Below are positions 1 through 64,000 of a DNA stretch of 64,000 bases, in pieces; within the stretch, counting starts at the first letter, position 1, and every line of letters starts with the position of its first letter. The DNA is from an uncultured Acidobacteriota bacterium (GTDB lineage Bacteria; Acidobacteriota; Thermoanaerobaculia; UBA5066). The notes under the pieces were generated by a model. It ran no database searches. It was not told where the DNA came from and was given only the letters and a program-made list of their open reading frames with translations. The stretch spans positions 480,001 through 544,000 of the forward strand of contig CAVZYA010000002.1 in the NCBI GenBank assembly GCA_963779415.1. The letters run 5' to 3'. A program made the translations under genes and the position numbers.

Positions 1-1504
1 GAGCCGGGACTATTCCACGCCCCCCTGGAGCGAGCTGGTCCTCTACGAATTGCACGTCGGGAGCTTTCTCTTCGACCACGCGAACAAACGGCGCGGCAAC
101 TTCGACACGGTGATCGCGAAGCTCGGGTACCTCGCCGACCTCGGGATCAACGCGATCCAGCTGATGCCCGCCGACGAGTTTCCTGGCGACGTCTCCTGGG
201 GCTACAACCCCTCGGCCATCTTCGCGATCGAGCATGCCTACGGCGGCCCGAACGGTCTCCGCCGGCTCGTCGACGCGGCGCAGGCTCGCGGCATCGCAGT
301 CCTCTTCGACGTCGTCTACAACCATCTCGGGCCGGAAGACCTCGACCTCTGGCAGCTGGACGGCTGGAGCCCCGACGGCCAGTCCTGGCAGGGGGGGATC
401 TACTTCTACAACGACTGGCGCTCCGCGACGCCTTGGGGCGATACGCGCCCCGACTACGGCCGGGGAGAGGTGCGACAGTTCCTGCGCGACAACGCCCTCC
501 GGTGGCTTGGGCCGCGGCGCTGCGACGGGCTCCGCTTCGACGCGACCGGCTGGATCCGGAATGTCCACGGTTCCGGCTCGGACCGGAGCGCCGACCTCGC
601 GGACGGATGGAGCCTGATGCAGTGGATCAACTCCGAGATCAAAGGCCGCCAGCCGTGGAAGCTGACGATCGCGGAGGACATGCAGGACAACGAGTGGATC
701 ACGAAGGAGGTCGAGGCGGGGGGCGCAGGGTTCGGAGCGCAGTGGGGCGCGGGGTTCCTGCACACGCTCGAGGACGCGCTCTTCGCGCCCGATGACGGGG
801 CGCGGAACATGTCGGCGCTGCGTGGCGTCGTCGAACAGAGGTTCAACGGCGACGCCTTCCAGCGGGTCGTCTACACGGAGTCGCACGACGAGGTGGCCGA
901 AAGCGCCGGGAAGGCGCGCGTTCCCGAACGGATCTCACCCGGCAACGCCGACGGTTTCTTCGCCCAGAAGCGCTCGACCCTGGGCGCCGCCGTCGTCCTG
1001 ACAGCGCCCGGCATCCCGATGCTCTTCATGGGGCAGGAGTTCCTGGAATGGGGCGCCTGGTCGGATGCCCGGGAGCTGGACTGGACGAAGGCGGACCGCT
1101 TTTCCGGCATCTGCCTTCTTTACCGCGACCTGATCCGCCTGCGCCGGAACTGGTTCGACACGACGCGCGGCCTTCGCGGCCAGAACGTGAACGTCCACCA
1201 CGTGAACGAGGGCGACAAGGTCCTCGCGTTCCACCGGTGGGACCAGGGAGGGCCGCGCGACGACGTGGTGGTCGTCCTGAACTTCGCGAACCGCGCCTGG
1301 CCCGCGTACCGGGTCGGCCTGCCGCGAGTCGGCCTCTGGCGTGTCCGGTTCAACGGGGACTGGCGGGGGTACAGCCCGGCGTTTACCGATCACCCGAGCA
1401 CGGACACGTGGGCGGGGACCGGCGGCAACGGCGACGGGATGCCCTTTTCCGCCGACGTCGGTCTCGGACCTTACACGGCAATCATCCTGTCGCAGGACGG
1501 CTGA
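1..1504 (+). CDS. GH13 alpha-amylase family glycosidase (branching enzyme/trehalohydrolase-like), 5' end outside window
   Basis: Frame is open from the window start (..ELVLYELHVG). Motifs WGYNP, DVVYNH, DGLRFDA, AED and ESHDE, plus a C-terminal amylase beta-domain. Confidence 0.9.
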   Translation, partial: SRDYSTPPWSELVLYELHVGSFLFDHANKRRGNFDTVIAKLGYLADLGINAIQLMPADEFPGDVSWGYNPSAIFAIEHAYGGPNGLRRLVDAAQARGIAVLFDVVYNHLGPEDLDLWQLDGWSPDGQSWQGGIYFYNDWRSATPWGDTRPDYGRGEVRQFLRDNALRWLGPRRCDGLRFDATGWIRNVHGSGSDRSADLADGWSLMQWINSEIKGRQPWKLTIAEDMQDNEWITKEVEAGGAGFGAQWGAGFLHTLEDALFAPDDGARNMSALRGVVEQRFNGDAFQRVVYTESHDEVAESAGKARVPERISPGNADGFFAQKRSTLGAAVVLTAPGIPMLFMGQEFLEWGAWSDARELDWTKADRFSGICLLYRDLIRLRRNWFDTTRGLRGQNVNVHHVNEGDKVLAFHRWDQGGPRDDVVVVLNFANRAWPAYRVGLPRVGLWRVRFNGDWRGYSPAFTDHPSTDTWAGTGGNGDGMPFSADVGLGPYTAIILSQDG

Positions 1505-1569
1505 TCGGCGGGAAGAGAAAAGGGCGGGGGTGAGACCGGCCCTGAATGACTACGTCCGTAGTGTAGGTC

Positions 1570-1627
1570 GGTCGATTGGGGTCGCGTCTTGGGTCGATTG
1601 GGGTCGCGTCTTGCGTTTCTACTATAC
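1570..1627 (+). repeat. 28-bp GGGGTC site, locus A, with 22-bp tandem duplication
   Basis: (ggtcgattggggtcgcgtcttg)x2 at 1570-1613. Full site ggggtcgcgtcttgcgtttctactatac at 1600-1627. Confidence 0.8.
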
Positions 1628-1793
1628 GTCGCAAACGCTCGGCGCGGCTGCGGGCTGTTCCGGGAGGTCCATTCGGCCGAAGCGTTTGGACCGACGCAGC
1701 CAACGTGATCGAGCCGAGGCGCGCCTCTTTGAGTTCGTAGTGCCCATCGCGCCGCATCCGGAATTCGGTGCTCGGACCGAGTGTCGCCGCCGG

Positions 1794-2195
1794 TCACGGT
1801 CGAACGTCGAAGCCTGCGTGCCGGAAGTGCCGGTCGAATGAGAAGACCTGCTTCAGCCGGTGACGAGTCATGAGAGCGAACGACACGCAGTCCGTGAAGC
1901 TGACGCCCTGGTCGGCGAACTTGCGGAACAGATCGACGGCGGCGATCTCGTCCGCGGCATCGGGCCGCAGGATCGTGAGAAGGCGGGAAGAGTAGAAAAC
2001 CTCGGCCCGCTCCGCGGCGAAGGCATAGGTCGTCCGTCGTGCCAGAAGCGTCAGCGTCTCGTCGACGACGAAGTTGGACGTGAAGAGAGGGGAACCCAGG
2101 CGTTCGAGCTGCTTCCAGGCGCGGACCGCTCGCCGGTGGTGCTGATCACCCGCGACGTACCGGGCGAGGAATGCCCCGGTGTCGACGAAAATCAC
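1794..2195 (-). CDS. vapC: PIN-domain toxin (VapC family)
   Basis: MIFVDTGAF, VVDETLT, SFTDCVSFA and FSFDRHF carry the PIN acidic residues. Overlaps the antitoxin stop codon. Confidence 0.9.
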   Translation of the reverse strand: MIFVDTGAFLARYVAGDQHHRRAVRAWKQLERLGSPLFTSNFVVDETLTLLARRTTYAFAAERAEVFYSSRLLTILRPDAADEIAAVDLFRKFADQGVSFTDCVSFALMTRHRLKQVFSFDRHFRHAGFDVRP

Positions 2196-2449
2196 GGCTT
2201 CCCGTAAAGGTACCGATCGTGGTGCCGCGCAAGGTCGCGAGGCGCGGCGCCCCGGAAGATCGCGCCGTCGGAAAAGAGGGGATCCTCGGTTGCCGTCGGG
2301 ACCGCGCGGGGAATCGCAGCATCGAGCGACTCGCGAATCAGGGCGCCCAGCGAAACCCCCCGCTCCCTCGCGCGGCGAAACGCGCGCCGCCGCAGGTCGG
2401 ATGGCAGCATAACCGTCGTGCGCTTCAGGGAAGATGAGGTGGCGCTCAT
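2192..2449 (-). CDS. CopG/ribbon-helix-helix antitoxin (VapB-type)
   Basis: KRTTVMLPSDL...GVSLGALIRESLD RHH pattern and DLARHHDRYLYG C-terminus. Start chosen at ATG 2449, 7 nt after TATTAT. Confidence 0.8.
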   Translation of the reverse strand: MSATSSSLKRTTVMLPSDLRRRAFRRARERGVSLGALIRESLDAAIPRAVPTATEDPLFSDGAIFRGAAPRDLARHHDRYLYGKP

Positions 2450-2563
2450 GACCGCCATAATAACGCCGCCATAACTCCTTGCCAACGGGTTCGCGATCGC
2501 GCCTTCATCTCGATTGGCGAGGCGTCTCTATCCCTTTCCCGCCCGCCGGGCGTACCTATAATT

Positions 2564-2591
2564 GGGGTCGGGCACCTATTATAGAAGTCAA
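2564..2591 (+). repeat. 28-bp GGGGTC site, locus B (GCACC variant)
   Basis: ggggtcgggcacctattatagaagtcaa. AT-rich tail, more divergent than the other copies. Confidence 0.6.
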
Positions 2592-2650
2592 ACTCCTCGG
2601 ACCAGGCGGTCCGGCTGCCAATGGAGCCTCTCGGGCAATCCTGATGCGAG

Positions 2651-2950
2651 CTACCGCTTTTCCTTCCTGATTCCTTCGATCGCCCGCTCGCAGTCGTCGT
2701 TGATTCGCTGGCGGTCGATCTGGTACTCGCGCTCGGCGGCCAGGCGCGCTTCGGGGTCGCCCGTCTTCTTCAGCGCGTCCTTGAAGAGGATCTCGCGTTC
2801 GGCGAGGCGGGAGGAGGCGATGCGCCGGGCCTCGGCGATGGCTTCCTTCTGCTTCGCGGTCAGCGGGGTCTCTTTCGTGCCGGCCTCGCGGTCCCCGGCC
2901 TCGAGGCGCTCCATCGCAAGCTCGATCGCGGTCTTCGGTTTGTCTCCCAT
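2651..2950 (-). CDS. small helical hypothetical protein
   Basis: 99-aa ORF MGDKPKTAIELAMERL..., host-like codon usage, charged helical composition. Confidence 0.75.
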   Translation of the reverse strand: MGDKPKTAIELAMERLEAGDREAGTKETPLTAKQKEAIAEARRIASSRLAEREILFKDALKKTGDPEARLAAEREYQIDRQRINDDCERAIEGIRKEKR

Positions 2951-3166
2951 GTCTCTCTTCTACACCAGAAACGCGCCGGGCAGCGGCCGAAGGCCCTCTG
3001 CGTCGGCCGGACGTCCCACGTGGAGCAGGACGAGGCTGGCAAGAACGTTTCTCATGAAGTTTCCCCGCGCCATTCTCCCCGTTTTTCCCGCCGGCGAGGG
3101 TGAAAGAGAGGCCTCCGAGGTCATGTCTCGTGTTCGTGAAGAGGGGCTGGCGGTAGAATTCAGAAT

Positions 3167-3376
3167 ATGAAGTCGTACCCGGCTGTCATCGAAAAGTGCC
3201 CGGACACGGGGCTCTACGTCGGCTATGTGCCCGGTTTCCCCGGAGCGCATTCTCAAGGGGAAAGTCTGGATGAGCTGCACGAGAACCTTCGAGAAGTGGT
3301 GACGATGCTGCTGGAAGACGGCGACCCGAAACTGTCGTCGGAATTCGTCGGGATATATTCGGTGCAGGTGGCTTAA
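3167..3376 (+). CDS. hicB: HicB family antitoxin
   Basis: YPAVIEKCPDTGLYVGYVPGFPGAHSQGESLDELHENLREV, typical short HicB. Confidence 0.9.
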   Translation: MKSYPAVIEKCPDTGLYVGYVPGFPGAHSQGESLDELHENLREVVTMLLEDGDPKLSSEFVGIYSVQVA

Positions 3377-3378
3377 GC

Positions 3379-3612
3379 GTGGGCACGATCCCCGTGCTGA
3401 AACCACGGGAGGTCGAACGGCTCCTCGAACGCGTCGGATTCGTACTGATCCGGCAGCGCGGTTCTCACCGGCAGTACCGGCACCCGGATGGGCGGCAGAC
3501 GACGCTGCCGTTTCACGGCAACCGGGACGTCTCGCCGATCCTGTTAAGGCAGATTGCGCGAGATATCGGGTTGACGCCGGAACAGCTCCTGCAGGGGCCT
3601 GCCGGAGCGTAG
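3379..3612 (+). CDS. hicA: HicA family mRNase toxin
   Basis: LERVGFVLIRQRGSHRQYRHPDGRQTTLPFH contains the GSH motif. Adjacent to hicB. Confidence 0.9.
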   Translation: MGTIPVLKPREVERLLERVGFVLIRQRGSHRQYRHPDGRQTTLPFHGNRDVSPILLRQIARDIGLTPEQLLQGPAGA

Positions 3613-3781
3613 GGAAACAGGGTCAGCTCGGATCAGGGCCGCGGCTCGCCGGGGCTAAAGACTCAATCCAGATCCGTCGGCACTGCTTTTCGGCCTCGCG
3701 AAGGCCGAGCCTTCTATCAAGATGCTCTGATCAGTCGCCGGTCCGCCCCGACGGCGCATCGCTCTATAAGTCAACCGCCGC

Positions 3782-5134
3782 TCAGCGCGCCGGGGAGGGG
3801 GTGCCCGCCAGCTCGAGGACGGAAAGGGTGAAGGCCGCGACGCCGTTGCGGATGGTGGGGGCGGGGTCGGGCGCAAAGCCGGAGTTGTGGGGGCCGGGGG
3901 CGACCTTCCCCTCGGCCTTCAGGCGCGCGAACTCGTTCGGCTCGATGGCGCCGATCTGCATCTGGATGCCGGGGGCGCCCGCGACGCGGCCGAAGACGCC
4001 GAAGTCCTCGGAGGTCATCGTTGGCTGGCCCTTGACGACGGCCGAATCGCCGAGCGCCTTCTTCAGGCCGGCCATGAGGCGGTCGGCCAGAGCGGGGTCG
4101 TTCACGACGACCTCGCTCGCCTCGGTCGGGTGGACGACGACGAGGGGCTCGCGCGGGGCGCGGCCGGCCGCGGCCTCGGCCTTGGCGATCCGCTCGATGG
4201 CCGCGAGAAGCTGCTTCTGGACCTCGGGGCTGAAGGAACGGACGGTGAGCTGCAGCGTCGCGTCGTCGCCGATGATGTTGCGCTTCGTCCCGGCATGGAA
4301 GGTGCCGACGGTGACGACGGCGGGATCGAACGGGTTCACCTCGCGCGAGACGATGGTCTGCAGGGTGACGACGGCGCGGGCCGCGATGACGAGGGGGTCG
4401 ACGGTGGCGTTGGGCATGGCCCCGTGCCCCCCCTTGCCGTAGAAGGTGATGTCGACGCCGTTCGAGGCCGCGGAGGCCGGGCCGCCGAAGATCCCGATCT
4501 GGCCGGCGGGGAGGTGGTTGCTGTCGTGGATGCCGAGGACGTAATCCGGCTTCGGGAAGCGGGTGAAGAGGCCGTCGGACGTCATCGCCACCGCGCCCTG
4601 AACAGTCTCCTCCGCCGGCTGGCCGACGAAGACCAGCGTCCCGTGCCAGCGGTTCTTCATCTGGGCGAGGAGCGTGGCGGCCCCCACCCACGAGGCCATA
4701 TGGATGTCGTGGCCGCAGGCGTGCATCACGCTCACGGTGTCGCCGGCGTCGTTCTTCGTCGTGACGGTGCTGGCGTAGGGGAGCCCCGTCTGCTCCTTGA
4801 CGGGGAGGGCGTCCATGTCGGTGCGGAGCAGGATCACCGGCCCCGGGCCGTTCTTCATGACGGCCACGACGCCGAACCCCCCGACGTGCTCGGTCACCTC
4901 GTAGCCCAGCGCGCGCATCCGCGCGGCGAGCTTCGGTGCGGTCTTTTCCTCGTGGAGGGAAAGCTCGGGGTTGCGGTGGAGGTCCAGGTAGAGCGTTTCG
5001 AGCCCGGGCCAGGCCGCGTCGAATCCCGCGAGAGCGGGCGGCTCGGCGGCGGGTACGGCGGCGGCGCCGGGCGCGACGGGAACCAGCGCGAAGAGAACGG
5101 CGAGAGCGGAGAGGGCACGGCGAATATGCGTCAT
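3782..5134 (-). CDS. M20 family amidohydrolase with signal peptide
   Basis: LHRNPELS, RTDMDALP, MHACGHD, QPAEE, GGHG and SEDF motifs. Confidence 0.9.
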   Translation of the reverse strand: MTHIRRALSALAVLFALVPVAPGAAAVPAAEPPALAGFDAAWPGLETLYLDLHRNPELSLHEEKTAPKLAARMRALGYEVTEHVGGFGVVAVMKNGPGPVILLRTDMDALPVKEQTGLPYASTVTTKNDAGDTVSVMHACGHDIHMASWVGAATLLAQMKNRWHGTLVFVGQPAEETVQGAVAMTSDGLFTRFPKPDYVLGIHDSNHLPAGQIGIFGGPASAASNGVDITFYGKGGHGAMPNATVDPLVIAARAVVTLQTIVSREVNPFDPAVVTVGTFHAGTKRNIIGDDATLQLTVRSFSPEVQKQLLAAIERIAKAEAAAGRAPREPLVVVHPTEASEVVVNDPALADRLMAGLKKALGDSAVVKGQPTMTSEDFGVFGRVAGAPGIQMQIGAIEPNEFARLKAEGKVAPGPHNSGFAPDPAPTIRNGVAAFTLSVLELAGTPSPAR

Positions 5135-5212
5135 AGGGCGGGGATGCTACTACCTCGGCCGGTCTGTCCTATTCTCCGAAAGCCCGATGGGCACCCCCCT
5201 CAAGGAGCCGAA

Positions 5213-8200
5213 ATGAACCGCCCGCTCGCGCTCTTCCTTGGCGTTCTACTTTCGTCGACGCTTTCCGTGAAGGCTCAGGAGCCGGAAAAGCCGAAGACGC
5301 CCTTCTCGTCCGAGACGTTCTCCGGGATCAAGCTGCGCGAGATCGGCCCGGCCGTCACGTCGGGCCGCGTCGCCGACATCGCGGTCGTCCCCGATCACCC
5401 CGCCGTCTGGTACGTGGCCGCGGCCTCGGGGGGCGTCTGGAAGACGACGAACGCCGGGACGACCTGGACGCCCCTCTTCGACAAGGAGGGGTCGTACTCG
5501 ATCGGCTGCGTCACGGTCGACCCGCAGAACCCGAACGCGATCTGGGTGGGGACGGGGGAGAACAACTCGCAGCGAAGCGTCGGGTACGGCGACGGCGTCT
5601 ACCGGTCGCTGGACGGCGGGAAGAGCTGGAAGAACATAGGGCTGAAGTCGTCGGAGCACATCGGGAAGATCGTCGTCGACCCGAAGAACTCCGACGTCGT
5701 CTATGTCGCCGCGCAGGGGCCGCTCTGGGCGGCCGGGGGCGACCGGGGCGTCTACAAGACGACGGACGGCGGGAAGACGTGGAAGGCCGTCCTTTCGATC
5801 TCGGAGAACACGGGGGCTTCCGACCTCTGGATGGACCCGCGCGACCCGAACGTCCTCTACGCGACGTCGTACCAGCGGCGGCGGCACGTCTGGGGGATGG
5901 TGGACGGCGGGCCGGAGTCGGCCATCTGGAAGACGACGGACGCCGGCGCGACGTGGCGGAAGCTGGAGAAGGGGATCCCCAAGGCGGACCTCGGGCGGAT
6001 CGGCCTCGCCGTCTCGCCTGCGGACCCGGACGTCGTCTACGCGATGATCGAGGCGACCGACCCGAAGGACCGCGGGACGTACCGGTCGACCGACCGGCGG
6101 CGAGAGCTTCACGCGCGTGGGGGACTACTCGGCGCCGGGGCCGCAGTACTACCAGGAGATGATCCCCGACCCGAAGGACGTCGACCGCGTCTACTCGATG
6201 GACGTCTTCAACATGGTGACCGAGGACGGCGGGAAGACGTGGAAGCGGCTGGGCGAGAAGAACAAGCACGTCGACAACCACGCGCTCTGGATCGACCCGG
6301 CCGACACGAGCCACCTCGTCAACGGGAACGACGGCGGCGTCTACGAGAGCTGGGACCGCGGGGCGACGTGGGAGTTCAAGGCGAACCTCCCCGTCACGCA
6401 GTTCTACCGGGTGGCGCTGGACGAGTCGAAGCCGTTCTACTACGTCTACGGCGGGACGCAGGACAACACGACGCTCGGCGGCCCGTCGCGGACGACGACG
6501 GTGCACGGGATCGTCAACTCGGACTGGTTCGTGACGACGGGGGGCGACGGCTTCTTCTGCGCCGGTCGACCCGAAGGACCCGAACATCGTCTACTCCGAG
6601 TCGCAGCACGGAGACCTCGCCCGCTTCGACCGGAAGTCGGGGGAGGAGGTCGACATCCAGCCGCAGGCCGGGCCGGGCGAGGCGCCGCTTCGCTGGAACT
6701 GGGACTCGCCGGTGATCATCAGCCCCTTCTCGAACACGCGGATCTACTTCGCCGCGCAGAGGCTCTTCCGGAGCGACGACCGGGGCGACGACTGGAAGGC
6801 GGTCAGCGGCGACCTGACGCGGCAGGTCGACCGGAACAGGCTGAAGATGATGGGACGCGTCTGGGGACCGCGACGCCGTCGCGAAGAACACGTCGACGTC
6901 GTTCTACGGAAACATCGTCTCGCTGGCCGAGTCGCCGAAGAAGGAAGGGCTCCTCTACGTCGGGACCGACGACGGCCTCGTGCAGGTGACCGAGGACGGC
7001 GGCGCGAACTGGCGGAAGGCGGAGACCTTCCCCGGCGTGCCGGCGAACGCGTACGTCTCCCATCTCGCGCCGTCGCCGCACGACGAGGGGACGGTCTACG
7101 CGGCGTTCGACAACCACAAGATGGGGGACTTCAAGCCGTACCTGCTCAAGAGCACGGACCGCGGGAAGACGCTGGACGTCGATCGCCGGAGACCTCCCGG
7201 CGCGCGGGACGGTCTACACGGTCGCCGAGGACCCGGCGAAGGCCGGCCTCCTCTTCTGCGGGACGGAGTTCGGGCTCTTCTTCTCGCCCGACGGCGGGAA
7301 GCAGTGGATCCAGCTCAAGGGCGGGATGCCGACGATCGCCGTCCGCGACCTCGCGATCCAGAAGCGCGAAGGGGACCTCGTCCTCGCGACGTTCGGGCGG
7401 GGCTTCTTCGTCCTCGACGACCTGACGCCGATCCGGCCGCGCGACCGACGAGCTGCTCGCGAAGGAGGCGGCGCTCCTCCCGGTGCAAGAACGCGTGGAT
7501 GTACGTCCCGTCGATGCCGCTCGGGCTAAGGGACAAGGCGTTCATGGGAGAGTCGTTCTACGCGGCCCCGAACCCGCCGTTCGGCGCGGTCTTCACGTAC
7601 TACCTGAAGGACGAGCTGCGGACGAAGAAGAAAGCGCGGCAGGCCGAGGAGAAGAAGATCGCGGCGAAGGGGGGAGACGTCTTCTACCCGCCGTGGGACG
7701 AGCTCAGGGCCGAGGAGCGGGAGGAGGAGCCGACGATCGTCCTGACGGTGACCGACGGAGCTGGAAACGTCGTCCGGCGGCTCGCGGGAGCGGTGAAGGC
7801 GGGATTCCACCGCGTCGCGTGGGACCTGCGGTACCCGGCGTCGAACCCGACGCGCCCGCCGAAGGCCGAGGAGGACCCCGAGAGCATCTTCATGCCGCCG
7901 CTCCGCGGCCCGCTCGCGATGCCGGGGAGCTACACCGTCACGCTGGAGAAGAAGGTGGACGGCGTGGTGACGAAGCTGGCCGAGCCGGTGAGCTTCACGG
8001 CCGAGGTGCTCGGCACGGCCAGCCTTCCCGCGCCCGACCGCGCGAAGGCGCTGGAGTTCGAGAAGAAAGTGGCGCGGCTGCAGCGGGCCGTCCTCGGCTC
8101 GGTGGAACTGTCGAAGGAAGCGGAAAAGCGGCTCGAGATGCTGCAGAAGGCGCTTTTCGACACTCCCGCGGCCGACGCCGCGCTGATGGCGCGCGCGAAG

Positions 8201-8512
8201 GAGCTGAGCCTGAATCTGAAGGGGATCGAGGAGCAGCTCTCGGGAGACAAGGTGATCGCGAAGTACCAGGAGCCCGTGCCGCCGTCGATCAACCAGCGCG
8301 TCCAGCGGATCGTCCACGCCCTCTGGTCTTCGACCTCCGCCCCCACCGGCACCCAGCAGCGGGGGTACGACATCGCCGCCCAGCAGTTCGCGCCCGTCCT
8401 CGCGAACCTCCGGACGCTCGTGGACTCGGACATGAAAGCGCTCGAGACGAAGGCCGAAGCCGCCGGCGCCCCGTGGACCACGGGACGCGTTCCGACGTGG
8501 CAGCCGGAATGA
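5213..8512 (+). CDS. secreted BNR/VPS10 (sortilin-like) beta-propeller glycosyl hydrolase-like protein; about 6 frameshifts
   Basis: AAGGAG RBS, signal peptide and repeated Asp-box motifs (SxDGGxTW). Coding continues across ORFs 3887, 6117, 6712, 6980 and 7326, with shifts near 6100, 6560, 6865, 7170, 7440 and 7485. Confidence 0.8.
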
Positions 8513-8590
8513 TCAAACGGGGTCAATCAAACGGGGTCGCGTCTCAATTATCCGAATCAAACGGGGTCGCGTCTCAATTATCTATTATAC
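8512..8590 (+). repeat. 28-bp GGGGTC site, locus C, with two upstream partial duplications
   Basis: atcaaacggggtc occurs three times (GGGGTC at 8519, 8533, 8563). Full site ggggtcgcgtctcaattatctattatac at 8563-8590. Starts at the upstream gene's TGA. Confidence 0.9.
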
Positions 8591-8649
8591 GTGGCCCTCG
8601 CATCGCGGGACGTCGGGCTTCTTCCTTCCCCACGGGGGCGATCTTCGTT

Positions 8650-11600
8650 TCAGATCGCCGGCGCCAGTTCGGTTCCTTCCGGCTCCTGCTTGGCCTCTGT
8701 CGCCTCGGGCGCGGTGGCGGCATGGGTCCGCGCCACGAGGACGTAGATCGACGGCACGACGAGGAGGGTGAAGGCGGTGCCGACGATCATGCCGGTGACG
8801 AGCATGATGCCGATGGAGTTCCGCGCGCCGGCGCCCGGGCCGCGCGCGAAGACGAGCGGCAGGTGGCCCATGACCGTGGCCGCCGTCGTCATCAGGATGG
8901 GCCGGAGGCGCGTGCTCGCGGCCTCGACGACGGCCTGCACCTTGCCGACGCCCTGTCTCCTGGAGCTTGTTCGCGAACTCGACGATCAGGATGCCGTTCT
9001 TGGCGATGAGGCCGACGAGGGTGATGAGGCCGACCTGGCTGTAGATGTTGAGCGACGTGAGGCCGAGGAACGAGAAGAGGAGCGCGCCCGAGAGCGCCAG
9101 CGGCACGGAACCGGCCAGGATGATGAACGGGTCGCGGAAGCTCTCGAACTGGGCGGCGAGGACGAGGTAGATGAGGATGGCGGAGAGGAGGAAGGTGCCG
9201 AGGAACTTGCTCCCCTCGGTCCGGAGCTGGCGCGACTCGCCCGCGTAGTCGATGGTGAAGCCCTTCGGCAGGATCTTGGCCGCCTCGGTCCTCGAGGAAG
9301 ACGAGCGCCTTGTCGAGGGAGACGCCCGGCGGGATGACCCCCTGGACGCGCACCGCGTTGAGCTGCTGGAAGCGCTTCAGCTCGCGCGGCTCGGTCGTCG
9401 TCTTCAGCGAGGCGAAGGTGGAGAGCGGGACGAGCTTCCCGTCGGCGCCCGTGACGTAGATCTGGCGAAGCTGGTCGGGGGTGAGGCGCTCGACACGCTT
9501 GACCTGCGGGATGACCTTGTAGCTCCGCCCCTGGATGCTGAAGCGGTTGACGTAGTTCCCGCCGAACAGGGTGGAGAGGTCCTTCCCCGCGTCGGAGAGG
9601 TTCACGCCCTGGGCCCGCACCTTGTCGCGGTCGAAGACGACTTCGACCTGCGGCTGGTCGAACTTGAGGTCGGAGTCGGCGAACATGAAGAGACCGCTCT
9701 GGAACGCCTTCCCGACGAGCTGGCCCGCGAAGCCGGCCAGCTGCTCCGGCTCGGCGGTGGAGGCAATGACGAAGTCGACCGGGAAGCCGCTCCCTCCGGG
9801 AAGAGGGGGCGGAGTGAGCGAAATGACGCGGACGCCGGCGATCTTCGAGGACTTCGCGGCCGCGAGCATCTGCAGGTCCTGGGTGGAGCGCTTCCGCGCG
9901 CTCCAGGGTTTCGTGACCATGCCGCCGAAGCCCCCGCTCGGGGAGGTGATCTGGAAGATGCTCTCGCTCTCGGGGAAGGACCGGTAGACGTCGGCCACCT
10001 GCGAGGCGAAGAGCGTCGTCTGGTCGAGGGTGGCGTTCGGGGCCGCCTGGATGACGCCGAAGACGACGCTCTGGTCCTCCTTCGGCGCGAGCTCCTTCTG
10101 GGAGAAGAGATAGAAGGGGACGATGAGGAGCGTGACGAGGACCCAGAGCGTGAGGACGACGGGCCGGTAGTTCAGGGTCGCGGCGAGCTGACGCGCGTAC
10201 GTGGCGCGGAACGCAGTCGAAGCGCCGGTTGACCCAGCCGGCGAAGCCGCGCTCGGAGTCGCCGGACCGAAGCAGCTTCGAGCCCATCATCGGCGAGAGG
10301 GTGAGCGCCACGACGCCCGAGACGATGACGGCGCCCGCCAGCGTGAAGGCGAACTCGCGGAAGAGCGCGCCGGTGAGGCCCCCCTGGATGCCGATCGGGG
10401 CGTAGACCGCGGCGAGCGTGATCGTCATCGCGATGATCGGCCCGACCAGCTCGCGGGCGGCCTTCATGGCGGCTTCGAGCGGCTTCTGGCCGAGCTGGAG
10501 GTGCCGCTCGACGTTCTCGACCATGACGATGGCGTCGTCCACGACGAGCCCGACGGAGAGGACGATCGCGAGGAGCGTGAGGAGGTTGATCGTGAAGCCG
10601 GCGAGGAACATCAGGAAGACGGCGCCGACGAGCGAGACCGGGATCGCCACGACCGGGATCACGACCGACCGGTACGAGCCGAGGAAGAGGAAGATGACGA
10701 GGACGACGATGAGGAGCGTCTCGGTGAGGGTCTTCAGGACCTCGTCGATGGCGTCCTGGATGTAGGCCGTGGAGTCGTACGGGATCCCGACTTTCATCCC
10801 GGCCGGGAGCTGCGCGCGGATCTCGGGAATGGCCTCCCGCACCCGCTTGATGACCTCGAGCGCGTTGGCCGTTCGGGAGGACCCAGATCCCCATGAACGT
10901 GGCGTCCTGCCCGTTGAAGTGGACGTCGGAGTCGTAGTCCTCGGCGCCGAGGACGACGTCGGCGATCTCGCCGAGCCGGACGATGGTTCCCCTCGTCCTG
11001 CTTGACGACGAGCTGGCGGAACTCCTCGGCGGTCTGGAGGTTCGTGTTCGCGACGAGGTTCACGGAGACCATCGAGCCCTTCGTGCGGCCGAGGGCGGAG
11101 AGGTAGTTGTTGTTCGCCAGCGCGTCGCGCACCTGCGAGGCGGAAAGGCCCGAGGGCGGCCATCTGGTCGGGCTTCAGCCAGATCCGCATCGCGAACGTC
11201 CGGCTCCCGAGGATGTCGGCGCGCTGCACGCCGCTGATCGGCCGCGAGCTTCGGCTGGACGACGCGCGTCAGGTAGTCGGTGATCTGGTTCTGGTCGAGG
11301 TCCGCGGAGGAGAAGCCGATGTACATCGACGCGAACTGCGAGTCGGCCGTCTGGAGGTCGATGACGGGGGCCTGCGCCTCGGGCGGGAGGTCGTTCCGCA
11401 CCTGCGCGACCTTGGCCTGCACCTGCGTCAGCGCGGCGTTCGTGTCGTAGTTGAGCTTCAGGTGGACGGTGATGGTGCTGACGCCCTGCGCGCTCGACGA
11501 CTCGAGGTAGTCGATGCCGTCGGCGCTCGCGATGACGCGCTCGAGCGGGGTCGTGATGAAGCCGCGGACGAGGTCGGCGTTCGCGCCGACGTAGACCGTC

Positions 11601-11743
11601 GTCACCTGCACGACGGCGATGTCGCTGCGCGGGAACTGCCGGACGGAGAGCGAGCGGATCGACTGGAGCCCCGCGATCGTGATGACGAGGCTGACGCAGA
11701 CCGCGAGGACGGGCCGCCGGATGAAGAGGTCGGTGAGCTTCAT
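8650..11743 (-). CDS. RND efflux permease (AcrB family, MexI/MexW-like); multiple frameshifts
   Basis: MKLTDLFIRRPVLA start, GLVVDDAIVMVENV, GLIAKNGILIVEFA and RLRPILMTT, spread over several frames. Confidence 0.85.
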
Positions 11744-12877
11744 CAGGAGTCCTGCGGCTTCGGGGCCGGGTCGTTGCCCGGCTGGACCTCGTTGTTCACC
11801 TCGACGGATGCGCCGGTGCGGAGCTTGAAGACGCCCGAGGTGACGATCTCCTGCCCGGGCTTCAGGCCGGAGAGGATCGCCACCTGGTCGCCGCGGGAGC
11901 GCCCCAGCTTCACGAACTGCTGCTGGGCGCCGCGGTAGGAGACGCCGGCCGGGTTCTTCATCTCGGCCACGACGAAGACGGAATCGCCGTAAGGCGCGTA
12001 GCTGATGGCCGAGGCCGGGAGCGCGATCACCGTCGTCGTCGTTCCGAGCAGCAGCTCGGTCTCGACGAACATCCCGGGGCGGAGCGTGCCGCTCGGGTTC
12101 GGAAGCGTCGCCTGCACCTGGACGTTCCTCGTCCCCTCGTCGACGATCGAATCGAGCGCCGTGACCTTGCCGGCGAGCTCGGCCGGGGGATCCGTCGCGC
12201 CCTGCGCCGTGACGCGGACGGCGGCGCCGACCCTCACGCGGCCGACTTCCTGCTGCGGGATCGAGAAGTTGACGTAGATCGGGTCGAGGGACTGAAGCGA
12301 CACGATCCGGTCTCCCGCCGCGAGGTACTGGCCGAGGTTCGCGTGGCGGATGCCGAGCATCCCCGTGAAGGGGGCCCGGATCGTCTTCCGCTCGATGGTC
12401 GCCTTGATCTCGCCGACGCGGGCTTCTCCCTGCACCTGGGCCGCGACGGCGCTGTCGAGGTCGGCCTGCGGCAGGACGCCGCCGTCGCGGAGCCCGCGGG
12501 CCCGCTCGAGGTTGAGGCGCGCGAGGGCGAGCTGCGCCTCCGCCGCCGCCAGCTGGGCGCGCTCCTGCCGGGTGTCGAGCGTCGCGAGGACCGTGCGCTG
12601 CGTCACCGTCTCGTCCCGACTCGAACGCGATCGTGTCGACGACGCCCGGAAGGTCCGCGCTGACCGTGACGCCCTGGACGGCCACGACGCTGCCGATGGC
12701 GGTCAGATTGGCCGGCCATTCCACTTCCCGGGCGACGGTCGTCGTGACGGCTTCCGGCGGCGGCTGGTAGGAGGAGTTCTGGGCGATGGAAGCCTTGACC
12801 TGCCGGACCTTGAGCGTCCCGACGGCCGCGAGGAAGACGGCCACGAGGGCCAGCATCAGCGCCATCCGTTTCTTCAT
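11743..12877 (-). CDS. RND periplasmic adaptor (membrane fusion protein); frameshift near 12610
   Basis: N-terminal TM, GVTVSADLPGVV, IRAPFTG and LRPGMFV. Stop overlaps the permease start. Confidence 0.85.
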
Positions 12878-12948
12878 GAAGAACTTCCCTTCGGGTCCGC
12901 CCGGGCGGACGCAGAGCGAGGACCGGACGGAGAAGAATACGTCACCAC

Positions 12949-12965
12949 TTGAGACCCGGTTTCAA
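12949..12965. promoter_or_regulatory. imperfect palindrome, possible repressor operator of the RND operon
   Basis: ttgagacc-c-ggtttcaa, 8-bp arms with one mismatch, about 70 bp upstream of the adaptor gene. Confidence 0.35.
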
Positions 12966-13016
12966 TTCGAACCGGCGGGCGACCCGGGCGCGACCTGAGT
13001 CCTGTCCCGACCGGTT

Positions 13017-13065
13017 CTATAATATAAAATAGAGACACGACCCCACTGAAGCGACCCCACTGAAG
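13017..13065 (-). repeat. 28-bp GGGGTC site, locus D, with 14-bp duplication
   Basis: Minus strand reads (cttcagtggggtcg)x2 then tgtctctattttatattatag. Full site at 13017-13044. Confidence 0.9.
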
Positions 13066-13089
13066 TAGGAACTAGAGTCGCCTTCCGAC

Positions 13090-13620
13090 CTAATCGCTGA
13101 TCGGCACGTCCTCGAAGGGCTGCGCGCCCGGAATGAACACGGAGATGATCTTGACGTCCGGCGGAACCGCGATGAACTTGGCCCACGTGCCCAGGGTCTT
13201 CTTCGGCTCGAGCACGAAGACCTTGCCGTGCCCCCCGTGCTTTCCGGCCACGAGATTGCCCTTGGTGTCCTTCACCACGGGGTACTTCATCTTGTTGTGG
13301 GCGTCGACCAGATAGGCGTCGTAGACGAGGCTGAAGGGCTCGCTCCAGCCCATGCCCTTGAAGGACTCACCCAGTCTCTTCGGCTTGTCGGTCTTGTTGC
13401 GGTACTCCCACTTGACGGTGAGCGTGCCGTCGCTGACGCGCTTCACCGAGAGAAGCGCGACCTCCACGCCTTCCACTTCGTAATCGCTGACGGCGATGGC
13501 GGCCGGGGCGGCGCCCTTTACGGCCGGAGGAGACCCCTTCGCCTCGTAGGCCAGGCCGGACACCATCCACGACAGCGAGAAGACGAGCGGGAAAAGGGGA
13601 ACGGAACGTCGACGCAGCAT
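13090..13620 (-). CDS. secreted hypothetical protein, predicted beta-sandwich
   Basis: AAAGGAGG RBS before ATG 13620, signal peptide, YLVD...KYPVVKD and WAKFIAVPPDV...PFEDVPI. Confidence 0.75.
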   Translation of the reverse strand: MLRRRSVPLFPLVFSLSWMVSGLAYEAKGSPPAVKGAAPAAIAVSDYEVEGVEVALLSVKRVSDGTLTVKWEYRNKTDKPKRLGESFKGMGWSEPFSLVYDAYLVDAHNKMKYPVVKDTKGNLVAGKHGGHGKVFVLEPKKTLGTWAKFIAVPPDVKIISVFIPGAQPFEDVPISD

Positions 13621-13808
13621 CTTGAGATTCCTCCTTTGGGATTCATTGAGACCGACTCTCAGTTTGCCACATCGGGGAGCCGACGCGCCGGTTTCGGGGG
13701 TGGACCGGCAGAGGCGCTTCGGCCAGCCGGCGGGCCGGGGACGACAGATTGCGACCGAGGTCCCGTGCCGGTCGCTCGTATGGACGGGCGACAATAACCG
13801 GACCTGAT

Positions 13809-14636
13809 ATGCGGAATCCGACGCTGGCTCTTCACCCCGCGCACGCCGCCCTCGCGGCCGAGGTTGCCGCGCTGCGGGAGGAGCTGGCGGGGCTGCTGGC
13901 CGAGGTGGACGAGCTGGTGGAGTTCGTCCGGCCGGGCCTTCTGGCGCTCTACCAGGTGCGGCTGGGGCCGGCGGAGCTTCAGCTTCTGGCCGCGCAGTAT
14001 GAGCTGGCGCGGGTGAAGCGGGCGATCGATCTCGCGCAGGCGGCCCTGAACGCCGGGAAAAAGCCCGACCCGGCCCGGATCGAAGCGGCGCTGGATCGCG
14101 AGGCGGCGGAATGGAAGGAGCGTCTCGAGGCGGCGGCGAAGAAACTGAAACAGGCGCACGAGCACCTGAAGGGACTTCTGTCGAAGGAGGATTCGGCGGA
14201 GATGAGAAAGCTCTACCTCGTCCTCGTGAAGAAGCTCCACCCCGACCTGCACCCGGACCTTTCGGACGAGGAGAAAAAGCTCTGGCACAAAGTGCAGGAG
14301 GCCAACCTCCTCAACGACCTCCCGGGGATGCGCGCGCTCGTGGCCCTCGTGGAAGGGAAGATCGCGCCGAAGGAGACGCCGGCGATGGATGCGCTGGCGC
14401 ACAAAAGGGACGTCCTTTCGAAGCACGCGGAGGCGCAGCGGAAGAAGATCGCGATGATCCGCTCGGAGCCCCCCTTCACGATGGAACGGGAGCTGAACGA
14501 CGAGGCGTGGGTGAAGGGGCGGTGCGAGGCGCTGGCGGCCGAGGCGGAGAAGTTGAAGCGGCAGGCAAAGGAGCTGACGGCGAATTTCGCGCTTCTGATG
14601 GCGGGCGAGGATGGGAACGGACCTCAAGTCCATTGA
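13809..14636 (+). CDS. coiled-coil protein with an internal J-domain-like HPD segment
   Basis: EMRKLYLVLVKKLHPDLHPDLSDEEKKLWHKVQEA resembles J-domain helix II-HPD-helix III, flanked by heptad-rich helices. Confidence 0.75.
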   Translation: MRNPTLALHPAHAALAAEVAALREELAGLLAEVDELVEFVRPGLLALYQVRLGPAELQLLAAQYELARVKRAIDLAQAALNAGKKPDPARIEAALDREAAEWKERLEAAAKKLKQAHEHLKGLLSKEDSAEMRKLYLVLVKKLHPDLHPDLSDEEKKLWHKVQEANLLNDLPGMRALVALVEGKIAPKETPAMDALAHKRDVLSKHAEAQRKKIAMIRSEPPFTMERELNDEAWVKGRCEALAAEAEKLKRQAKELTANFALLMAGEDGNGPQVH

Positions 14637-15009
14637 CCCGGCGCTTCTGGCGCTGATGCACGGCTCGTTCGGGAAGGACGGGGCGCTGAAGCCGTTCGCG
14701 AAGGAGATCTTCCTTCTGGAGTGCCACGTGGCCGGGACGAGCCACCAGCCGGTGAAGGAGATCGAGCCGGGGCTGAAACCGGGCGCGCTGCTGCCGTTCC
14801 TGCGCGAGCCCGCGAACAAGTTCGACGCGCTGGCCATCGCGATTCACGACGAGGCGGGACACACGCTGGGCTGGGTGCCGAAGGAGAAGAACGAAGTTCT
14901 CGCGCGCCTGATGGACGCCGGCAAGCTCCTCTTCGGCCGGCTGGAGGGGAAGAGCTGGGTGGGGGGCTGGCTGAAGCTGGACGTCCGGGTGTTTCTGAGG
15001 GAGTTCTAG
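14611..15009 (+). CDS. stand-alone HIRAN domain protein
   Basis: HVAGTSH, LREPANKFDALAIAI and LGWVP..NEVLARLMDAG match the HIRAN pattern. Confidence 0.85.
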   Translation: MGTDLKSIDPALLALMHGSFGKDGALKPFAKEIFLLECHVAGTSHQPVKEIEPGLKPGALLPFLREPANKFDALAIAIHDEAGHTLGWVPKEKNEVLARLMDAGKLLFGRLEGKSWVGGWLKLDVRVFLREF

Positions 15010-15097
15010 AGACTCCGTCCGCTTGGTCAGACCACGAGCCGAGGAAGAACGTCCATCGGAACCATCGGAACCTCCGATACGGCTTCATAATCTCACC

Positions 15098-16600
15098 GTG
15101 GCGGGGCTTCGCGCGCTGTTCTTCCTTCTGCTCTCCGCGCTCGTCGCGCTCTCCGGCGCGGCCCAGTCTCCGGCCACCTTCGTGACGCCCGCCGGAACGG
15201 CGCTGCCGCTCCGTGTCGAGGAAGCGGAAGGAAAGACGTTCTTCGCCGTCGCGGACGTCGTGGCGGCGCTCGAGGGGACGGCCTCCTTCGACACCGAGAC
15301 GCGCTCGTACGAGGTGAAGCTGAAGGCGCACACGGCGATCTTCGGAGGCGACGCGCCGCTCGCCGTCGTCGACTCGAAGATCGTCTACCTCGCCGGGCCC
15401 CTCCGGACGAAGGGAAGCCTCGCTTTCGCCGACACGGAGTTTTTCGGCCGCGTCTTCGGCCCGATGACGGGACTCTCGTTCGCGTGGGACGCCGGGAGAA
15501 GGACGCTCACGGCGTCGCGGGGGCCGGCCGTGGAGATCACGGCCGAGGCGAGCGTCACCGACGTCGGAGAGGCGACGAAGGTCGTTCTCCGCTTCTCGCA
15601 GCCGCCGCAGTACCGCGTCGAGAAGGGGGACGAGACGGTCGTCCTGAAGTTCCCCGGCGCGCGAATCGTCGCGGCCACGCCCGAGAAGAGCGTGGACGGG
15701 CCGCGCGTGGCGCGCGTCGTCCTCCGGCCGGGCGAGGCGGTGATCACGCTCCGGGGAAAGGACTTCGCGACGAACGTCTACCCGCTCGGCGGTCCGCCGC
15801 GCCTCGTCGTCGACGTGACGCGGCCGGCCGCCGGCACGGCGGAGGCCGTCGGGACGGCGCCGGCCCCGGAGACGTCGAAGGCGCGGATCGTCGTCCTCGA
15901 CGCCGGGCACGGCGGGAGCGAGGAGGGGGCGAAGGGGCCCGCGGGACTTCTCGAGAAGGACGCGACGCTCGCCCTCGAAAAGACGATGCAGGAGGTCCTC
16001 TCGAGACACGGCTACCGCGTCGTCTCGACGCGGACGACCGACGCGACGGTCTCGCTCGAGGACCGTGCCGCATCGGCCAACGGCGCGAAGGCCGACGTCT
16101 TCGTCTCGCTCCACGCGAACGCCTCGCGGAGCCCCTCGGCGCACGGGACGGAGGTCTACTACCTCTCTCTCGACGCCTCCGACCGCGCGGCGGCCCTCCT
16201 CGCCGAGAGCGAGAACAAGGCGGTCGAGACGCCGACGGCCGGGAAGAACGCCGCGGGGCGCGACCTCGACCTCATCCTCTGGGATCTCGCGCAGAACCAG
16301 CACCTCGCCGCGTCCGAGCGGCTCGCGGAGATCATCCAGGCGGACTTCAACCGGCTTCTCGGCGTCTCGTCACGCGGCGTGAAGCAGGCGCCCTTCCGCG
16401 TCCTGATCGGCGTGAACGCCCCCGCGGTCCTCGTGGAGGTGGCCTTCATCACGAACCCCGAAGAGGAGAAGAAGCTCGCGTCGGAAGAGTTCCGTCGGCA
16501 GACGGCGGAGACCCTGGCCGGGAGCCTCGACACCTTCTTCCGGACGGCGGCCTCGGTTCCGCCCGTCCCGAGCGCGCCGAGGCCGCCAGGGCGTCCCTGA
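15098..16600 (+). CDS. N-acetylmuramoyl-L-alanine amidase (Amidase_3, AmiC-like with AMIN-like region)
   Basis: VVLDAGHGG, EKDATL, FVSLHANAS and PAVLVEVAFITN, with a signal peptide. Confidence 0.9.
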   Translation: MAGLRALFFLLLSALVALSGAAQSPATFVTPAGTALPLRVEEAEGKTFFAVADVVAALEGTASFDTETRSYEVKLKAHTAIFGGDAPLAVVDSKIVYLAGPLRTKGSLAFADTEFFGRVFGPMTGLSFAWDAGRRTLTASRGPAVEITAEASVTDVGEATKVVLRFSQPPQYRVEKGDETVVLKFPGARIVAATPEKSVDGPRVARVVLRPGEAVITLRGKDFATNVYPLGGPPRLVVDVTRPAAGTAEAVGTAPAPETSKARIVVLDAGHGGSEEGAKGPAGLLEKDATLALEKTMQEVLSRHGYRVVSTRTTDATVSLEDRAASANGAKADVFVSLHANASRSPSAHGTEVYYLSLDASDRAAALLAESENKAVETPTAGKNAAGRDLDLILWDLAQNQHLAASERLAEIIQADFNRLLGVSSRGVKQAPFRVLIGVNAPAVLVEVAFITNPEEEKKLASEEFRRQTAETLAGSLDTFFRTAASVPPVPSAPRPPGRP

Positions 16601-16607
16601 ACGCGTC

Positions 16608-17393
16608 ATGCCGCGCCGCTTCGCCCTCGGCCTGATCGGCCTCCTCGTCCTTCTTCTCGCCGCCCTCCTGATTGCGCGTCGTCTCGCGACGACACCGACG
16701 GGCCGTCCGGGAGAGACGCGGCCGGTGTCCGCTCCGCCGACCCCCGTCGTCCCTCCGACACCGATCCCCGGCCGGCGCGTCTCGCTCTTCTTCGAGCCGA
16801 AGGAGGGAGAGCTTTTCCGGGCCGAGAGGCGCGAGATTCCGGCGACGTCGGACGACGTTGCGTTTCTCCGGACGCTCGCTTCGGCGGTCCTCGACGGCCC
16901 GCGGCACCCGGATCTCCTCCGTCCCTTCCCGGAAGGGTGGAGCGTTCGGGGCGCGTACCGGCTGCAGGGCGGACTGGTCGTCGTGGATCTCGCCCCCCCC
17001 GCCCTCGCCCCCGTCGCCGGCGCCGAGGGCCCCCCCGTTCCCGAGACGGTCCTGGCCTCGCGCTGGCAGACCGGATCGCACGAGGAGCTGGCGGCCGCGC
17101 AGGCGCTCCTCATCACGCTGGCGAAGAACGCCCCGGACGTCGCGAAGGTGGTGCTCGTGATCGCGGGGGAGCCGGTCGAGACGCTCGCGGGGCATCTCGA
17201 TCTGACGCATCCGCTCCTGCCGGACCTGGCCCGAGCCGGAGAGGAGGCGCCGCTGGAGGTGGCCATCCCCCCGGCGGCGGAAAGCGTTCCGACCCCGCCG
17301 TCCGTCTCCCCGGCTCCGCCGGCGACGTCGCCCTCGCCTCCCCCGCCGGAACCGAAACGCGAGCGGGCCGGCCCGCGAACGGACGTCACGTGA
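16608..17393 (+). CDS. GerMN domain protein
   Basis: N-terminal TM, LFRAERREI, LDGP, GSHEE and VETLAGHLDL. Confidence 0.8.
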   Translation: MPRRFALGLIGLLVLLLAALLIARRLATTPTGRPGETRPVSAPPTPVVPPTPIPGRRVSLFFEPKEGELFRAERREIPATSDDVAFLRTLASAVLDGPRHPDLLRPFPEGWSVRGAYRLQGGLVVVDLAPPALAPVAGAEGPPVPETVLASRWQTGSHEELAAAQALLITLAKNAPDVAKVVLVIAGEPVETLAGHLDLTHPLLPDLARAGEEAPLEVAIPPAAESVPTPPSVSPAPPATSPSPPPPEPKRERAGPRTDVT

Positions 17394-18214
17394 CCGACCG
17401 CCGGCCGATCGGCCTCTTCGACTCGGGGGTGGGAGGGCTCACCGTCCTCGACGCGGTGGCGCGCCGTCTTCCCTCCGAGAACCTCCTCTATCTCGGCGAC
17501 ACGGCGCGGCTGCCGTACGGGACGAAATCCCCGGAGACGGTGCGGCGCTACGCGCGGCGGGCGGTGGAATACCTCCTCGGGCACGACGTCAAGGCGCTCG
17601 TCGTCGCCTGCAACACCGCCTCGGCGCTCGCGCTCGACCTGATCGAGGAGATCTCGCCCGTCCCGGTCGTCGGCGTCGTCGCCCCGGGGGCCGCCGCCGC
17701 CGTCGCGGCCGTCCGGGAGCTCGAGGCGGAAGGGGAGGCGCCCTCTCCGATCGCCGTTCTCGCGACGGAGGCGACGGTCGCCTCGGACGCTTACGGACGG
17801 GCGGTGCGCGCGCTCGATCCCGATCGAAAGGTCCTCCACACGGCGTGCCCGCTCTTCGTCCCGCTCGCGGAGGAGGGGTGGACGGACAACGAGGTGGCGC
17901 GCGCGGCCGCGGCGCGCTATCTCGGGCCGGTCCGCGCCTCGGGCGTGCGCATCGTCGTCCTCGGCTGCACGCACTACCCGCTTCTCCGGGGGACGATCGC
18001 CGAGGCGCTCGCGCCCGGAACGCGTCTCGTCGACTCGGCCGAGGCGGCCGCCGCAGCCGTCGATGCCGCGCTCGTTCCGGAAGCGCGGCGCGGGGGAAAC
18101 GCCGCCGGCGAGACGCACCTTCTCGTCACGGACGCGTCGGAGCGCCTCGCCCGGATCGCCGTCCGGTTCCTCGGGCGCGAGGCGGTGCGCCTCGAGGGGA
18201 TCGACCTTCCGTGA
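17390..18214 (+). CDS. murI: glutamate racemase
   Basis: IGLFDSGVGGLTV, PYGTKS, VACNTAS and LGCTHYP. Confidence 0.95.
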   Translation: MTDRRPIGLFDSGVGGLTVLDAVARRLPSENLLYLGDTARLPYGTKSPETVRRYARRAVEYLLGHDVKALVVACNTASALALDLIEEISPVPVVGVVAPGAAAAVAAVRELEAEGEAPSPIAVLATEATVASDAYGRAVRALDPDRKVLHTACPLFVPLAEEGWTDNEVARAAAARYLGPVRASGVRIVVLGCTHYPLLRGTIAEALAPGTRLVDSAEAAAAAVDAALVPEARRGGNAAGETHLLVTDASERLARIAVRFLGREAVRLEGIDLP

Positions 18215-18240
18215 GCGCCCCTGGAGGAGAATCGGAGGCC

Positions 18241-19047
18241 ATGACGTCCCTCCTCCGCCCCGACGGCCGCGCGGCACGCGAGATGCGCCCCGTCTTCCTC
18301 ACGCTCGACCCGGTTCCCCACGCGGAGGGATCGTGTCTCGCCGAGCAGGGAAAGACGCGGATCCTCGTGACGGCCACGGTGGAGGAGAAGGTCCCGCCGT
18401 TTCTCCGCGAGAAGGCCGAGGGGTGGATCACGGCGGAGTACGGAATGCTTCCGCGCGCGACGCTCGAGCGGACGCCGCGCGAGGCCTCTCGCGGCAAGCA
18501 GTCGGGGCGGACGCTGGAGATCCAGCGCCTCGTCGGCCGCGCGCTCCGGGGCGTTGTCGACCGGAAGCTCCTCGGCGAGCGGACCGTCACGCTCGACTGC
18601 GACGTCCTCGTGGCCGACGCGGGGACGCGCTGCGCCTCGATCACGGGGGCCTTCGTCGCCCTCGCTCTCGCGGTTTCGAGGCTGCACGAGAAGAAGCTCG
18701 TGAAGCGAAGCCCGTTCCGCGAGGCCGTCGCGGCGATCTCCGTCGGGTGGACGGGCGGGGAGGCCGTCCTCGACATGACGTACGCCGAGGACTCGACCGC
18801 CGAGGTCGACTTCAACATCGTCGGGACGTCGGCGGGGCGCTTCGTCGAGCTGCAGGGGACGGCAGAAGGGGCGCCTTTCGGCCCGGAGGAGCTTCGCCGG
18901 ATTCTCCTCGTCGGGCGGAAGGGGCTCGCCGCCCTCTTCGCGGCGCAGGGACGCGCTCTCGACGGGCAGCTCCCGGCCGAGTGGTGGAAGGCGATCTACG
19001 GGTCGGTGCGCGGCGCGGCGGCCGCTTCGGCGTCGGCCGGCCGCTGA
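18241..19047 (+). CDS. rph: ribonuclease PH
   Basis: RPDGR, GWITAEYGMLPRAT, GRTLEIQRLVGRALR, DAGTRCASITG and ELQGTAEG. Confidence 0.95.
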   Translation: MTSLLRPDGRAAREMRPVFLTLDPVPHAEGSCLAEQGKTRILVTATVEEKVPPFLREKAEGWITAEYGMLPRATLERTPREASRGKQSGRTLEIQRLVGRALRGVVDRKLLGERTVTLDCDVLVADAGTRCASITGAFVALALAVSRLHEKKLVKRSPFREAVAAISVGWTGGEAVLDMTYAEDSTAEVDFNIVGTSAGRFVELQGTAEGAPFGPEELRRILLVGRKGLAALFAAQGRALDGQLPAEWWKAIYGSVRGAAAASASAGR

Positions 19048-19057
19048 CGCCGGCGCT

Positions 19058-19823
19058 TCAGCCGAGGAAAGTCCGCAGCGCTTCCGCGAGGCGCCTCGGC
19101 TCCTCCAGCATCGGGTAATGCCCGAGGCCCGGAAGAAGCGTGAACGTCGCATCGGGACGGGCGACGAGGAGCCTCCGCGACTCCTCGGGCGGGGCGAGGG
19201 GGTCGAGCGCTCCCGCGAGGATCAGAAGCGGCGTCCTCGTCCCGCGCAGCCGCTCGACGAGGGGCGGAGCGTCGAGGACGCCGTCCACGCTCATCTCCAC
19301 GGCCCGGGCGAGCGCCGCCCCTTCGGGCCCCTTCCGCGACGAGACGGTCCGCTCGACGAAGGCTCGCTTTCCGGGCGAGTCGACCGCAAAGCCGTAGGCC
19401 GAGGCTCTCCGGAGCGAGGAGTCCGGGACGCTGGTCAGCACCGAGCGGCGCGACATTCCCTTCCACTTCAGCCGGTCCGTGAATCCGTACGGAAATCGCC
19501 CCGACCGGGTTCACGAGGACGAGCTTCCTGACGCGCGACGGCTCGCGGGAGGCGAGCTCTCCCGCCACGCGGCCGCCGAGGGAGTGCCCGACGACGTACG
19601 CCCGCGGAAGCTCCCGCTCCTCCATCTCGTTCTCGACGTACCGCGCGAGCGAGACGAGGTCATAGCCGCTCGCCGGCTTCGGCGCCGCGCCGCAGCCGAG
19701 AAGGTCGAGCGGATGGACGTCGTAGTGCTTCTCGAGGAGCTTCGCCGCCTCTTCCCAGTCGGCGGCGGAGCCCCCGACGCCGTGCAGGAGGACGAGAGTC
19801 GCTTTCGCTTTCTTCGCCGTCAT
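19058..19823 (-). CDS. alpha/beta hydrolase; frameshift near 19495
   Basis: LLHGVGG and GHSLGG in one frame, GALD and GLGHYPMLE in the next. Confidence 0.8.
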
Positions 19824-19842
19824 CGCGGAGAATGGTAACGGA

Positions 19843-19917
19843 CGGGGCGTAGCGCAGTGGTAGCGCACGTGCTTTGGGAGCACGTGGTCGCCGGTTCGAT
19901 CCCGGCCGCCCCGACCA
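19843..19917 (+). tRNA. tRNA-Pro(TGG)
   Basis: CGGGGCG acceptor stem, D-loop AGTGGTA, anticodon arm cgtgc-tttggga-gcacg, GGTTCGATCC and encoded CCA. Confidence 0.97.
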
Positions 19918-19973
19918 CCTCTCCGTCACCCTCGGCAGGCCCCCGGAAGAGATCCGGCGTGCCGAGCCGGTCA

Positions 19974-20001
19974 CTATAATTGACAATTGAGACACGACCC
20001 C
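19974..20001 (-). repeat. 28-bp GGGGTC site, locus E
   Basis: Minus strand ggggtcgtgtctcaattgtcaattatag, 4 nt after the stop codon of ORF 20006-20344. Confidence 0.9.
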
Positions 20002-20005
20002 GCTC

Positions 20006-20344
20006 TTAGGGCTTCCTGTGTCGCCGGCCGGACCGCGCCCCCTGGTACTCCGCCAGAGCCGCCGCGAGAAACGCGAGACCTTCCGACGACGTGGCGAGCC
20101 GGAGCGCCTCCTGGGCGCTCATCGTCAGCGCCCGCCGGTAAAGAACGGCCGCCGCGACGTGCCGCAGGACCTGGCCCAGCTGCTCGGAGACGCCCAGGGC
20201 ATCCGCGAAGGCGGGACTGCGCCCGGCGCCGGCCCTCGCGGAGGATTCGCCGATGCTCTCGACGAGCGCCGGGGAGAGCGACTCGCCGATGATGTCGGCG
20301 ACGCGGGCGATGCGGGCGAGGTCGGAGGGGCTGGGCTTCGGCAT
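20006..20344 (-). CDS. hypothetical 112-aa helical protein
   Basis: ORF MPKPSPSDLARIARVAD..., with AAGG upstream. No recognisable motif. Confidence 0.6.
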   Translation of the reverse strand: MPKPSPSDLARIARVADIIGESLSPALVESIGESSARAGAGRSPAFADALGVSEQLGQVLRHVAAAVLYRRALTMSAQEALRLATSSEGLAFLAAALAEYQGARSGRRHRKP

Positions 20345-20352
20345 GGCGGGCC

Positions 20353-20418
20353 TTACTTCCCCCCGCGCTTCCACGTCTTCTTCAGCGGCCCGGACGGGGC
20401 GTGGGTCGTGGCGGCCAT
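20353..20418 (-). CDS. putative 21-aa basic peptide (MAATTHAPSGPLKKTWKRGGK)
   Basis: ATG...TAA between a good promoter and the 112-aa ORF. No SD. Confidence 0.3.
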   Translation of the reverse strand: MAATTHAPSGPLKKTWKRGGK

Positions 20419-20440
20419 TTTCGGCTTTCTGATGCCGAAT

Positions 20441-20469
20441 AACGTAATACCGCGCGCCGAGCCGGTCAA
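20441..20469 (-). promoter_or_regulatory. sigma70-type promoter
   Basis: TTGACC (20469-20464), 17-bp spacer, TACGTT (20446-20441). Confidence 0.6.
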
Positions 20470-20497
20470 GGCGTCCGGAATCGGTCTGCCCGGGCCC

Positions 20498-20554
20498 TAT
20501 AGGGGGTCACGCCGTATAGGGGGTCAGGTACCAATTTTATATTATGTGACCCCC
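20498..20554 (+). repeat. 28-bp GGGGTC site, locus F (GTACC variant), with duplication and closing inverted end
   Basis: tatagggggtca x2. Full site ggggtcaggtaccaattttatattatgt at 20520-20547, ending in tgaccccc (reverse complement of gggggtca). Confidence 0.8.
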
Positions 20555-20608
20555 GGCACGCGCTCCAGTTCCACGTGCCACTTTCAGGGAAGGGCTCGAT
20601 ACCGTTTC

Positions 20609-20636
20609 CTATAATTGATAATGGAGACGCGACCCC
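20609..20636 (-). repeat. 28-bp GGGGTC site, locus G
   Basis: Minus strand ggggtcgcgtctccattatcaattatag. Confidence 0.9.
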
Positions 20637-20724
20637 ATTTTTCGAGATGCCGTTTGCCGGGACTTCACCGGGCGCGGAGAGCCCGAACGGATCTCCTCCG
20701 GGCTCTCCACGTCCCCGGCTCCGG

Positions 20725-21690
20725 TCAGTCGGGAATCATCACGACGAGGTACCGGTCCCCCTTCCAGAACGCGGCGGGGTCCTTGACCTCGAGCTTCGAC
20801 GCCCCGGAGTTCGGGCCGCCGTCGACGATCTGGTAGCTCCCCTTCGGCTGCTCCGTGATGATGCGAACCTTGCGCGCGGGCGCGGGGATGGGCACTTCCA
20901 TGTCTTTCGTGACGTCGACCTGGCGGAAGACTCCGGGGTCGAACTTGCCGGTCTCGATCCACCGGCCGCCGACGCCGAGGATGTCGCCCTTCCTCTCGAC
21001 GACGCCCGACTTCTTCAGGACGCTCTTCGAGGCGATGGCCACGTAGGCCGTGTTGGACTCCTTCGTCTTCTCGGCGATCCGGGTCTCGCGCTCGAGGATG
21101 GCCACATCCTTCTCGGCGAGGCTGGTGGCCTGCGTCTCGACCGTCTTCGAGAGGTCGCCGACCCTGGTCTGGAGCTCGGCGATCATGGTCTCCCTCTCCT
21201 CGAGCGACCGCTTCAGCTGGTCCGCGAGCACCTGGAGGGACGCCACCTTCAGGCCGCTCTCCTTGTTGGTCTTCTCGAGGTGCGCGAGCTTCTGAAGGTT
21301 CTTGTGGATGGCGTCGCGGATCGACTGGATGTCCGCCTGGAGCTGATGGCGCCGGCCGCCCGCAGTGTCGCCTTCGCGGGCCACCTTGATCGAGGACTGG
21401 ATGGCCTTCAGCTCCTTGGCGCGGATCTCTTCGAGCCCCCTCGCGACGTCCTCGAGCGTCGCGTTCGCCTCGGCGGATTCAGCCTGGAGGGACTGCATCG
21501 ACTCCGAGAGCTTCTGGTTCTGGTCAGTGAGCTGCTGCATCTGGACCTGGGAGACGTCTCGCTGCTGCTGCAAATCGCGCTGCTGCTTCCACTCGAAGCC
21601 GCCGAATACGATCAGGACTCCGAGCGCCGTCGCGACCAGCACCGTTTGGAATGGTTTCGATCTTTCCGGTTTCTCTGTCACTTCGTCCAT
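20725..21690 (-). CDS. membrane-anchored coiled-coil protein, Cbp1-like family
   Basis: GGAGG RBS, N-terminal TM, long coiled coil, and C-terminal NTAYV...L..SGV..KG.ILG.G...F..VD...GSY...DP..FW...YLVV domain resembling Bacteroidota Cbp1-type proteins. Confidence 0.65.
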   Translation of the reverse strand: MDEVTEKPERSKPFQTVLVATALGVLIVFGGFEWKQQRDLQQQRDVSQVQMQQLTDQNQKLSESMQSLQAESAEANATLEDVARGLEEIRAKELKAIQSSIKVAREGDTAGGRRHQLQADIQSIRDAIHKNLQKLAHLEKTNKESGLKVASLQVLADQLKRSLEERETMIAELQTRVGDLSKTVETQATSLAEKDVAILERETRIAEKTKESNTAYVAIASKSVLKKSGVVERKGDILGVGGRWIETGKFDPGVFRQVDVTKDMEVPIPAPARKVRIITEQPKGSYQIVDGGPNSGASKLEVKDPAAFWKGDRYLVVMIPD

Positions 21691-21973
21691 AGCGAACCTC
21701 CTTCCGCGAGATGCCGCACGCTGCGGCGTGTCTCCGTCCACGCAATCGGCGTGCCTAGCAGGAACCAAGACCAGGAGCGTTCGGCGACGGGGGGCCTCGT
21801 GATCGAACGCACACTTCGACTCGAGTCGATACCCGAGATCGTCTATCGGGCCGTACCGATCGGCGCGGATCCGAATCCAACTCTCGTTGCGATTCAGTCT
21901 TAGTTGCGGCCCGGACAGATTGCGTCCCGAGGGGTCCTGGCGCCGCTCCCTGCCTCCGGTTCCAGAGTCGAGC

Positions 21974-23119
21974 TCACCCTGCGAGGTGCTTCGCCGCCGC
22001 CGTGAGGGCGGAGCCTGGGGAGACGGGGGTGCCGAGCGCACGGAGGGAGTCCTCGACGGCCTGAAGGGCGCGGACGACCTCGCCGGAGCCGATATTGCCC
22101 ATGTGACCCATCCGGAAGGCTTTCCCGGCGAGGGGGCCGAGGCAGCCCGCGACGACGATGCCGCGGGAAGCCATCTCCTTGCGGAAGGGGAGGTCGTCGA
22201 TGCCTTTCGGATGGAAGACGACGGAGAGCGTGTCGGCGCGACAGCCGGGGTCGGTGACGAATGAGAGCCCGAGCGCTTCGAGTCCGGCGCGGACGGCGCG
22301 GCCGATCCGCTTGTGGCGTTCGAAGCGGGCCGGGAGCCCTTCCTCGTGGAGGATCCGGAGCGCCTCGGCGAAGGCGACGACCTCGTTGACGCAGGGGGTC
22401 GCGAAGTACTTGCCCGGGTCCTCCATGACCGGAAGCCAGCGGAGAACGTCGGCGTAGTAGGCCGGGACGGCGGCCTTGCTCCTCCGCCGCTCGAGCGCGC
22501 GCGTCGAGAAGAGGCAGAGGGCGAGGCCGGGAGGGGCCCCGATCGCCTTCTGCGCGGCCGTGAGAAGGACGTCGACCCCCCACGCGTCGAACGGCTCGTC
22601 GATGCCGCCGGTCGCACAGACGCCGTCGAGGATGAAGATCTCGTCGCGGCCGTTCAGAAGCTTCGCGTAGTCGGCGACGGGAGCCGCGGTCCCCGTCGAG
22701 GTGTCGACGTGCGTGACGGTGACGGCGGCGTACTTCTCCTTCGCGAGCTTTTCGGCCACGGCGGCGGGTGCGACGGCCTGCCCCCACGCGGAGCGGAGAA
22801 CGTCGGCCTTCATGCCGAAGGCGGCCGCGAGATCGCCGTACCGGTCGCCGAAGTACCCCTGCGAGACGACGAGAACCTTCTCGCCCGGCGAGGCGACGTT
22901 GACGAGCGCGATCTCCATCGAGAGCGTGCCGCCGCCGGAGACGACGACGGGCAGGGCCGTGGCGCTCTGGCCGAGGGCGCGGAAGTCGGCGAGCGCGCGC
23001 CTGAAGGTCTCGACGAAGGCGGGGGCCACGTGCGAGACGGTGGCGCGGGCGAGCGCCGCGAGGATGCGGGGATGGACGGGCGTCGGCCCGGGGATCATGG
23101 TGAGGGTCTCGTCGATCAT
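21974..23119 (-). CDS. PLP-dependent aminotransferase class V (alanine-glyoxylate/serine-pyruvate type)
   Basis: MIPGPTPV, HVDTSTG, DGVC, AAQKAIGAPPGL and FRMGHMG. Confidence 0.9.
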   Translation of the reverse strand: MIDETLTMIPGPTPVHPRILAALARATVSHVAPAFVETFRRALADFRALGQSATALPVVVSGGGTLSMEIALVNVASPGEKVLVVSQGYFGDRYGDLAAAFGMKADVLRSAWGQAVAPAAVAEKLAKEKYAAVTVTHVDTSTGTAAPVADYAKLLNGRDEIFILDGVCATGGIDEPFDAWGVDVLLTAAQKAIGAPPGLALCLFSTRALERRRSKAAVPAYYADVLRWLPVMEDPGKYFATPCVNEVVAFAEALRILHEEGLPARFERHKRIGRAVRAGLEALGLSFVTDPGCRADTLSVVFHPKGIDDLPFRKEMASRGIVVAGCLGPLAGKAFRMGHMGNIGSGEVVRALQAVEDSLRALGTPVSPGSALTAAAKHLAG

Positions 23120-23910
23120 GGGAACTCCCTTGTCTCGGGGCGGACGAGCTCGAGGGGCGGAGGAGCGCCGGTGACGGCGCGGACGGCGGGCCCGACGAGG
23201 CCCGGATCGTCCGAGATGACCGAGGCCGCGCCCCAGAGGGCCATCTGCCGCGCGGCCTCGGGATCGTTCACCGTCCAGACGTGGACCGAGAGCGCCGATT
23301 CGCGAGCCTCGGCCATCAGGCGGGGCGTGACGAGCGAGGCGTGTGGAGCGATGGCGTCGCACCCCCGGGGGCGGTCCGGCCAGAAGCGCCCGGTCGGCCG
23401 GTAGGTGGAGGCGTCGAAGTTGAGACAGGTCTCGATTCGCGGCTCGATCTCCCGGATCCGCCGGAGCAGCTCCGCGGAGAAGGAGAGGACGAGGGCGCGC
23501 TCGAAGAGATGAAGCTGCGAAAAGAGCGCCGCGACGCGGAACTCCATCAGGCCGGTCCGCGGCGAGGGGCACGGCTTCAGCTCCACGAGAAAGCGCCCCG
23601 AGGAGCCGTAGCGCGCGAGGACTTCCCGAAGCGTCGGGACGCGGCCGCGCAGCTCGGCCGGGCCGGTGCCGTCGGCCGAAAGCTCGGCCATCGTCAGCTG
23701 GGCGACGGAGACTCGCCTTTCGCCGACGGTGATCTCGGGATCGTGAACGACGACGGCCTCGCCGTCGAAGGTGAGGCGGACGTCCAGCTCGACGCCGTCG
23801 GCGCCGTCGGCCTCGGCCCGGTCGAAGCTCTCGAAGGTGTTCTCGGGGGCCTTCGCGCTCGCCCCGCGGTGGCCGACGACGCGGGTGGGACCCTGGCGGA
23901 AGAAGTTCAT
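23116..23910 (-). CDS. glycerophosphodiester phosphodiesterase
   Basis: GHRGAS..APENT, VELDVRLT, VVHD, VELK and WTVND. Confidence 0.9.
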   Translation of the reverse strand: MNFFRQGPTRVVGHRGASAKAPENTFESFDRAEADGADGVELDVRLTFDGEAVVVHDPEITVGERRVSVAQLTMAELSADGTGPAELRGRVPTLREVLARYGSSGRFLVELKPCPSPRTGLMEFRVAALFSQLHLFERALVLSFSAELLRRIREIEPRIETCLNFDASTYRPTGRFWPDRPRGCDAIAPHASLVTPRLMAEARESALSVHVWTVNDPEAARQMALWGAASVISDDPGLVGPAVRAVTGAPPPLELVRPETREFP

Positions 23911-23935
23911 GGCGGCTGGATTATCCTCGTGCGGC

Positions 23936-25009
23936 ATGTCCCACCGCTTGCCGGGCCGTTCGAAGGCTGAAGGGCCTCCTTCGCGAAGGTCTCGCCCGCG
24001 GCCCGAGCCGATGCCATCCCGCGAGGACCGCCGCCCGCCCTCGCCGCTTCCGGAAGGTCCGTTCCAGGTTCCGATCTCGACGATCGACTGGCTCGTCTCC
24101 CGCGAAAGCCCGGCGGCGCGCTTCGTCGCCCTGCGCGACCTCCTCGGCCGTCCGGCGAAGGACCCCGACGTCCGGCGGGCGCGGCAGGCCGTCCCGCGCG
24201 ATCCCTGGACGCGCGACGCGCTCGCGGCCCTCCGGCAGCGGACGCTTCCGGGGCTTTCGCCCGCCGATCTCGCCCGCCGGTACGAGGGAGGTCTCTGGCT
24301 GACGCTCTTTCTCCTCGAGACGGGCTGCGACGCGACGCTTCCGGCGATACGCCACGCGGGAGACGTTCTCTTCGCGGCCTGGGAGAGAACGTTCGTGGAG
24401 CTGTCGCGGCGCGAGGACGTGGCCGTCGACCTTCCCTCCTTCACGATTCTCTGCCGCACCCTCGCGCTGATGGGGCACGCGGCGGACGGGCGGGTCCTTC
24501 TGGCCGCGGATTACATCGCCCGCGCCGCCCTCCTCGGGCGCTCCGCGACGGCCAAGACGCTTCTTCTCTTCGCCTCGCTCCCGTCGGCCAAACGGACGCC
24601 CGTCGTCGAGCGGGCGACCGCCTTTCTCCGGGAGCGTGCGGTCGGCACGGAGATCTCCCCGGCGCCGACCGCGGCATCCGGCCGCGCGTTCCTCAGGGCC
24701 GGATTCCCGACGGGGACGGAGACCGATCTCGTCGAGCTTCTCTGGGCGCTCGCGCTGACGGCCCCGGAAGGAGGGGTGGAAGGACGGGAAGGGCCTCTGG
24801 CGCGCGGCCTTTCTCTTCTTCTCGCCCGCGCGGACCATCGCGGGCGCTGGAAGCTCGAACGGACCCTTCCGAACGGGCTCCCCGTGCCGCTCGAGCGGGC
24901 CGGGGAGATGTCGCGGTGGGTCACGATTCGCGCCCTCGTCGCCGTCCAGCGTTTTCTGGGACTTTCGATCGAGACTCCGCGGGCCGCCGGGAAGCCTGCC
25001 CTCTTCTGA
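23936..25009 (+). CDS. hypothetical alpha/alpha-toroid (prenyltransferase/cyclase-like) protein
   Basis: IDWLV...PAARFVALRDLL, GFP....DLVELL and GRWKLE...SRWVTIRAL recall an uncharacterised cyclase-like family. Confidence 0.6.
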   Translation: MSHRLPGRSKAEGPPSRRSRPRPEPMPSREDRRPPSPLPEGPFQVPISTIDWLVSRESPAARFVALRDLLGRPAKDPDVRRARQAVPRDPWTRDALAALRQRTLPGLSPADLARRYEGGLWLTLFLLETGCDATLPAIRHAGDVLFAAWERTFVELSRREDVAVDLPSFTILCRTLALMGHAADGRVLLAADYIARAALLGRSATAKTLLLFASLPSAKRTPVVERATAFLRERAVGTEISPAPTAASGRAFLRAGFPTGTETDLVELLWALALTAPEGGVEGREGPLARGLSLLLARADHRGRWKLERTLPNGLPVPLERAGEMSRWVTIRALVAVQRFLGLSIETPRAAGKPALF

Positions 25010-25734
25010 TGAGAGCGCGACGCCTTCTCTCCGCCGCCTCCGGGCTCCTTGAGTCCGCAGCGCTCTTCGCCGCCTCGTGCACGCCTCCGGCGCGTCCCTC
25101 CGTGGACGGGTACGCCGCCCGGGTCACCGTCTCCGAACAAGGCGCCGTCGCGTCGACCTTCCAGATCGCGGTGCGGGGTCTCCGGCGGCGACGCGACGAG
25201 ACCACGTCCGGTGGGACGGTCCTCCTCCTGGACGAGAAGGCCCAGAAAGCATGGCGCCTCGACCCCGCCGCGAAGACCTTTGGCGAGGTCCCCTACGCGC
25301 GCGCGACCGACGAGATGCTGCCGGGCTTTCCGCTCGCCCCCGGCTTCAACGACCGCGAGGAAGCGGACAAGCGCGGGATCACCGACTACCGTCGAGAGAG
25401 CGACGAGATCTTCGCGGGAATGGTCTGCGCTCTCTGGCGCTTCGTCGACCAGCCCGACGCCGTCGTCTCCCCGTCGACGGTCTACTGGGTGGCCCCGAGC
25501 CTCGAGAACCTGACGATCCGGATGGACCGCGAGATCCCCAGGCCGGACGGGTCCCGGTTCCGGCGGAAGGTGGAGCTGACGGAGATCCGGGTCGGTGTCC
25601 CCGAGAGCCTCTTCGAAATCCCGAAGGACTATCGTCCCGCTCCGGCCCCCGGACGGGCGCTCGATCAGGGCATGCTGCTACCATCTCCGCCCCGGACCGG
25701 AATTGGGAGCCTGACCACGGAGGAGAGGTCATGA
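25009..25734 (+). CDS. putative lipoprotein (LolA/DUF4412-like fold)
   Basis: Lipobox-like FAASC, EIFAGMVC and VPESLFEIPKDY. Start overlaps the upstream stop. Confidence 0.6.
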   Translation: MRARRLLSAASGLLESAALFAASCTPPARPSVDGYAARVTVSEQGAVASTFQIAVRGLRRRRDETTSGGTVLLLDEKAQKAWRLDPAAKTFGEVPYARATDEMLPGFPLAPGFNDREEADKRGITDYRRESDEIFAGMVCALWRFVDQPDAVVSPSTVYWVAPSLENLTIRMDREIPRPDGSRFRRKVELTEIRVGVPESLFEIPKDYRPAPAPGRALDQGMLLPSPPRTGIGSLTTEERS

Positions 25735-26567
25735 GCCGTATTGCGATTCGCATCGTCGTCGCCCTGAGCGCCTTCGTGTCGCTCTCTGCCGCCTCGATTC
25801 CGCCGACTCCGAAGGATCCGAAGAGCCCCGTTCCCGACTGTGCCGACGGGCGTGGACCGACCGGTCCCGTGGAAGTGAAACTCCTCTCCCCGACACCGAA
25901 CCAGATGATCCCCTTCCCGGCGGTGCCGGCCGGCCAGCCTCCGGCCCGGGGAGCGATCGTCGAGGTGAAGCTGGAGGTCCGGAACTACGAGACGTTCCTG
26001 GACCCGAAAACGAAGTCCGGGCAGGGAATCGCCATCATCTTCGACAACCTTCCGGCGGCCGTTCACTACGAGCCGTCGAAGCCGTGGGAATTCCGGAACG
26101 TCCCGAAGGGGACGCACACGATCCGGGTCTTCGCGGTCCGGCCGTGGGGCGAGTCGATCAAGGAGCCCGGGGCCTTCGCGATGGTGACCTTCAACGTCGT
26201 CGAGGCCGACGGCAAGCACGCGCCAGACCCGAAGGCGCCCCTCCTCACGGTGAGCCGCCCGAAGGGGAAGTATCCGAAAGGAGAGGACGTCCTCCTCGAC
26301 TTCCTCGTCCGGGGCTGCACGGTCGGGGACAAGACGATGCCCGACTCGTGCCGCGTCCGGTACCGGATCGGCGACTTTCCCGAAGTGTCTCTCGAAAAAC
26401 CGGAGCCGGTCTGGCTGAAGAACATGCCGGTCGGCAAGCACGCCTTCGTCGTCGGCCTGACGCGAGGGGGGAAGCTGATCGACGGGCCTTTCAACCTCTT
26501 CCGTGGCGTCTTCGAGGTCGTGGCTTCGGCCCCGGCTCCGGCCAAGGCGGGATCCCCCGCCCCCTGA
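25731..26567 (+). CDS. secreted hypothetical protein with two Ig-like repeats
   Basis: GGAGGAG RBS, signal peptide, GTHTIRVFAVRPWGESIK and PLLTVSRPKG.Y...VLLDF. Confidence 0.7.
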   Translation: MSRIAIRIVVALSAFVSLSAASIPPTPKDPKSPVPDCADGRGPTGPVEVKLLSPTPNQMIPFPAVPAGQPPARGAIVEVKLEVRNYETFLDPKTKSGQGIAIIFDNLPAAVHYEPSKPWEFRNVPKGTHTIRVFAVRPWGESIKEPGAFAMVTFNVVEADGKHAPDPKAPLLTVSRPKGKYPKGEDVLLDFLVRGCTVGDKTMPDSCRVRYRIGDFPEVSLEKPEPVWLKNMPVGKHAFVVGLTRGGKLIDGPFNLFRGVFEVVASAPAPAKAGSPAP

Positions 26568-26569
26568 CG

Positions 26570-27583
26570 ATGCCCTCGCCCGTCGTCTACGAGAGCCCCG
26601 GTACGCGCCGGTGCCTCGTCGATCCGCCCCTGATCCTCGCCCCGATGGCGGGGATCACGGACATGACCTACCGGCTCCTCCTCCGGAAGGTCGGCGGGGT
26701 GGGGCTCGTGACGATGGAGTTCGTCTCGTCGGAAGGGCTCACCCGCGGAAACCGGAGGACCGAGCGGCTTCTCCGCTTCGACCCGACCGAACGGCCGCTC
26801 TCCGTCCAGATCTACGGCGCCGACGCGGCGCGGATGGCCGTCGCCGCGGCGCGGGTCGAGGAGATGCAGGTCGACGTCTGCGACATCAACATGGGATGCC
26901 CGTCCAACAAGGTCCTGAAGGGATGCGCGGGCGCCGGGCTGATGCGCGACCTCTCCAGAGCAAAGACGATCATCGCGGCCTGCCGGAAGGCGCTCCCGAC
27001 GACGCCGCTCACGGTGAAGTTCCGGCTCGGCATCTCGGACGAGACGACGAACTACCTCGAGCTGGCCCGGATCTGCGAAGGAGAAGGGGCTGCGGCCGTC
27101 GCCCTCCATGCCCGGACCGCGAAGCAGATGTTCACGGGGAGCGCCGACTGGAGCCGGATCGCGTGCCTCAAGGAGGCCGTCCGGATCCCGGTCGTCGGCA
27201 ACGGGGACGTCACCGGCCCCGAGGACGTCGTCCGGATGTTCCACGAGACCGGCTGCGATGCCGTCATGGTCGGGCGCGCGACGATGAAGAACCCGTGGAT
27301 CTTCCGGCAGGCAGCCGACCTCCTCGCGGGAAGACCCGTCCGCCCCGCGACCCTCGTGGAGCGGCGCGACGCCATCCTCGAGCACTTCCGGCTCATCATG
27401 CAGAACGACGGCGACCAGCCGAAGGCAGTGATGGCGAAGCTCCGTACCTTCACCGGGTGGTACACGCACGGCCTTCCGAACGGGATCGACCTGCGCCGCC
27501 AGATCAGCAGCCTCGACGCGCCGCAGGCCTTCCTCGACGCCGTCCACGGCTTCTTCGACCGCCGCACGGCGCTCGCGGCCTGA
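26570..27583 (+). CDS. dusB: tRNA-dihydrouridine synthase B
   Basis: [26 protein letters not shown] and VMVGRA..NPW. Confidence 0.9.
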
Positions 27584-27599
27584 GACGGCAGGACTCCAG

Positions 27600-29651
27600 G
27601 TGACGGAGACCCCCCCCGACCTCTCCTCCCTTCGCGAGGCCCTCGACGGTGTCGACGCGGAGCTGGTCTCCCTGCTCGCGAGGCGTCTCGCCCTCGTCGT
27701 GAAGATCGGCGAAACGAAGGCGGGGCGCGCGGGGGGAATCCGCGACGCCTCCCGGGAGCGGGACGTGCTCGAGAAGGTGGAGTCGGCCGCCCGCGATCTC
27801 GGTGTCCCCGTGCCGCTCGCGCGGAAGATCTTCGGCGAAATCATCGCCCATTCCGTCACCCGCCAGGCCGCCTTCCTCTCCGGTGTCGCCGCGAGGGGAG
27901 AGCTTCGCGTCGCGTTCCAGGGAGTCCCCTACGCGTATTCGTGGCTCGCCGCGCAGAAGTACCTCGGCGGCCTCGGCGTCGCGGGAGCGCTCGCGGGATT
28001 CCGGAGCTTCGCCGAGGCGGTAGACGCCCTCGTCGCGGGAAGCGTCGACCTCGCGATCCTCCCGATCGAGAACACGACGGCGGGGAGCATCAACCAGGTC
28101 TACGACCTTCTCCTCTCGCACGACGTCGCGATGGTCGGCGAAGAGACCTGGAGGGTGGACCACTGCCTCGCCGGGCCGGCCGAGGTGCCGCTCGGGTCGA
28201 TCGCGAAAGTCCTCTCGCACCCGCAGGGGCTGGAGCAGTGCAGCCAGTTCCTCCTTTCGCTCCCGAACGCGCAGCCGGTCTTCCGGTTCGACACGGCCGA
28301 GGCGCTCGAGGAGGTCGCGGCCGCGGGGGACCCGACCCAGGCGGGGATCGGGCCGCCGGAGGCCGCCTCGCACTACGGCCTCGTCATCCTCCGGCGCGGC
28401 ATCGCGAACCAGGAGGAGAACTACACGCGCTTCGTCGCCCTCGCGCGAACGCCGGAGCGCTTCGATCCGCGGATCCCCTGCAAGACGAGCCTCGTCCTGA
28501 CGACGCGTCACGAGCACGGCGCGCTCCTGAAGTGCCTCGCCGTCCTCTCGGACAACGGCCTCTCGCTGACGAAGCTCGAGTCGCGCCCGAGACCGCGGAA
28601 GCCCTGGGAGTACATGTTCTTCGTCGACTTCGACGGGAACGTGGCCGACGCGAAGGTGTCGCGGGCCCTCGAGGAGCTGAAGGTCGTCGCGCTCTGGCTC
28701 AAGGTGCTCGGCTCCTATCCGGCGAAAGCGACGCCGCCGGACGCCGCGGCGGCGGAGATCGCCCCGCCCGCCGAGACGCTCGAGGCGGTCGTCCTTCCGG
28801 TCCCGGAGAAGGCGGCGCCCCCCGCCGTGAAGAAGAGTTCGTCGTACAGGCTCGTGAGTCGCGACGCCCGAGCCGAGGACACGGTGGTCCGCGTCGGCGA
28901 CCTTCTGATCGGAGGGGACGGGTTCGTCGTCATGGCAGGGCCCTGTTCCGTCGAGTCGAAAGCCCAGATCGACGCGACGGCGAAAGCGGTCCGGGAGGCG
29001 GGGGCGCACGTCCTCCGCGGCGGCGTCTTCAAGCCGAGGACGAGCCCGTACGCCTTCCAGGGGCTCGGGGAGGAGGGGCTCGAACTCCTCGCGTCGGCGG
29101 GGAGGGCGTTCGGCATGCCGATCGTCAGCGAGGTCCTCGCCCCCGAGCAGGTGCGCCTCATGGCGGCGAAGGCCGACATCCTCCAGATCGGCGCTCGGAA
29201 CATGCAGAACTTCCCGCTCCTGAACGAGGTGGGGAAGGTGGACCGGCCGGTGCTCCTCAAGCGCGGACTCTCCAGCACGATCGAGGAATGGCTCGCGGCG
29301 GCGGAATACATCCTCGCGAAGGGAAACGGGCAGGTGATCCTCTGCGAGAGGGGCATCCGGACCTTCGAGAGCGCGACACGCAACACGCTCGACCTCTCGG
29401 CCGTCCCCGTCGTGAGGGAACGGACGCATCTTCCGATCGTCGTCGACCCGAGCCACGGAACCGGGCGGCGCGCCTACGTCGCCCCGATGGCGTACGCGGC
29501 GCGTGCCTGCGGAGCGCACGGCCTCCTGATCGAGGTCCACCCCGACCCCGACCATGCTCTCTCGGACGGCGACCAGAGCCTCACCTTCGCCGAGTTCCGG
29601 TCGCTCATGGACGGCCTCTCCTCCGTCGCCCCTCCCCGTTCCGTCCGCTGA
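27600..29651 (+). CDS. aroF: trifunctional chorismate mutase / prephenate dehydratase (with ACT) / DAHP synthase Ibeta
   Basis: CM: [23 protein letters not shown]: [37 protein letters not shown]: [29 protein letters not shown]. Confidence 0.9.
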
Positions 29652-29727
29652 TCACGACTCGCTGCGGCCGGCGTCCCCGGCTCTTGGTGCCTTGGTGTCT
29701 CGGTGCGGGTTTGATAGACTTCACCTC

Positions 29728-29982
29728 ATGGCGCGGCTGACGATCACCCTAACGGATGAGCGGCATGCCGCGCTCAAGGAGGCCGCGGCGCGGCGCCGCC
29801 GGACGATCGGCCTTCTCATTGAGGAGAGCCTCGAGGCATACGGCGTCAAGACGCGGCAGAGCGCCGAGAAGCTGGTGGTGGCGGCGCGGCGGCGCTCGGG
29901 GATGACGGAGGCGGAGGCGATGCGTCTTTCGCTCCGTGAAACCCGGTCGGTCCGGAACGGGCGCCGGAAGCGCGCGCATTGA
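29728..29982 (+). CDS. CopG/RHH antitoxin-like protein
   Basis: MARLTITLTDERHAALKEAAARR..TIGLLIEESL. Overlaps the PIN gene start. Confidence 0.8.
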   Translation: MARLTITLTDERHAALKEAAARRRRTIGLLIEESLEAYGVKTRQSAEKLVVAARRRSGMTEAEAMRLSLRETRSVRNGRRKRAH

Positions 29983-30398
29983 CCGGGCGGGTCGTCGTCG
30001 ACACGAACGTCCTCGTCAGCGGGCTTCTGACCCGGGACGGGAGCGCCCCGACAGCGCGCATTGTCGATTCGATCCTCCGGGGAGAGCTCCACCTGCTGCT
30101 CTCGACGGATCTTCTTGCCGAGTACAGGACGGTTCTTCTTCGCCCGGCGATCCGAAAGAGACACGGCCTTTCGGAGGCGGAGGTCGACGTACTACTCGGG
30201 GATATCGCCGAGATGGCGGCGTTTCGGGAGACCGAGCCGGTCTCGGACGCGGAGCGCCGGAAGGACCTTCACCTCCACCGGCTCCTCTCGGCGGCGGAAG
30301 GCGCGATCCTCGTGACGGGGGACGAAAGGCTTCGCCGGAGCGTACCGCCGGGGGTCGAGGCGCTCTCGCCGAATTCGTTCCTCTCGCGGCGGCGCTGA
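29979..30398 (+). CDS. PIN-family toxin (PIN_3 type)
   Basis: VVVDTNVLVSGLL, LAEY..VL.RP and LVTGD..L. Confidence 0.85.
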   Translation: MTGRVVVDTNVLVSGLLTRDGSAPTARIVDSILRGELHLLLSTDLLAEYRTVLLRPAIRKRHGLSEAEVDVLLGDIAEMAAFRETEPVSDAERRKDLHLHRLLSAAEGAILVTGDERLRRSVPPGVEALSPNSFLSRRR

Positions 30399-30402
30399 CC
30401 GC

Positions 30403-31311
30403 TCAGGGGACTCTAGGCGGGCCCGCTCCGGGCTCGGGGAGATGGGGCGCGCGGGGCGTCGTGCCGGCGGACCCGTCCGCGAAGGCGTTGTAGGCCCACG
30501 TCAGTCCGCACGCGAAGAGGACGGCCGCGAGCCCGAGAAGCGCGTTGAAGTAGGGGGGGGCCGTCAGGGCGACACGGACGAGAAGGGTCGCGACGGCGAA
30601 GCCGGAGTTCCGGAAGACGACCCGGTACGTCGAGCTGTACCGGAGCGAAATCAGGACGAGAAGGATGTCCGAGAGGACGAGGAGCGTGTAGAAGGACTCG
30701 AAGAAGTTGAAGGTGTCGCGGCCGGTCACGGCGTACCCGAGGTCGGTCGCGCCAATCAGGGCGAAGCCGAAGAGGAGAACGAGGGCGACCGACTTCTTGG
30801 CGCGGACGAAGCTCTCCGTCTCGCGCGAGTCGGCCGTGATCGGCCGGCGCCGCTGAAGCCGGTAGAAGAGGCCGAGAAGAGCGAAGACGGCGAGCGCCCC
30901 GGCCGCGTCCGATGTCATCTCGCCGATCGCGCCGGAAACTTCCGACCAGCCGATCGGCTCGCGGAAGGTGGAGAGCTCCTTGAAGGTCTGCCGGAGCAGA
31001 ATGAGGGAGAAGATTTCGAACTGCTTGCCGAGCGACTCGGAGACCGAGTGGGCGAGACTGAAGACGACGCCGATGACCGCCAGAAAGAGCAGGAACGTGA
31101 ACGCGAGCTGGACGGCGTGGAAGTGATTCGTCGGGATGGCCTCGGCGAGGCCGGGCGGCAGCCATCCCTGCCGTCGCGCCTCGATCGCGGCGAGGGCGAC
31201 GAGGAACGTCCCAACGAGGGCCGTACCGGAAAGCCGCTGCTGCCGGGCTCCGCCCCACCACGCCTGCAGCGTGTCGAAGAGCCGGACGGGAAGGGGCTGC
31301 GGGCGGGTCAT
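30403..31311 (-). CDS. multi-pass membrane protein of unknown function
   Basis: About 8 hydrophobic segments, SLGKQFEIFSLILLR and VFRNSGF. Confidence 0.75.
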   Translation of the reverse strand: MTRPQPLPVRLFDTLQAWWGGARQQRLSGTALVGTFLVALAAIEARRQGWLPPGLAEAIPTNHFHAVQLAFTFLLFLAVIGVVFSLAHSVSESLGKQFEIFSLILLRQTFKELSTFREPIGWSEVSGAIGEMTSDAAGALAVFALLGLFYRLQRRRPITADSRETESFVRAKKSVALVLLFGFALIGATDLGYAVTGRDTFNFFESFYTLLVLSDILLVLISLRYSSTYRVVFRNSGFAVATLLVRVALTAPPYFNALLGLAAVLFACGLTWAYNAFADGSAGTTPRAPHLPEPGAGPPRVP

Positions 31312-31359
31312 TCTCGGAGCCGGGACGACGGCGCGTCGAAGGCAGTTTACGATGAAAGG

Positions 31360-33297
31360 ATGAGACTCCGTCGCGCTCGCGCCGCCGCGACCTTCGCGCT
31401 CCTCCTCGCCCTCGCGCTTCCCGGCCGCCCGGCCCTTCCGCAGGCTCCCCCTTCCTCTTCGCAGCAGAGCCGCGTGGAAGGCGGGCCCCTCTCCGTTCCG
31501 ATCGAGGTGCGCGAGCAGTTCCTCGGCAAGAGCGGCGAGAAGACCGTCGTCCGCTTCGTCCTGACCGCGGAGAGGTCGGACTTCCGGGTCGGTCCCCTCG
31601 GGGCGCCCGGCACCGCGCGCCGGGCGTCGTTCGTCCTGATCGGCGAGGCGAAGGACGCCGCGGGAAAGGTCGTCGAGACCTTCCGGGCGCCGGTGGAGGT
31701 CGATCTCTCGGATTCGGAGGCGGGAAAGCCCGTCCGCGTCTCGTTTCTGGAGGCCCTTCCCCCGGGGGAGCTGACCATCCAGTTCCGGATGGAGGGGGCC
31801 GCGGGGCGGACGGTCGCCACGCGCGCCGTCTTCCTCACCGTTCCGCGCATGTCGTCGGAGTTCCGGGCGGAAGAGGCCGGGAGCGACGCTCCGGGCCTCC
31901 CGGCGGCTTCGGCGGTCGTCCTCGAATCGGAGAACCGCCCGACCGTGCCGAAGGCGACGGCCGCGAAGGGGATCATCCGGATCATCGCGCCGCGGCGGGA
32001 GGTTCCGGTCGGCCTCCTGCGCGTCGAGGCCGAGGTCGCGCCTCCCGCCACGCGCGTCGAGTTCTGGCTGGACGAGAAGCGGATCGTCGTCCGGAACCGC
32101 CCCCCGTACTCCGTCGAGATCGACCTCGGGAATGTCCCGAAGAAGCAGACGCTGAAGGCGGTCGCCTTCGACGCCCAGGGGAATTTCCTCGACGAGGACG
32201 CGTGGGCCCTGAACGAGCGCGACGCCCGCCTCGCCGTCCGGATCCTCGAGCTGCCGAAGACGTCCGGCGACATGACCGAGCTGAAGGTGGCCGTTCAGTC
32301 GATCGCGGGCGGCGAGCTCCGGGGGCTGAAGCTCTACCTCGACGCCGATCTCGTGAAGGAGTGGTCGGCCCCCCCCTACACGGCCTCGGTCCCGGCGGAG
32401 CGGCTGAAGAGGGCGACTCTGATCCGCGCCACGGCGATCGACGCCGACGGAAAGGAGTTCTCGGACGTCAAGCTCCTGAAGGGGGAGAAGCGGTTCATCT
32501 CGCGCGTCGAGGTGAACCTCGTCGAGCTGCACATCTCCGTCTATGACGGCGAAGGGCGCTTCGTTAAGGGGCTGCCGAAGGAGACGTTCTCGATTTTCGA
32601 GGATGGCGTGAGGCAGGAGATCTCGGCCTTCGAGTTCGCCGAGGCGCTGCCGCTCTCCCTCGGGATCGTCATCGACGGGTCGGGCTCGATGAAGAAGTCG
32701 ATGCCGCTCGTCCACGAGGCGGCGGGGGGCTTCGTCGAGAGGCTCGTCCGTGAGAAGGACCAGGGCTTCGTCATCGAGTTCCGCGAGGCGCCGGCGCTCC
32801 TCGCCCCGCTCTCGAAACAGAGCGGCGACCTTCTCCGCGCCATCCAGGAGACGCACGCCGACGGGGAGACGGCGCTCTACGACGCCGTCATCCTCGCCCT
32901 CTACCAGTTCCGGGCCGTCCCCGGACGGAAAGCGATCGTCGTCCTGACGGACGGGGCCGACAACCACTCGTGGGCCGACTACGACACGCTCCGGCGCTAC
33001 GCGCGGACTTCCGGGATCCCGATCTACTTCATCGGGCTGGGGATTCCGATGCTCGAGCTGGGGATCAAACCGAAGATGAGGGAGCTTGCGAGCGACACCG
33101 GGGGGGAGGCTTTCTTCGTCGGAAAGGCGGCCGAGCTGGCCGAGGTCTACCGGAAGATCGAGACGGAGCTTCGCTCCCAGTACTTCGTCACCTATCTGAC
33201 GAACTCCAGGAAGGGGGAAAACGAGTTTCGATCGGTGGATGTGAAGCTCTCGGACCCGAAGCTGCGGCCCAAGACGATCCGGGGCTATTTTCCATAG
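31360..33297 (+). CDS. secreted Ig-like + VWA domain protein
   Basis: Signal peptide, MIDAS DGSGSM, TALYDAV, VLTDGAD, LASDTGG and ELRSQY. Confidence 0.85.
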   Translation: MRLRRARAAATFALLLALALPGRPALPQAPPSSSQQSRVEGGPLSVPIEVREQFLGKSGEKTVVRFVLTAERSDFRVGPLGAPGTARRASFVLIGEAKDAAGKVVETFRAPVEVDLSDSEAGKPVRVSFLEALPPGELTIQFRMEGAAGRTVATRAVFLTVPRMSSEFRAEEAGSDAPGLPAASAVVLESENRPTVPKATAAKGIIRIIAPRREVPVGLLRVEAEVAPPATRVEFWLDEKRIVVRNRPPYSVEIDLGNVPKKQTLKAVAFDAQGNFLDEDAWALNERDARLAVRILELPKTSGDMTELKVAVQSIAGGELRGLKLYLDADLVKEWSAPPYTASVPAERLKRATLIRATAIDADGKEFSDVKLLKGEKRFISRVEVNLVELHISVYDGEGRFVKGLPKETFSIFEDGVRQEISAFEFAEALPLSLGIVIDGSGSMKKSMPLVHEAAGGFVERLVREKDQGFVIEFREAPALLAPLSKQSGDLLRAIQETHADGETALYDAVILALYQFRAVPGRKAIVVLTDGADNHSWADYDTLRRYARTSGIPIYFIGLGIPMLELGIKPKMRELASDTGGEAFFVGKAAELAEVYRKIETELRSQYFVTYLTNSRKGENEFRSVDVKLSDPKLRPKTIRGYFP

Positions 33298-33316
33298 TCG
33301 GGGGGTGCGACGACCG

Positions 33317-34279
33317 TCAGGGTCGGGGCAGCGCCGGGTTCGCACCCCCCGTGCCCCCCTCTTCCCTCGCATGAAGCAGGGCGCGGAGGGCGCGGGTATG
33401 GGCGGCGCTGGTGCCGCAGCAGCTTCCGACGAGGGCGATGCCGCCCACGGCGAGCCAGGAGGCGGCGAGGCGGGCGTACTCGTCCGGCGCGACGGGATCG
33501 GTGAAGAGCCCCCTGGCTTCGTCGAGAGCGCGTCCCGTGTTCGCGTAAACGGCGAGCGGCATCCCCGGAGCCGCCGCCCGGAGGCGATCGAGGTCCGCGC
33601 CGATCGCGCGGGCCGGGACGCAGTTGATCCCGACGACGTCCGGACCGGGGACGAGCGCGAGAAGCGCCCGGGCGGCCTCCTCCACCGGCTCGCCGGAGAG
33701 GAGACGGCCCCTCCCGTCCGTCACCATCGACGCGACGACCGGCAACCCCGTGGCGAGAGCCGCCCTCGTGGCGGCGACCAGCTCGCGGAGGGTGTTCATC
33801 GTCTCGACGAGGACCAGGTCGCACCCGGCGGCGGCCAGCGCCTGGGCCATCTCCTGGTGCTCCCGGTCGAGCGACTCCGGATCCGGTACGAGATCGGGCC
33901 GGTAACAGTCCTCGAGAGGTGCGATCGACCCGGCCACGGCGATGGCGTGGCCCTCTTCGCGGGCTGCGTCCCGCGCCAACCCGACGGCCAGAGCGATGAG
34001 ATCGCGGCCCTTTCCGTATTTGTTCCCTTCTAAGAAGAATCCCCGGTCGTCTCCCTTTCTGTTTCTCGAATGAAGACGAAAAGTGTTTGCAGTGAGGACG
34101 TCCGCGCCGGCCGCGACGTTCTCGGCGTGGATCGCCCGGACGAGTTCGGGGGCGTCGCGGAGGGCCCGGGCGCTCCAGAGGGGTAGGCGCGTGTCGGCGC
34201 CGCGGCGGGCCAGCTCCGTCCCCATCGCGGCGTCGAGGAGAAGCGGTCGGCCGGAATGAAGCAGCTCGCGGATGGGCAC
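33317..34279 (-). CDS. homocysteine S-methyltransferase family protein
   Basis: LLDAAMGTEL, GSIAPL, LVETM, GINC and GSCCGT Zn-binding motif. Carries an AT-rich insert at about 34011-34075. Confidence 0.88.
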   Translation of the reverse strand: MPIRELLHSGRPLLLDAAMGTELARRGADTRLPLWSARALRDAPELVRAIHAENVAAGADVLTANTFRLHSRNRKGDDRGFFLEGNKYGKGRDLIALAVGLARDAAREEGHAIAVAGSIAPLEDCYRPDLVPDPESLDREHQEMAQALAAAGCDLVLVETMNTLRELVAATRAALATGLPVVASMVTDGRGRLLSGEPVEEAARALLALVPGPDVVGINCVPARAIGADLDRLRAAAPGMPLAVYANTGRALDEARGLFTDPVAPDEYARLAASWLAVGGIALVGSCCGTSAAHTRALRALLHAREEGGTGGANPALPRP

Positions 34280-34296
34280 GGTGGTATTTTTCCCCC

Positions 34297-35097
34297 ATGA
34301 CGGCGAAAAGGAAGTGGGCTCTCGTTCTGGGCGCCTCGTCGGGTTTCGGCGAGGCGGCGTCCCTCGCGCTCGCCCGCGCCGGGCGGAACGTCTTCGGCGT
34401 CCACCTCGACCGGCGGGCGACGCTGCCGAACGTCGAGAGGATCATGGGGGAGATCGAGAAGACGGGCGTCCGGGCCGAGTTCTTCAACGTGAACGCGGCC
34501 GATGCGGAAAGGGGAACGGAGACCCTGGCGACGATGTCGCGGGTTCTCGAGGAGGAAAAGAACCCGGTCGGCGTGGACCTTCTTCTCCACTCCCTCGCGT
34601 TCGGGACGCTCAAGCCGTTCCTCGCGCCCGGCCCGTCGGACGCTCTCACGAAAGCGCAGATGGAGATGACGCTCGACGTCATGGCCCACTCGCTCGTCTA
34701 CTGGACGCAGGACCTCCTCGCGGCGGGAATGATGGGAGAGGGGTCCCACATCTTCGCGATGACCTCCGCCGGCGGCCACCGGATCTGGCATTCCTACGGG
34801 GCGGTCTCGGCGGCCAAGGCCGCGCTCGAAAGCCATTGCAGGCAGCTCGCCGTGGAGCTGTCGCCGAGGAGGATCGCCGTCAACGCCATCCGCGCCGGCG
34901 TCACGGACACGCCCGCGCTCCGGAAGATCCCCGGAAACGAGCAGATGATCGAACGCTGCCTCGCCATCCACCCGGCCCGGCGGCTGACGACCCCGGAGGA
35001 CGTCGCGAACGTCCTCGTGGCGGTGGCCCGGCCCGAGACGGTCTGGATGAGCGGAAACGTTCTCGGTGTCGACGGCACCGAGGACATCGTGGGCTGA
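34297..35097 (+). CDS. SDR, enoyl-ACP reductase (FabL/FabI-like)
   Basis: LGASSGFG, YGAVSAAKAALE (Y-x6-K) and VNAIRAGVTDTPAL. Confidence 0.8.
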   Translation: MTAKRKWALVLGASSGFGEAASLALARAGRNVFGVHLDRRATLPNVERIMGEIEKTGVRAEFFNVNAADAERGTETLATMSRVLEEEKNPVGVDLLLHSLAFGTLKPFLAPGPSDALTKAQMEMTLDVMAHSLVYWTQDLLAAGMMGEGSHIFAMTSAGGHRIWHSYGAVSAAKAALESHCRQLAVELSPRRIAVNAIRAGVTDTPALRKIPGNEQMIERCLAIHPARRLTTPEDVANVLVAVARPETVWMSGNVLGVDGTEDIVG

Positions 35098-35111
35098 CAA
35101 GGGGCACCGCC

Positions 35112-35945
35112 GTGACGAGTCGAAAACGCCCCCCCCCGGCGCCCGTTCTTCTCGGAGCGGCGCTCTTCGGGCTTCTCGCGTCCGCCTGCGGCAGCGGACC
35201 TTCCGTGGCCGTCAAGCCGCCGGAGGGGGACATCCCGTCGTCGGGGCAGTTCCCGCACGCGACGTTCACGCGGCTCCTCGAGGCGGCGGTCTCCCCCGAC
35301 GGGCTCGTCGACTACGCCGTCGTCGAGGAGCAGAAGGACCTTCTCGACCTCTACCTCGGAGACGTGGCGCGAATCTCGCCGATCGGACAGGCGCACCTCT
35401 TCCCGACGTTCGACGATCAGCTCGCCTACTGGATCAACGCGCACAACGCGGCGGCGCTGAAGGGAGTGCTCGTCCTCGGAAGGCCGAAGGATCTCTCGAA
35501 GCTCGGGAGCGATCTCGACCGGATCTCGTTCACCTTCGGCGGACACTCCATGTCGCTCCTCGAGGTCGTGGGGCAGATCCGGAAGCAGTTCCCCGATCCG
35601 CGCCCATTTCTCGTCCTCGTCCGAGGCCGGCGGGGGGGCCCTCCGCTCGCACGAAAGGCGTTCGAGGCGAAGGACCTCGACGAGCGGCTGGAGGCCGCCT
35701 CTCGCGCGTTCGTGAAGAACCCGCGCTACGTCGAATGGAAGGCCCCGTCGGACACGGTGCGGGTGAGCCGCGTCATTCTCGACGAGCGGAGTCCGTTCGA
35801 GAAGCTCGAGCCGGCGACGGTCCACGGCGACCCCCTCCTCATCGAGGCGCTCAACCACTTTCTTCCCGGCCGGGAGTGGATTCTCGCCACGAAGGTGGCC
35901 CCGCTTCCGATGGATCAGCGGCTGAACGACGTTTCGAACCGCTGA
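35112..35945 (+). CDS. DUF547 domain lipoprotein
   Basis: Lipobox LASAC, GLVDY, QLAYWINAHNA and GPPL. Confidence 0.75.
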   Translation: MTSRKRPPPAPVLLGAALFGLLASACGSGPSVAVKPPEGDIPSSGQFPHATFTRLLEAAVSPDGLVDYAVVEEQKDLLDLYLGDVARISPIGQAHLFPTFDDQLAYWINAHNAAALKGVLVLGRPKDLSKLGSDLDRISFTFGGHSMSLLEVVGQIRKQFPDPRPFLVLVRGRRGGPPLARKAFEAKDLDERLEAASRAFVKNPRYVEWKAPSDTVRVSRVILDERSPFEKLEPATVHGDPLLIEALNHFLPGREWILATKVAPLPMDQRLNDVSNR

Positions 35946-35951
35946 ACGCCG

Positions 35952-36844
35952 ATGCCACGGCGCGCACCGCTCGCCCTCCTCTTCTTCGCCGCCGCGTGCG
36001 ACGGGAGGAAGGAGCCGCCGGCCCCGCCCCCCTCCCTCCCGCCGCCGCGCCCGAGCCTCTGCGGCTCCGGACGGGGCTCACGCTCTCCCTCGCTCCGAAC
36101 CTTCCCGGGGTCCCTTCGGACGACGTGCCGAACGCGACGCGGCGTGACGTCGAGATCCTCGCGTTCGACGGCCGGCAGGTCCGACTTCGGTGGACGGGGA
36201 CCATCCGGATGGAGACCGGCGAGTCACAGAGGCGCCGTGAGGAGTGGGTGCGAGCCGCCTCGAACGCCCCGGCCGGCTCGACGCCGCTCCCGACGGTTCC
36301 CGCCGACTACGAGACGCGGACCATCTCGGGGACGCTCTTCTTTCCGGACGGCGCCTCGGGCACTTCTTTCCTCCTTCCGGGGCTCTGGCCGGAAGGGAAC
36401 GTGACGTTCCCGGGAGCCACCGGCCTGACGCTGCCGAAGGGGGCGCTCGAGGAGCTGAAGCTCCGGGGTGAAGCGAAGGCGCCGCTCCTGCTCGAGGCGC
36501 GGTCGCTCCACGAGCCGGCTTCGAGCCTCCTGAAGCGGGCCTCCGAGCTGGCCGCCAGCGCGCACACCGAGAACCCGGCGCTTCTTCGTCGCGTGGCGCC
36601 CCCGCGCCGTTTCAGGCTCGAGTTGGACGGCCGTACCCAGGAGTTCGCCACCGTCGTCGCGGCGAACTGGTTCGGGACTTTCGAGATTCTGGACGATCCG
36701 GAAAGCCCTCTCGTCCTCTCCGTCCTTCCGTCGCCGGCTTCCTCGCCGGTCCTCGACCTCTTCGCCCCCGCGAAAGTCCTGAAGACGCTCCTGGGCTACC
36801 GCGTGGCCGGGGTGACGTCTCCGCGGCCGGAGCCTTCGCGGTGA
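35952..36844 (+). CDS. hypothetical lipoprotein; probable frameshift in C-run near 36030
   Basis: Lipobox FAAAC, then coding continues in the frame ending at 36844 (EILDDPESPLVL). Confidence 0.55.
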
Positions 36845-37647
36845 GCGCCGCTTCGGCCTCGGTCACGCCGGGCGCGGCGGTCGTCACGGGGGCCTCTTCG
36901 GGGATCGGAGCCGCCATCGCCCGGAAGCTCGCGGCGAAGAAGAAGCGGCTCGTCCTCGTCGCGCGCTCGGCGGCGACGCTCGACGCAGAGGCCGCCGACT
37001 GGCGAACGGTCTTCGGCGGCGAGATCGACGTCCTGCCGCTCGACCTCGTCCGTCCGGGGGCGCCGGCGGAGCTCTTCTCCCGGACCGAAGGACGCGGCCT
37101 CGTGGTCGACCTCCTCGTCAACGCGGCGGGATTCGGCTGGAACGGCCCGCAGCGCGAGATGGATGTCGCGCGCCTGCGCGATCTCCTCCGCCTGAACGTC
37201 CTCGCGACGGCCGAGCTCACGCACCTCTTTCTCGGTGCGATGGCCTCCCGCCGCCGGGGGGCGATCCTGAACGTCGCCTCGACCGCGGGCTTCTACCCGA
37301 CCCCGTACTTCGCGGCCTACGGCGCGAGCAAGGCCTTCCTCCTCGCCTTCACCCACGCGCTCCACGAGGAGGCGAAACGGGACGGAGTGACCGTGACGGC
37401 GCTCTGCCCGGGCTACACGCGGACGAAATTCCACGCCGTGGCGGGAATGAAGGAGGCCGATGGGACGCCGTTTCCGGAGATGACCGCGGACGCCGTGGCC
37501 GAGGAAGGGCTCCGGGCGCTCGAGGCGGGAAAAGCCGTCGCCGTGACGCACCCGCTCGACCGGGTCTGGATCGCGGCGGGGCGCCTCGTGCCGCGTTCGG
37601 TCCCGGCGAAGCTCGGCGCCTTCTTCTTCTCGCGGACCCGCCGCTGA
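36841..37647 (+). CDS. SDR family NAD(P)-dependent oxidoreductase
   Basis: TGASSGIG, LVNAAG, NVAS, YGASK and LCPGYT. Confidence 0.9.
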   Translation: MSAASASVTPGAAVVTGASSGIGAAIARKLAAKKKRLVLVARSAATLDAEAADWRTVFGGEIDVLPLDLVRPGAPAELFSRTEGRGLVVDLLVNAAGFGWNGPQREMDVARLRDLLRLNVLATAELTHLFLGAMASRRRGAILNVASTAGFYPTPYFAAYGASKAFLLAFTHALHEEAKRDGVTVTALCPGYTRTKFHAVAGMKEADGTPFPEMTADAVAEEGLRALEAGKAVAVTHPLDRVWIAAGRLVPRSVPAKLGAFFFSRTRR

Positions 37648-37797
37648 CCGCCCGGTTCCGGTCCGCGCCGGGAGCGACGTTCGTGTGGCCCCTCACGGTT
37701 TCGGCGGCCGTCCTTGACGCCCGGGGGGCGCGCGACGAGAATCCGCCATTCGCCGCGTCCCGCAGCGGAATCGGACCCTTTCCCGGGGAGGAATTTC

Positions 37798-38478
37798 ATG
37801 ACGAAGAAATGGACGGACGACGACACCCGCTGGCTGAAGACCAACGTCGCCCGTCTCGACGTCCAGACGCTGGCCCTGAAGCTCGGCTTTCCGCTGGAAG
37901 AGGTCGAGAAGCGGATCCGCCAGCTGAAGCTCGTCTCCCCGCCTACCGCAGCCGCACCGCGGAAAGCGCCCGCCTCGCTGAAGGAGGCGCAGAAGGAGCT
38001 CTCGGCCGCGCGGAAGGAGTACGAAAAGGCGATCGAGGCTTTTCACAAGCGCCGCTTCGAGGAGGCCGGGAAGCGCTTCGAGGAGCTGATCGAGAAGCAC
38101 CCGGATGAAAAGGAATTCCGCGACCGGGCCAAGATGTACCTCGCGGCCTGCCGGAGCGGGAAGAAGTCGAAGAGCGCTCTGCCGAGCGAGCCCGAGGAGA
38201 TCTACCACCATGCCGTTTTCGAGAAGAATCGCGGCAACGTGGAACGCGCGCTCGAGCTTCTCCGGAAAGTGGCCGGACGGCGCGACGGCGACGGGCGCCT
38301 GCATTACCTCGCCGCCTGCTGCCATGCGCTGCGGGGAGACGTGGACCAGGCGCTCGTCTCCCTGAAGAAGGCGATCGCCGCCTCGGACCAGAACCGGATC
38401 CAGGCCCGGCTCGACACCGACCTTTCGGCCCTGCGCGGACACCAGGGGTTCACGGAGCTGCTCTCGGGAGGCGTGTGA
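37798..38478 (+). CDS. TPR protein with N-terminal HTH-like segment
   Basis: GGAGG RBS, KWTDDDTRWLK...LALKLG, TPR helices and YLAACCHA...ARLDTDL. Confidence 0.75.
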   Translation: MTKKWTDDDTRWLKTNVARLDVQTLALKLGFPLEEVEKRIRQLKLVSPPTAAAPRKAPASLKEAQKELSAARKEYEKAIEAFHKRRFEEAGKRFEELIEKHPDEKEFRDRAKMYLAACRSGKKSKSALPSEPEEIYHHAVFEKNRGNVERALELLRKVAGRRDGDGRLHYLAACCHALRGDVDQALVSLKKAIAASDQNRIQARLDTDLSALRGHQGFTELLSGGV

Positions 38479-39896
38479 GGCCTTCGGCCGCGGTCGTCCT
38501 TCTCGCGGCCGGCCAGGGAACGCGGTTCCGCTCCGGCGTTCCGAAGGTCCTCCACTCCGCCGCCGGCCGTTCGCTCCTCGACCGCTCCCTCGCGACCGCC
38601 CGCGCAATCGTCTCGGAGACGGGGGGCGGACCCCTCGTCATCGTGACCGGGCCGGGAGCCGACGAGCCGGTCGCCTCTGCCGTCCGGGCGGCGGCCCCGG
38701 AAGCGGTGATGGCGGCGCAGGCAGCGCCGCGTGGAACGGGCGACGCGGTCCGCGCCGCTCTTCCGTTTCTCGGAGACGCCTCCCGCGTCGTCGTTCTCCC
38801 GGCAGACGCGCCACTTCTGACGGCGAAGACCGTTTTCTCCCTCGGGTCGAACCTCTCGAACGAACCGGACTCGTCGGCGGTCTTCCTGACGGCCTTCGTC
38901 CCCGATCCTTCCGGATACGGACGGGTCCTTCGCGACGCGCACGGAACGGTCGTGGCCGTCGTGGAGGAGCGGGACGCCTCGGAGCGGGAGCGGCAGATCG
39001 CGGAGGTGAACGCCGGCGTCTACGTCTTCCGGCGCGCGTTCCTCGAGGCGGCGGTCGCGAGGCTCGAGCCGGCGAACGCCGCGGAGGAGCTCTACCTGAC
39101 CGACGTCCTCGCGATGGCGGCCGAGTCGGGGCGGCCGGCCCGGGGCCTCCCGGCCGAGCGGTTCGAGGAGGCGCTCGGCGTCAACACGCGCGCCGACCTC
39201 GCCCGCGTCGAGGCGGTTCTACGCTCGCGCGCGGGGGCGGCGGCGATGGAAGCCGGAGCGACGCTCCCGAGACCCGAGACCGTGACGCTCGACGACACGG
39301 TGCTTCTCGCTCCCGACGTCGTCGTGGAACCTTTCGCGACCCTTCTCGGCGCGACCCAGGTCGGGGCGCGGAGCCGGATCGGACAGGGATGCGTCCTCCG
39401 GGACATGACGCTCGGCGCGGACGTCCTCGTCCATCCCTACTGCGTGATGGAAAAGTCGCGGATCGGGGACGGCGCAATCGTCGGCCCCTTTGCGCGTCTT
39501 CGCGAGGGAACCGACCTCGGGCCCGGGGTGCACGTCGGGAACTTCGTCGAGACGAAGAAAGCCCGGCTCCTCTCGGGCGCGAAGGCGAACCACCTGACCT
39601 ATCTCGGCGACTCCGAGGTCGGGGAGCGGTCGAACGTCGGCGCGGGGGTCATCACGTGCAACTACGACGGCTTCGCGAAGCACCGGACGGTGATCGGCAG
39701 CGACGTCTTCGTCGGGTCGGACGTCCAGATCGTCGCGCCGCTCACGATCGGCGACGGGGCCATCATCGGCGCGGGGACGACGGTCACCGAGGACGTCCCG
39801 GCCGGTGCCCTCGTCACCTCGCGCGTGCCGCAGAAGACGACCGAGGGGGGCGGCACGGCCTATCGCGAGCGGAAGCGGGGGAAGAAGAAGGTCTAG
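38475..39896 (+). CDS. glmU: bifunctional UDP-GlcNAc pyrophosphorylase / glucosamine-1-phosphate acetyltransferase
   Basis: LAAGQGTR, GTGDAV, GYGR, ELYLTD, VGNFVETK, HLTYLGD and CNYDG. Confidence 0.95.
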   Translation: MRPSAAVVLLAAGQGTRFRSGVPKVLHSAAGRSLLDRSLATARAIVSETGGGPLVIVTGPGADEPVASAVRAAAPEAVMAAQAAPRGTGDAVRAALPFLGDASRVVVLPADAPLLTAKTVFSLGSNLSNEPDSSAVFLTAFVPDPSGYGRVLRDAHGTVVAVVEERDASERERQIAEVNAGVYVFRRAFLEAAVARLEPANAAEELYLTDVLAMAAESGRPARGLPAERFEEALGVNTRADLARVEAVLRSRAGAAAMEAGATLPRPETVTLDDTVLLAPDVVVEPFATLLGATQVGARSRIGQGCVLRDMTLGADVLVHPYCVMEKSRIGDGAIVGPFARLREGTDLGPGVHVGNFVETKKARLLSGAKANHLTYLGDSEVGERSNVGAGVITCNYDGFAKHRTVIGSDVFVGSDVQIVAPLTIGDGAIIGAGTTVTEDVPAGALVTSRVPQKTTEGGGTAYRERKRGKKKV

Positions 39897-39900
39897 CGGA

Positions 39901-41745
39901 ATGTGCGGCATCGTCGGATACGTCGGCCCCCGTGAGGCGCTCCCGATCCTTCTCGACGGGCTCTCGCGCCTCGAATACCGCGGCTACGACTCGGCCGGCG
40001 TCGCCGTCCTCGGAGACGACGGCGCCCTCCGGATCGCGCGGGCCGAAGGGAAGCTCGGGCGGCTCGCCACGAAGCTTGCCTCGGAGCCTCTCCAGGGGCG
40101 CATCGGCCTCGGCCACACCCGCTGGGCGACGCACGGGCGCCCTTCCGAGGAGAACGCGCACCCCCATCGCGACGCCTCGGGGCGCGTCGTCGTCATCCAC
40201 AACGGCATCATCGAGAACTTCCTTCCCCTGAAGCGCGCCCTCGAAGCCGAAGGGGTCTCGTTCACCTCCGAGACCGATACGGAAGTCGTGGCGCAGGCTC
40301 TCGGTGCCGCGTGCCGCCGGGCGAGGGGAAAGCCGTTCGGCGAGACAGTCCGCGAGGTCCTCGGGACGCTCCGCGGCATGTACGCTCTCGTCCTTCTTTC
40401 CGCGGACGAGCCGGGCGTCCTCTATGCCGCCAAGTGGGGTCCCCCCGTCGTCCTCGGGACGGCGTCGGGAGAGAGCTTCGTCGCCTCCGACGCGACGGCG
40501 CTCCTCCCGTACACGCGCGATCTCGTCTTCCTCGAGGACGGCGACCTCGCGCGCGTGACGGCCGGAGGGATCGAGGTGACCGACTTTTCGGGAGCGCCGC
40601 GCCCGCGTCCGGCCTACCGCGTCCCGTGGGACGCCGTGGCCGCCGAGAAGGGGGGGTTTCCCCACTTCATGGCGAAGGAGATCGCCGAGCAGCCTTCCGT
40701 CGTCGCCGAGACGGTCGGCAACAAGCTCTCGCTCGAGACGGGGCGCTTCGACGAGGAGGCGATGGGGGTGCCGCGGGCACTCGTCGCCGGAATCGAGCGG
40801 ATCCACCTCGTGGCCTGCGGGACGAGCTGGCACGCGGGGCTCGTCGGGAAGTTCCTCCTCGAGGAGATCGCGCGGATCCCGACCGAGGTCGACTACGCCT
40901 CGGAGTTCCGGTACCGCGCGCCGCTCGTCTCGCCGAAGGTCCTCGTCGTCGGGATCTCGCAGTCGGGCGAGACGGCCGACACCGTCGCGGCGCTCCAGGA
41001 GGCGAAGAAGCTGGGGGCGCGGACGGTCGGGATCGTGAACGTGCCGGGCTCGGCGATCGCCCGGATGGTCGACGGCGTTCTCGCCACCCATGCCGGCCCC
41101 GAGATCGGCGTCGCCTCGACGAAGGCCTTCACGACGCAGCTCGTCGCGATCGCCCTTTTCTCCCACTACGCCCGCGTCGCGCGCGGCGGGGCGGAGCTTT
41201 CGCCCGAGGATCCGTTCGTCAGGGGGCTCGCCCATCTCCCCACCGCGATCGGCGAGGCGCTGGCCCTCGAGCCGGAGATCGAGAAGCTCTCCCGGCGACT
41301 CCAGCACGCCCGGGACGTCCTCTTCCTCGGGCGGGGCGCGCACTACCCGATCGCCCTCGAGGGGGCTCTCAAGCTGAAGGAGATCTCGTACCTCCACGCC
41401 GAGGGGTATCCCGCCGGGGAGATGAAGCACGGGCCGATCGCCCTGATCGACACGGAGATGCCGGTCGTCGGCCTCGCCCCGAAGGACCCGCTCTACGAGA
41501 AGGTCGCCTCGAACCTCCGCGAGGTGAAGGCGCGAGAAGGGGTTCTCTTCGCCTTCGTGTCGAAGGGAGACGACGAGGTCGCGCTCTTCGCCGACGTCGC
41601 GCTCGAGATCCCGACGGTTCCGCCGGCTCTCCAGCCGGTCGTCTCCGTCGTCCCGCTCCAGCTCCTCGCGTACCACACGGCGCGCCGCCGCGGCTGCGAC
41701 GTCGACCAGCCCCGGAACCTCGCCAAGTCGGTGACGGTCGAATAG
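39901..41745 (+). CDS. glmS: glutamine--fructose-6-phosphate transaminase
   Basis: MCGIVG, LEYRGYDSAG, GHTRWATHG, SQSGETADT and PRNLAKSVTVE. Confidence 0.97.
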   Translation: MCGIVGYVGPREALPILLDGLSRLEYRGYDSAGVAVLGDDGALRIARAEGKLGRLATKLASEPLQGRIGLGHTRWATHGRPSEENAHPHRDASGRVVVIHNGIIENFLPLKRALEAEGVSFTSETDTEVVAQALGAACRRARGKPFGETVREVLGTLRGMYALVLLSADEPGVLYAAKWGPPVVLGTASGESFVASDATALLPYTRDLVFLEDGDLARVTAGGIEVTDFSGAPRPRPAYRVPWDAVAAEKGGFPHFMAKEIAEQPSVVAETVGNKLSLETGRFDEEAMGVPRALVAGIERIHLVACGTSWHAGLVGKFLLEEIARIPTEVDYASEFRYRAPLVSPKVLVVGISQSGETADTVAALQEAKKLGARTVGIVNVPGSAIARMVDGVLATHAGPEIGVASTKAFTTQLVAIALFSHYARVARGGAELSPEDPFVRGLAHLPTAIGEALALEPEIEKLSRRLQHARDVLFLGRGAHYPIALEGALKLKEISYLHAEGYPAGEMKHGPIALIDTEMPVVGLAPKDPLYEKVASNLREVKAREGVLFAFVSKGDDEVALFADVALEIPTVPPALQPVVSVVPLQLLAYHTARRRGCDVDQPRNLAKSVTVE

Positions 41746-41806
41746 CCGCGGCGGCGGGGGCGGCTCTTTCGGGACTTCCGGCCCGCTGCGCTACCATCCG
41801 CGGGCC

Positions 41807-44146
41807 TTGGGCGACCCCCGGAAGAGCCTCCTCGAAGGACTGAACCCCGAGCAGACCGCCGCCGTGACGCATGGCGAGGGGCCGCTCCTCGTCCTGGCCG
41901 GGGCGGGCTCGGGGAAGACGCGCGTCCTGACGCGGCGCCTCGCCTGGCTCGTGGCCGGCGGCGTCGCGCCGGAGGCCGTCGTCGCCGTCACCTTCACGAA
42001 CAAGGCCGCGGGGGAGATGAAGGAGCGGGTCGCGTCGCTCCTCGCGACCCAGCGCCCACGCTCCTTCGTCGGGACGTTCCACGCGTGGGGGGTCCGGCTC
42101 CTCCGGCGCTTCGCCGCCGAGGCCGGGGTTCCCCGCTCCTTCGTCGTCTTCGACGCCGACGACCAGCTCGCCGTCGTGAAGCGGGCGATGAAGGAGCTGG
42201 CCCTCCCGGAGAAGCTCGCGACGCCGCGCTCGCTCCTCGCGAAGATCTCCGCCGCGAAGAACTCGGCCCTCGCGGTCGAGGAGTTTCCCCGCCGCTTCGG
42301 CGACTTCCTCGGGACCCGTCTCGCGGAGCTCTTCCGGGCCTACGAGAAGGCGCTCGGTGCCTCCTCGGCCCTCGACTTCGACGACCTTCTCGTCCGGACC
42401 GAGCGGCTCCTCGCGAAGGAGGAGAGCGTCCGCGACCTCGTCCGCCGGAGCGTCCGTCACCTTCTCGTCGATGAGTACCAGGACACGAACCGGATACAGG
42501 CGCGCCTCGTGAAGCTCGTCTCGGGAGAAGCCGGGAACGTCTTCGCGGTCGGGGACGAGGACCAGTCGATCTACCGGTGGCGTGGCGCAGATGTCGGAAA
42601 CATCCTGGAGTTCGGCAAGGAGTTCCCGGGGGCGACGACGGTCCGGCTCGAGCGGAACTACCGCTCGACGGGGGCGATCCTCGAGGCGGCGGGGGCCGTC
42701 GTGGCCGAGAACAGGCGCCGGCTCGGGAAGACGCTCCGGGCGACGCGTCCCGGGGGGAGAAGGTCCGCCTGATCTCCTTCGACGAGGAGCGGGACGAGGC
42801 GCGCGAAGTCGTCTCGCGCCTCGTGGGGGCGCGGCGGGAGAACCCCTCGGGAACGGTCGCGGTCCTCTTCCGGACGAACGCGCAATCGCGGCCGTTCGAG
42901 GACGAGCTTCTCCGCGCGAACGTGCCGTACCTCCTCGTCGGCGGGACGAAGTTCTATGAGCGCGCCGAGGTGAAGGACGCCCTCGCCTACCTTCGCCTCC
43001 TCCGGAACCCGGACGACGACGTCTCTTTCCGGCGCGTCGTGAACGTCCCGGCACGCGGGATCGGCGCCGCGACGATGGAGGCGCTCGAGGCCGCGGCCTC
43101 CGGGCGCGCGACGTCGCTCTTCGGCGCGCTGGCCTCCCTCCCGCCGGGGATGACCGAGCGGGCGAAGAAAGCGCTCGGCGAGTTTCGTTCGCTCGTCCTG
43201 GGGCTCCGCGAGACGGCGGGGGACCAGGGCCTGGGCGCCGCGACGGCGGTCGCCGCCGTCCTCACGCAGACGGGCCTCCTCGCCCTCTACGAGAAGTCCA
43301 CCGACCCCGAGGACGAGGCGCGGCGGGAGAACCTCGACGAGCTTCTCTCGGCCGCGCGCGAGCACGAGCGGGCGCTCTCCGCCGGCGGGGAAGGGGACGA
43401 CCCGTCCCTCGCCGGCTTCCTCGACGCGGTCACGCTCCGCTCCGACGCCGACGAGGCGGACGAGCGGAAGGGGGTCCTTCTCATCACCCTCCACGCGGCC
43501 AAGGGGCTCGAGTTCGACGACGTTTTCCTCGTCGGGATGGAGGACGGCTCGCTCCCGCACATCTCCTCACGGCAGGACGAAGAGGAAGTGGAGGAGGAGC
43601 GGCGCCTCGCCTACGTCGGGATGACCCGGGCGAAGAATCACCTGACGCTCTCGTACGTGAGAAGGCGGATGGTTCGCGGCGAGTGGGTAAACCGCGATCC
43701 GTCGCCCTTCCTCGATGCCATTCCGGATAAGGCGCTCGTCCGGGAGGACCTCGGCTCGTTCGCCTCGAGGGGACTCGGGAGCGGCGGAGAACGCCGAATT
43801 TTCTTAGAGGGGGAAGAAAGGGAGAGGCGGATCCTCGGGTTTGCGGCATGGTGGTCGAGAGGTGCTGTTCCCGGACTACGAGGGGGAGTCGCAGGAGCCT
43901 TCGCCGGTTCGGCGCCCGACGGCGCGCCGCGGTTCGTCGGTCCCTCTCCCCCGGATGCGGCGGACGCCGCCGCCGCCGACCGCTTCCGGCTTCCGACGCG
44001 GCTCCCGCGTCGTCCATCCCGAGTACGGCGCCGGCGTCGTCCTGATGATCGAAGGCTCCGGCGACGAGGAGAAGCTGACCGTCTACTTCGACCGGGCCGG
44101 GCGGAAGAAGTTCGTCGCCCGCTTCGCGAATCTCTCCCCGGTGTAG
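41807..44146 (+). CDS. pcrA: ATP-dependent DNA helicase PcrA/UvrD; frameshifts near 42755 and 43810-43860
   Basis: AGAGSGKT, TFTNKAA, VDEYQD, GDEDQSIY, HAAKGLEF and EERRLAYVGMTRA. C-terminal Tudor-like V.HPEYG.G.V domain is in a third frame. Confidence 0.9.
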
Positions 44147-44161
44147 ATCGGGACGGTCGTC

Positions 44162-45853
44162 TTAGTCCTCCTCTTTCGCGAGGGCGAGGATGGCCCGGCG
44201 GAGCGGGCCGTGGGCGTCGAAGAGGCGGACGTAGTCCGACTCGCGAACGCCCCCCTTGGCGCGGATGACGTCGACGAGGGCGCTCCGGGAGGCGTCGCCC
44301 CAGCGCGAGAGGCCCGGAAGGAGCGTGACGAGCGGCGCCCATCGTGTGAAGGCGAGGCGCTCGCCGGGGGAGAAGCGGGTGAGAGACGGCACCGAGAGAA
44401 GCGCCTGCGCCTCGCGCAGCGTCTCCCGGGCGGCGCGCTCGCGGTCGGGCCCGAAGCGCTTCGCGACGGCGTCGGTCACCGCGAGGCCGACGCTCGGCAG
44501 GTTCGCGACGCCGATGACGTCGTTCCGCGCCGACCCGAGGTGGAAGTAGAGGTTCTGCTTCGCGAGCCTCCGGAGCGTCGCCGGGGTGGAGCGCGACTTC
44601 GGGTTCTTCTTCAGGCGCGCTTCCTCCTGGCGCATGAGGGCGAGGGCCTCCTTCGCCTTCGGGAGGAACCCCATCTTCCGGTAGAACCACCAGGCCCCCG
44701 ACTCGATCCCCTCCTCGTTGTCGTCGCCGAGCTGGTACGGAAAGATCGTGAAGCTGTCGGCGCCGAAGAGGGCGCGCGTGACGCCGAGGACCCGGCCGTA
44801 AAGAAGACCGGCCTCCGCCCCGCGGAACGACTCGAAGACGTTGAAGGCGACCTCGGACGATCCGAAGAGCCCGCTCACGAGGACGTACCCGACCGGAATG
44901 CCGTTCTTGATCGTCAGGAAGGCGTAGACCGACTCGAGGAGAAGGCGGCGCTCGGGGACGGCGCCGAAGACGGCGAAGAAGAGGCCGTCGCCGCAGTCCG
45001 CGAGGCGGACGTCCCGGACGCTCGGATACTCGAAGACGTTGAGGTCCCGCTGCCGCGTCACCATCGAGGCGCGGGCCGCGTCGATCAGCCGGCGTGCGGT
45101 GCCGGCCGAGACCGGGCGGAAGGAGACGGGAGGGCGGTTCGCCTCCAGAGCGACGTCGGGGCGGCCCCGCGAGAGGGGAGTGCGCTGAAAGAAGACGGGA
45201 AAGCCGGGAAGCCGGGCCCGCGTCCGGGTCGGCGTACCCGGGCCGGCCGCGAGGCGGAGCATCGGCGCGAACGACTCGTAGAGCCATTCCTTCCAGAACT
45301 CGTCGACGGGAAGCGCCGCGATCCGCGCGAGGAGGTACGCGGCGTCTGTCACGCGAGGCCCGGCGAGGCGGCGGAGCCACCCTTTCGTCCCGAGGTCGAT
45401 CTCGTCGAGGCCCGGCGTCTCGGCATAGAGAGAAAGGAGCGGGAGAAGATCCTCGAGCGCCTTCGCCTTCTCGAACGCTTCCCAGTCGACCCTCAGGCGG
45501 TCCCCCCAGCTTTTCGCGAGCCAGCGGGCCGTCGCGTAATAGAAGGGATACGTCGTCTCCGTCCCGGCGATCCCGGAGTCGACGAGCGAGGAGCGGAAGC
45601 GTCGGAGATCCTCGCGCCGGTCGAACCGGGCGAGGAGCCGCCGGACGTCCGAAAGGAGGGGGGCGTTGTCGGGGAAGGCCTCGAGGAAGCAGAGCGCTTC
45701 GTGGAGCCTCTCGACGGCGCGCGCGGACCCGAGGGCGCCCCGCCCGAGCGGGACGAGGAGGGCGCGCTTCCTTCGGGCCGAGCCGGGGCCGTAGGCGAGA
45801 CGAAGCAACTCGAGCTCGGCGAGCGCCGCGGCGGGCGTCTTTTGTGTCGTCAT
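44162..45853 (-). CDS. 563-aa hypothetical protein with GNAT-like C-terminal motif
   Basis: Long ORF with host codon usage and ESGAWWFYRKMGF. Start overlaps the PadR gene stop. Confidence 0.75.
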   Translation of the reverse strand: MTTQKTPAAALAELELLRLAYGPGSARRKRALLVPLGRGALGSARAVERLHEALCFLEAFPDNAPLLSDVRRLLARFDRREDLRRFRSSLVDSGIAGTETTYPFYYATARWLAKSWGDRLRVDWEAFEKAKALEDLLPLLSLYAETPGLDEIDLGTKGWLRRLAGPRVTDAAYLLARIAALPVDEFWKEWLYESFAPMLRLAAGPGTPTRTRARLPGFPVFFQRTPLSRGRPDVALEANRPPVSFRPVSAGTARRLIDAARASMVTRQRDLNVFEYPSVRDVRLADCGDGLFFAVFGAVPERRLLLESVYAFLTIKNGIPVGYVLVSGLFGSSEVAFNVFESFRGAEAGLLYGRVLGVTRALFGADSFTIFPYQLGDDNEEGIESGAWWFYRKMGFLPKAKEALALMRQEEARLKKNPKSRSTPATLRRLAKQNLYFHLGSARNDVIGVANLPSVGLAVTDAVAKRFGPDRERAARETLREAQALLSVPSLTRFSPGERLAFTRWAPLVTLLPGLSRWGDASRSALVDVIRAKGGVRESDYVRLFDAHGPLRRAILALAKEED

Positions 45854-46353
45854 GCGGACGTCCTCGGGTGGCGGGACAGTATCACCGCGGCTTCCGCGTC
45901 GGCCCACGCCATCTCGGTCTCGAGGAGGGCGCGGCGGCGCCGCCGCGCCGCGCTCGTCCCGGGCGGCGCGCTCCGAAGCTCCCCGGAGACGAGGTCGCGC
46001 CATGCGTGGAGGACGGCGACGCGGTCGGCGTGGGGGCGTGCCTCGAGAAAGGCGAGGCGTGCGAGCGCCGGGTCCCGTTCGCGTCGGCGCGAAGGGGGCT
46101 CGGCGAGCCAGGTCCGGAACTCCCGGAGACCGGCTGGCGTGACGCGGTACTCGCGGCGAGGCGGGCCCTTCGGCGAACGGCGCCTTCGGACGGAGACGAA
46201 GCCGCCGCGGCGGAGCCGCTCGAGAGCGGGGTAGATCTGCGCGAGCGTGGCGTCCCATCCGAGGGCGGGGTCGTCCGCCAGACGCTCCTTCAGGTCCCAC
46301 CCCGAAGCGCTCGCGCGGGAAAGAAGGCCCAGAAGAAGATGAGAGAGGGACAC
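45850..46353 (-). CDS. PadR family transcriptional regulator
   Basis: LLLGLL....SGWDL, QIYPALERL and RREYRVTPAG...F..WL. Confidence 0.88.
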   Translation of the reverse strand: MSLSHLLLGLLSRASASGWDLKERLADDPALGWDATLAQIYPALERLRRGGFVSVRRRRSPKGPPRREYRVTPAGLREFRTWLAEPPSRRRERDPALARLAFLEARPHADRVAVLHAWRDLVSGELRSAPPGTSAARRRRRALLETEMAWADAEAAVILSRHPRTSA

Positions 46354-46360
46354 GCCGAAA

Positions 46361-46380
46361 GTATATAATAAATTATATAC
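46361..46380. promoter_or_regulatory. perfect palindrome, likely PadR operator overlapping the -10 element
   Basis: GTATATAAT-AA-ATTATATAC. On the minus strand TATACT lies 6 nt before the GTG start. Confidence 0.7.
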
Positions 46381-46454
46381 TGAGGTGCAAAAGCCCGCCG
46401 CGGCCTGTGGAAAAGATGAACGTTCGAGCACCTCCGGCCGGGGAGATTTCGGGC

Positions 46455-46484
46455 AAAAAAATAAGGGGGCCGATTCCAGCCCCC
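46455..46484 (-). terminator. intrinsic terminator
   Basis: gggggc-tggaatcg-gccccc followed by ttattttttt on the minus strand. Confidence 0.8.
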
Positions 46485-46520
46485 GTTTCCCGGAAATATT
46501 GTGAATGGAATGAGATGGGC

Positions 46521-46586
46521 TTACTTCTTGCCCTTCTTCGTCCCCTTCTTGGTGGCCTTCTTGGTGGCCTTCTTCTTCGTCGCCAT
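46521..46586 (-). CDS. 21-aa lysine-rich micropeptide (MATKKKATKKATKKGTKKGKK)
   Basis: Strong SD GGAGGTGA, ATG, all Lys codons AAG, TAA stop and a terminator behind it. Confidence 0.75.
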   Translation of the reverse strand: MATKKKATKKATKKGTKKGKK

Positions 46587-46921
46587 TGCTACTGTCACCT
46601 CCCTTTGGCAGAGTGGATTGACAGAGCCGGAAACCGCGTGCTAGCTTGCCGGTCCCTCGAAGGACGGGGGCTCGCGGCTCAGGATCTGTCGACTGCCGTC
46701 TTGTGAATCCGGTTCGACCGATGTCAAAGAGTCCGGGTCAACCCGTGCGGCGTCGTGACTTGCCCTCGCGACGCCGCTTTTCTTTTCTCTTCCGGAATTC
46801 TAGAAGCAACGACTTGCGGGACGCAAGCATTTTTTTCTTGACGAGCGGCCGAGCGTCGTCCTCGCGCGTCGACGCGCCTCCCGGCATCCGGGCTACCATC
46901 GTCGGCGGAGATCTCGCCGAC

Positions 46922-47776
46922 ATGACCGATCCGACGATCGTCCTCGCCCACTCGCCCGACTCCGACGACGCGTTCATGTTCTACGGCCTGCGCGCCGGCG
47001 CCGTCGACACGGAGGGGATCCGTTACCGCCACGAGCTCGCCGACATCGAGACGCTGAACCGGCGCGCGCTCGACGGGGAGCTCGCGATCACCGCGGTCTC
47101 CTTCCACGCGTACGCGTTTCTCGCGGATCGCTACCTTCTCCTGCCGCACGGCGCATCCTTCGGCGACGGTTACGGCCCGTGCGTCGTCGGCCGGCGCGCG
47201 GAGGGGGCTCCCCGGACGCTCGCAGAGCTCGCGGGGCGCCGGGTCGCGATCCCGGGCGCGCTCACCTCGGCGGCCCTCGCGCTCCGCCTCTACGCGCCGG
47301 GGGCGGTCCCGGTCGTGATCGCATTCGACCGCGTCGGCGAAGCCGTGATGCGGGGCGACGTGGAGGCGGGCGTCGTCATCCACGAAGGGCAGCTCACCTG
47401 GGAGGACGAGGGGTTTCACCTCGTGGCCGACCTCGGCGCCGTCTGGAAGAAGGAGACGGGGCTTCCTCTCCCGCTCGGCGGCAACGCGGTGAGGCGGGAC
47501 CTCGGCGCCGAGACGATCGGAAAGGTCTCGCGCGGTCTCGGACGCTCGATCGCCTACGCGCTGGCCCATCGCGAGGAAGCGCTCACCGATGCGATGCGGT
47601 TCGCGCGCGGGCTCCCGCGCGAGAAGGCGGACCGCTTCGTCGGAATGTACGTGAACGACTGGACGCTCGCGTACGGCCCCGAGGGGCGCGAGGCCGTCCG
47701 CCTCTTTCTCGCGCGCGGCTTTGAGGCCGGGGTGCTGCCGGAGCGCGTCGAGCCGGAGTGGGTGCCGGAGACGTGA
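46922..47776 (+). CDS. mqnD: MqnA/MqnD family menaquinone (futalosine pathway) protein, MqnD-like
   Basis: AHSPDSDDAFMF, DIETLN, GASFGDGYGP, IHEGQLT, LPLPLGGN and FVGMYVN. Confidence 0.8.
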   Translation: MTDPTIVLAHSPDSDDAFMFYGLRAGAVDTEGIRYRHELADIETLNRRALDGELAITAVSFHAYAFLADRYLLLPHGASFGDGYGPCVVGRRAEGAPRTLAELAGRRVAIPGALTSAALALRLYAPGAVPVVIAFDRVGEAVMRGDVEAGVVIHEGQLTWEDEGFHLVADLGAVWKKETGLPLPLGGNAVRRDLGAETIGKVSRGLGRSIAYALAHREEALTDAMRFARGLPREKADRFVGMYVNDWTLAYGPEGREAVRLFLARGFEAGVLPERVEPEWVPET

Positions 47777-48318
47777 ACGCTCCGCCCCGCCCGGGGCCCC
47801 TCGCCGGCTTCTACCTCTTCCTCTCGGCGCTCTGGGCCGGAGCGCTCCTCTTCTTCGCCTTCGGGGCGGGAATCGTCCTCCGGAGCGCGCCGACCCGGGC
47901 CGACGGCGGCGTCGTGAACCGGGCGCTCCTCGACGCACTCGACGTGGCGTCGCTCGCCTTCGCGGCGGCGATCCTCCTTCTCCTCGCGTTTCTCTCCCGT
48001 GGCGGCGGCTGGAGCGGCACGTCGCGTGCGTTCGCGCTTCGCCTTCTCCTGCTCGGGGCCGTGGCAGCCTTCGTCTCGCTCTACCTGATCACGCCCGAGC
48101 TGGTGGCGCTCCGGTCGAAGGCGGGCCCGCTCTTCGACTCGCTCCCCGCGACGGACCCGCTCCGGCGAGCATGGGGACGGCTGCACGCCCTCTCGATGCT
48201 CACCCTCGCCGTCCGGATCGTCTCGGCCTGCGCGGCGTTCGCCCTCGGCCTCCGGGCGGGGCGGCCTGCCGCGACGCCGGCCGGGCCGGCGGCTCCCCCG
48301 CCCCGAGACACCGCGTAA
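47773..48318 (+). CDS. DUF4149/TMEM205-like membrane protein
   Basis: Four TM helices, LWAGALLFFAF and WGRLHALS. Confidence 0.75.
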   Translation: MNAPPRPGPLAGFYLFLSALWAGALLFFAFGAGIVLRSAPTRADGGVVNRALLDALDVASLAFAAAILLLLAFLSRGGGWSGTSRAFALRLLLLGAVAAFVSLYLITPELVALRSKAGPLFDSLPATDPLRRAWGRLHALSMLTLAVRIVSACAAFALGLRAGRPAATPAGPAAPPPRDTA

Positions 48319-49204
48319 GAAAGGTGCTCCACCGGCGCCCGTATTCCGCGGTCCGGAGGCCGGAAGGCTCGTCGGCGTGGTGTTCGTGTCCGGCGCGCGG
48401 AACGATCCAGAGCACCTTCTCGCCGCCGAGCGCCGCGAAGACGTCGCGCCCGAGCGCCACGGGGACGAGGTCGTCCTCCTCGCCGTGGACGACGACGGAG
48501 GGACAGACGACATGCCGCGCGGCGGCGAGCGGGTCGAGGCGGGACGCGGGGAGCCCGGCCGCGTTCTCCACGAGCGCGACGAAGAGGCGGCCGGCGGGCG
48601 CGGCAAGGACGCGCGGAACGCCCGTGGCGCGCGAGAGGTAGATCCCGGCCATCGCGCCGAGGTCTCCGAACGGGGAGCGAAGCCAGAGGGCGCGGACGGA
48701 CGGGCTCGCCGCGGCGGCATGAATCGCGAGGAGCGCCCCCATCGAGGCTCCGTCGAGGACGATCCGCCCCGGATCGAGAGCGAAGCGGCGCGCCGCCTCC
48801 GCGAGGAGCCTCGCGAGGTCCTCCGTTTCCCGGAGGCCGTACGTGATCCGCTCTCCCCCGGAAGGCGCGTGAGAGCGCAGCTCGGGAACGAGCACGTTCA
48901 GGCCGAGGCGAAGGGCCCGGACGGCGTCGCGCCGCCACTCCGAAGCGTCGCCTCCCTTGCCGTGGAGAAAGACGACCGTGCCGCGCCGGGCCGCTCTTCC
49001 CGCCGATGCGGCGTGCGCGACGAGGCGCGCCGGCTCGGCCGGATCGCCTTCGAAGTCGAACGTCTCGAAGAAGCCGCCGGGGCCGGCCGCCTCGCGGAGG
49101 GAGAGGCGGAACGCGATCTCCCGCTCGCCGCGGCGTTTGCGGCTCTCCGGGGTGTCCCCTTCGAGGTTCGTGGACTCGAGGAAGAGCGAGGCGAGCGGGA
49201 TCAG
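48200..49204 (-). CDS. alpha/beta hydrolase (start uncertain)
   Basis: FLHGKGG, RSHAPSGG..ITYG..E..D, GASMG, VHGEEDDLVP and AGH. Confidence 0.75.
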   Translation of the reverse strand: MIPLASLFLESTNLEGDTPESRKRRGEREIAFRLSLREAAGPGGFFETFDFEGDPAEPARLVAHAASAGRAARRGTVVFLHGKGGDASEWRRDAVRALRLGLNVLVPELRSHAPSGGERITYGLRETEDLARLLAEAARRFALDPGRIVLDGASMGALLAIHAAAASPSVRALWLRSPFGDLGAMAGIYLSRATGVPRVLAAPAGRLFVALVENAAGLPASRLDPLAAARHVVCPSVVVHGEEDDLVPVALGRDVFAALGGEKVLWIVPRAGHEHHADEPSGLRTAEYGRRWSTFLTRCLGAGEPPARPASRQAAPPGGRGRTPRRPRRSGRRG

Positions 49205-50532
49205 GGGGCGCCGCCGGCGGACGGCTTCTTCGGCGGCGAGGTCCGCTTCGGGTGGTACTCGGGGTTGTCGGGGTCGAGCTCGGCGGCGCGCTTCCACGCC
49301 GCGGCGGCGGCGACCGTGTCGCCAGTGGCGTCGAGCGCGGCGCCGAGGGCCGCTTCGGCCGCCGCGTCCTCCCCCCGGGAGAGGGTGACGGCACGCCGGG
49401 CGTGGGCGACGGCCTCCGGACGAGCCTTGAGGGCGAGGGCGACGCGCGAGGCCCGGACGTAGGCCTGGGGGTCGCTCCCCCATCGCGTGAGGGCCGCGTC
49501 GAGCGCCGCCTTCGCCTCCCGGGTCTTCCCCGCCGCGGCCAGCGCGTCGGCGATGTCCATCTCCCGCTCGCCCCGGGTCGCCGGGGGCGCGCCGGCCGCA
49601 TCCGAGAGGAGGGCGGCCTTCGTCAGGTCGGCGATCGCCGCGTCGCCACGTCCCGCCTTCCGCTCGATGGCGCCGAGGAGCGCGTAGAGATCGGCCGCGT
49701 ACGGACCGGACTCGCCGAGTGTCTTGAGCGTCGTCGTCACCGTCTCGCGGGCGGCGGCCGTCTCCCCCTGCCGGAGCTGCTCGCGGCCGAGCGCGAGCGC
49801 GAGGACGGCGCGGCGGACGTCCGTGCCGACCCTCGGAATGAACGTGGCGACGAGGTCGGCGGTCTCGGGGGAGAGGTGCCCCTGGAAGTCCTCGAGCGCC
49901 GCGAGAAGCGCCAGGAGCTGGATGTTCGCGTCGGGACTTCCGAGATCCGCCTCCTCCGAGACGAGGCGGACGGCGATCGGGCGGAGGCGTGCCACGTCGT
50001 TCCGGCGCGCGAGGTCCTGCGCCACGATCGCGGCCTCCCGCGGAGTCCAGTTCGTCCGGAGACGCGCGAGCGCCTCGAGAAGCGGCGTCTTCCCTTCGAG
50101 GATGGCCTTCCCGGCGGTGATGAAGGCGGCCGGCGGGTAGACGGCGATGAGGCGGTCGATCTCGTTCCCCGACGGATCGAGAAAGAGGATCGTCGGGAAG
50201 GAGCTGACCATGTAACGCTGCGCGATCTTCCGCCCTTCCCCCTTCTCGGCGTCCACCTTCACCGCGATGAGGTTCGCCTTCACCCACGCGCCGACGGATG
50301 GATCCGAAAAAGTCGTCCGGTCCAGCATTTTGCAGGGACCGCACCAGACCGCGAAGACGTCGACCATGACGCCCTTCTTCTCGGCCTTCGCGCGCCGGAG
50401 CGACTCGGAGAGCGGGCGCCCCTGGACGAAGGGGACGGCGAGCGGCCGCGGCGCCTCCTCCGCGCGGAGCGATGCGGCGGCGATGAGGAGGGCGGCGGCG
50501 ACGGCGGGGGCGTGGCGGTGATGCGCGGACAT
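49201..50532 (-). CDS. secreted thioredoxin-fold + TPR protein
   Basis: Signal peptide, WCGPCK, FPTILFLD and TPR helices ending ELDPDN. Confidence 0.8.
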   Translation of the reverse strand: MSAHHRHAPAVAAALLIAAASLRAEEAPRPLAVPFVQGRPLSESLRRAKAEKKGVMVDVFAVWCGPCKMLDRTTFSDPSVGAWVKANLIAVKVDAEKGEGRKIAQRYMVSSFPTILFLDPSGNEIDRLIAVYPPAAFITAGKAILEGKTPLLEALARLRTNWTPREAAIVAQDLARRNDVARLRPIAVRLVSEEADLGSPDANIQLLALLAALEDFQGHLSPETADLVATFIPRVGTDVRRAVLALALGREQLRQGETAAARETVTTTLKTLGESGPYAADLYALLGAIERKAGRGDAAIADLTKAALLSDAAGAPPATRGEREMDIADALAAAGKTREAKAALDAALTRWGSDPQAYVRASRVALALKARPEAVAHARRAVTLSRGEDAAAEAALGAALDATGDTVAAAAAWKRAAELDPDNPEYHPKRTSPPKKPSAGGAP

Positions 50533-50580
50533 CGGCGAACCGCCATGAAACCACGCGCCTCGGGGGCGTGTCCACCGGCG

Positions 50581-51384
50581 TCAGAAGGCAGGACGAAGGG
50601 GATCGATCTCCGGCGGGGGAGGGTCGCCGTCGTAGACGACCGCCTCGAGGAAGAGGCCGGACGGGGGAGCCGTCCACTTCGCGGGATCGGCCGAGCGCGT
50701 CGCGAGAAGCTCTCCGACGCGTTCCGGGAGGAGGTGTCCCCGCCCCACCTCGAGAAGAGTACCGACGAGCCGGCGGACCATCCGCCAGAGGAAGTGCGAC
50801 GCCGCGATCCGGAAGAGGATCAGGTCGGGAAGGGCGGCGGGCGTCTCGACGCGCGCCCAGTCGACGTGGACGAGCGTCGAGTCGTGCCCCTCGGGGTTCT
50901 CCGTGAAGCTCGCGAAGTCGTGCTTCCCCGCGAGGAGCGCGGCCGCCTCCCGCATCGCGCCGGCGTCGAGCCGGTCCTTGACCCAGTAGACGAACGGCTT
51001 GCCGAAGGCGGTCCGGCGCCGCGAGATCCGGTACCGGTAGATCCGGAGGCGGGCGTCGTGCCGCGCGTGAAAGCCCGGCGACGCCGGCGCGAGCGCGAGA
51101 AGGTGGACGTCGGCCGGAAGGCGGTCGTTGATCTCGCGCGCCAGGTGCAGGAGATCGGGAAGAGGGGCCGCCGCGGGGAGGTTGAGCGACGCGACCTGCG
51201 CGAAGGCATGGACGCCCGCGTCGGTCCGCCCGGCCCCGTAGATCCGGACGCCGTCGCCGATCGCCTCGCGGACGGCGGCGGCAAAGACGCCTCCGACCGT
51301 CCGTGCGTTCACCTGCGCCTGCCAGCCGCGATAGCGGGTGCCGTCGTACTCGAGTGTGGCGCGGAGGACGCGGGCGGGGCTCAC
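50581..51384 (-). CDS. truA: tRNA pseudouridine(38-40) synthase
   Basis: YDGTRYRGWQ, GAGRTDAGVHA, FHAR, HDFASF, FLWRMVR and APPSGLFL. Confidence 0.93.
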   Translation of the reverse strand: MSPARVLRATLEYDGTRYRGWQAQVNARTVGGVFAAAVREAIGDGVRIYGAGRTDAGVHAFAQVASLNLPAAAPLPDLLHLAREINDRLPADVHLLALAPASPGFHARHDARLRIYRYRISRRRTAFGKPFVYWVKDRLDAGAMREAAALLAGKHDFASFTENPEGHDSTLVHVDWARVETPAALPDLILFRIAASHFLWRMVRRLVGTLLEVGRGHLLPERVGELLATRSADPAKWTAPPSGLFLEAVVYDGDPPPPEIDPLRPAF

Positions 51385-51406
51385 TTCGCTATTCTCGCCC
51401 GAGGCG

Positions 51407-52588
51407 ATGGCGACGGGAGAAATCGGACGGGACGCGCCCCTGACGCTCGCGCGCCTCCCCGAGGCGGAGACCGCCGGGAGGGAGGCGATCGCGGCGCTCG
51501 TGTCGGCGGCGGAGGACGCGGCGGGGGAGGCTTTCCTGGGCGCGGCTCTCGGCGGGCCTCCCGGCGCGGGAGAAGGGGCCGTGAGGCGGAGAGGGGGCCA
51601 GCCCTTTCTCGCGGACCCGCTCGAGCTTCTCGTGGTCGTCGGCGCGCCGCTTCGCTCCGTCCCGGCGATCGGCGGGCGCGTCCGGAAGGGCGTGGCGGCC
51701 GCGGCGCGCGCGCGCCGTGTCGTGGGGGACGCGGATGTCGTGGCGCGCGCGGCAATCCCTTTCCTTCCCCCGACGCTCCGGAACCTCGAACTCGTCGGCG
51801 CGGGACGGCTCCTCGCCGGCCGGCCCGGGCTTCTCGCGGAGGCTCCCGATCCGGCGACCACCTTCCCCGGGGAGACGGAAGGGGTGCGCCTCCTCGTCCG
51901 GCGCGGGGCGGACCTCCTCCGTGCCGAGGCGATCGCGGACGGAGCGCCCCGGGGGCATGCGGCGGAGGAGGCGCTCCGGATCGTCGACGAGACCGATCTC
52001 GGGCTCGGGGCGGCCGCGCTTCTCGCGGCGGGGCGCTGGGTTCCGGGTCTCTCCCGTCGTGACACGGCGCTCCGCGATCTGGCCGCTCCGGGCCCTGCCG
52101 GGCGGCCGGCGACCGGCTTCCATACCCGGATGACATGGACACGCTTTCGCGACCTCGTGGACCGCCATCACGAGGCGCTCGCAAGGCGCGCGGAAGGGAG
52201 CGATCCGTCGGCCTCGGCGGACGTCCGGCGCGCCGTCGCCCGCGCGGCGGACCGCTGGCTCGAGGTGTTGCGCCTCCTGGAAGAGGCCCGCCTCGGCGTC
52301 GCGCTTCCCGACTGGTCGGAGCACGCGGCGGTCCTCGCGGCGCGGCGCGCGCCGGAGGCGGACGGTGTCCTCTTCGAGGACCTCTTCGGCAATGATGCGG
52401 CGCGGCGCGAGATGCGGCGTGCGGTTCGCCGCTGGGATCCGGCCGAGCGGCTCGCCCCCGCCCTCGCCGCTCTCGTCGACTGGGATCCGGGGGACCTGCC
52501 GATCGTGCCGGTCCTCCTCGACCTTCCGGAGAACGCGTCGCGCGAGGCAATGCGGCAGCGCGCCATCGCGTGGGGCGCCGCCGTCTGA
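51407..52588 (+). CDS. hypothetical protein, degenerate nucleotidyltransferase-like N-terminus
   Basis: LGGPPGAGEGAV resembles a GGxxGRGEG loop, but the following DxD is not evident. Confidence 0.55.
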   Translation: MATGEIGRDAPLTLARLPEAETAGREAIAALVSAAEDAAGEAFLGAALGGPPGAGEGAVRRRGGQPFLADPLELLVVVGAPLRSVPAIGGRVRKGVAAAARARRVVGDADVVARAAIPFLPPTLRNLELVGAGRLLAGRPGLLAEAPDPATTFPGETEGVRLLVRRGADLLRAEAIADGAPRGHAAEEALRIVDETDLGLGAAALLAAGRWVPGLSRRDTALRDLAAPGPAGRPATGFHTRMTWTRFRDLVDRHHEALARRAEGSDPSASADVRRAVARAADRWLEVLRLLEEARLGVALPDWSEHAAVLAARRAPEADGVLFEDLFGNDAARREMRRAVRRWDPAERLAPALAALVDWDPGDLPIVPVLLDLPENASREAMRQRAIAWGAAV

Positions 52589-52592
52589 CCCT

Positions 52593-53381
52593 TCAGAACG
52601 TGGAGCGGCCCCGGGTGAGGGCGAGACGGAAGTCGAGGAGGCCGCGGGTGCCGCGGACGGCAACGCGCCGGAGTCGAAACGGGCGGGAGAGGTCGGCGAC
52701 GATCCCGCCGCGGATCACGGTGGCGGCGCGAAAGCCGGCCCTCCGGACGGCGTCCTCCGCGCGGTCGTCGCAGGCGCCGTACGGGTAGCAGAACGAGAAG
52801 ACGGGTTCGCCGAGGACGGCTTCCAGCCGTTCCCGGCTTCCGCGCGTCTCGGCGTCGAGGGCGTCGTCCGGAAGCTCGGTGAGGGCCCGATGAGTCGCCC
52901 CGTGCGAGCCGACCTCCAGGCCGGCCGCGGCGATCTCCCGGAGGCCCGACTCCGAGAGAAGCCTCTCGCCGGGCGTCTCACCGTCCCAATCGTTCGTCCC
53001 GCCGAGCTTTCCGGAGACGACGAAGACCGTCGCGGCAAAGCCCCGCTCGCGAAGGAGCGGAAGCGCCGCCGTCCGGACGCCGTCGTAACCGTCGTCGAAG
53101 GTCAGGACGACGCGGCGGTCCGCGGGGCGCGGCGGATCGGCGAGGAGGTCCCGGAGGGCGACTCCCCGAAGGCCCCGGCTCGCGAGGAAACCGAGCTGCC
53201 GCCGGAAGTCCCCCTCGGAGACCCGCCACCGGTTGAGCGCCGATCCCTTCCGGTGGGGCGCCACCTGGTGGTACATCAGAAGGGGGACGCCTTCCTTCCG
53301 GGGACGCCACCAGTGAAAGCGGAGCGAGCCGCCGAGCGCCGAGAGTCCGGCCAGAGCCGCGGCGGCGGCGAGCGGCGTCAT
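52593..53381 (-). CDS. polysaccharide deacetylase (CE4)
   Basis: LMYHQV, LTFDDGY, ATVFVV, GSHGATH and FCYPYG. Confidence 0.9.
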   Translation of the reverse strand: MTPLAAAAALAGLSALGGSLRFHWWRPRKEGVPLLMYHQVAPHRKGSALNRWRVSEGDFRRQLGFLASRGLRGVALRDLLADPPRPADRRVVLTFDDGYDGVRTAALPLLRERGFAATVFVVSGKLGGTNDWDGETPGERLLSESGLREIAAAGLEVGSHGATHRALTELPDDALDAETRGSRERLEAVLGEPVFSFCYPYGACDDRAEDAVRRAGFRAATVIRGGIVADLSRPFRLRRVAVRGTRGLLDFRLALTRGRSTF

Positions 53382-54154
53382 GAAACGAGCGTTCGGAGCT
53401 TGAGGTACTTGAAGAGCGTGTTGCCCGAGGAGAGCGCGGCGTAGGTCAGCCCGGCCGCCCCGTCGAGGAAGCCGAGATGGACGAGCGAGCGGTCGAGGAA
53501 CTCCCAGACGACACGCAGGACGAGGAGGTGGGGGCCGCGCCGGCGCTCGGCGGCCTTCGCCTCCGCCCCGAGCGTCGTGTAGAGGTCGAGCTTCTCGAGA
53601 AAGTGGGGAAGGTCGCGGTAGGAGCGGTGGAGGATCCGGCCGCGCAGCGTCCCGACCGCGCCGGTCGCGACGACTTTCTCGTGCACCTTCGCGTCGGAGA
53701 AGCGGCAGACGTCGCGGCGGTAGAGGCGCACGGGCGTCACGACGGTGTCCTTGCCGAAGCGGAGGACACGCCCCAGGAACTCGAGGTGGATCGGGACGCG
53801 GAACGCGACGGGCGCGTGGGCGCCGTCCGCGCCCGCGGCGTCGAGCCGGGCCGTGATCTCGGCGGCCAGCTCGGGGAGGACGATCTCGTCGGCGTCGACG
53901 GAGAAGATCCACGGGGCGGTCGTCTCGTCCGCGGCGGCGTTCTTCTGCGGCCCGAACCCGTCGAAGACCCGGACGATCACGCGCGCGCCGGCCGCGCGCG
54001 CCACCTCTTCCGTCCGGTCGGTCGTGGCCGCGTCGACGACGACGACGACCTCGTCGGCGAACGAGACGGAGGCGAGCGTGGCGGGAAGCCGGTCCTCCTC
54101 GTCGCGCGCGACGATCGTGGCGGCGAGGCGCGCTCGCGCGGCCGGGCGTTCCAT
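53378..54154 (-). CDS. glycosyltransferase family 2 (WaaE/KdtX-like)
   Basis: GFGPQKN, WIFSVDADE, VHE, HRSY and GFLDG..G. Confidence 0.88.
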   Translation of the reverse strand: MERPAARARLAATIVARDEEDRLPATLASVSFADEVVVVVDAATTDRTEEVARAAGARVIVRVFDGFGPQKNAAADETTAPWIFSVDADEIVLPELAAEITARLDAAGADGAHAPVAFRVPIHLEFLGRVLRFGKDTVVTPVRLYRRDVCRFSDAKVHEKVVATGAVGTLRGRILHRSYRDLPHFLEKLDLYTTLGAEAKAAERRRGPHLLVLRVVWEFLDRSLVHLGFLDGAAGLTYAALSSGNTLFKYLKLRTLVS

Positions 54155-54201
54155 GGCGCGGAAGTATGGCGCGGCCGTCGCCGTCCGTATACTGTCGCGC
54201 C

Positions 54202-55941
54202 GTGAGACTGGAGGGCGCGGCGCCCGAAGATCCCGAAGCCTCGGGACGTCTTCTCTTCGCGCTGGCGCTTCTCGCCGGCGCGCTGCTCCGCCTCGTTCTC
54301 CTCGGGCGCCCCGACCTTTTCGGCGCGGACGAAGGGGCGTGGGCTCTCGGCGCGCGCAACCTCGTGGAAGGCGGGCTCGCGCAGGCGGCGGCCCTCTCCG
54401 ACCATCCGCTCGGAGCGCCGGCGGGGACGCCGTTCCTTTTTCCCGCGGTCCTCTCCGTGATGGTGCGTGTCTTCGGGGCGGAGGAGTGGGCGATCCGGCT
54501 TCCGTCCGCCTTCGCGGGGCTCGTCGGCGCCTTCCTCCTCGAGCGGATCGTCCGGCGCGGGTGGGGGCAACCCGCCGGGCACCTCGCGGGGGCTTTCGCG
54601 GCGCTCCTGCCGCCGCTCGTCTCGGCGTCACGGATGGCTACGGTCGAGCCGACGCTCGTCGCCCTCGGCCTCGGCGGGATCATCTTCGGCCTTCGCGCCT
54701 TCGAGGAAGACCTCCCGATGGAGGGGGCGCTCGCGGGCCTCCTCTTCGGCCTCGGGTTCCTCGCGAAGGGGTACGCCGTCGGGCTCTACCTCGCGCCGCT
54801 CCTCCTCGCGCTCGCGGTCAAGCCGCGCCTCTTCGGTCTCGGGCGGACGGCCCGATCGCTCGGATTTCTCCTCGGCGCGTTCGTCCTCGTAGGCTCGGCG
54901 CAGCTCCTGCTCGTCGCATTCCTCAGGCCGTCGCTCTTCGCCTTCCAGCTCGCGACCCTCTTCGGCGCCTCCGAGGCCGCGGCTCGCGCCGCCACGCAGC
55001 CGACCGCGTTCGGAGCGGACCTCAAGAGCCTCGTCTCGACGCTCTTCTTCTTTCTTCCGCTCGGCGGCCTCGGCCTCGCGTTCCTCTCGCGCCCGGTCGG
55101 TGAGGCCGAGGTCGAGTCGGGGGCGACCGGGGGTCCGCGGCGGCTCGACCACGGCGTCCTCTGGGGGACGTTCCTCGTCGAGCTCCTCGCGATCGTCGCC
55201 GTCGCGGGCCGGATGAAGCTCTCGTCGATTCCGGTTCTCCCCGTCGTCGCGGCCCTCGCCGGCCTCGGCGGGACGGCGCTGCTCCGTTTTCCGGCCGAGC
55301 CGGGACGGCGTCGGCGCGAGGCGATCGCGGCGGCGGCGGGAGGGCTGGTCGTCCTCGGGGCGTCCGCCCTCTTCGTGGCTTCGCCGGTGGAGCCGCTCTT
55401 CGGCGGGCGCGAGCGGCCGATCGACGTCACGGCCGCCCTCGCGGCGATCGCGGGCGTCGGCGCTCTCTCGGCGTTCCTCGCCTGGGGCGGCGGACGGAGG
55501 CTGATCGGGGGGAGGCTCCCGCTTCTCTTCCTCTCGGGGCTTCTCGTCGCGGGAGGGATCGAATCGGCGCACGCGATCCGCTTCGCGCTCCTCACGCACC
55601 GGACCGGCGCCGGGGAAGCGGGCGTCGAGATCGCCCCCCTGCTCGCCGGGTCGCCGCCGGAGCGCCCCTCCTTCCGTGCCGTCGAGCGGGAGTCGCTGGA
55701 GTTCCACCTCTTCCGGACGAGCGCCTCGTGGGAGACGCTCACGACGCCGGAGGGGCTCGCGGAGGAGATCGCGGAGGGCGCGATGAAGAGCTGGATCTAC
55801 GCCGCGGCCGCGCCTCCGGGGCCGCTCGCGCCGCCGCCCGACGTGAAGAGCGCGCTCAATGCCTCCACCCGCGACGTGACGGCCGATGTGAACGCCCGGG
55901 CCGGAAGGACGACGGACCTCCGCGTTTTCGTCCGTCGTTGA
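54202..55941 (+). CDS. ArnT/PMT-like (GT-C) membrane glycosyltransferase
   Basis: DE motif after TM1, EWAIRLPSA, GLGFLAKG and many TM helices. Confidence 0.8.
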   Translation: MRLEGAAPEDPEASGRLLFALALLAGALLRLVLLGRPDLFGADEGAWALGARNLVEGGLAQAAALSDHPLGAPAGTPFLFPAVLSVMVRVFGAEEWAIRLPSAFAGLVGAFLLERIVRRGWGQPAGHLAGAFAALLPPLVSASRMATVEPTLVALGLGGIIFGLRAFEEDLPMEGALAGLLFGLGFLAKGYAVGLYLAPLLLALAVKPRLFGLGRTARSLGFLLGAFVLVGSAQLLLVAFLRPSLFAFQLATLFGASEAAARAATQPTAFGADLKSLVSTLFFFLPLGGLGLAFLSRPVGEAEVESGATGGPRRLDHGVLWGTFLVELLAIVAVAGRMKLSSIPVLPVVAALAGLGGTALLRFPAEPGRRRREAIAAAAGGLVVLGASALFVASPVEPLFGGRERPIDVTAALAAIAGVGALSAFLAWGGGRRLIGGRLPLLFLSGLLVAGGIESAHAIRFALLTHRTGAGEAGVEIAPLLAGSPPERPSFRAVERESLEFHLFRTSASWETLTTPEGLAEEIAEGAMKSWIYAAAAPPGPLAPPPDVKSALNASTRDVTADVNARAGRTTDLRVFVRR

Positions 55942-55954
55942 TAATCGCGGGTCG

Positions 55955-57292
55955 ATGACGACCGTCGTCTTCGCCGACCGGGATGGAGCCGCCTTCGGAC
56001 CGCTCTCGGGGCGGATCGTTCCGGCCCTCCTCCCGATTCAGGGAGTCCCGGCTCTCGAGCGGATGCTGACGGCGCTCGTCTCGGCCGGCATCCGGGACGC
56101 CCTCCTCGTCGTCGGCCCGCGGGCCGACGAGATCGAGAAACGGTTCGGCAAGGGGATCCGCTGGGGGATCGCCCTCGAGTACGTCCGGCGGGGAGAGGAC
56201 GAAACGCCGGGGGATCTCCTCCGGCGGCTCGAGCAGCGGCTCGACGGCGAGACGCTCGTCCTGCGCGGAGACGTCGGGGCGCACGCGGCCGTCGGGGAGT
56301 TCCTTCGCGAGGTGGAGGGAAGGCGCGGCCCGATCGTGGCCGGCGTCACGGACGGAAGGCCGGCAGGCTTCTGGCGGCTCCTGCCGGGAGCGATCAAGAA
56401 GAAGGAGCTGCCGCGCGAGCCGGCGTCGCCCGAGTGGACCCTGGACAAGGACCAGGTCCCGCTCCCGCTCGCGACGCCGTTCACGCTCCTCGAATCCGTC
56501 GTGTCGTACCGGGCCGCGGACCGCGGCGCGTCCGTCGCGATCTCGCCGCGAGGCGTGGCGGAGCCCGGTGCGAAGCTCCTCCCCGGGAGCACGGTCGGCG
56601 AGGAGGCGCTCGTCCTTTCGGGCGCCTCGCTCGCGGAGACGGGCGTTCTTCCGCGTACCGTCATCCCTCCGGGCGTCTCCCTCACGAGCGCGGTCGTCTC
56701 CGGAAACCTCGTCGTCGACGCGGGAAGCGGCACGGTCTCGCGCCTCACGGACCTCCTCCCGCCGCCGGGGGGCGGACGCTTTTCGTCCGGGAAGGGGGCG
56801 GCATTCGCCCTCTTCCTCCTCTCCCTTCCGCTCTGGCCCCTGGCGTTCCTCTGGTCTCTCGTCGCGAACGCCGGGCACGCGACGCGGGAACTGACCTGGA
56901 ACGGGAACGGCTCTTCGGGGCGCGAGCCGTTCACGGCGTTTCGTTTCGAGACCGCGATCCCGGTCCTCCGGGATCTGCCGCTCCTTCTCGCCGTCCTCAC
57001 GGGGAAGCTGGCGCTCACGGGGGTGACCCCGCTCCCACCCGCGGAGGAGACGGCCCTCACGGAAAGCTGGGAAAAGGTCCGCCTCGAGGCGCCTGCCGGC
57101 CTTCTCTCTCTCGTCCGCCTCGCCGTTCCCGCCTCCGCGCCGGCCGAGGTGACCCGTCTCGTCGACTCCTTCGAGGCGCGGCGGCCGTCGCCGCTCCTCC
57201 TTCGGGCTCTCCGCGCCCTCTTCACGGCGCGGGCGTGGACGGCGTCGAGTGTCTGGAACCCGGACCAGCTCGCCGAGGAGGAAAACCGATGA
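55955..57292 (+). CDS. nucleotidyltransferase-like / left-handed beta-helix / sugar-transferase-like fusion protein
   Basis: PALLPI.G.P.LE and G.RWGI.LEY, a hexapeptide-like region, then TM and LP.LL.VL.GKL.L.G. Confidence 0.65.
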   Translation: MTTVVFADRDGAAFGPLSGRIVPALLPIQGVPALERMLTALVSAGIRDALLVVGPRADEIEKRFGKGIRWGIALEYVRRGEDETPGDLLRRLEQRLDGETLVLRGDVGAHAAVGEFLREVEGRRGPIVAGVTDGRPAGFWRLLPGAIKKKELPREPASPEWTLDKDQVPLPLATPFTLLESVVSYRAADRGASVAISPRGVAEPGAKLLPGSTVGEEALVLSGASLAETGVLPRTVIPPGVSLTSAVVSGNLVVDAGSGTVSRLTDLLPPPGGGRFSSGKGAAFALFLLSLPLWPLAFLWSLVANAGHATRELTWNGNGSSGREPFTAFRFETAIPVLRDLPLLLAVLTGKLALTGVTPLPPAEETALTESWEKVRLEAPAGLLSLVRLAVPASAPAEVTRLVDSFEARRPSPLLLRALRALFTARAWTASSVWNPDQLAEEENR

Positions 57293-58665
57293 ACGAGCGG
57301 ATCATCCGTTCGCCATGGGACGGCCGCGAGGCGGGACGCGTTCCCGTCCCATCCCCGTCCGAGGTCGAGACCGCCGTCGCCGGGGCCGCGAAGGTCTTCG
57401 AAGCGACACGAAAGTTCCCGACGTATCGCCGTGCGGGAATTCTCCGCACCGTCGCGGAGGCGCTTCTCTCGAAGAAGGAACCGCTCGCGCGGACGATCGC
57501 CCTCGAAGCCGGAAAGCCGCTCAAGGCGGCCCGCGCCGAGGTGGAGCGCGCCTCGGGAACGTTCGCCGCCGCGGCGGCCGCCGTCGAGACGGGAGCAGGG
57601 ACCCACTTTCCTCTCGACCTGAACGCCGCGTCGGCCGGGAAGTGGGGGATCCTCCGGCGTGTCCCGATCGGCCCGGTTTGCGCGATCACGCCGTTCAACT
57701 TCCCGCTCAACCTGACGTCCCACAAGGTGGCCCCCGCGATCGGCGTCGGCGCGCCCGTCGTCCAGAAGCCGGCCTCGCAGACACCTCTCTCCGCCATCGC
57801 GCTTCGGGAGATCGTCCTTTCCGCCGGCTGGCCGGAGGAGGCTTACGCCGTCCTCTGCATCTCGGGCGCCGACGGCGAGAGGCTCGTGACCGATCCGCGC
57901 CTTCCCGTCGTCTCCTTCACCGGCTCCGGCCCGGTCGGGTGGCGGCTGAAGGAGATCGCCCCCCGGAAGCGCGTCGGACTCGAGCTGGGGGGAAACGCCG
58001 GGCTCGTCATCCACGAGGACGCCGACCTCGCCGATGCCGCCGCGCGCGCCGCGAGCGGCGGCTTCGTCTACGCTGGGCAGTCGTGCATCTCGGTCCAGCG
58101 GATTCTCGTCCACCGCCCGGCGTACGGCGCTTTCCGCGATCTCCTTCTCGCCGCGACGGCGCGGATGAAGACCGGCGACCCGCTCGACGAGAGCGTGGAC
58201 GTCGGGCCGATGATCAGCGAGGCCGACGCGGTCCGCGCCGAGTCGTGGGTGAAAGAGGCGATCGCCGGGGGAGCGGAGCTTCTGACCGGAGGAAAGCGGT
58301 CGGGCGCGGTTCTTCTGCCGACGGTCCTCGCGCGGACGACGGCCGCGATGAAGGTTGAGTGCCAGGAGGTCTTCGCCCCGGTCGTGACGCTCGCGCCTTA
58401 CGACACCTTCGAAGAAGCCCTCGCCCGCGTGAACGACTCGAAATACGGCCTCCAGGCCGGCCTCTTCACGAACGACCTCGAGCGGATCCAGAGGGCGTTC
58501 GACACGCTCGAGGTGGGCGGGATCATCGTCAACGACGCGCCGACGTGGCGGGCCGACCGGATGCCGTATGGCGGCGTGAAGGAGTCGGGCGTCGGGCGGG
58601 AAGGGCCTCTCTACGCGATGGAGGAGTTCACCGAGCCGCGCCTCCTCGTTCTCCGCGCTCCCTGA
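57289..58665 (+). CDS. aldehyde dehydrogenase family protein
   Basis: ITPFNFPLNL, SFTGS, LELGGN, AGQSCIS, EVFAPV and PYGGVKESG.GREG. Confidence 0.93.
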   Translation: MNERIIRSPWDGREAGRVPVPSPSEVETAVAGAAKVFEATRKFPTYRRAGILRTVAEALLSKKEPLARTIALEAGKPLKAARAEVERASGTFAAAAAAVETGAGTHFPLDLNAASAGKWGILRRVPIGPVCAITPFNFPLNLTSHKVAPAIGVGAPVVQKPASQTPLSAIALREIVLSAGWPEEAYAVLCISGADGERLVTDPRLPVVSFTGSGPVGWRLKEIAPRKRVGLELGGNAGLVIHEDADLADAAARAASGGFVYAGQSCISVQRILVHRPAYGAFRDLLLAATARMKTGDPLDESVDVGPMISEADAVRAESWVKEAIAGGAELLTGGKRSGAVLLPTVLARTTAAMKVECQEVFAPVVTLAPYDTFEEALARVNDSKYGLQAGLFTNDLERIQRAFDTLEVGGIIVNDAPTWRADRMPYGGVKESGVGREGPLYAMEEFTEPRLLVLRAP

Positions 58666-58676
58666 AAGGAAGACCG

Positions 58677-59126
58677 ATGTCCGAAGAGCACGTCTACCGC
58701 GTCTCCTCGTCGTGGAATCCCGCCGAGAAGCAGGGACACCTCACCTCCGGGAGCGGCACGCTCGCCACGCCTTTCGGCGGAGCCCCGTCACTCGGAGGGC
58801 GCGCCGACCGGACGAACCCGGAGGAGCTTCTTCTTGCGGCGCTCGAAGCCTGCTTCATCCAGTATTGGGCGATCTTCCTCGCCAAGCTGAAAGTGCCGCT
58901 CGAGAAGCCCCTTCTCGACGGCCGGTGCGAGCTGGAGAAGGACCCGGCTGGCGGCTTTCGCGTGGCGAAGCTCTTTCTCGTCCCCCACGTCCCGAAGACG
59001 GTCTGGGACGAGCGGAAGGGGGACGTCGAGAAGACCCTCGAGCTCGCGGAGAAGTACTGCATCGTCTCGAAAGTGGTCCGCGGCTCGGGCCTCGCGATCG
59101 AGGTCAGCCCGAACGTCGTCCCGTAG
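58677..59126 (+). CDS. OsmC family protein
   Basis: TNPEELLLAALEACF and AEKYCIVS, with both Cys. Confidence 0.88.
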   Translation: MSEEHVYRVSSSWNPAEKQGHLTSGSGTLATPFGGAPSLGGRADRTNPEELLLAALEACFIQYWAIFLAKLKVPLEKPLLDGRCELEKDPAGGFRVAKLFLVPHVPKTVWDERKGDVEKTLELAEKYCIVSKVVRGSGLAIEVSPNVVP

Positions 59127-59152
59127 GGGGGCGCCGGACGCGGACGGTCGCG

Positions 59153-59755
59153 TCAGGCCCGGCCGCTCAGGGTCCAGCCGAGAAGCAGCAGCCCGATCGC
59201 CGCGATCCAGCTGCCGGCGACGCGGACGACGATTCGGGTCAAGGGGCGCCTGAGCGAGACGACAAGGGCCGACATCAGAGCCACGAGCAGGAAGACGGCT
59301 CCGGCGATGCCGACGAGCCCGCTCGCCTCTCCGCCGGCGAGGGCGATCGAAGCTCCGTTCAACCAGCCGTGAACCATCCCGAGAGTCACTGCGAGCGCCG
59401 TCACAATGGCGGGGGCAAGCTTCAGGTCCATGGCCGTCAGAATTCCAAGCGCGAGGAGCGAGAGAGACGTGGCCCCTGCGGGGAGCGGAGCGACTCCGGT
59501 CACATGACCGGCCAGACCGCCGGCGAGCCACGCGGCCGGCAGGATGAAGAGCGCCCGCCGGCCCGTGGCCGGCCCGTTCAGGCCGGCCAGGAGCGCCATC
59601 GCCACGACCGGCAGCAGGTCGTCGAAGGTGAGGAAGAGGTGCGAGATGCCGTCGTAGACCGGGCCGAGCCCGGTCGTCATCAGATGCGCGTGGGCTGCCC
59701 CGGGCCACAGGAACAACACCCCGGCCGTCATCGTCCAGAGCGCTCGCCTCCTCAC
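59153..59755 (-). CDS. HupE/UreJ family protein
   Basis: AHAHL..TGLG..YDG.SH, HGWLNG and RVAGSWIAAIG. Confidence 0.8.
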   Translation of the reverse strand: MRRRALWTMTAGVLFLWPGAAHAHLMTTGLGPVYDGISHLFLTFDDLLPVVAMALLAGLNGPATGRRALFILPAAWLAGGLAGHVTGVAPLPAGATSLSLLALGILTAMDLKLAPAIVTALAVTLGMVHGWLNGASIALAGGEASGLVGIAGAVFLLVALMSALVVSLRRPLTRIVVRVAGSWIAAIGLLLLGWTLSGRA

Positions 59756-60360
59756 GCCAGCGCCCTCCAGAGAAAGAGGACTCCGCCGGCACAGACCGCA
59801 CCCCCCGCGAGGCGCAGGGCGATCCGGCCCCACGCCCAACGGTGGATCACCCCGATGCCGATCCCGGTCGCGTGAAGGCAGCCGGTGGCGATCACGAAGC
59901 CGACGCTGTAGAGGAGACCGCTCTGGCCCGCGGGAAGCTCGGTGCCGTGGGCGTGTCCGTGGAAAATCGCGAAGAAACCGACGAGAATCGCCGCCAGCCA
60001 GAGCGGCGGGCGGGCTTCCCGCGCGACCACCAGGCCGAGGAGCAGCGCGGAGAGCGCGATGCCGACCTCGACGCCGGGGAGCGGCACGCCGACGAGGCCC
60101 ATGAAGCCGCCGAGCGACATCACCAGGGGGAAGGTCACCGGCAACAGCCAGATCGCGGGAGCGCCGAGCTGCGCCCCCCAGAGGCCGACAGCCACCATCG
60201 CGAGGACGTGGTCGAGGCCGGAGATCGGGTGCTTCAGGCCGGTGAGGAAGCCGGCCGCCTGCCCCTGCTGCGGGTGCGCGAGGGCCGGCATCGCGACGAG
60301 GAGGAAGAGCAGCGCGAAAAGAGCCTCGCCGAAGGCGCGGGCGTTCCTGCCGCCTCTCAT
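59752..60360 (-). CDS. HupE/UreJ family Ni-transporter-like protein
   Basis: GLKHPISGLDHVLAMVAVGLW and FHGHAHGTE. Confidence 0.9.
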   Translation of the reverse strand: MRGGRNARAFGEALFALLFLLVAMPALAHPQQGQAAGFLTGLKHPISGLDHVLAMVAVGLWGAQLGAPAIWLLPVTFPLVMSLGGFMGLVGVPLPGVEVGIALSALLLGLVVAREARPPLWLAAILVGFFAIFHGHAHGTELPAGQSGLLYSVGFVIATGCLHATGIGIGVIHRWAWGRIALRLAGGAVCAGGVLFLWRALA

Positions 60361-61367
60361 CGAGAGCCTCCGAGCAGCATCGCCGTCCGCTGGATCGTCC
60401 AGAAAGCCCCGAGCGATCCGACCGCGTAGCCGGGAAGCACCTCGGCCCAGCGCGGCCAGCGGATCTCGAGCGCCCGGAAGGCGCGCTCGAGAAGGACGAC
60501 GAGGAGGACGAACGCGATCTGGCCGATCTCGACGCCGACGTTGAACAGGAGAAGCGCAAGGGGGATCTCCGCTTTCGGCAGCCCCATCGCCGTCAGCCCG
60601 CTCGCGAAGCCGAAGCCGTGGAGGAGGCCGAAAGCGAATGCCACGACCCACGGGTGGCGAATGGTGAAGCTCGTCTCGCCGTTCCAGACGCGGACGATCT
60701 CAGGGCCGAGGAAGAGGATCGAAAGGGCGATCGCGGCATTCAAGGGGGGGAGCGGCGCGCTCGCGTAGCCGAGCGTCGCGATCGCCAGCGTGAGGCTGTG
60801 CGCCAGGGTGAACGACGAGATCGTCTTCACCAGCATCCAGCGGTCGCCGACGATCAGGAGGAGGCCGAAGACGAACAGCAGGTGGTCGACGCCGAGGAGG
60901 ATGTGCTGGACTCCGAGCTGCAGGTAGGAGAGCGAGCGCTCGAGGCGGGTCGTGACCCCGCCGAGCGTCACCGACGGCGTCGCCGGGCGGAGCAGGTGGC
61001 TCTCGAGCCGGCCGTCGGCGTGCTGGATCCGGACGAGGACGTCCGTCACCGTCGTCTCGAGCCCCGCGATGCGGAGCGTCTTTCCCTCGAGACCTCCGTC
61101 GCAGGTCAGCGTGCCGCGCACGAGCACCGCTCCCGGTGTCAGCTGCTGGCGGTCGGGGGTCGAAAGCTGGCAGCCGTCGGGGACGACGGGGGCGATCCGG
61201 ATCTCCACTTCGCCGCCGGCCGGCCGCTTCCAGAGGAGCGAGTAGGTGGCGGGAGAAGTTTCGCGCAGCTCGAGGTAACCAGGCCGAAGCTCGTGAGCAA
61301 GGGCCGTGAACTCCACGCCCAGTGCGAAGGCCACACCAACGAGAAGCAGGAGGCCCCGCCGCATCAC
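60357..61367 (-). CDS. HupE/UreJ_2 family protein with periplasmic domain
   Basis: AHELRPGYLEL, HILLGVDHLLF, FTLAHSLTL, FGLLHGFGFA and FNVGVEIGQ. Confidence 0.88.
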   Translation of the reverse strand: MMRRGLLLLVGVAFALGVEFTALAHELRPGYLELRETSPATYSLLWKRPAGGEVEIRIAPVVPDGCQLSTPDRQQLTPGAVLVRGTLTCDGGLEGKTLRIAGLETTVTDVLVRIQHADGRLESHLLRPATPSVTLGGVTTRLERSLSYLQLGVQHILLGVDHLLFVFGLLLIVGDRWMLVKTISSFTLAHSLTLAIATLGYASAPLPPLNAAIALSILFLGPEIVRVWNGETSFTIRHPWVVAFAFGLLHGFGFASGLTAMGLPKAEIPLALLLFNVGVEIGQIAFVLLVVLLERAFRALEIRWPRWAEVLPGYAVGSLGAFWTIQRTAMLLGGSR

Positions 61368-62239
61368 GAGCCCGCCTTCGCCTTGAAGCTGCCGACCTTC
61401 CCGGCGTCCGGCCTCTCGATGACGACCCGGTACTTCTCGAGGAGCCGCTCGTACATCGCGGCGAGCTGCTGCTTGCGCCGTTCCGCCATGAACTCCCGCT
61501 CCACGGCCGGGCGGACCGCGGCGAGCTCAGGAACCGACGCCTCCACGCGCCCCTTGACGAGGACGAGATGGAGACCGTACCCCGACTCGATCGGGCCCGT
61601 CCACCTGCCGGAGGCGATCGTCTCGAGTCGCCGGGCGAAATCCTCGCCGAATGTCCGGGCGACGTCGCTGCGGGGCGCCATCTCGTTCTCCTGCGGCAGC
61701 ATGATCGGATCGCCGAGGTTGTCGATCCGGGCCCCGGGACCAGCCTTTTCGAGCCGCGCGAGGATCGCGTGGGTATCGGCCTCCGCGGAGGCCCCGCGCC
61801 GGTTCGCGTTGACGTAAACCTGCCGGAACGCCATCTGCGGCTCGATCCGGAAGGCATCGGCGTGCGTTTCAAGCCAAACCTGCAGCTCCCTCTCGGTCGG
61901 CGGCGCCGCCGCGTCGAAATCCTCGGCGAGGAACTCCAGCTTCTGCCGGAGCCGGCGGCGGATGATCGTGTCGTCGCGGTCGAGGCCGGCCTTCATCGCC
62001 TCGCGGACGGCGATCTCCTCGCGGACCCAGTCGTCGATCAGCCCTTTGAGCTCGGCGTCCGTCGGGGGGCGCTGCCAGACCTTCGCGAAACCCGCCGCGA
62101 GGTGCTCGATCTGCCCCGCGGTGAGAACGATCCGGTTGGAGGTTGGGCCCGACCCGCCGCCGCGCCACTGGAAGAACAGAAACAGCGCCGCGCCGATGGC
62201 GAGGAAGTGGACCAGGGGCTCGCGGAGGAGCTTCTTCAT
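61364..62239 (-). CDS. parvulin-like peptidyl-prolyl isomerase (Rotamase_2)
   Basis: LREPLVHFL, REE...REA...GLDRDD.IIRRRL.QKLEF and W.GPIESGYGLHLV. Confidence 0.85.
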   Translation of the reverse strand: MKKLLREPLVHFLAIGAALFLFFQWRGGGSGPTSNRIVLTAGQIEHLAAGFAKVWQRPPTDAELKGLIDDWVREEIAVREAMKAGLDRDDTIIRRRLRQKLEFLAEDFDAAAPPTERELQVWLETHADAFRIEPQMAFRQVYVNANRRGASAEADTHAILARLEKAGPGARIDNLGDPIMLPQENEMAPRSDVARTFGEDFARRLETIASGRWTGPIESGYGLHLVLVKGRVEASVPELAAVRPAVEREFMAERRKQQLAAMYERLLEKYRVVIERPDAGKVGSFKAKAGS

Positions 62240-62258
62240 CCCGAGCCCCCGGCGGGCG

Positions 62259-64000
62259 CTACTTCGATGGCGAGTACCAGATCGGCGAGGTGTAGGCGCG
62301 GTCGGTGACCGTCATCGGGACGTAATCGGGCATTTTGACGCCGTAACGCTTCTGGTCGTAGGCGGTCCAGCGCGGCGAGGGAATCTGGATCACGCGGACG
62401 TAGTAGAACGCGCGCTCCTTCGCGTCGAACGCCGGGTCCTTCCAGTACGCCGACAGCAGCGGGGCCCCGATGGTGTTCGTGTAGGTCGCGTTCGCGACGT
62501 CCACCGTGCTGCCGACGGGGGTCTTGCAGCGGCCGTCCGGGCCGATCTTGCGGCGGCCGGAGACGGCCACGTCGAAGATCCGCTCGTGCGTCTTGCCGTC
62601 CTTGCCGAGCCACCCTTGATGATCTGGATCCGGTCGAGGTTCGGGCCGATCGGATCGCGGAGCGCCTGGACCATGAAGACGGGCCGCTTGCCGGCCGGAG
62701 CCTTGGCGAGATTGCCGCCCATCGGCACGCCGTGGGCATAGCCGTTCGCGGCGAAGTCGGGGCGTTCGAGGTCCGCCGACGCGAAGTCCCAACCCGCGAA
62801 GACGCGCACCGTCGGCCGGTCGCCCGTCGTGGCGTAGACCTCTTTGCGCTTGAGCGCGTCCCAGATCGCCTCGCGGGTGTTCTCGCGCGCCCACACGCCG
62901 CCCAGGCCCGCAGCCTGCTCGTTCCAAACCGAGACCAGCGGCTTGCCTTCCTTCGTCACGGCAAGCGGGGCTTTCCAACGCTCCGGCGACGGCAATCCGT
63001 TGGCAAACTCACCGAAGAAGTTGTCCTCCCTCTCGCTGATGACACCCGTATGGTTATCGCTTCCACCGATCATGCCGAACTGGTAGGGGTTGGCTCCGAG
63101 CTTCGCGTCCAGCTCCAGCCCCAGCTTGAGCGCCGGCCGGGCGTGACTGCCTGCCAGCGCGCTGTTCGGCGCCTTCGTCCTGCGCGCCAAAGTCAACCGT
63201 CCAGAAACGTTCGAAATCGGCGAATTCGTCGGTCGGCGAGAGGAAGGGATGGGTCTCGCTGTCGCCCTTGACCTGCGTCACCTCCATGAGCGGCTCGTGG
63301 CTGATGCGCGCCTCGGCATAGGCCCGGTCCATGGGTTTTCCTTCGAAGGTCTCCGCCGTGAACATGATGCCCACGCTCAAGTTGGGGTTGTGCGGGATGG
63401 CCAGCACCGAGCCGCCCGTCTTCGTCGCGTAGGCGTCCATGTACTTCAGAGGTCCGCCGGATCCTGGCTGTCGAACGTGGAGAAAGGGAACGATCTGCTT
63501 CACGCGGTCCGCGCCGTCACGGAAGATGACGGTACGGTGGAGATTCTTGCCGCCTGGCGCGGACGTCCATTCGAACCCGTGCAGCGCGGTGAAAAGGCCC
63601 GGCTCATTCCACTTCTCGGCGGCCGCCATGGCGTGCGCCCAGGCCTTGGCCACGAGCTTGCTGGCGTCGAATTCAGCCTTGCCGGTCCCCATGGCCACCA
63701 CGGCAGCGATGGCGGCTTTGGTCCCCGCCGCCGGGCTCGTCTTGAAAGCGTCGTACCACTCCTTGCACGTAGGGTCGGCGACGCATTCGGGGCTGCCGGC
63801 GCGAATCTCATCGGCGACGCCCATGTATTCGGCATGGTCGGTGATTGCGATCCAGTCCAGCGGCCGGTCCAGCTTGAAGCGCTGGCCGTTGTCGACGACG
63901 GCTTCCCCGCCTCGGGCGACCTTCAAGAGGTCTTCGGGAGTCAGCGTAATCCCGAACATTCCGGCGTCGAAGGAGTAGCCGGTGTGGACGTGGGCGACGC
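62259..64000 (-). CDS. DUF3604 domain protein (PHP-like metal-binding), 5' end outside window; frameshifted
   Basis: HVHTGYSFDA, ITDHAEY, NLHRTVIF, AIPHN, EVTQVKGDSE, GSDNH, RKEVYATTG, AFYYVRV and RAYTSPIWY across several frames. Confidence 0.85.

Follow-up and report, generated by a model that had tools for sequence, protein, structure and literature searches.

What are the short sites beginning with GGGGTC that recur at gene boundaries at the start of this DNA, and which enzyme do they serve? Seven such sites lie in the first third of the window (the whole stretch of 64,000 nucleotides analysed here), and a preliminary description proposed that they are recognition sites of a recombinase or an HUH (Y1/RAYT-like) enzyme encoded elsewhere, accumulating single-gene cargo somewhat like an integron. 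The evidence presented below indicates, with a probability of about 0.85, that the sites are scattered 28-29-bp terminal inverted repeats (TIRs) of TIRYT elements ("TIRtrons"), present as single copies and one doublet. The repeat system is thus a known one that has received little study, and it does not capture genes in the manner of an integron.

Seven sites at the start of the window

Read directly in the sequence, all seven sites are present where they had been reported. They are arranged as follows, with gene boundaries taken from Pfam matches and separate gene calling:

Site A, 1600-1627, plus strand: TIR, type 1c variant (pattern match)
Neighbours of A (Pfam matches): convergent GH13 gene (2-1504, plus) and vapC (1794-2195, minus)
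Site B, 2557..2584 (site at 2564), plus strand: atypical member (read in the sequence)
Site C, 8563-8590 (8512..8590 with copies), plus strand: TIR (pattern match)
Neighbours of C: BNR/sortilin-like gene (6980-8512) and RND pump gene ending at 8650 on the opposite strand
Site D, 13017-13044 (13017..13065 with copy), minus strand: TIR (pattern match), about 140 nt upstream of a membrane-fusion/RND operon (start near 12877, minus)
Site E, 19974-20001, minus strand: TIR (pattern match), tandem copy absent, 57 nt downstream of tRNA-Pro(TGG) (19843-19917, plus)
Site F, 20520-20547 (20498..20554 with copies), plus strand: TIR, type 1a, GGTACC variant
Site G, 20609-20636, minus strand: TIR, type 1c (pattern match)

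The bare GGGGTC hexamer is not enriched in the window (59 observed, 87.3 expected), and it is the extended motif that sets the family apart: the 27-nt degenerate pattern GGGGTCNNGTCTCNNTTNTNNATTATA, with at most three mismatches, matches A, C, D, E, F, and G in the window and nothing in 100 shuffled windows. Site B is not matched at this tolerance. It consists of the head GGGGTCGG, GCACC, and a TATTATAG box, about 21 nt in all and 7 nt short of type 1a, which it matches only after removal of 7 nt; the gapless 28-bp alignment claimed for seven loci hence stands for six and fails for B. The left flank of site B, TATAATT-GGGGTC, is also the left half of a small palindromic family. Degenerate-pattern and genome-wide motif searches bear out the earlier observation that no member follows position 20636 in the window, and they reveal an eighth site, absent from that description, 1.35 kb ahead of the window start (C2:478648). 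The eight clustered sites are oriented + + + + - - + -.

The five GTCTY sites had been placed 4-90 bp past the stop codon of a gene on the same strand. This is correct for C (50 nt), D (45 nt, gene 13090-13794), E (4 nt, gene 20006-20374), and G (88 nt, a Cbp1-family gene at 20725-21642, minus), but A lies slightly beyond that range, 95 nt past the GH13 gene. The two GYACC variants do lie upstream of genes and face away from them, B at 79 nt from the start of a vapB-like antitoxin gene at 2485 and F at 146-175 nt from the 20006-20374 gene. Sites F and G together span 117 bp (20520-20636) as an inverted doublet with tails inward, with an inverted head copy (GACCCCC) at 20548-20554 beside F, and the GGTACC variant of F is also found in the outer TIRs of the type-1 TIRYT gene. 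As first judged, the sites are neither REP-like palindromes nor terminators: they share no stem, their DNA-fold z-scores range from -2.2 to +0.4 (-0.6, -2.2, -0.3, +0.4, -1.85, and -0.4), and a terminator scan called none of them.

The sites bracket TIRYT genes elsewhere in the genome

The genome is, by its source labels, a Thermoanaerobaculia/Acidobacteriota MAG. Genome motif searches, curated by eye, yield a list of about 50 sites of three types, which combine a common head, GGGGTCAGGTC, with a type-specific 17-nt tail; in all three, conservation begins at position 1 and ends sharply at position 28-29. About 41 copies are dispersed in intergenic DNA away from intact TIRYT genes, and eight of these cluster in the 22 kb where the window begins (C2:478648 and the seven in the window). 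Besides the F/G doublet, there are tandem pairs at C1:1539661/1539776, C3:301639/301754, and C2:1350698/1350736. Strand shows no bias with respect to replication (12 plus and 14 minus on the C2 replichore, 9 plus and 8 minus on C1).

The proposal of an HUH enzyme encoded elsewhere is upheld by four intact Y1_Tnp (PF01797) genes, all outside the window and above the profile cut-off (E 3.8e-12 to 2.2e-7), with ORFs of 316-343 aa that are mutually 59-73% identical. All four are tightly bracketed by inverted 28-mers with heads outward: type 1 TIRs flank C2:1690868, type 2 TIRs flank C2:1647097 and C1:1390551, and type 3 TIRs flank C2:1273654. At least two decayed TIRYT genes accompany them. The end CAAGACCTGACCCC, which the preliminary description mentioned beside IS200-like Y1 genes, corresponds as a reverse complement to positions 1-14 of the type-2 site flanking two of these genes.

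This bracketing bears directly on the view that the sites derive from a DDE-type insertion sequence or a Tn3-family transposon, as miniature versions or solo ends. The inverted repeats of Tn3-family elements likewise begin GGGG, as does the GGGGTC head, the sites behave as solo terminal repeats, and F and G make a short inverted doublet. However, no genes other than Y1_Tnp were found enclosed by inverted copies (all four intact ones are, plus two remnants), the same bracketing is seen at TIRYT genes across the order, and the genome, which is 92% complete, contains no DDE_Tnp_Tn3 (PF01526) match. A DDE or Tn3 origin is therefore extremely improbable.

The association also holds among relatives. 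The type-1 pattern occurs in 14 of 41 related genomes, with no match in any of the 41 for a reversed-pattern control, and a TIRYT homologue occurs in 28. In the co-occurrence test that the preliminary description suggested, motif and Y1_Tnp gene go together: all 14 motif-positive genomes encode a homologue, and the motif is absent from all 13 genomes that lack one. At 38 of 44 loci examined a TIRYT ORF is present, preceded in 37 cases by a head-bearing site; the distance from the end of this site to the TIRYT start is 5-12 nt in 27 of these loci and exactly 7 nt in 15. Site E of the window occupies an orthologous place in G003, another species of the genus, and in two metagenome loci, L098 (intact) and L111 (with a decayed head). 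The sole aligned filled/unfilled pair found (window position about 21930 against a G003 site) did not reveal a clean 28-nt insertion. These comparisons gave no direct indication of mobility, which counts against the TIRYT reading.

The sites do not behave as cassette boundaries

The suggestion that integron-like or pdif-like recombination sites capture and stack accessory genes as cassettes draws on the location of the sites at the edges of genes, in a region where toxin-antitoxin genes (vapBC, hicA) are frequent. E and F bracket one small gene, and C and D, with heads outward, bracket the RND efflux operon, which shares 91-92% identity with its counterparts in four further genomes of the genus, where the neighbouring housekeeping block reaches 75-80%, and which stands in a different context in every genome compared. 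Yet the edges of the four other operon copies bear no such sites, so the operon moves without them, and, of the site pairs listed, C-D alone sets two sites of one subtype, heads outward, around genes other than TIRYT. The intervals among the eight clustered sites also speak against accumulation of single-gene cargo: they contain between 1 and about 8 genes, among them murI, rph, and one for an amidase, and the site orientations are mixed. The expected company of a tyrosine or serine recombinase is likewise missing: the 70 kb around the cluster are free of tyrosine recombinase genes (the closest match to PF00589 is at a distance of about 88 kb), and neither a serine recombinase nor a resolvase was found in the genome. 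Furthermore, the sites are not attC-like hairpins and their arms are not inverted repeats like those of dif. Cassette capture is hence very unlikely to account for the family.

A predicted HUH/Tyr domain joined to a DnaA-like DNA-binding domain

The TIRYT protein carries the motifs NHFH/NHYH, GH(L/F)(F/L)QGRF, RY(L/V)xLNP, and WSS, and N59, H60, H62, N123, and P124 are invariant in all 34 aligned proteins, with Y119 conserved in at least 90%. In the predicted structure (mean pLDDT 86), residues 1-189 superimpose on 4ER8 TnpA_REP (Z 17.1, rmsd 2.1, 155 aligned), also a Foldseek match (4er8_A, E 3.7e-7), and residues 229-316 superimpose on DnaA DNA-binding domains (3PVP, Z 11.4; 1J1V, Z 10.8; 88 residues aligned in each) at 18-20% identity to DnaA domain IV. 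As modelled, the protein is a TnpA_REP-like HUH/Tyr domain fused to a C-terminal, DnaA-domain-IV-like double-strand DNA-binding domain. By sequence profile, Pfam yields only sub-threshold HTH matches to the C-terminal domain, and hhalign against the DnaA of the same genome is weak (E 0.0079, probability 5%).

The two domains diverge at different rates with respect to the tails. Where two loci have unrelated tails, identity is 65% over residues 1-140 and 23% over residues 236-316, against 89 and 70% for pairs with matching tails. Tail identity correlates with the N domain at a Spearman coefficient of 0.15 and with the C domain at 0.35, with p-values that mean little because pairs of related genes are non-independent. 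The invariant head may hence be the place of action of the conserved HUH/Tyr domain, whereas the variable tail may be read by the C-terminal domain, which evolves fast. Each TIRYT would in that case act in trans on its own type of TIR, much as is supposed for RAYTs and REPs. The gene-proximal TIR would in addition provide a -10-like box (TATACT, TATAGT, or TATTCT), mostly ending 7-9 nt before the start codon, such that it would be the promoter of the TIRYT gene and probably its autoregulation site.

Relation to known systems

By its GGGGWSAS head, protein motifs, gene bracketing, and published description, the family is, on sequence criteria, a match to the TIRYT/TIRtron class (Di Nocera, De Gregorio and Rocco, 2013, BMC Genomics 14:522; PMC3733652). 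Quentin et al. (2018; PMC6006769) classify the equivalent proteins as TnpA_Y1 subclass 2.1, and Bertels et al. (2017; PMC5581495) as RAYT Group 1. The class is an Acidobacteria-specific protein group in which a RAYT-like tyrosine transposase gene is flanked by non-hairpin TIRs sharing GGGGWSAS, with TIR copies dispersed as singletons, dimers, and groups. Subclass 2.1 shows NH[YF]H, FQ, a Y[IV]HLNP-like motif, a proximal SS, and a C-terminal HTH/Bac_DnaA_C-like extension similar to the one described here (Table 1 of PMC6006769), and the likenesses extend to about 1-2 gene copies per genome and moderately abundant flanking words. A correspondence with a catalogued element end, which the preliminary description had counted against its own proposal, is thus found in part. 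GGGGTCAG, which every gene-flanking TIR carries and which characterises types 1a/1b, 2, and 3, fits GGGGWSAS, whereas type 1c, the commonest in the window (GGGGTCG[CT]G), departs from it because it has G instead of A at position 7; no TIRYT gene ending in the exact type 1c variant was found in the present genome or G003. There are also differences from these descriptions. The proteins described here have 316-343 aa, as against a subclass median of 238 aa, the genome has three TIR types with one common head, and most copies are precise 28-nt singletons. The -10-like tail 7-9 nt before the start codon and the C-terminal domain tracking tail type go beyond the accounts in the consulted parts of PMC3733652 and PMC6006769, and the searches of Quentin et al. 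themselves detected no repeats around genes of subclass 2.1.

REP/REPIN-RAYT systems (E. coli TnpA_REP, PDB 4ER8; Nunvar, 2010; Bertels and Rainey, 2011) likewise place a single-copy HUH/Tyr gene between inverted short repeats that are scattered intergenically, and provide the closest solved structure. In contrast, the present sites have no palindromic stem-loop and a GGGGTC head in place of a GTAG or CGTC tag, the protein has an extra, predicted double-strand DNA-binding domain, and the NCBIfam equivalog REP_Tyr_transpos (NF047646) scores 73 bits, below its cut-off of 80. The catalytic fold is shared with IS200/IS605 TnpA (IS608, ISDra2; Foldseek E 5e-4 to 1e-3), but those elements have subterminal hairpins, no TIRs, a Y---Q motif, and many identical copies, whereas this family has TIRs, Y..LNP, and divergent gene copies, and lacks the replication-strand bias of IS608-type Y1 elements. 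Integrons differ in having an adjacent IntI and a one-orientation array of hairpin attC sites. Some type-1 tails contain TTATC(C/A)A, which coincides with 5-7 positions at the beginning of the DnaA box (TTWTNCACA, according to PMC6006769), a resemblance in sequence that type 2 and type 3 tails do not share.

Tandem copies of flank and head

Partial tandem copies, absent from the earlier account, lie upstream of sites A, C, D, and F:

Site A, 1570-1591 and again 1592-1613, plus strand: exact 22-nt tandem copy GGTCGATTGGGGTCGCGTCTTG, period 22
Site C, 8512-8524, plus strand: first nested partial copy ATCAAACGGGGTC (periods of the C copies 44 and 30), beginning inside the stop codon of the BNR/sortilin-like gene
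Site C, 8526-8555, plus strand: second nested copy, ATCAAAC followed by TIR positions 1-23
Site D, 13045-13065 (also delimited as 13052-13065), minus strand: one partial copy of flank plus head (CTTCAGTGGGGTCG), period 14
Site F, 20498-20509 (within 20498-20514), plus strand: partial copy TATAGGGGGTCA, period 17

Genome-wide, a tandem flank-plus-head copy accompanies 19 of the 50 sites and 13 of 5771 other [AG]GGGTC words, and in relatives it accompanies 11 of 53 gene-flanking TIRs. The consulted parts of the TIRYT/TIRtron descriptions (PMC3733652, PMC6006769) make no mention of such duplications, while REP clusters, to which the present repeat clustering bears some likeness, are reported in PMC3733652, as consulted, to reiterate in tandem with flanking DNA. 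The 14-17-nt copies of local flank plus GGGGTC(A) could be footprints of enzyme action, produced by a nick just after the head and a second break 8-10 nt outside it.

These duplications weigh against a regulatory reading, under which the 28-mers are operators or portable promoters, retained to control their neighbours, and the TIRYTs are domesticated DNA-binding regulators that no longer move DNA. In its favour, each site contains a near-palindromic CTATWATAG box that reads as a -10 hexamer on both strands. The short spacing between gene-proximal copy and TIRYT start in 27 of 37 loci, the direction of D into the RND operon and of the reverse strand of B into vapBC, the conservation of E between species, and the predicted double-strand DNA-binding fold point the same way. 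Nevertheless, there is no gene for A, C, or E to drive, since their neighbours are convergent genes or the 3' end of a tRNA. The next gene downstream runs in the same direction at just 25 of 50 sites, and a -35 element is absent, with a sigma-70 scan calling a full promoter at none of the sites. The HUH motifs are moreover invariant, and the locus-specific nature of the flank-plus-head duplications implies a process at the DNA level, rather than selection of binding sites. Regulation is hence unlikely to be the primary explanation, but is compatible with the TIRYT reading as a secondary role.

Within the TIRYT reading, an unlikely extension is that the precise 28-bp TIRs are themselves the mobile unit. 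TIRYT would move TIRs in trans, its DnaA-IV-like domain recognising them as double-stranded DNA while the HUH domain nicks the head, the 14-17-nt flank-plus-head duplications would record a staggered cut, and two heads-out TIRs might carry host genes between them, as C and D would around the RND operon, a recent transfer. If this were true, the system would be a Y1-transposase counterpart of composite transposons.

The Sites Form a Genome-Wide Family with One Head and Three Tails

All seven sites of the preliminary description (A to G) were found in the window at the positions it had reported. The hexamer GGGGTC by itself is not enriched there (59 occurrences against 87.3 expected); the long motif GGGGTCNNGTCTCNNTTNTNNATTATA, allowing up to three mismatches, matches A, C, D, E, F, and G in the window and has no match in 100 shuffles. 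Site B, about 7 nt short, has only the GGGGTC-bearing start and a TATTATAG box in common with the others. The claim that sites follow the stop codon of a same-strand gene holds for A, C, D, E, and G, with a range extending beyond the proposed 4–90 nt at site A, and both B and F lie 5′ of divergent genes and face away from them, as had been described.

Sites in the window and their gene context
Site A, 1600: 95 nt after the stop codon of a same-strand gene
Site B, 2564: upstream of a divergent gene, facing away
Site C, 8563: 50 nt after the stop codon of a same-strand gene
Site D, 13044: 45 nt after the stop codon of a same-strand gene
Site E, 20001: 4 nt after the stop codon of a same-strand gene
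Site F, 20520: upstream of a divergent gene, facing away
Site G, 20636: 88 nt after the stop codon of a same-strand gene

The later part of the window is indeed devoid of sites, none being found past 20636, and the view that they are neither REP-like palindromes nor terminators is sustained by the lack of a common hairpin and of any terminator call. A sigma-70 scan called no full promoter at the window sites, and an Rfam search matched no family to them, finding only the tRNA. The window also encodes a PIN/VapC toxin (1794–2195, minus strand) with a 97-aa upstream partner (2192–2485, minus strand) and a HicA toxin (3379–3612, plus strand).

The genome comprises 4.36 Mb in three contigs (C1 to C3), with 68% G+C, and the window corresponds to C2:480001–544000. 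The genome-wide scan that had been called for, combining regular expression and nhmmer searches followed by curation by eye, yielded about 50 members. Ungapped stacking resolves them into three types, which have the head GGGGTCAGGTC in common and differ in the 17-nt remainder, or tail.

Site types in the genome
Type 1: 26 sites, tail ..ATT(A/T)TC.ATTATAG
Type 2: 15 sites, tail ..CT.TAGT(C/A)TGCT
Type 3: 7 sites, tail TGCTAAATTGCGAT

The information content climbs at position 1 and is back at background past position 28–29; these sharp edges justify the earlier designation of the sites as being of fixed length. Eight type-1 sites fall within 22 kb (C2:478648–500636), a span in which, by our own arithmetic, an even spread of 26 sites over 4.36 Mb would place 0.13. 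The dnaA gene (C2:418760–419244), which is split over two frames, coincides with the minimum of cumulative GC skew on contig C2, at about 420 kb, and the eight-site cluster hence lies 59–82 kb from the likely origin. At C1:1539661–1539900 and C3:301639–301870, a type-1 site and about 87 nt downstream of it form tandem repeats with a 115-nt period; the sequence that follows the site is not the same in the two arrays. A small separate palindrome family, TATAAT-N-GGGGTC-N-GACCCC-N-ATTATA, occurs at C1:249550, C1:1429743, and C3:256561, and its left half is also seen in site B (window 2557–2569). Each palindrome resembles a head-to-head junction of two minimal heads with a −10-like box apiece.

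The Sites Bracket Y1 Transposase Genes of the TIRYT Class

Two inverted sites 1.05 kb apart (C2:1690788 and C2:1691840) enclose a single open reading frame (the type-1 TIRYT gene, C2:1690868–1691815) that carries the HUH motif NHFH together with Y..LNP and matches Pfam Y1_Tnp. Four Y1_Tnp genes score above the cut-off in the genome, along with one fragment containing a stop; every intact gene is enclosed by inverted sites whose heads point outward, and each site type is paired with its own gene or genes. Remnants of two further genes lie behind sites at C1:1172415 and C2:1645680. The proposal of a HUH, RAYT-like enzyme was right as to enzyme class.

The nearest solved protein by sequence is the E. 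coli TnpA_REP (4ER8; E 0.01), and the NCBIfam model REP_Tyr_transpos scores 73 bits, under its cut-off of 80. In an AlphaFold model built from 34 sequences (mean pLDDT 86), residues 1–189 superpose on 4ER8 (Z 17.1, rmsd 2.1, 155 aligned), and residues 229–316 on the DNA-binding domains of box-bound DnaA (3PVP, Z 11.4; 1J1V, Z 10.8; 88 aligned each). Profile comparison with the DnaA of the same genome (hhalign) is in register and gives a weak match (E 0.0079), so that the DnaA-like nature of the C-terminal domain rests on the fold match.

The association extends to relatives. The same order supplied 41 genomes, the present one and the unpublished G025 included; the type-1 pattern (up to two mismatches) was found in 14 of them and a reversed-pattern control in none. 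A homologue of the transposase (E ≤1e-10) is encoded in 28 of the 41. All 14 motif-positive genomes have a homologue and all 13 homologue-negative genomes lack the motif; the 14 genomes with a homologue and no type-1 motif have other tails at their genes. In each of four genomes of the genus, a pair of inverted type-1 sites spaced by about 1 kb encloses the best homologue (64–67% identity). Among 185,579 species genomes, the exact type-1 pattern occurs in 12 stretches, from metagenome-assembled genomes labelled Acidobacteriota, Thermoanaerobaculia, or Holophagales, plus one labelled Acidithiobacillales.

This arrangement has a published counterpart. RAYT-like genes flanked by inverted repeats in place of REPs are termed TIRYTs, and the whole units TIRtrons; their terminal inverted repeats (TIRs) have the motif GGGGWSAS in common and form moderately abundant families of singletons, dimers, and groups, and an Acidobacteria group is singled out among them (PMC3733652). 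TIRYTs have been equated with TnpA_Y1 subclass 2.1, characterized by NH[YF]H, FQ, Y[IV]HLNP, SS, and a C-terminal Bac_DnaA_C/HTH-like domain, and with Bertels' Group 1 (PMC6006769), in whose flanks modestly abundant 16-mers have been noted (PMC5581495). The present proteins carry the subclass 2.1 motifs, and the present head GGGGTCAG fits GGGGWSAS. The GGGGTC-site system is hence of the TIRYT/TIRtron kind. No TIRYT experiments or biochemistry were found in the literature searched, and the modular head/tail architecture, the promoter-like tail, and the flank-plus-head duplications discussed below seem to go beyond what is in print.

Orientation and the Cassette Interpretation

The preliminary description had likened the sites to those of an integron moving single-gene cargo. 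This analogy fails and integron sites were rejected: the intervals between clustered sites hold from one to about eight genes, including an amidase gene, murI, and rph, the sites are in mixed orientations, the tyrosine recombinase nearest to the cluster lies some 88 kb off, and searches of the genome for a resolvase or a Tn3 transposase found none. The same-strand placement after stop codons is nonetheless a real genome-wide tendency, as seen from the head-side genes. By a codon-usage gene caller, for which orientation counts are rough, the head-side gene is co-directional at 40 of 50 sites; for dispersed sites that have a gene called no more than 200 nt away the count is 19 co-directional and 6 not, or 17 against 5 once three tandem pairs are collapsed (two-sided binomial p ~0.02, own arithmetic). 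The tail-side gene has no orientation preference (25 co-directional and 25 opposed, n = 50), and no strand bias relative to GC-skew replichores was found. A GC3-based caller covering 68% of the genome was replaced, and GC-phase and open-frame strand calls were dropped after miscalling known genes, such as the one upstream of E.

Sites C and D, which bracket an RND efflux operon with their heads outward, constitute the single suggestive case for a cassette. The operon (window 8636–12904) is 91–92% identical to copies in four relatives (G003, G004, G005, and G007), against 75–80% for a housekeeping block (window 15173–19931) in the same comparison, and its flanks differ in each genome, a pattern that points to recent transfer within the genus. 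TIRs are missing from the edges of all four other copies, so the spread of the operon does not require them. A composite-transposon reading of the C–D bracket is retained as an unlikely alternative.

Several genes here are split over frames: the RND pump in five pieces (window 8585–12877), a BNR/sortilin-like gene (3887–6715, 6117–6989, and 6980–8512), and an alpha/beta hydrolase (18996–19883 and 19058–19456). In related metagenome contigs, single bases are missing at 6096, 6098, 6564, 6870, 7170, and 7440, and at 9290, 10213, 10989, 11149, and 11240/1, which points to spurious 1-nt insertions in the assembly rather than to pseudogenes.

A Promoter-Like Tail and a Possible Division of Labour

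A TIRYT open reading frame was recognized by pattern in 38 of 44 loci examined, with a head-bearing site upstream in 37 of the 38. In 27 of these 37 loci, 5–12 nt separate the end of that site from the start codon, and in 15 the distance is exactly 7 nt; the last six bases of the site are TATACT, TATAGT, TATGCT, or similar. We infer that the tail end of the gene-proximal site may act as the −10 box of a leaderless or near-leaderless transcript.

The comparison of tails with protein domains used 37 loci, against more than 5000 homologues seen. Their heads hardly vary; their tails do. Pairs of loci with unrelated tails have 65% identity over residues 1–140 and 23% over residues 236–316, against 89 and 70% for pairs with matching tails; the Spearman correlation with tail identity rises from 0.15 (N domain) through 0.28 (middle) to 0.35 (C domain). 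These figures are descriptive, since pairs drawn from 37 loci are not independent. The pattern is consistent with divided tasks: the catalytic domain would act at the head, and the DnaA-IV-like domain would read the tail.

Flank-Plus-Head Duplications

At 19 of the 50 sites, at least six bases outside the site recur upstream in tandem together with the head, mostly with a period of 14–17 nt, against 13 of 5771 other [AG]GGGTC occurrences in the genome. Sites A, C (two nested copies), D, and F of the window are among them. Of the TIRs flanking genes in relatives, 11 of 53 have such a duplication by a strict test, and more by eye, and about four degenerate copies are present at the G003 orthologue of E. 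The most extreme reiteration seen lies upstream of the TIRYT gene at locus L054 (genome G012), where at least six tandem copies of the 11-nt unit TCGAGATGGGG precede the TIR. The outside bases vary from locus to locus, which rules out a protein-binding iteron.

Reiteration of REP clusters together with flanking DNA has been described (PMC3733652); in the available portions of the TIRYT literature we found no mention of a flank-plus-head duplication for TIRs. The duplications may represent the footprint of a two-break process, in which a break just after GGGGTC(A) and a second one 8–10 nt outside would be followed by fill-in or unequal rejoining.

Age and Turnover of the Sites

Site E, 57 nt after a tRNA-Pro gene, occupies the corresponding position in G003 and in metagenome contigs L098 and L111, the head being decayed, as judged by eye, in L111. 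Sites F and G are absent from G003, where there is an extra gene. Some sites are thus old, and some differ between species. A G003 site near 366390 was considered as half of a filled/empty pair with the window (~21931) and rejected as not a clean insertion, its counterpart being a GC-rich stretch of similar length with only GGGGTC in common.

The spot after tRNA-Pro is itself variable. A metagenome scan with the 3′ half of this tRNA gene returned 120 loci, mostly from unrelated organisms, of which one (L098) fits the TIR pattern. In loci L103 and L147 a secreted-protein gene (MKRH...) directly follows tRNA-Pro; the gene lies further on in G003 and is absent from the window, where the stretch 19843–20374 holds tRNA-Pro, then E, then a 122-aa gene that belongs to no known family. 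A scan with the BNR gene end gave no matches. Seven public DNA runs had small shares (0.06–0.16), and four were compared, in whose short, low-depth contigs no joints at sites were found; one contig spans E with one difference and another departs from the window sequence at 2556, 8 nt short of B. No movement event in progress was seen in these contigs or in the metagenome scan.

Implications for TIRYT Biology

For annotation, these AT-rich 28-mers in a 68% G+C genome, which also coincide with large intergenic gaps and synteny breaks, are to be read as element ends, not as integron sites. TIRYTs (TnpA_Y1 subclass 2.1, RAYT Group 1) are among the largest groups of RAYT-like genes, and this genome, with three TIR types, one head, four cognate genes, and tail types that go with the C-terminal domain, constitutes a compact natural test set. 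It turns the vague statement that some Y1 genes have inverted repeats into the testable questions of which half of the site is recognized by which domain and of where the site is nicked, and the flank-plus-head footprint points to where the enzyme may cut.
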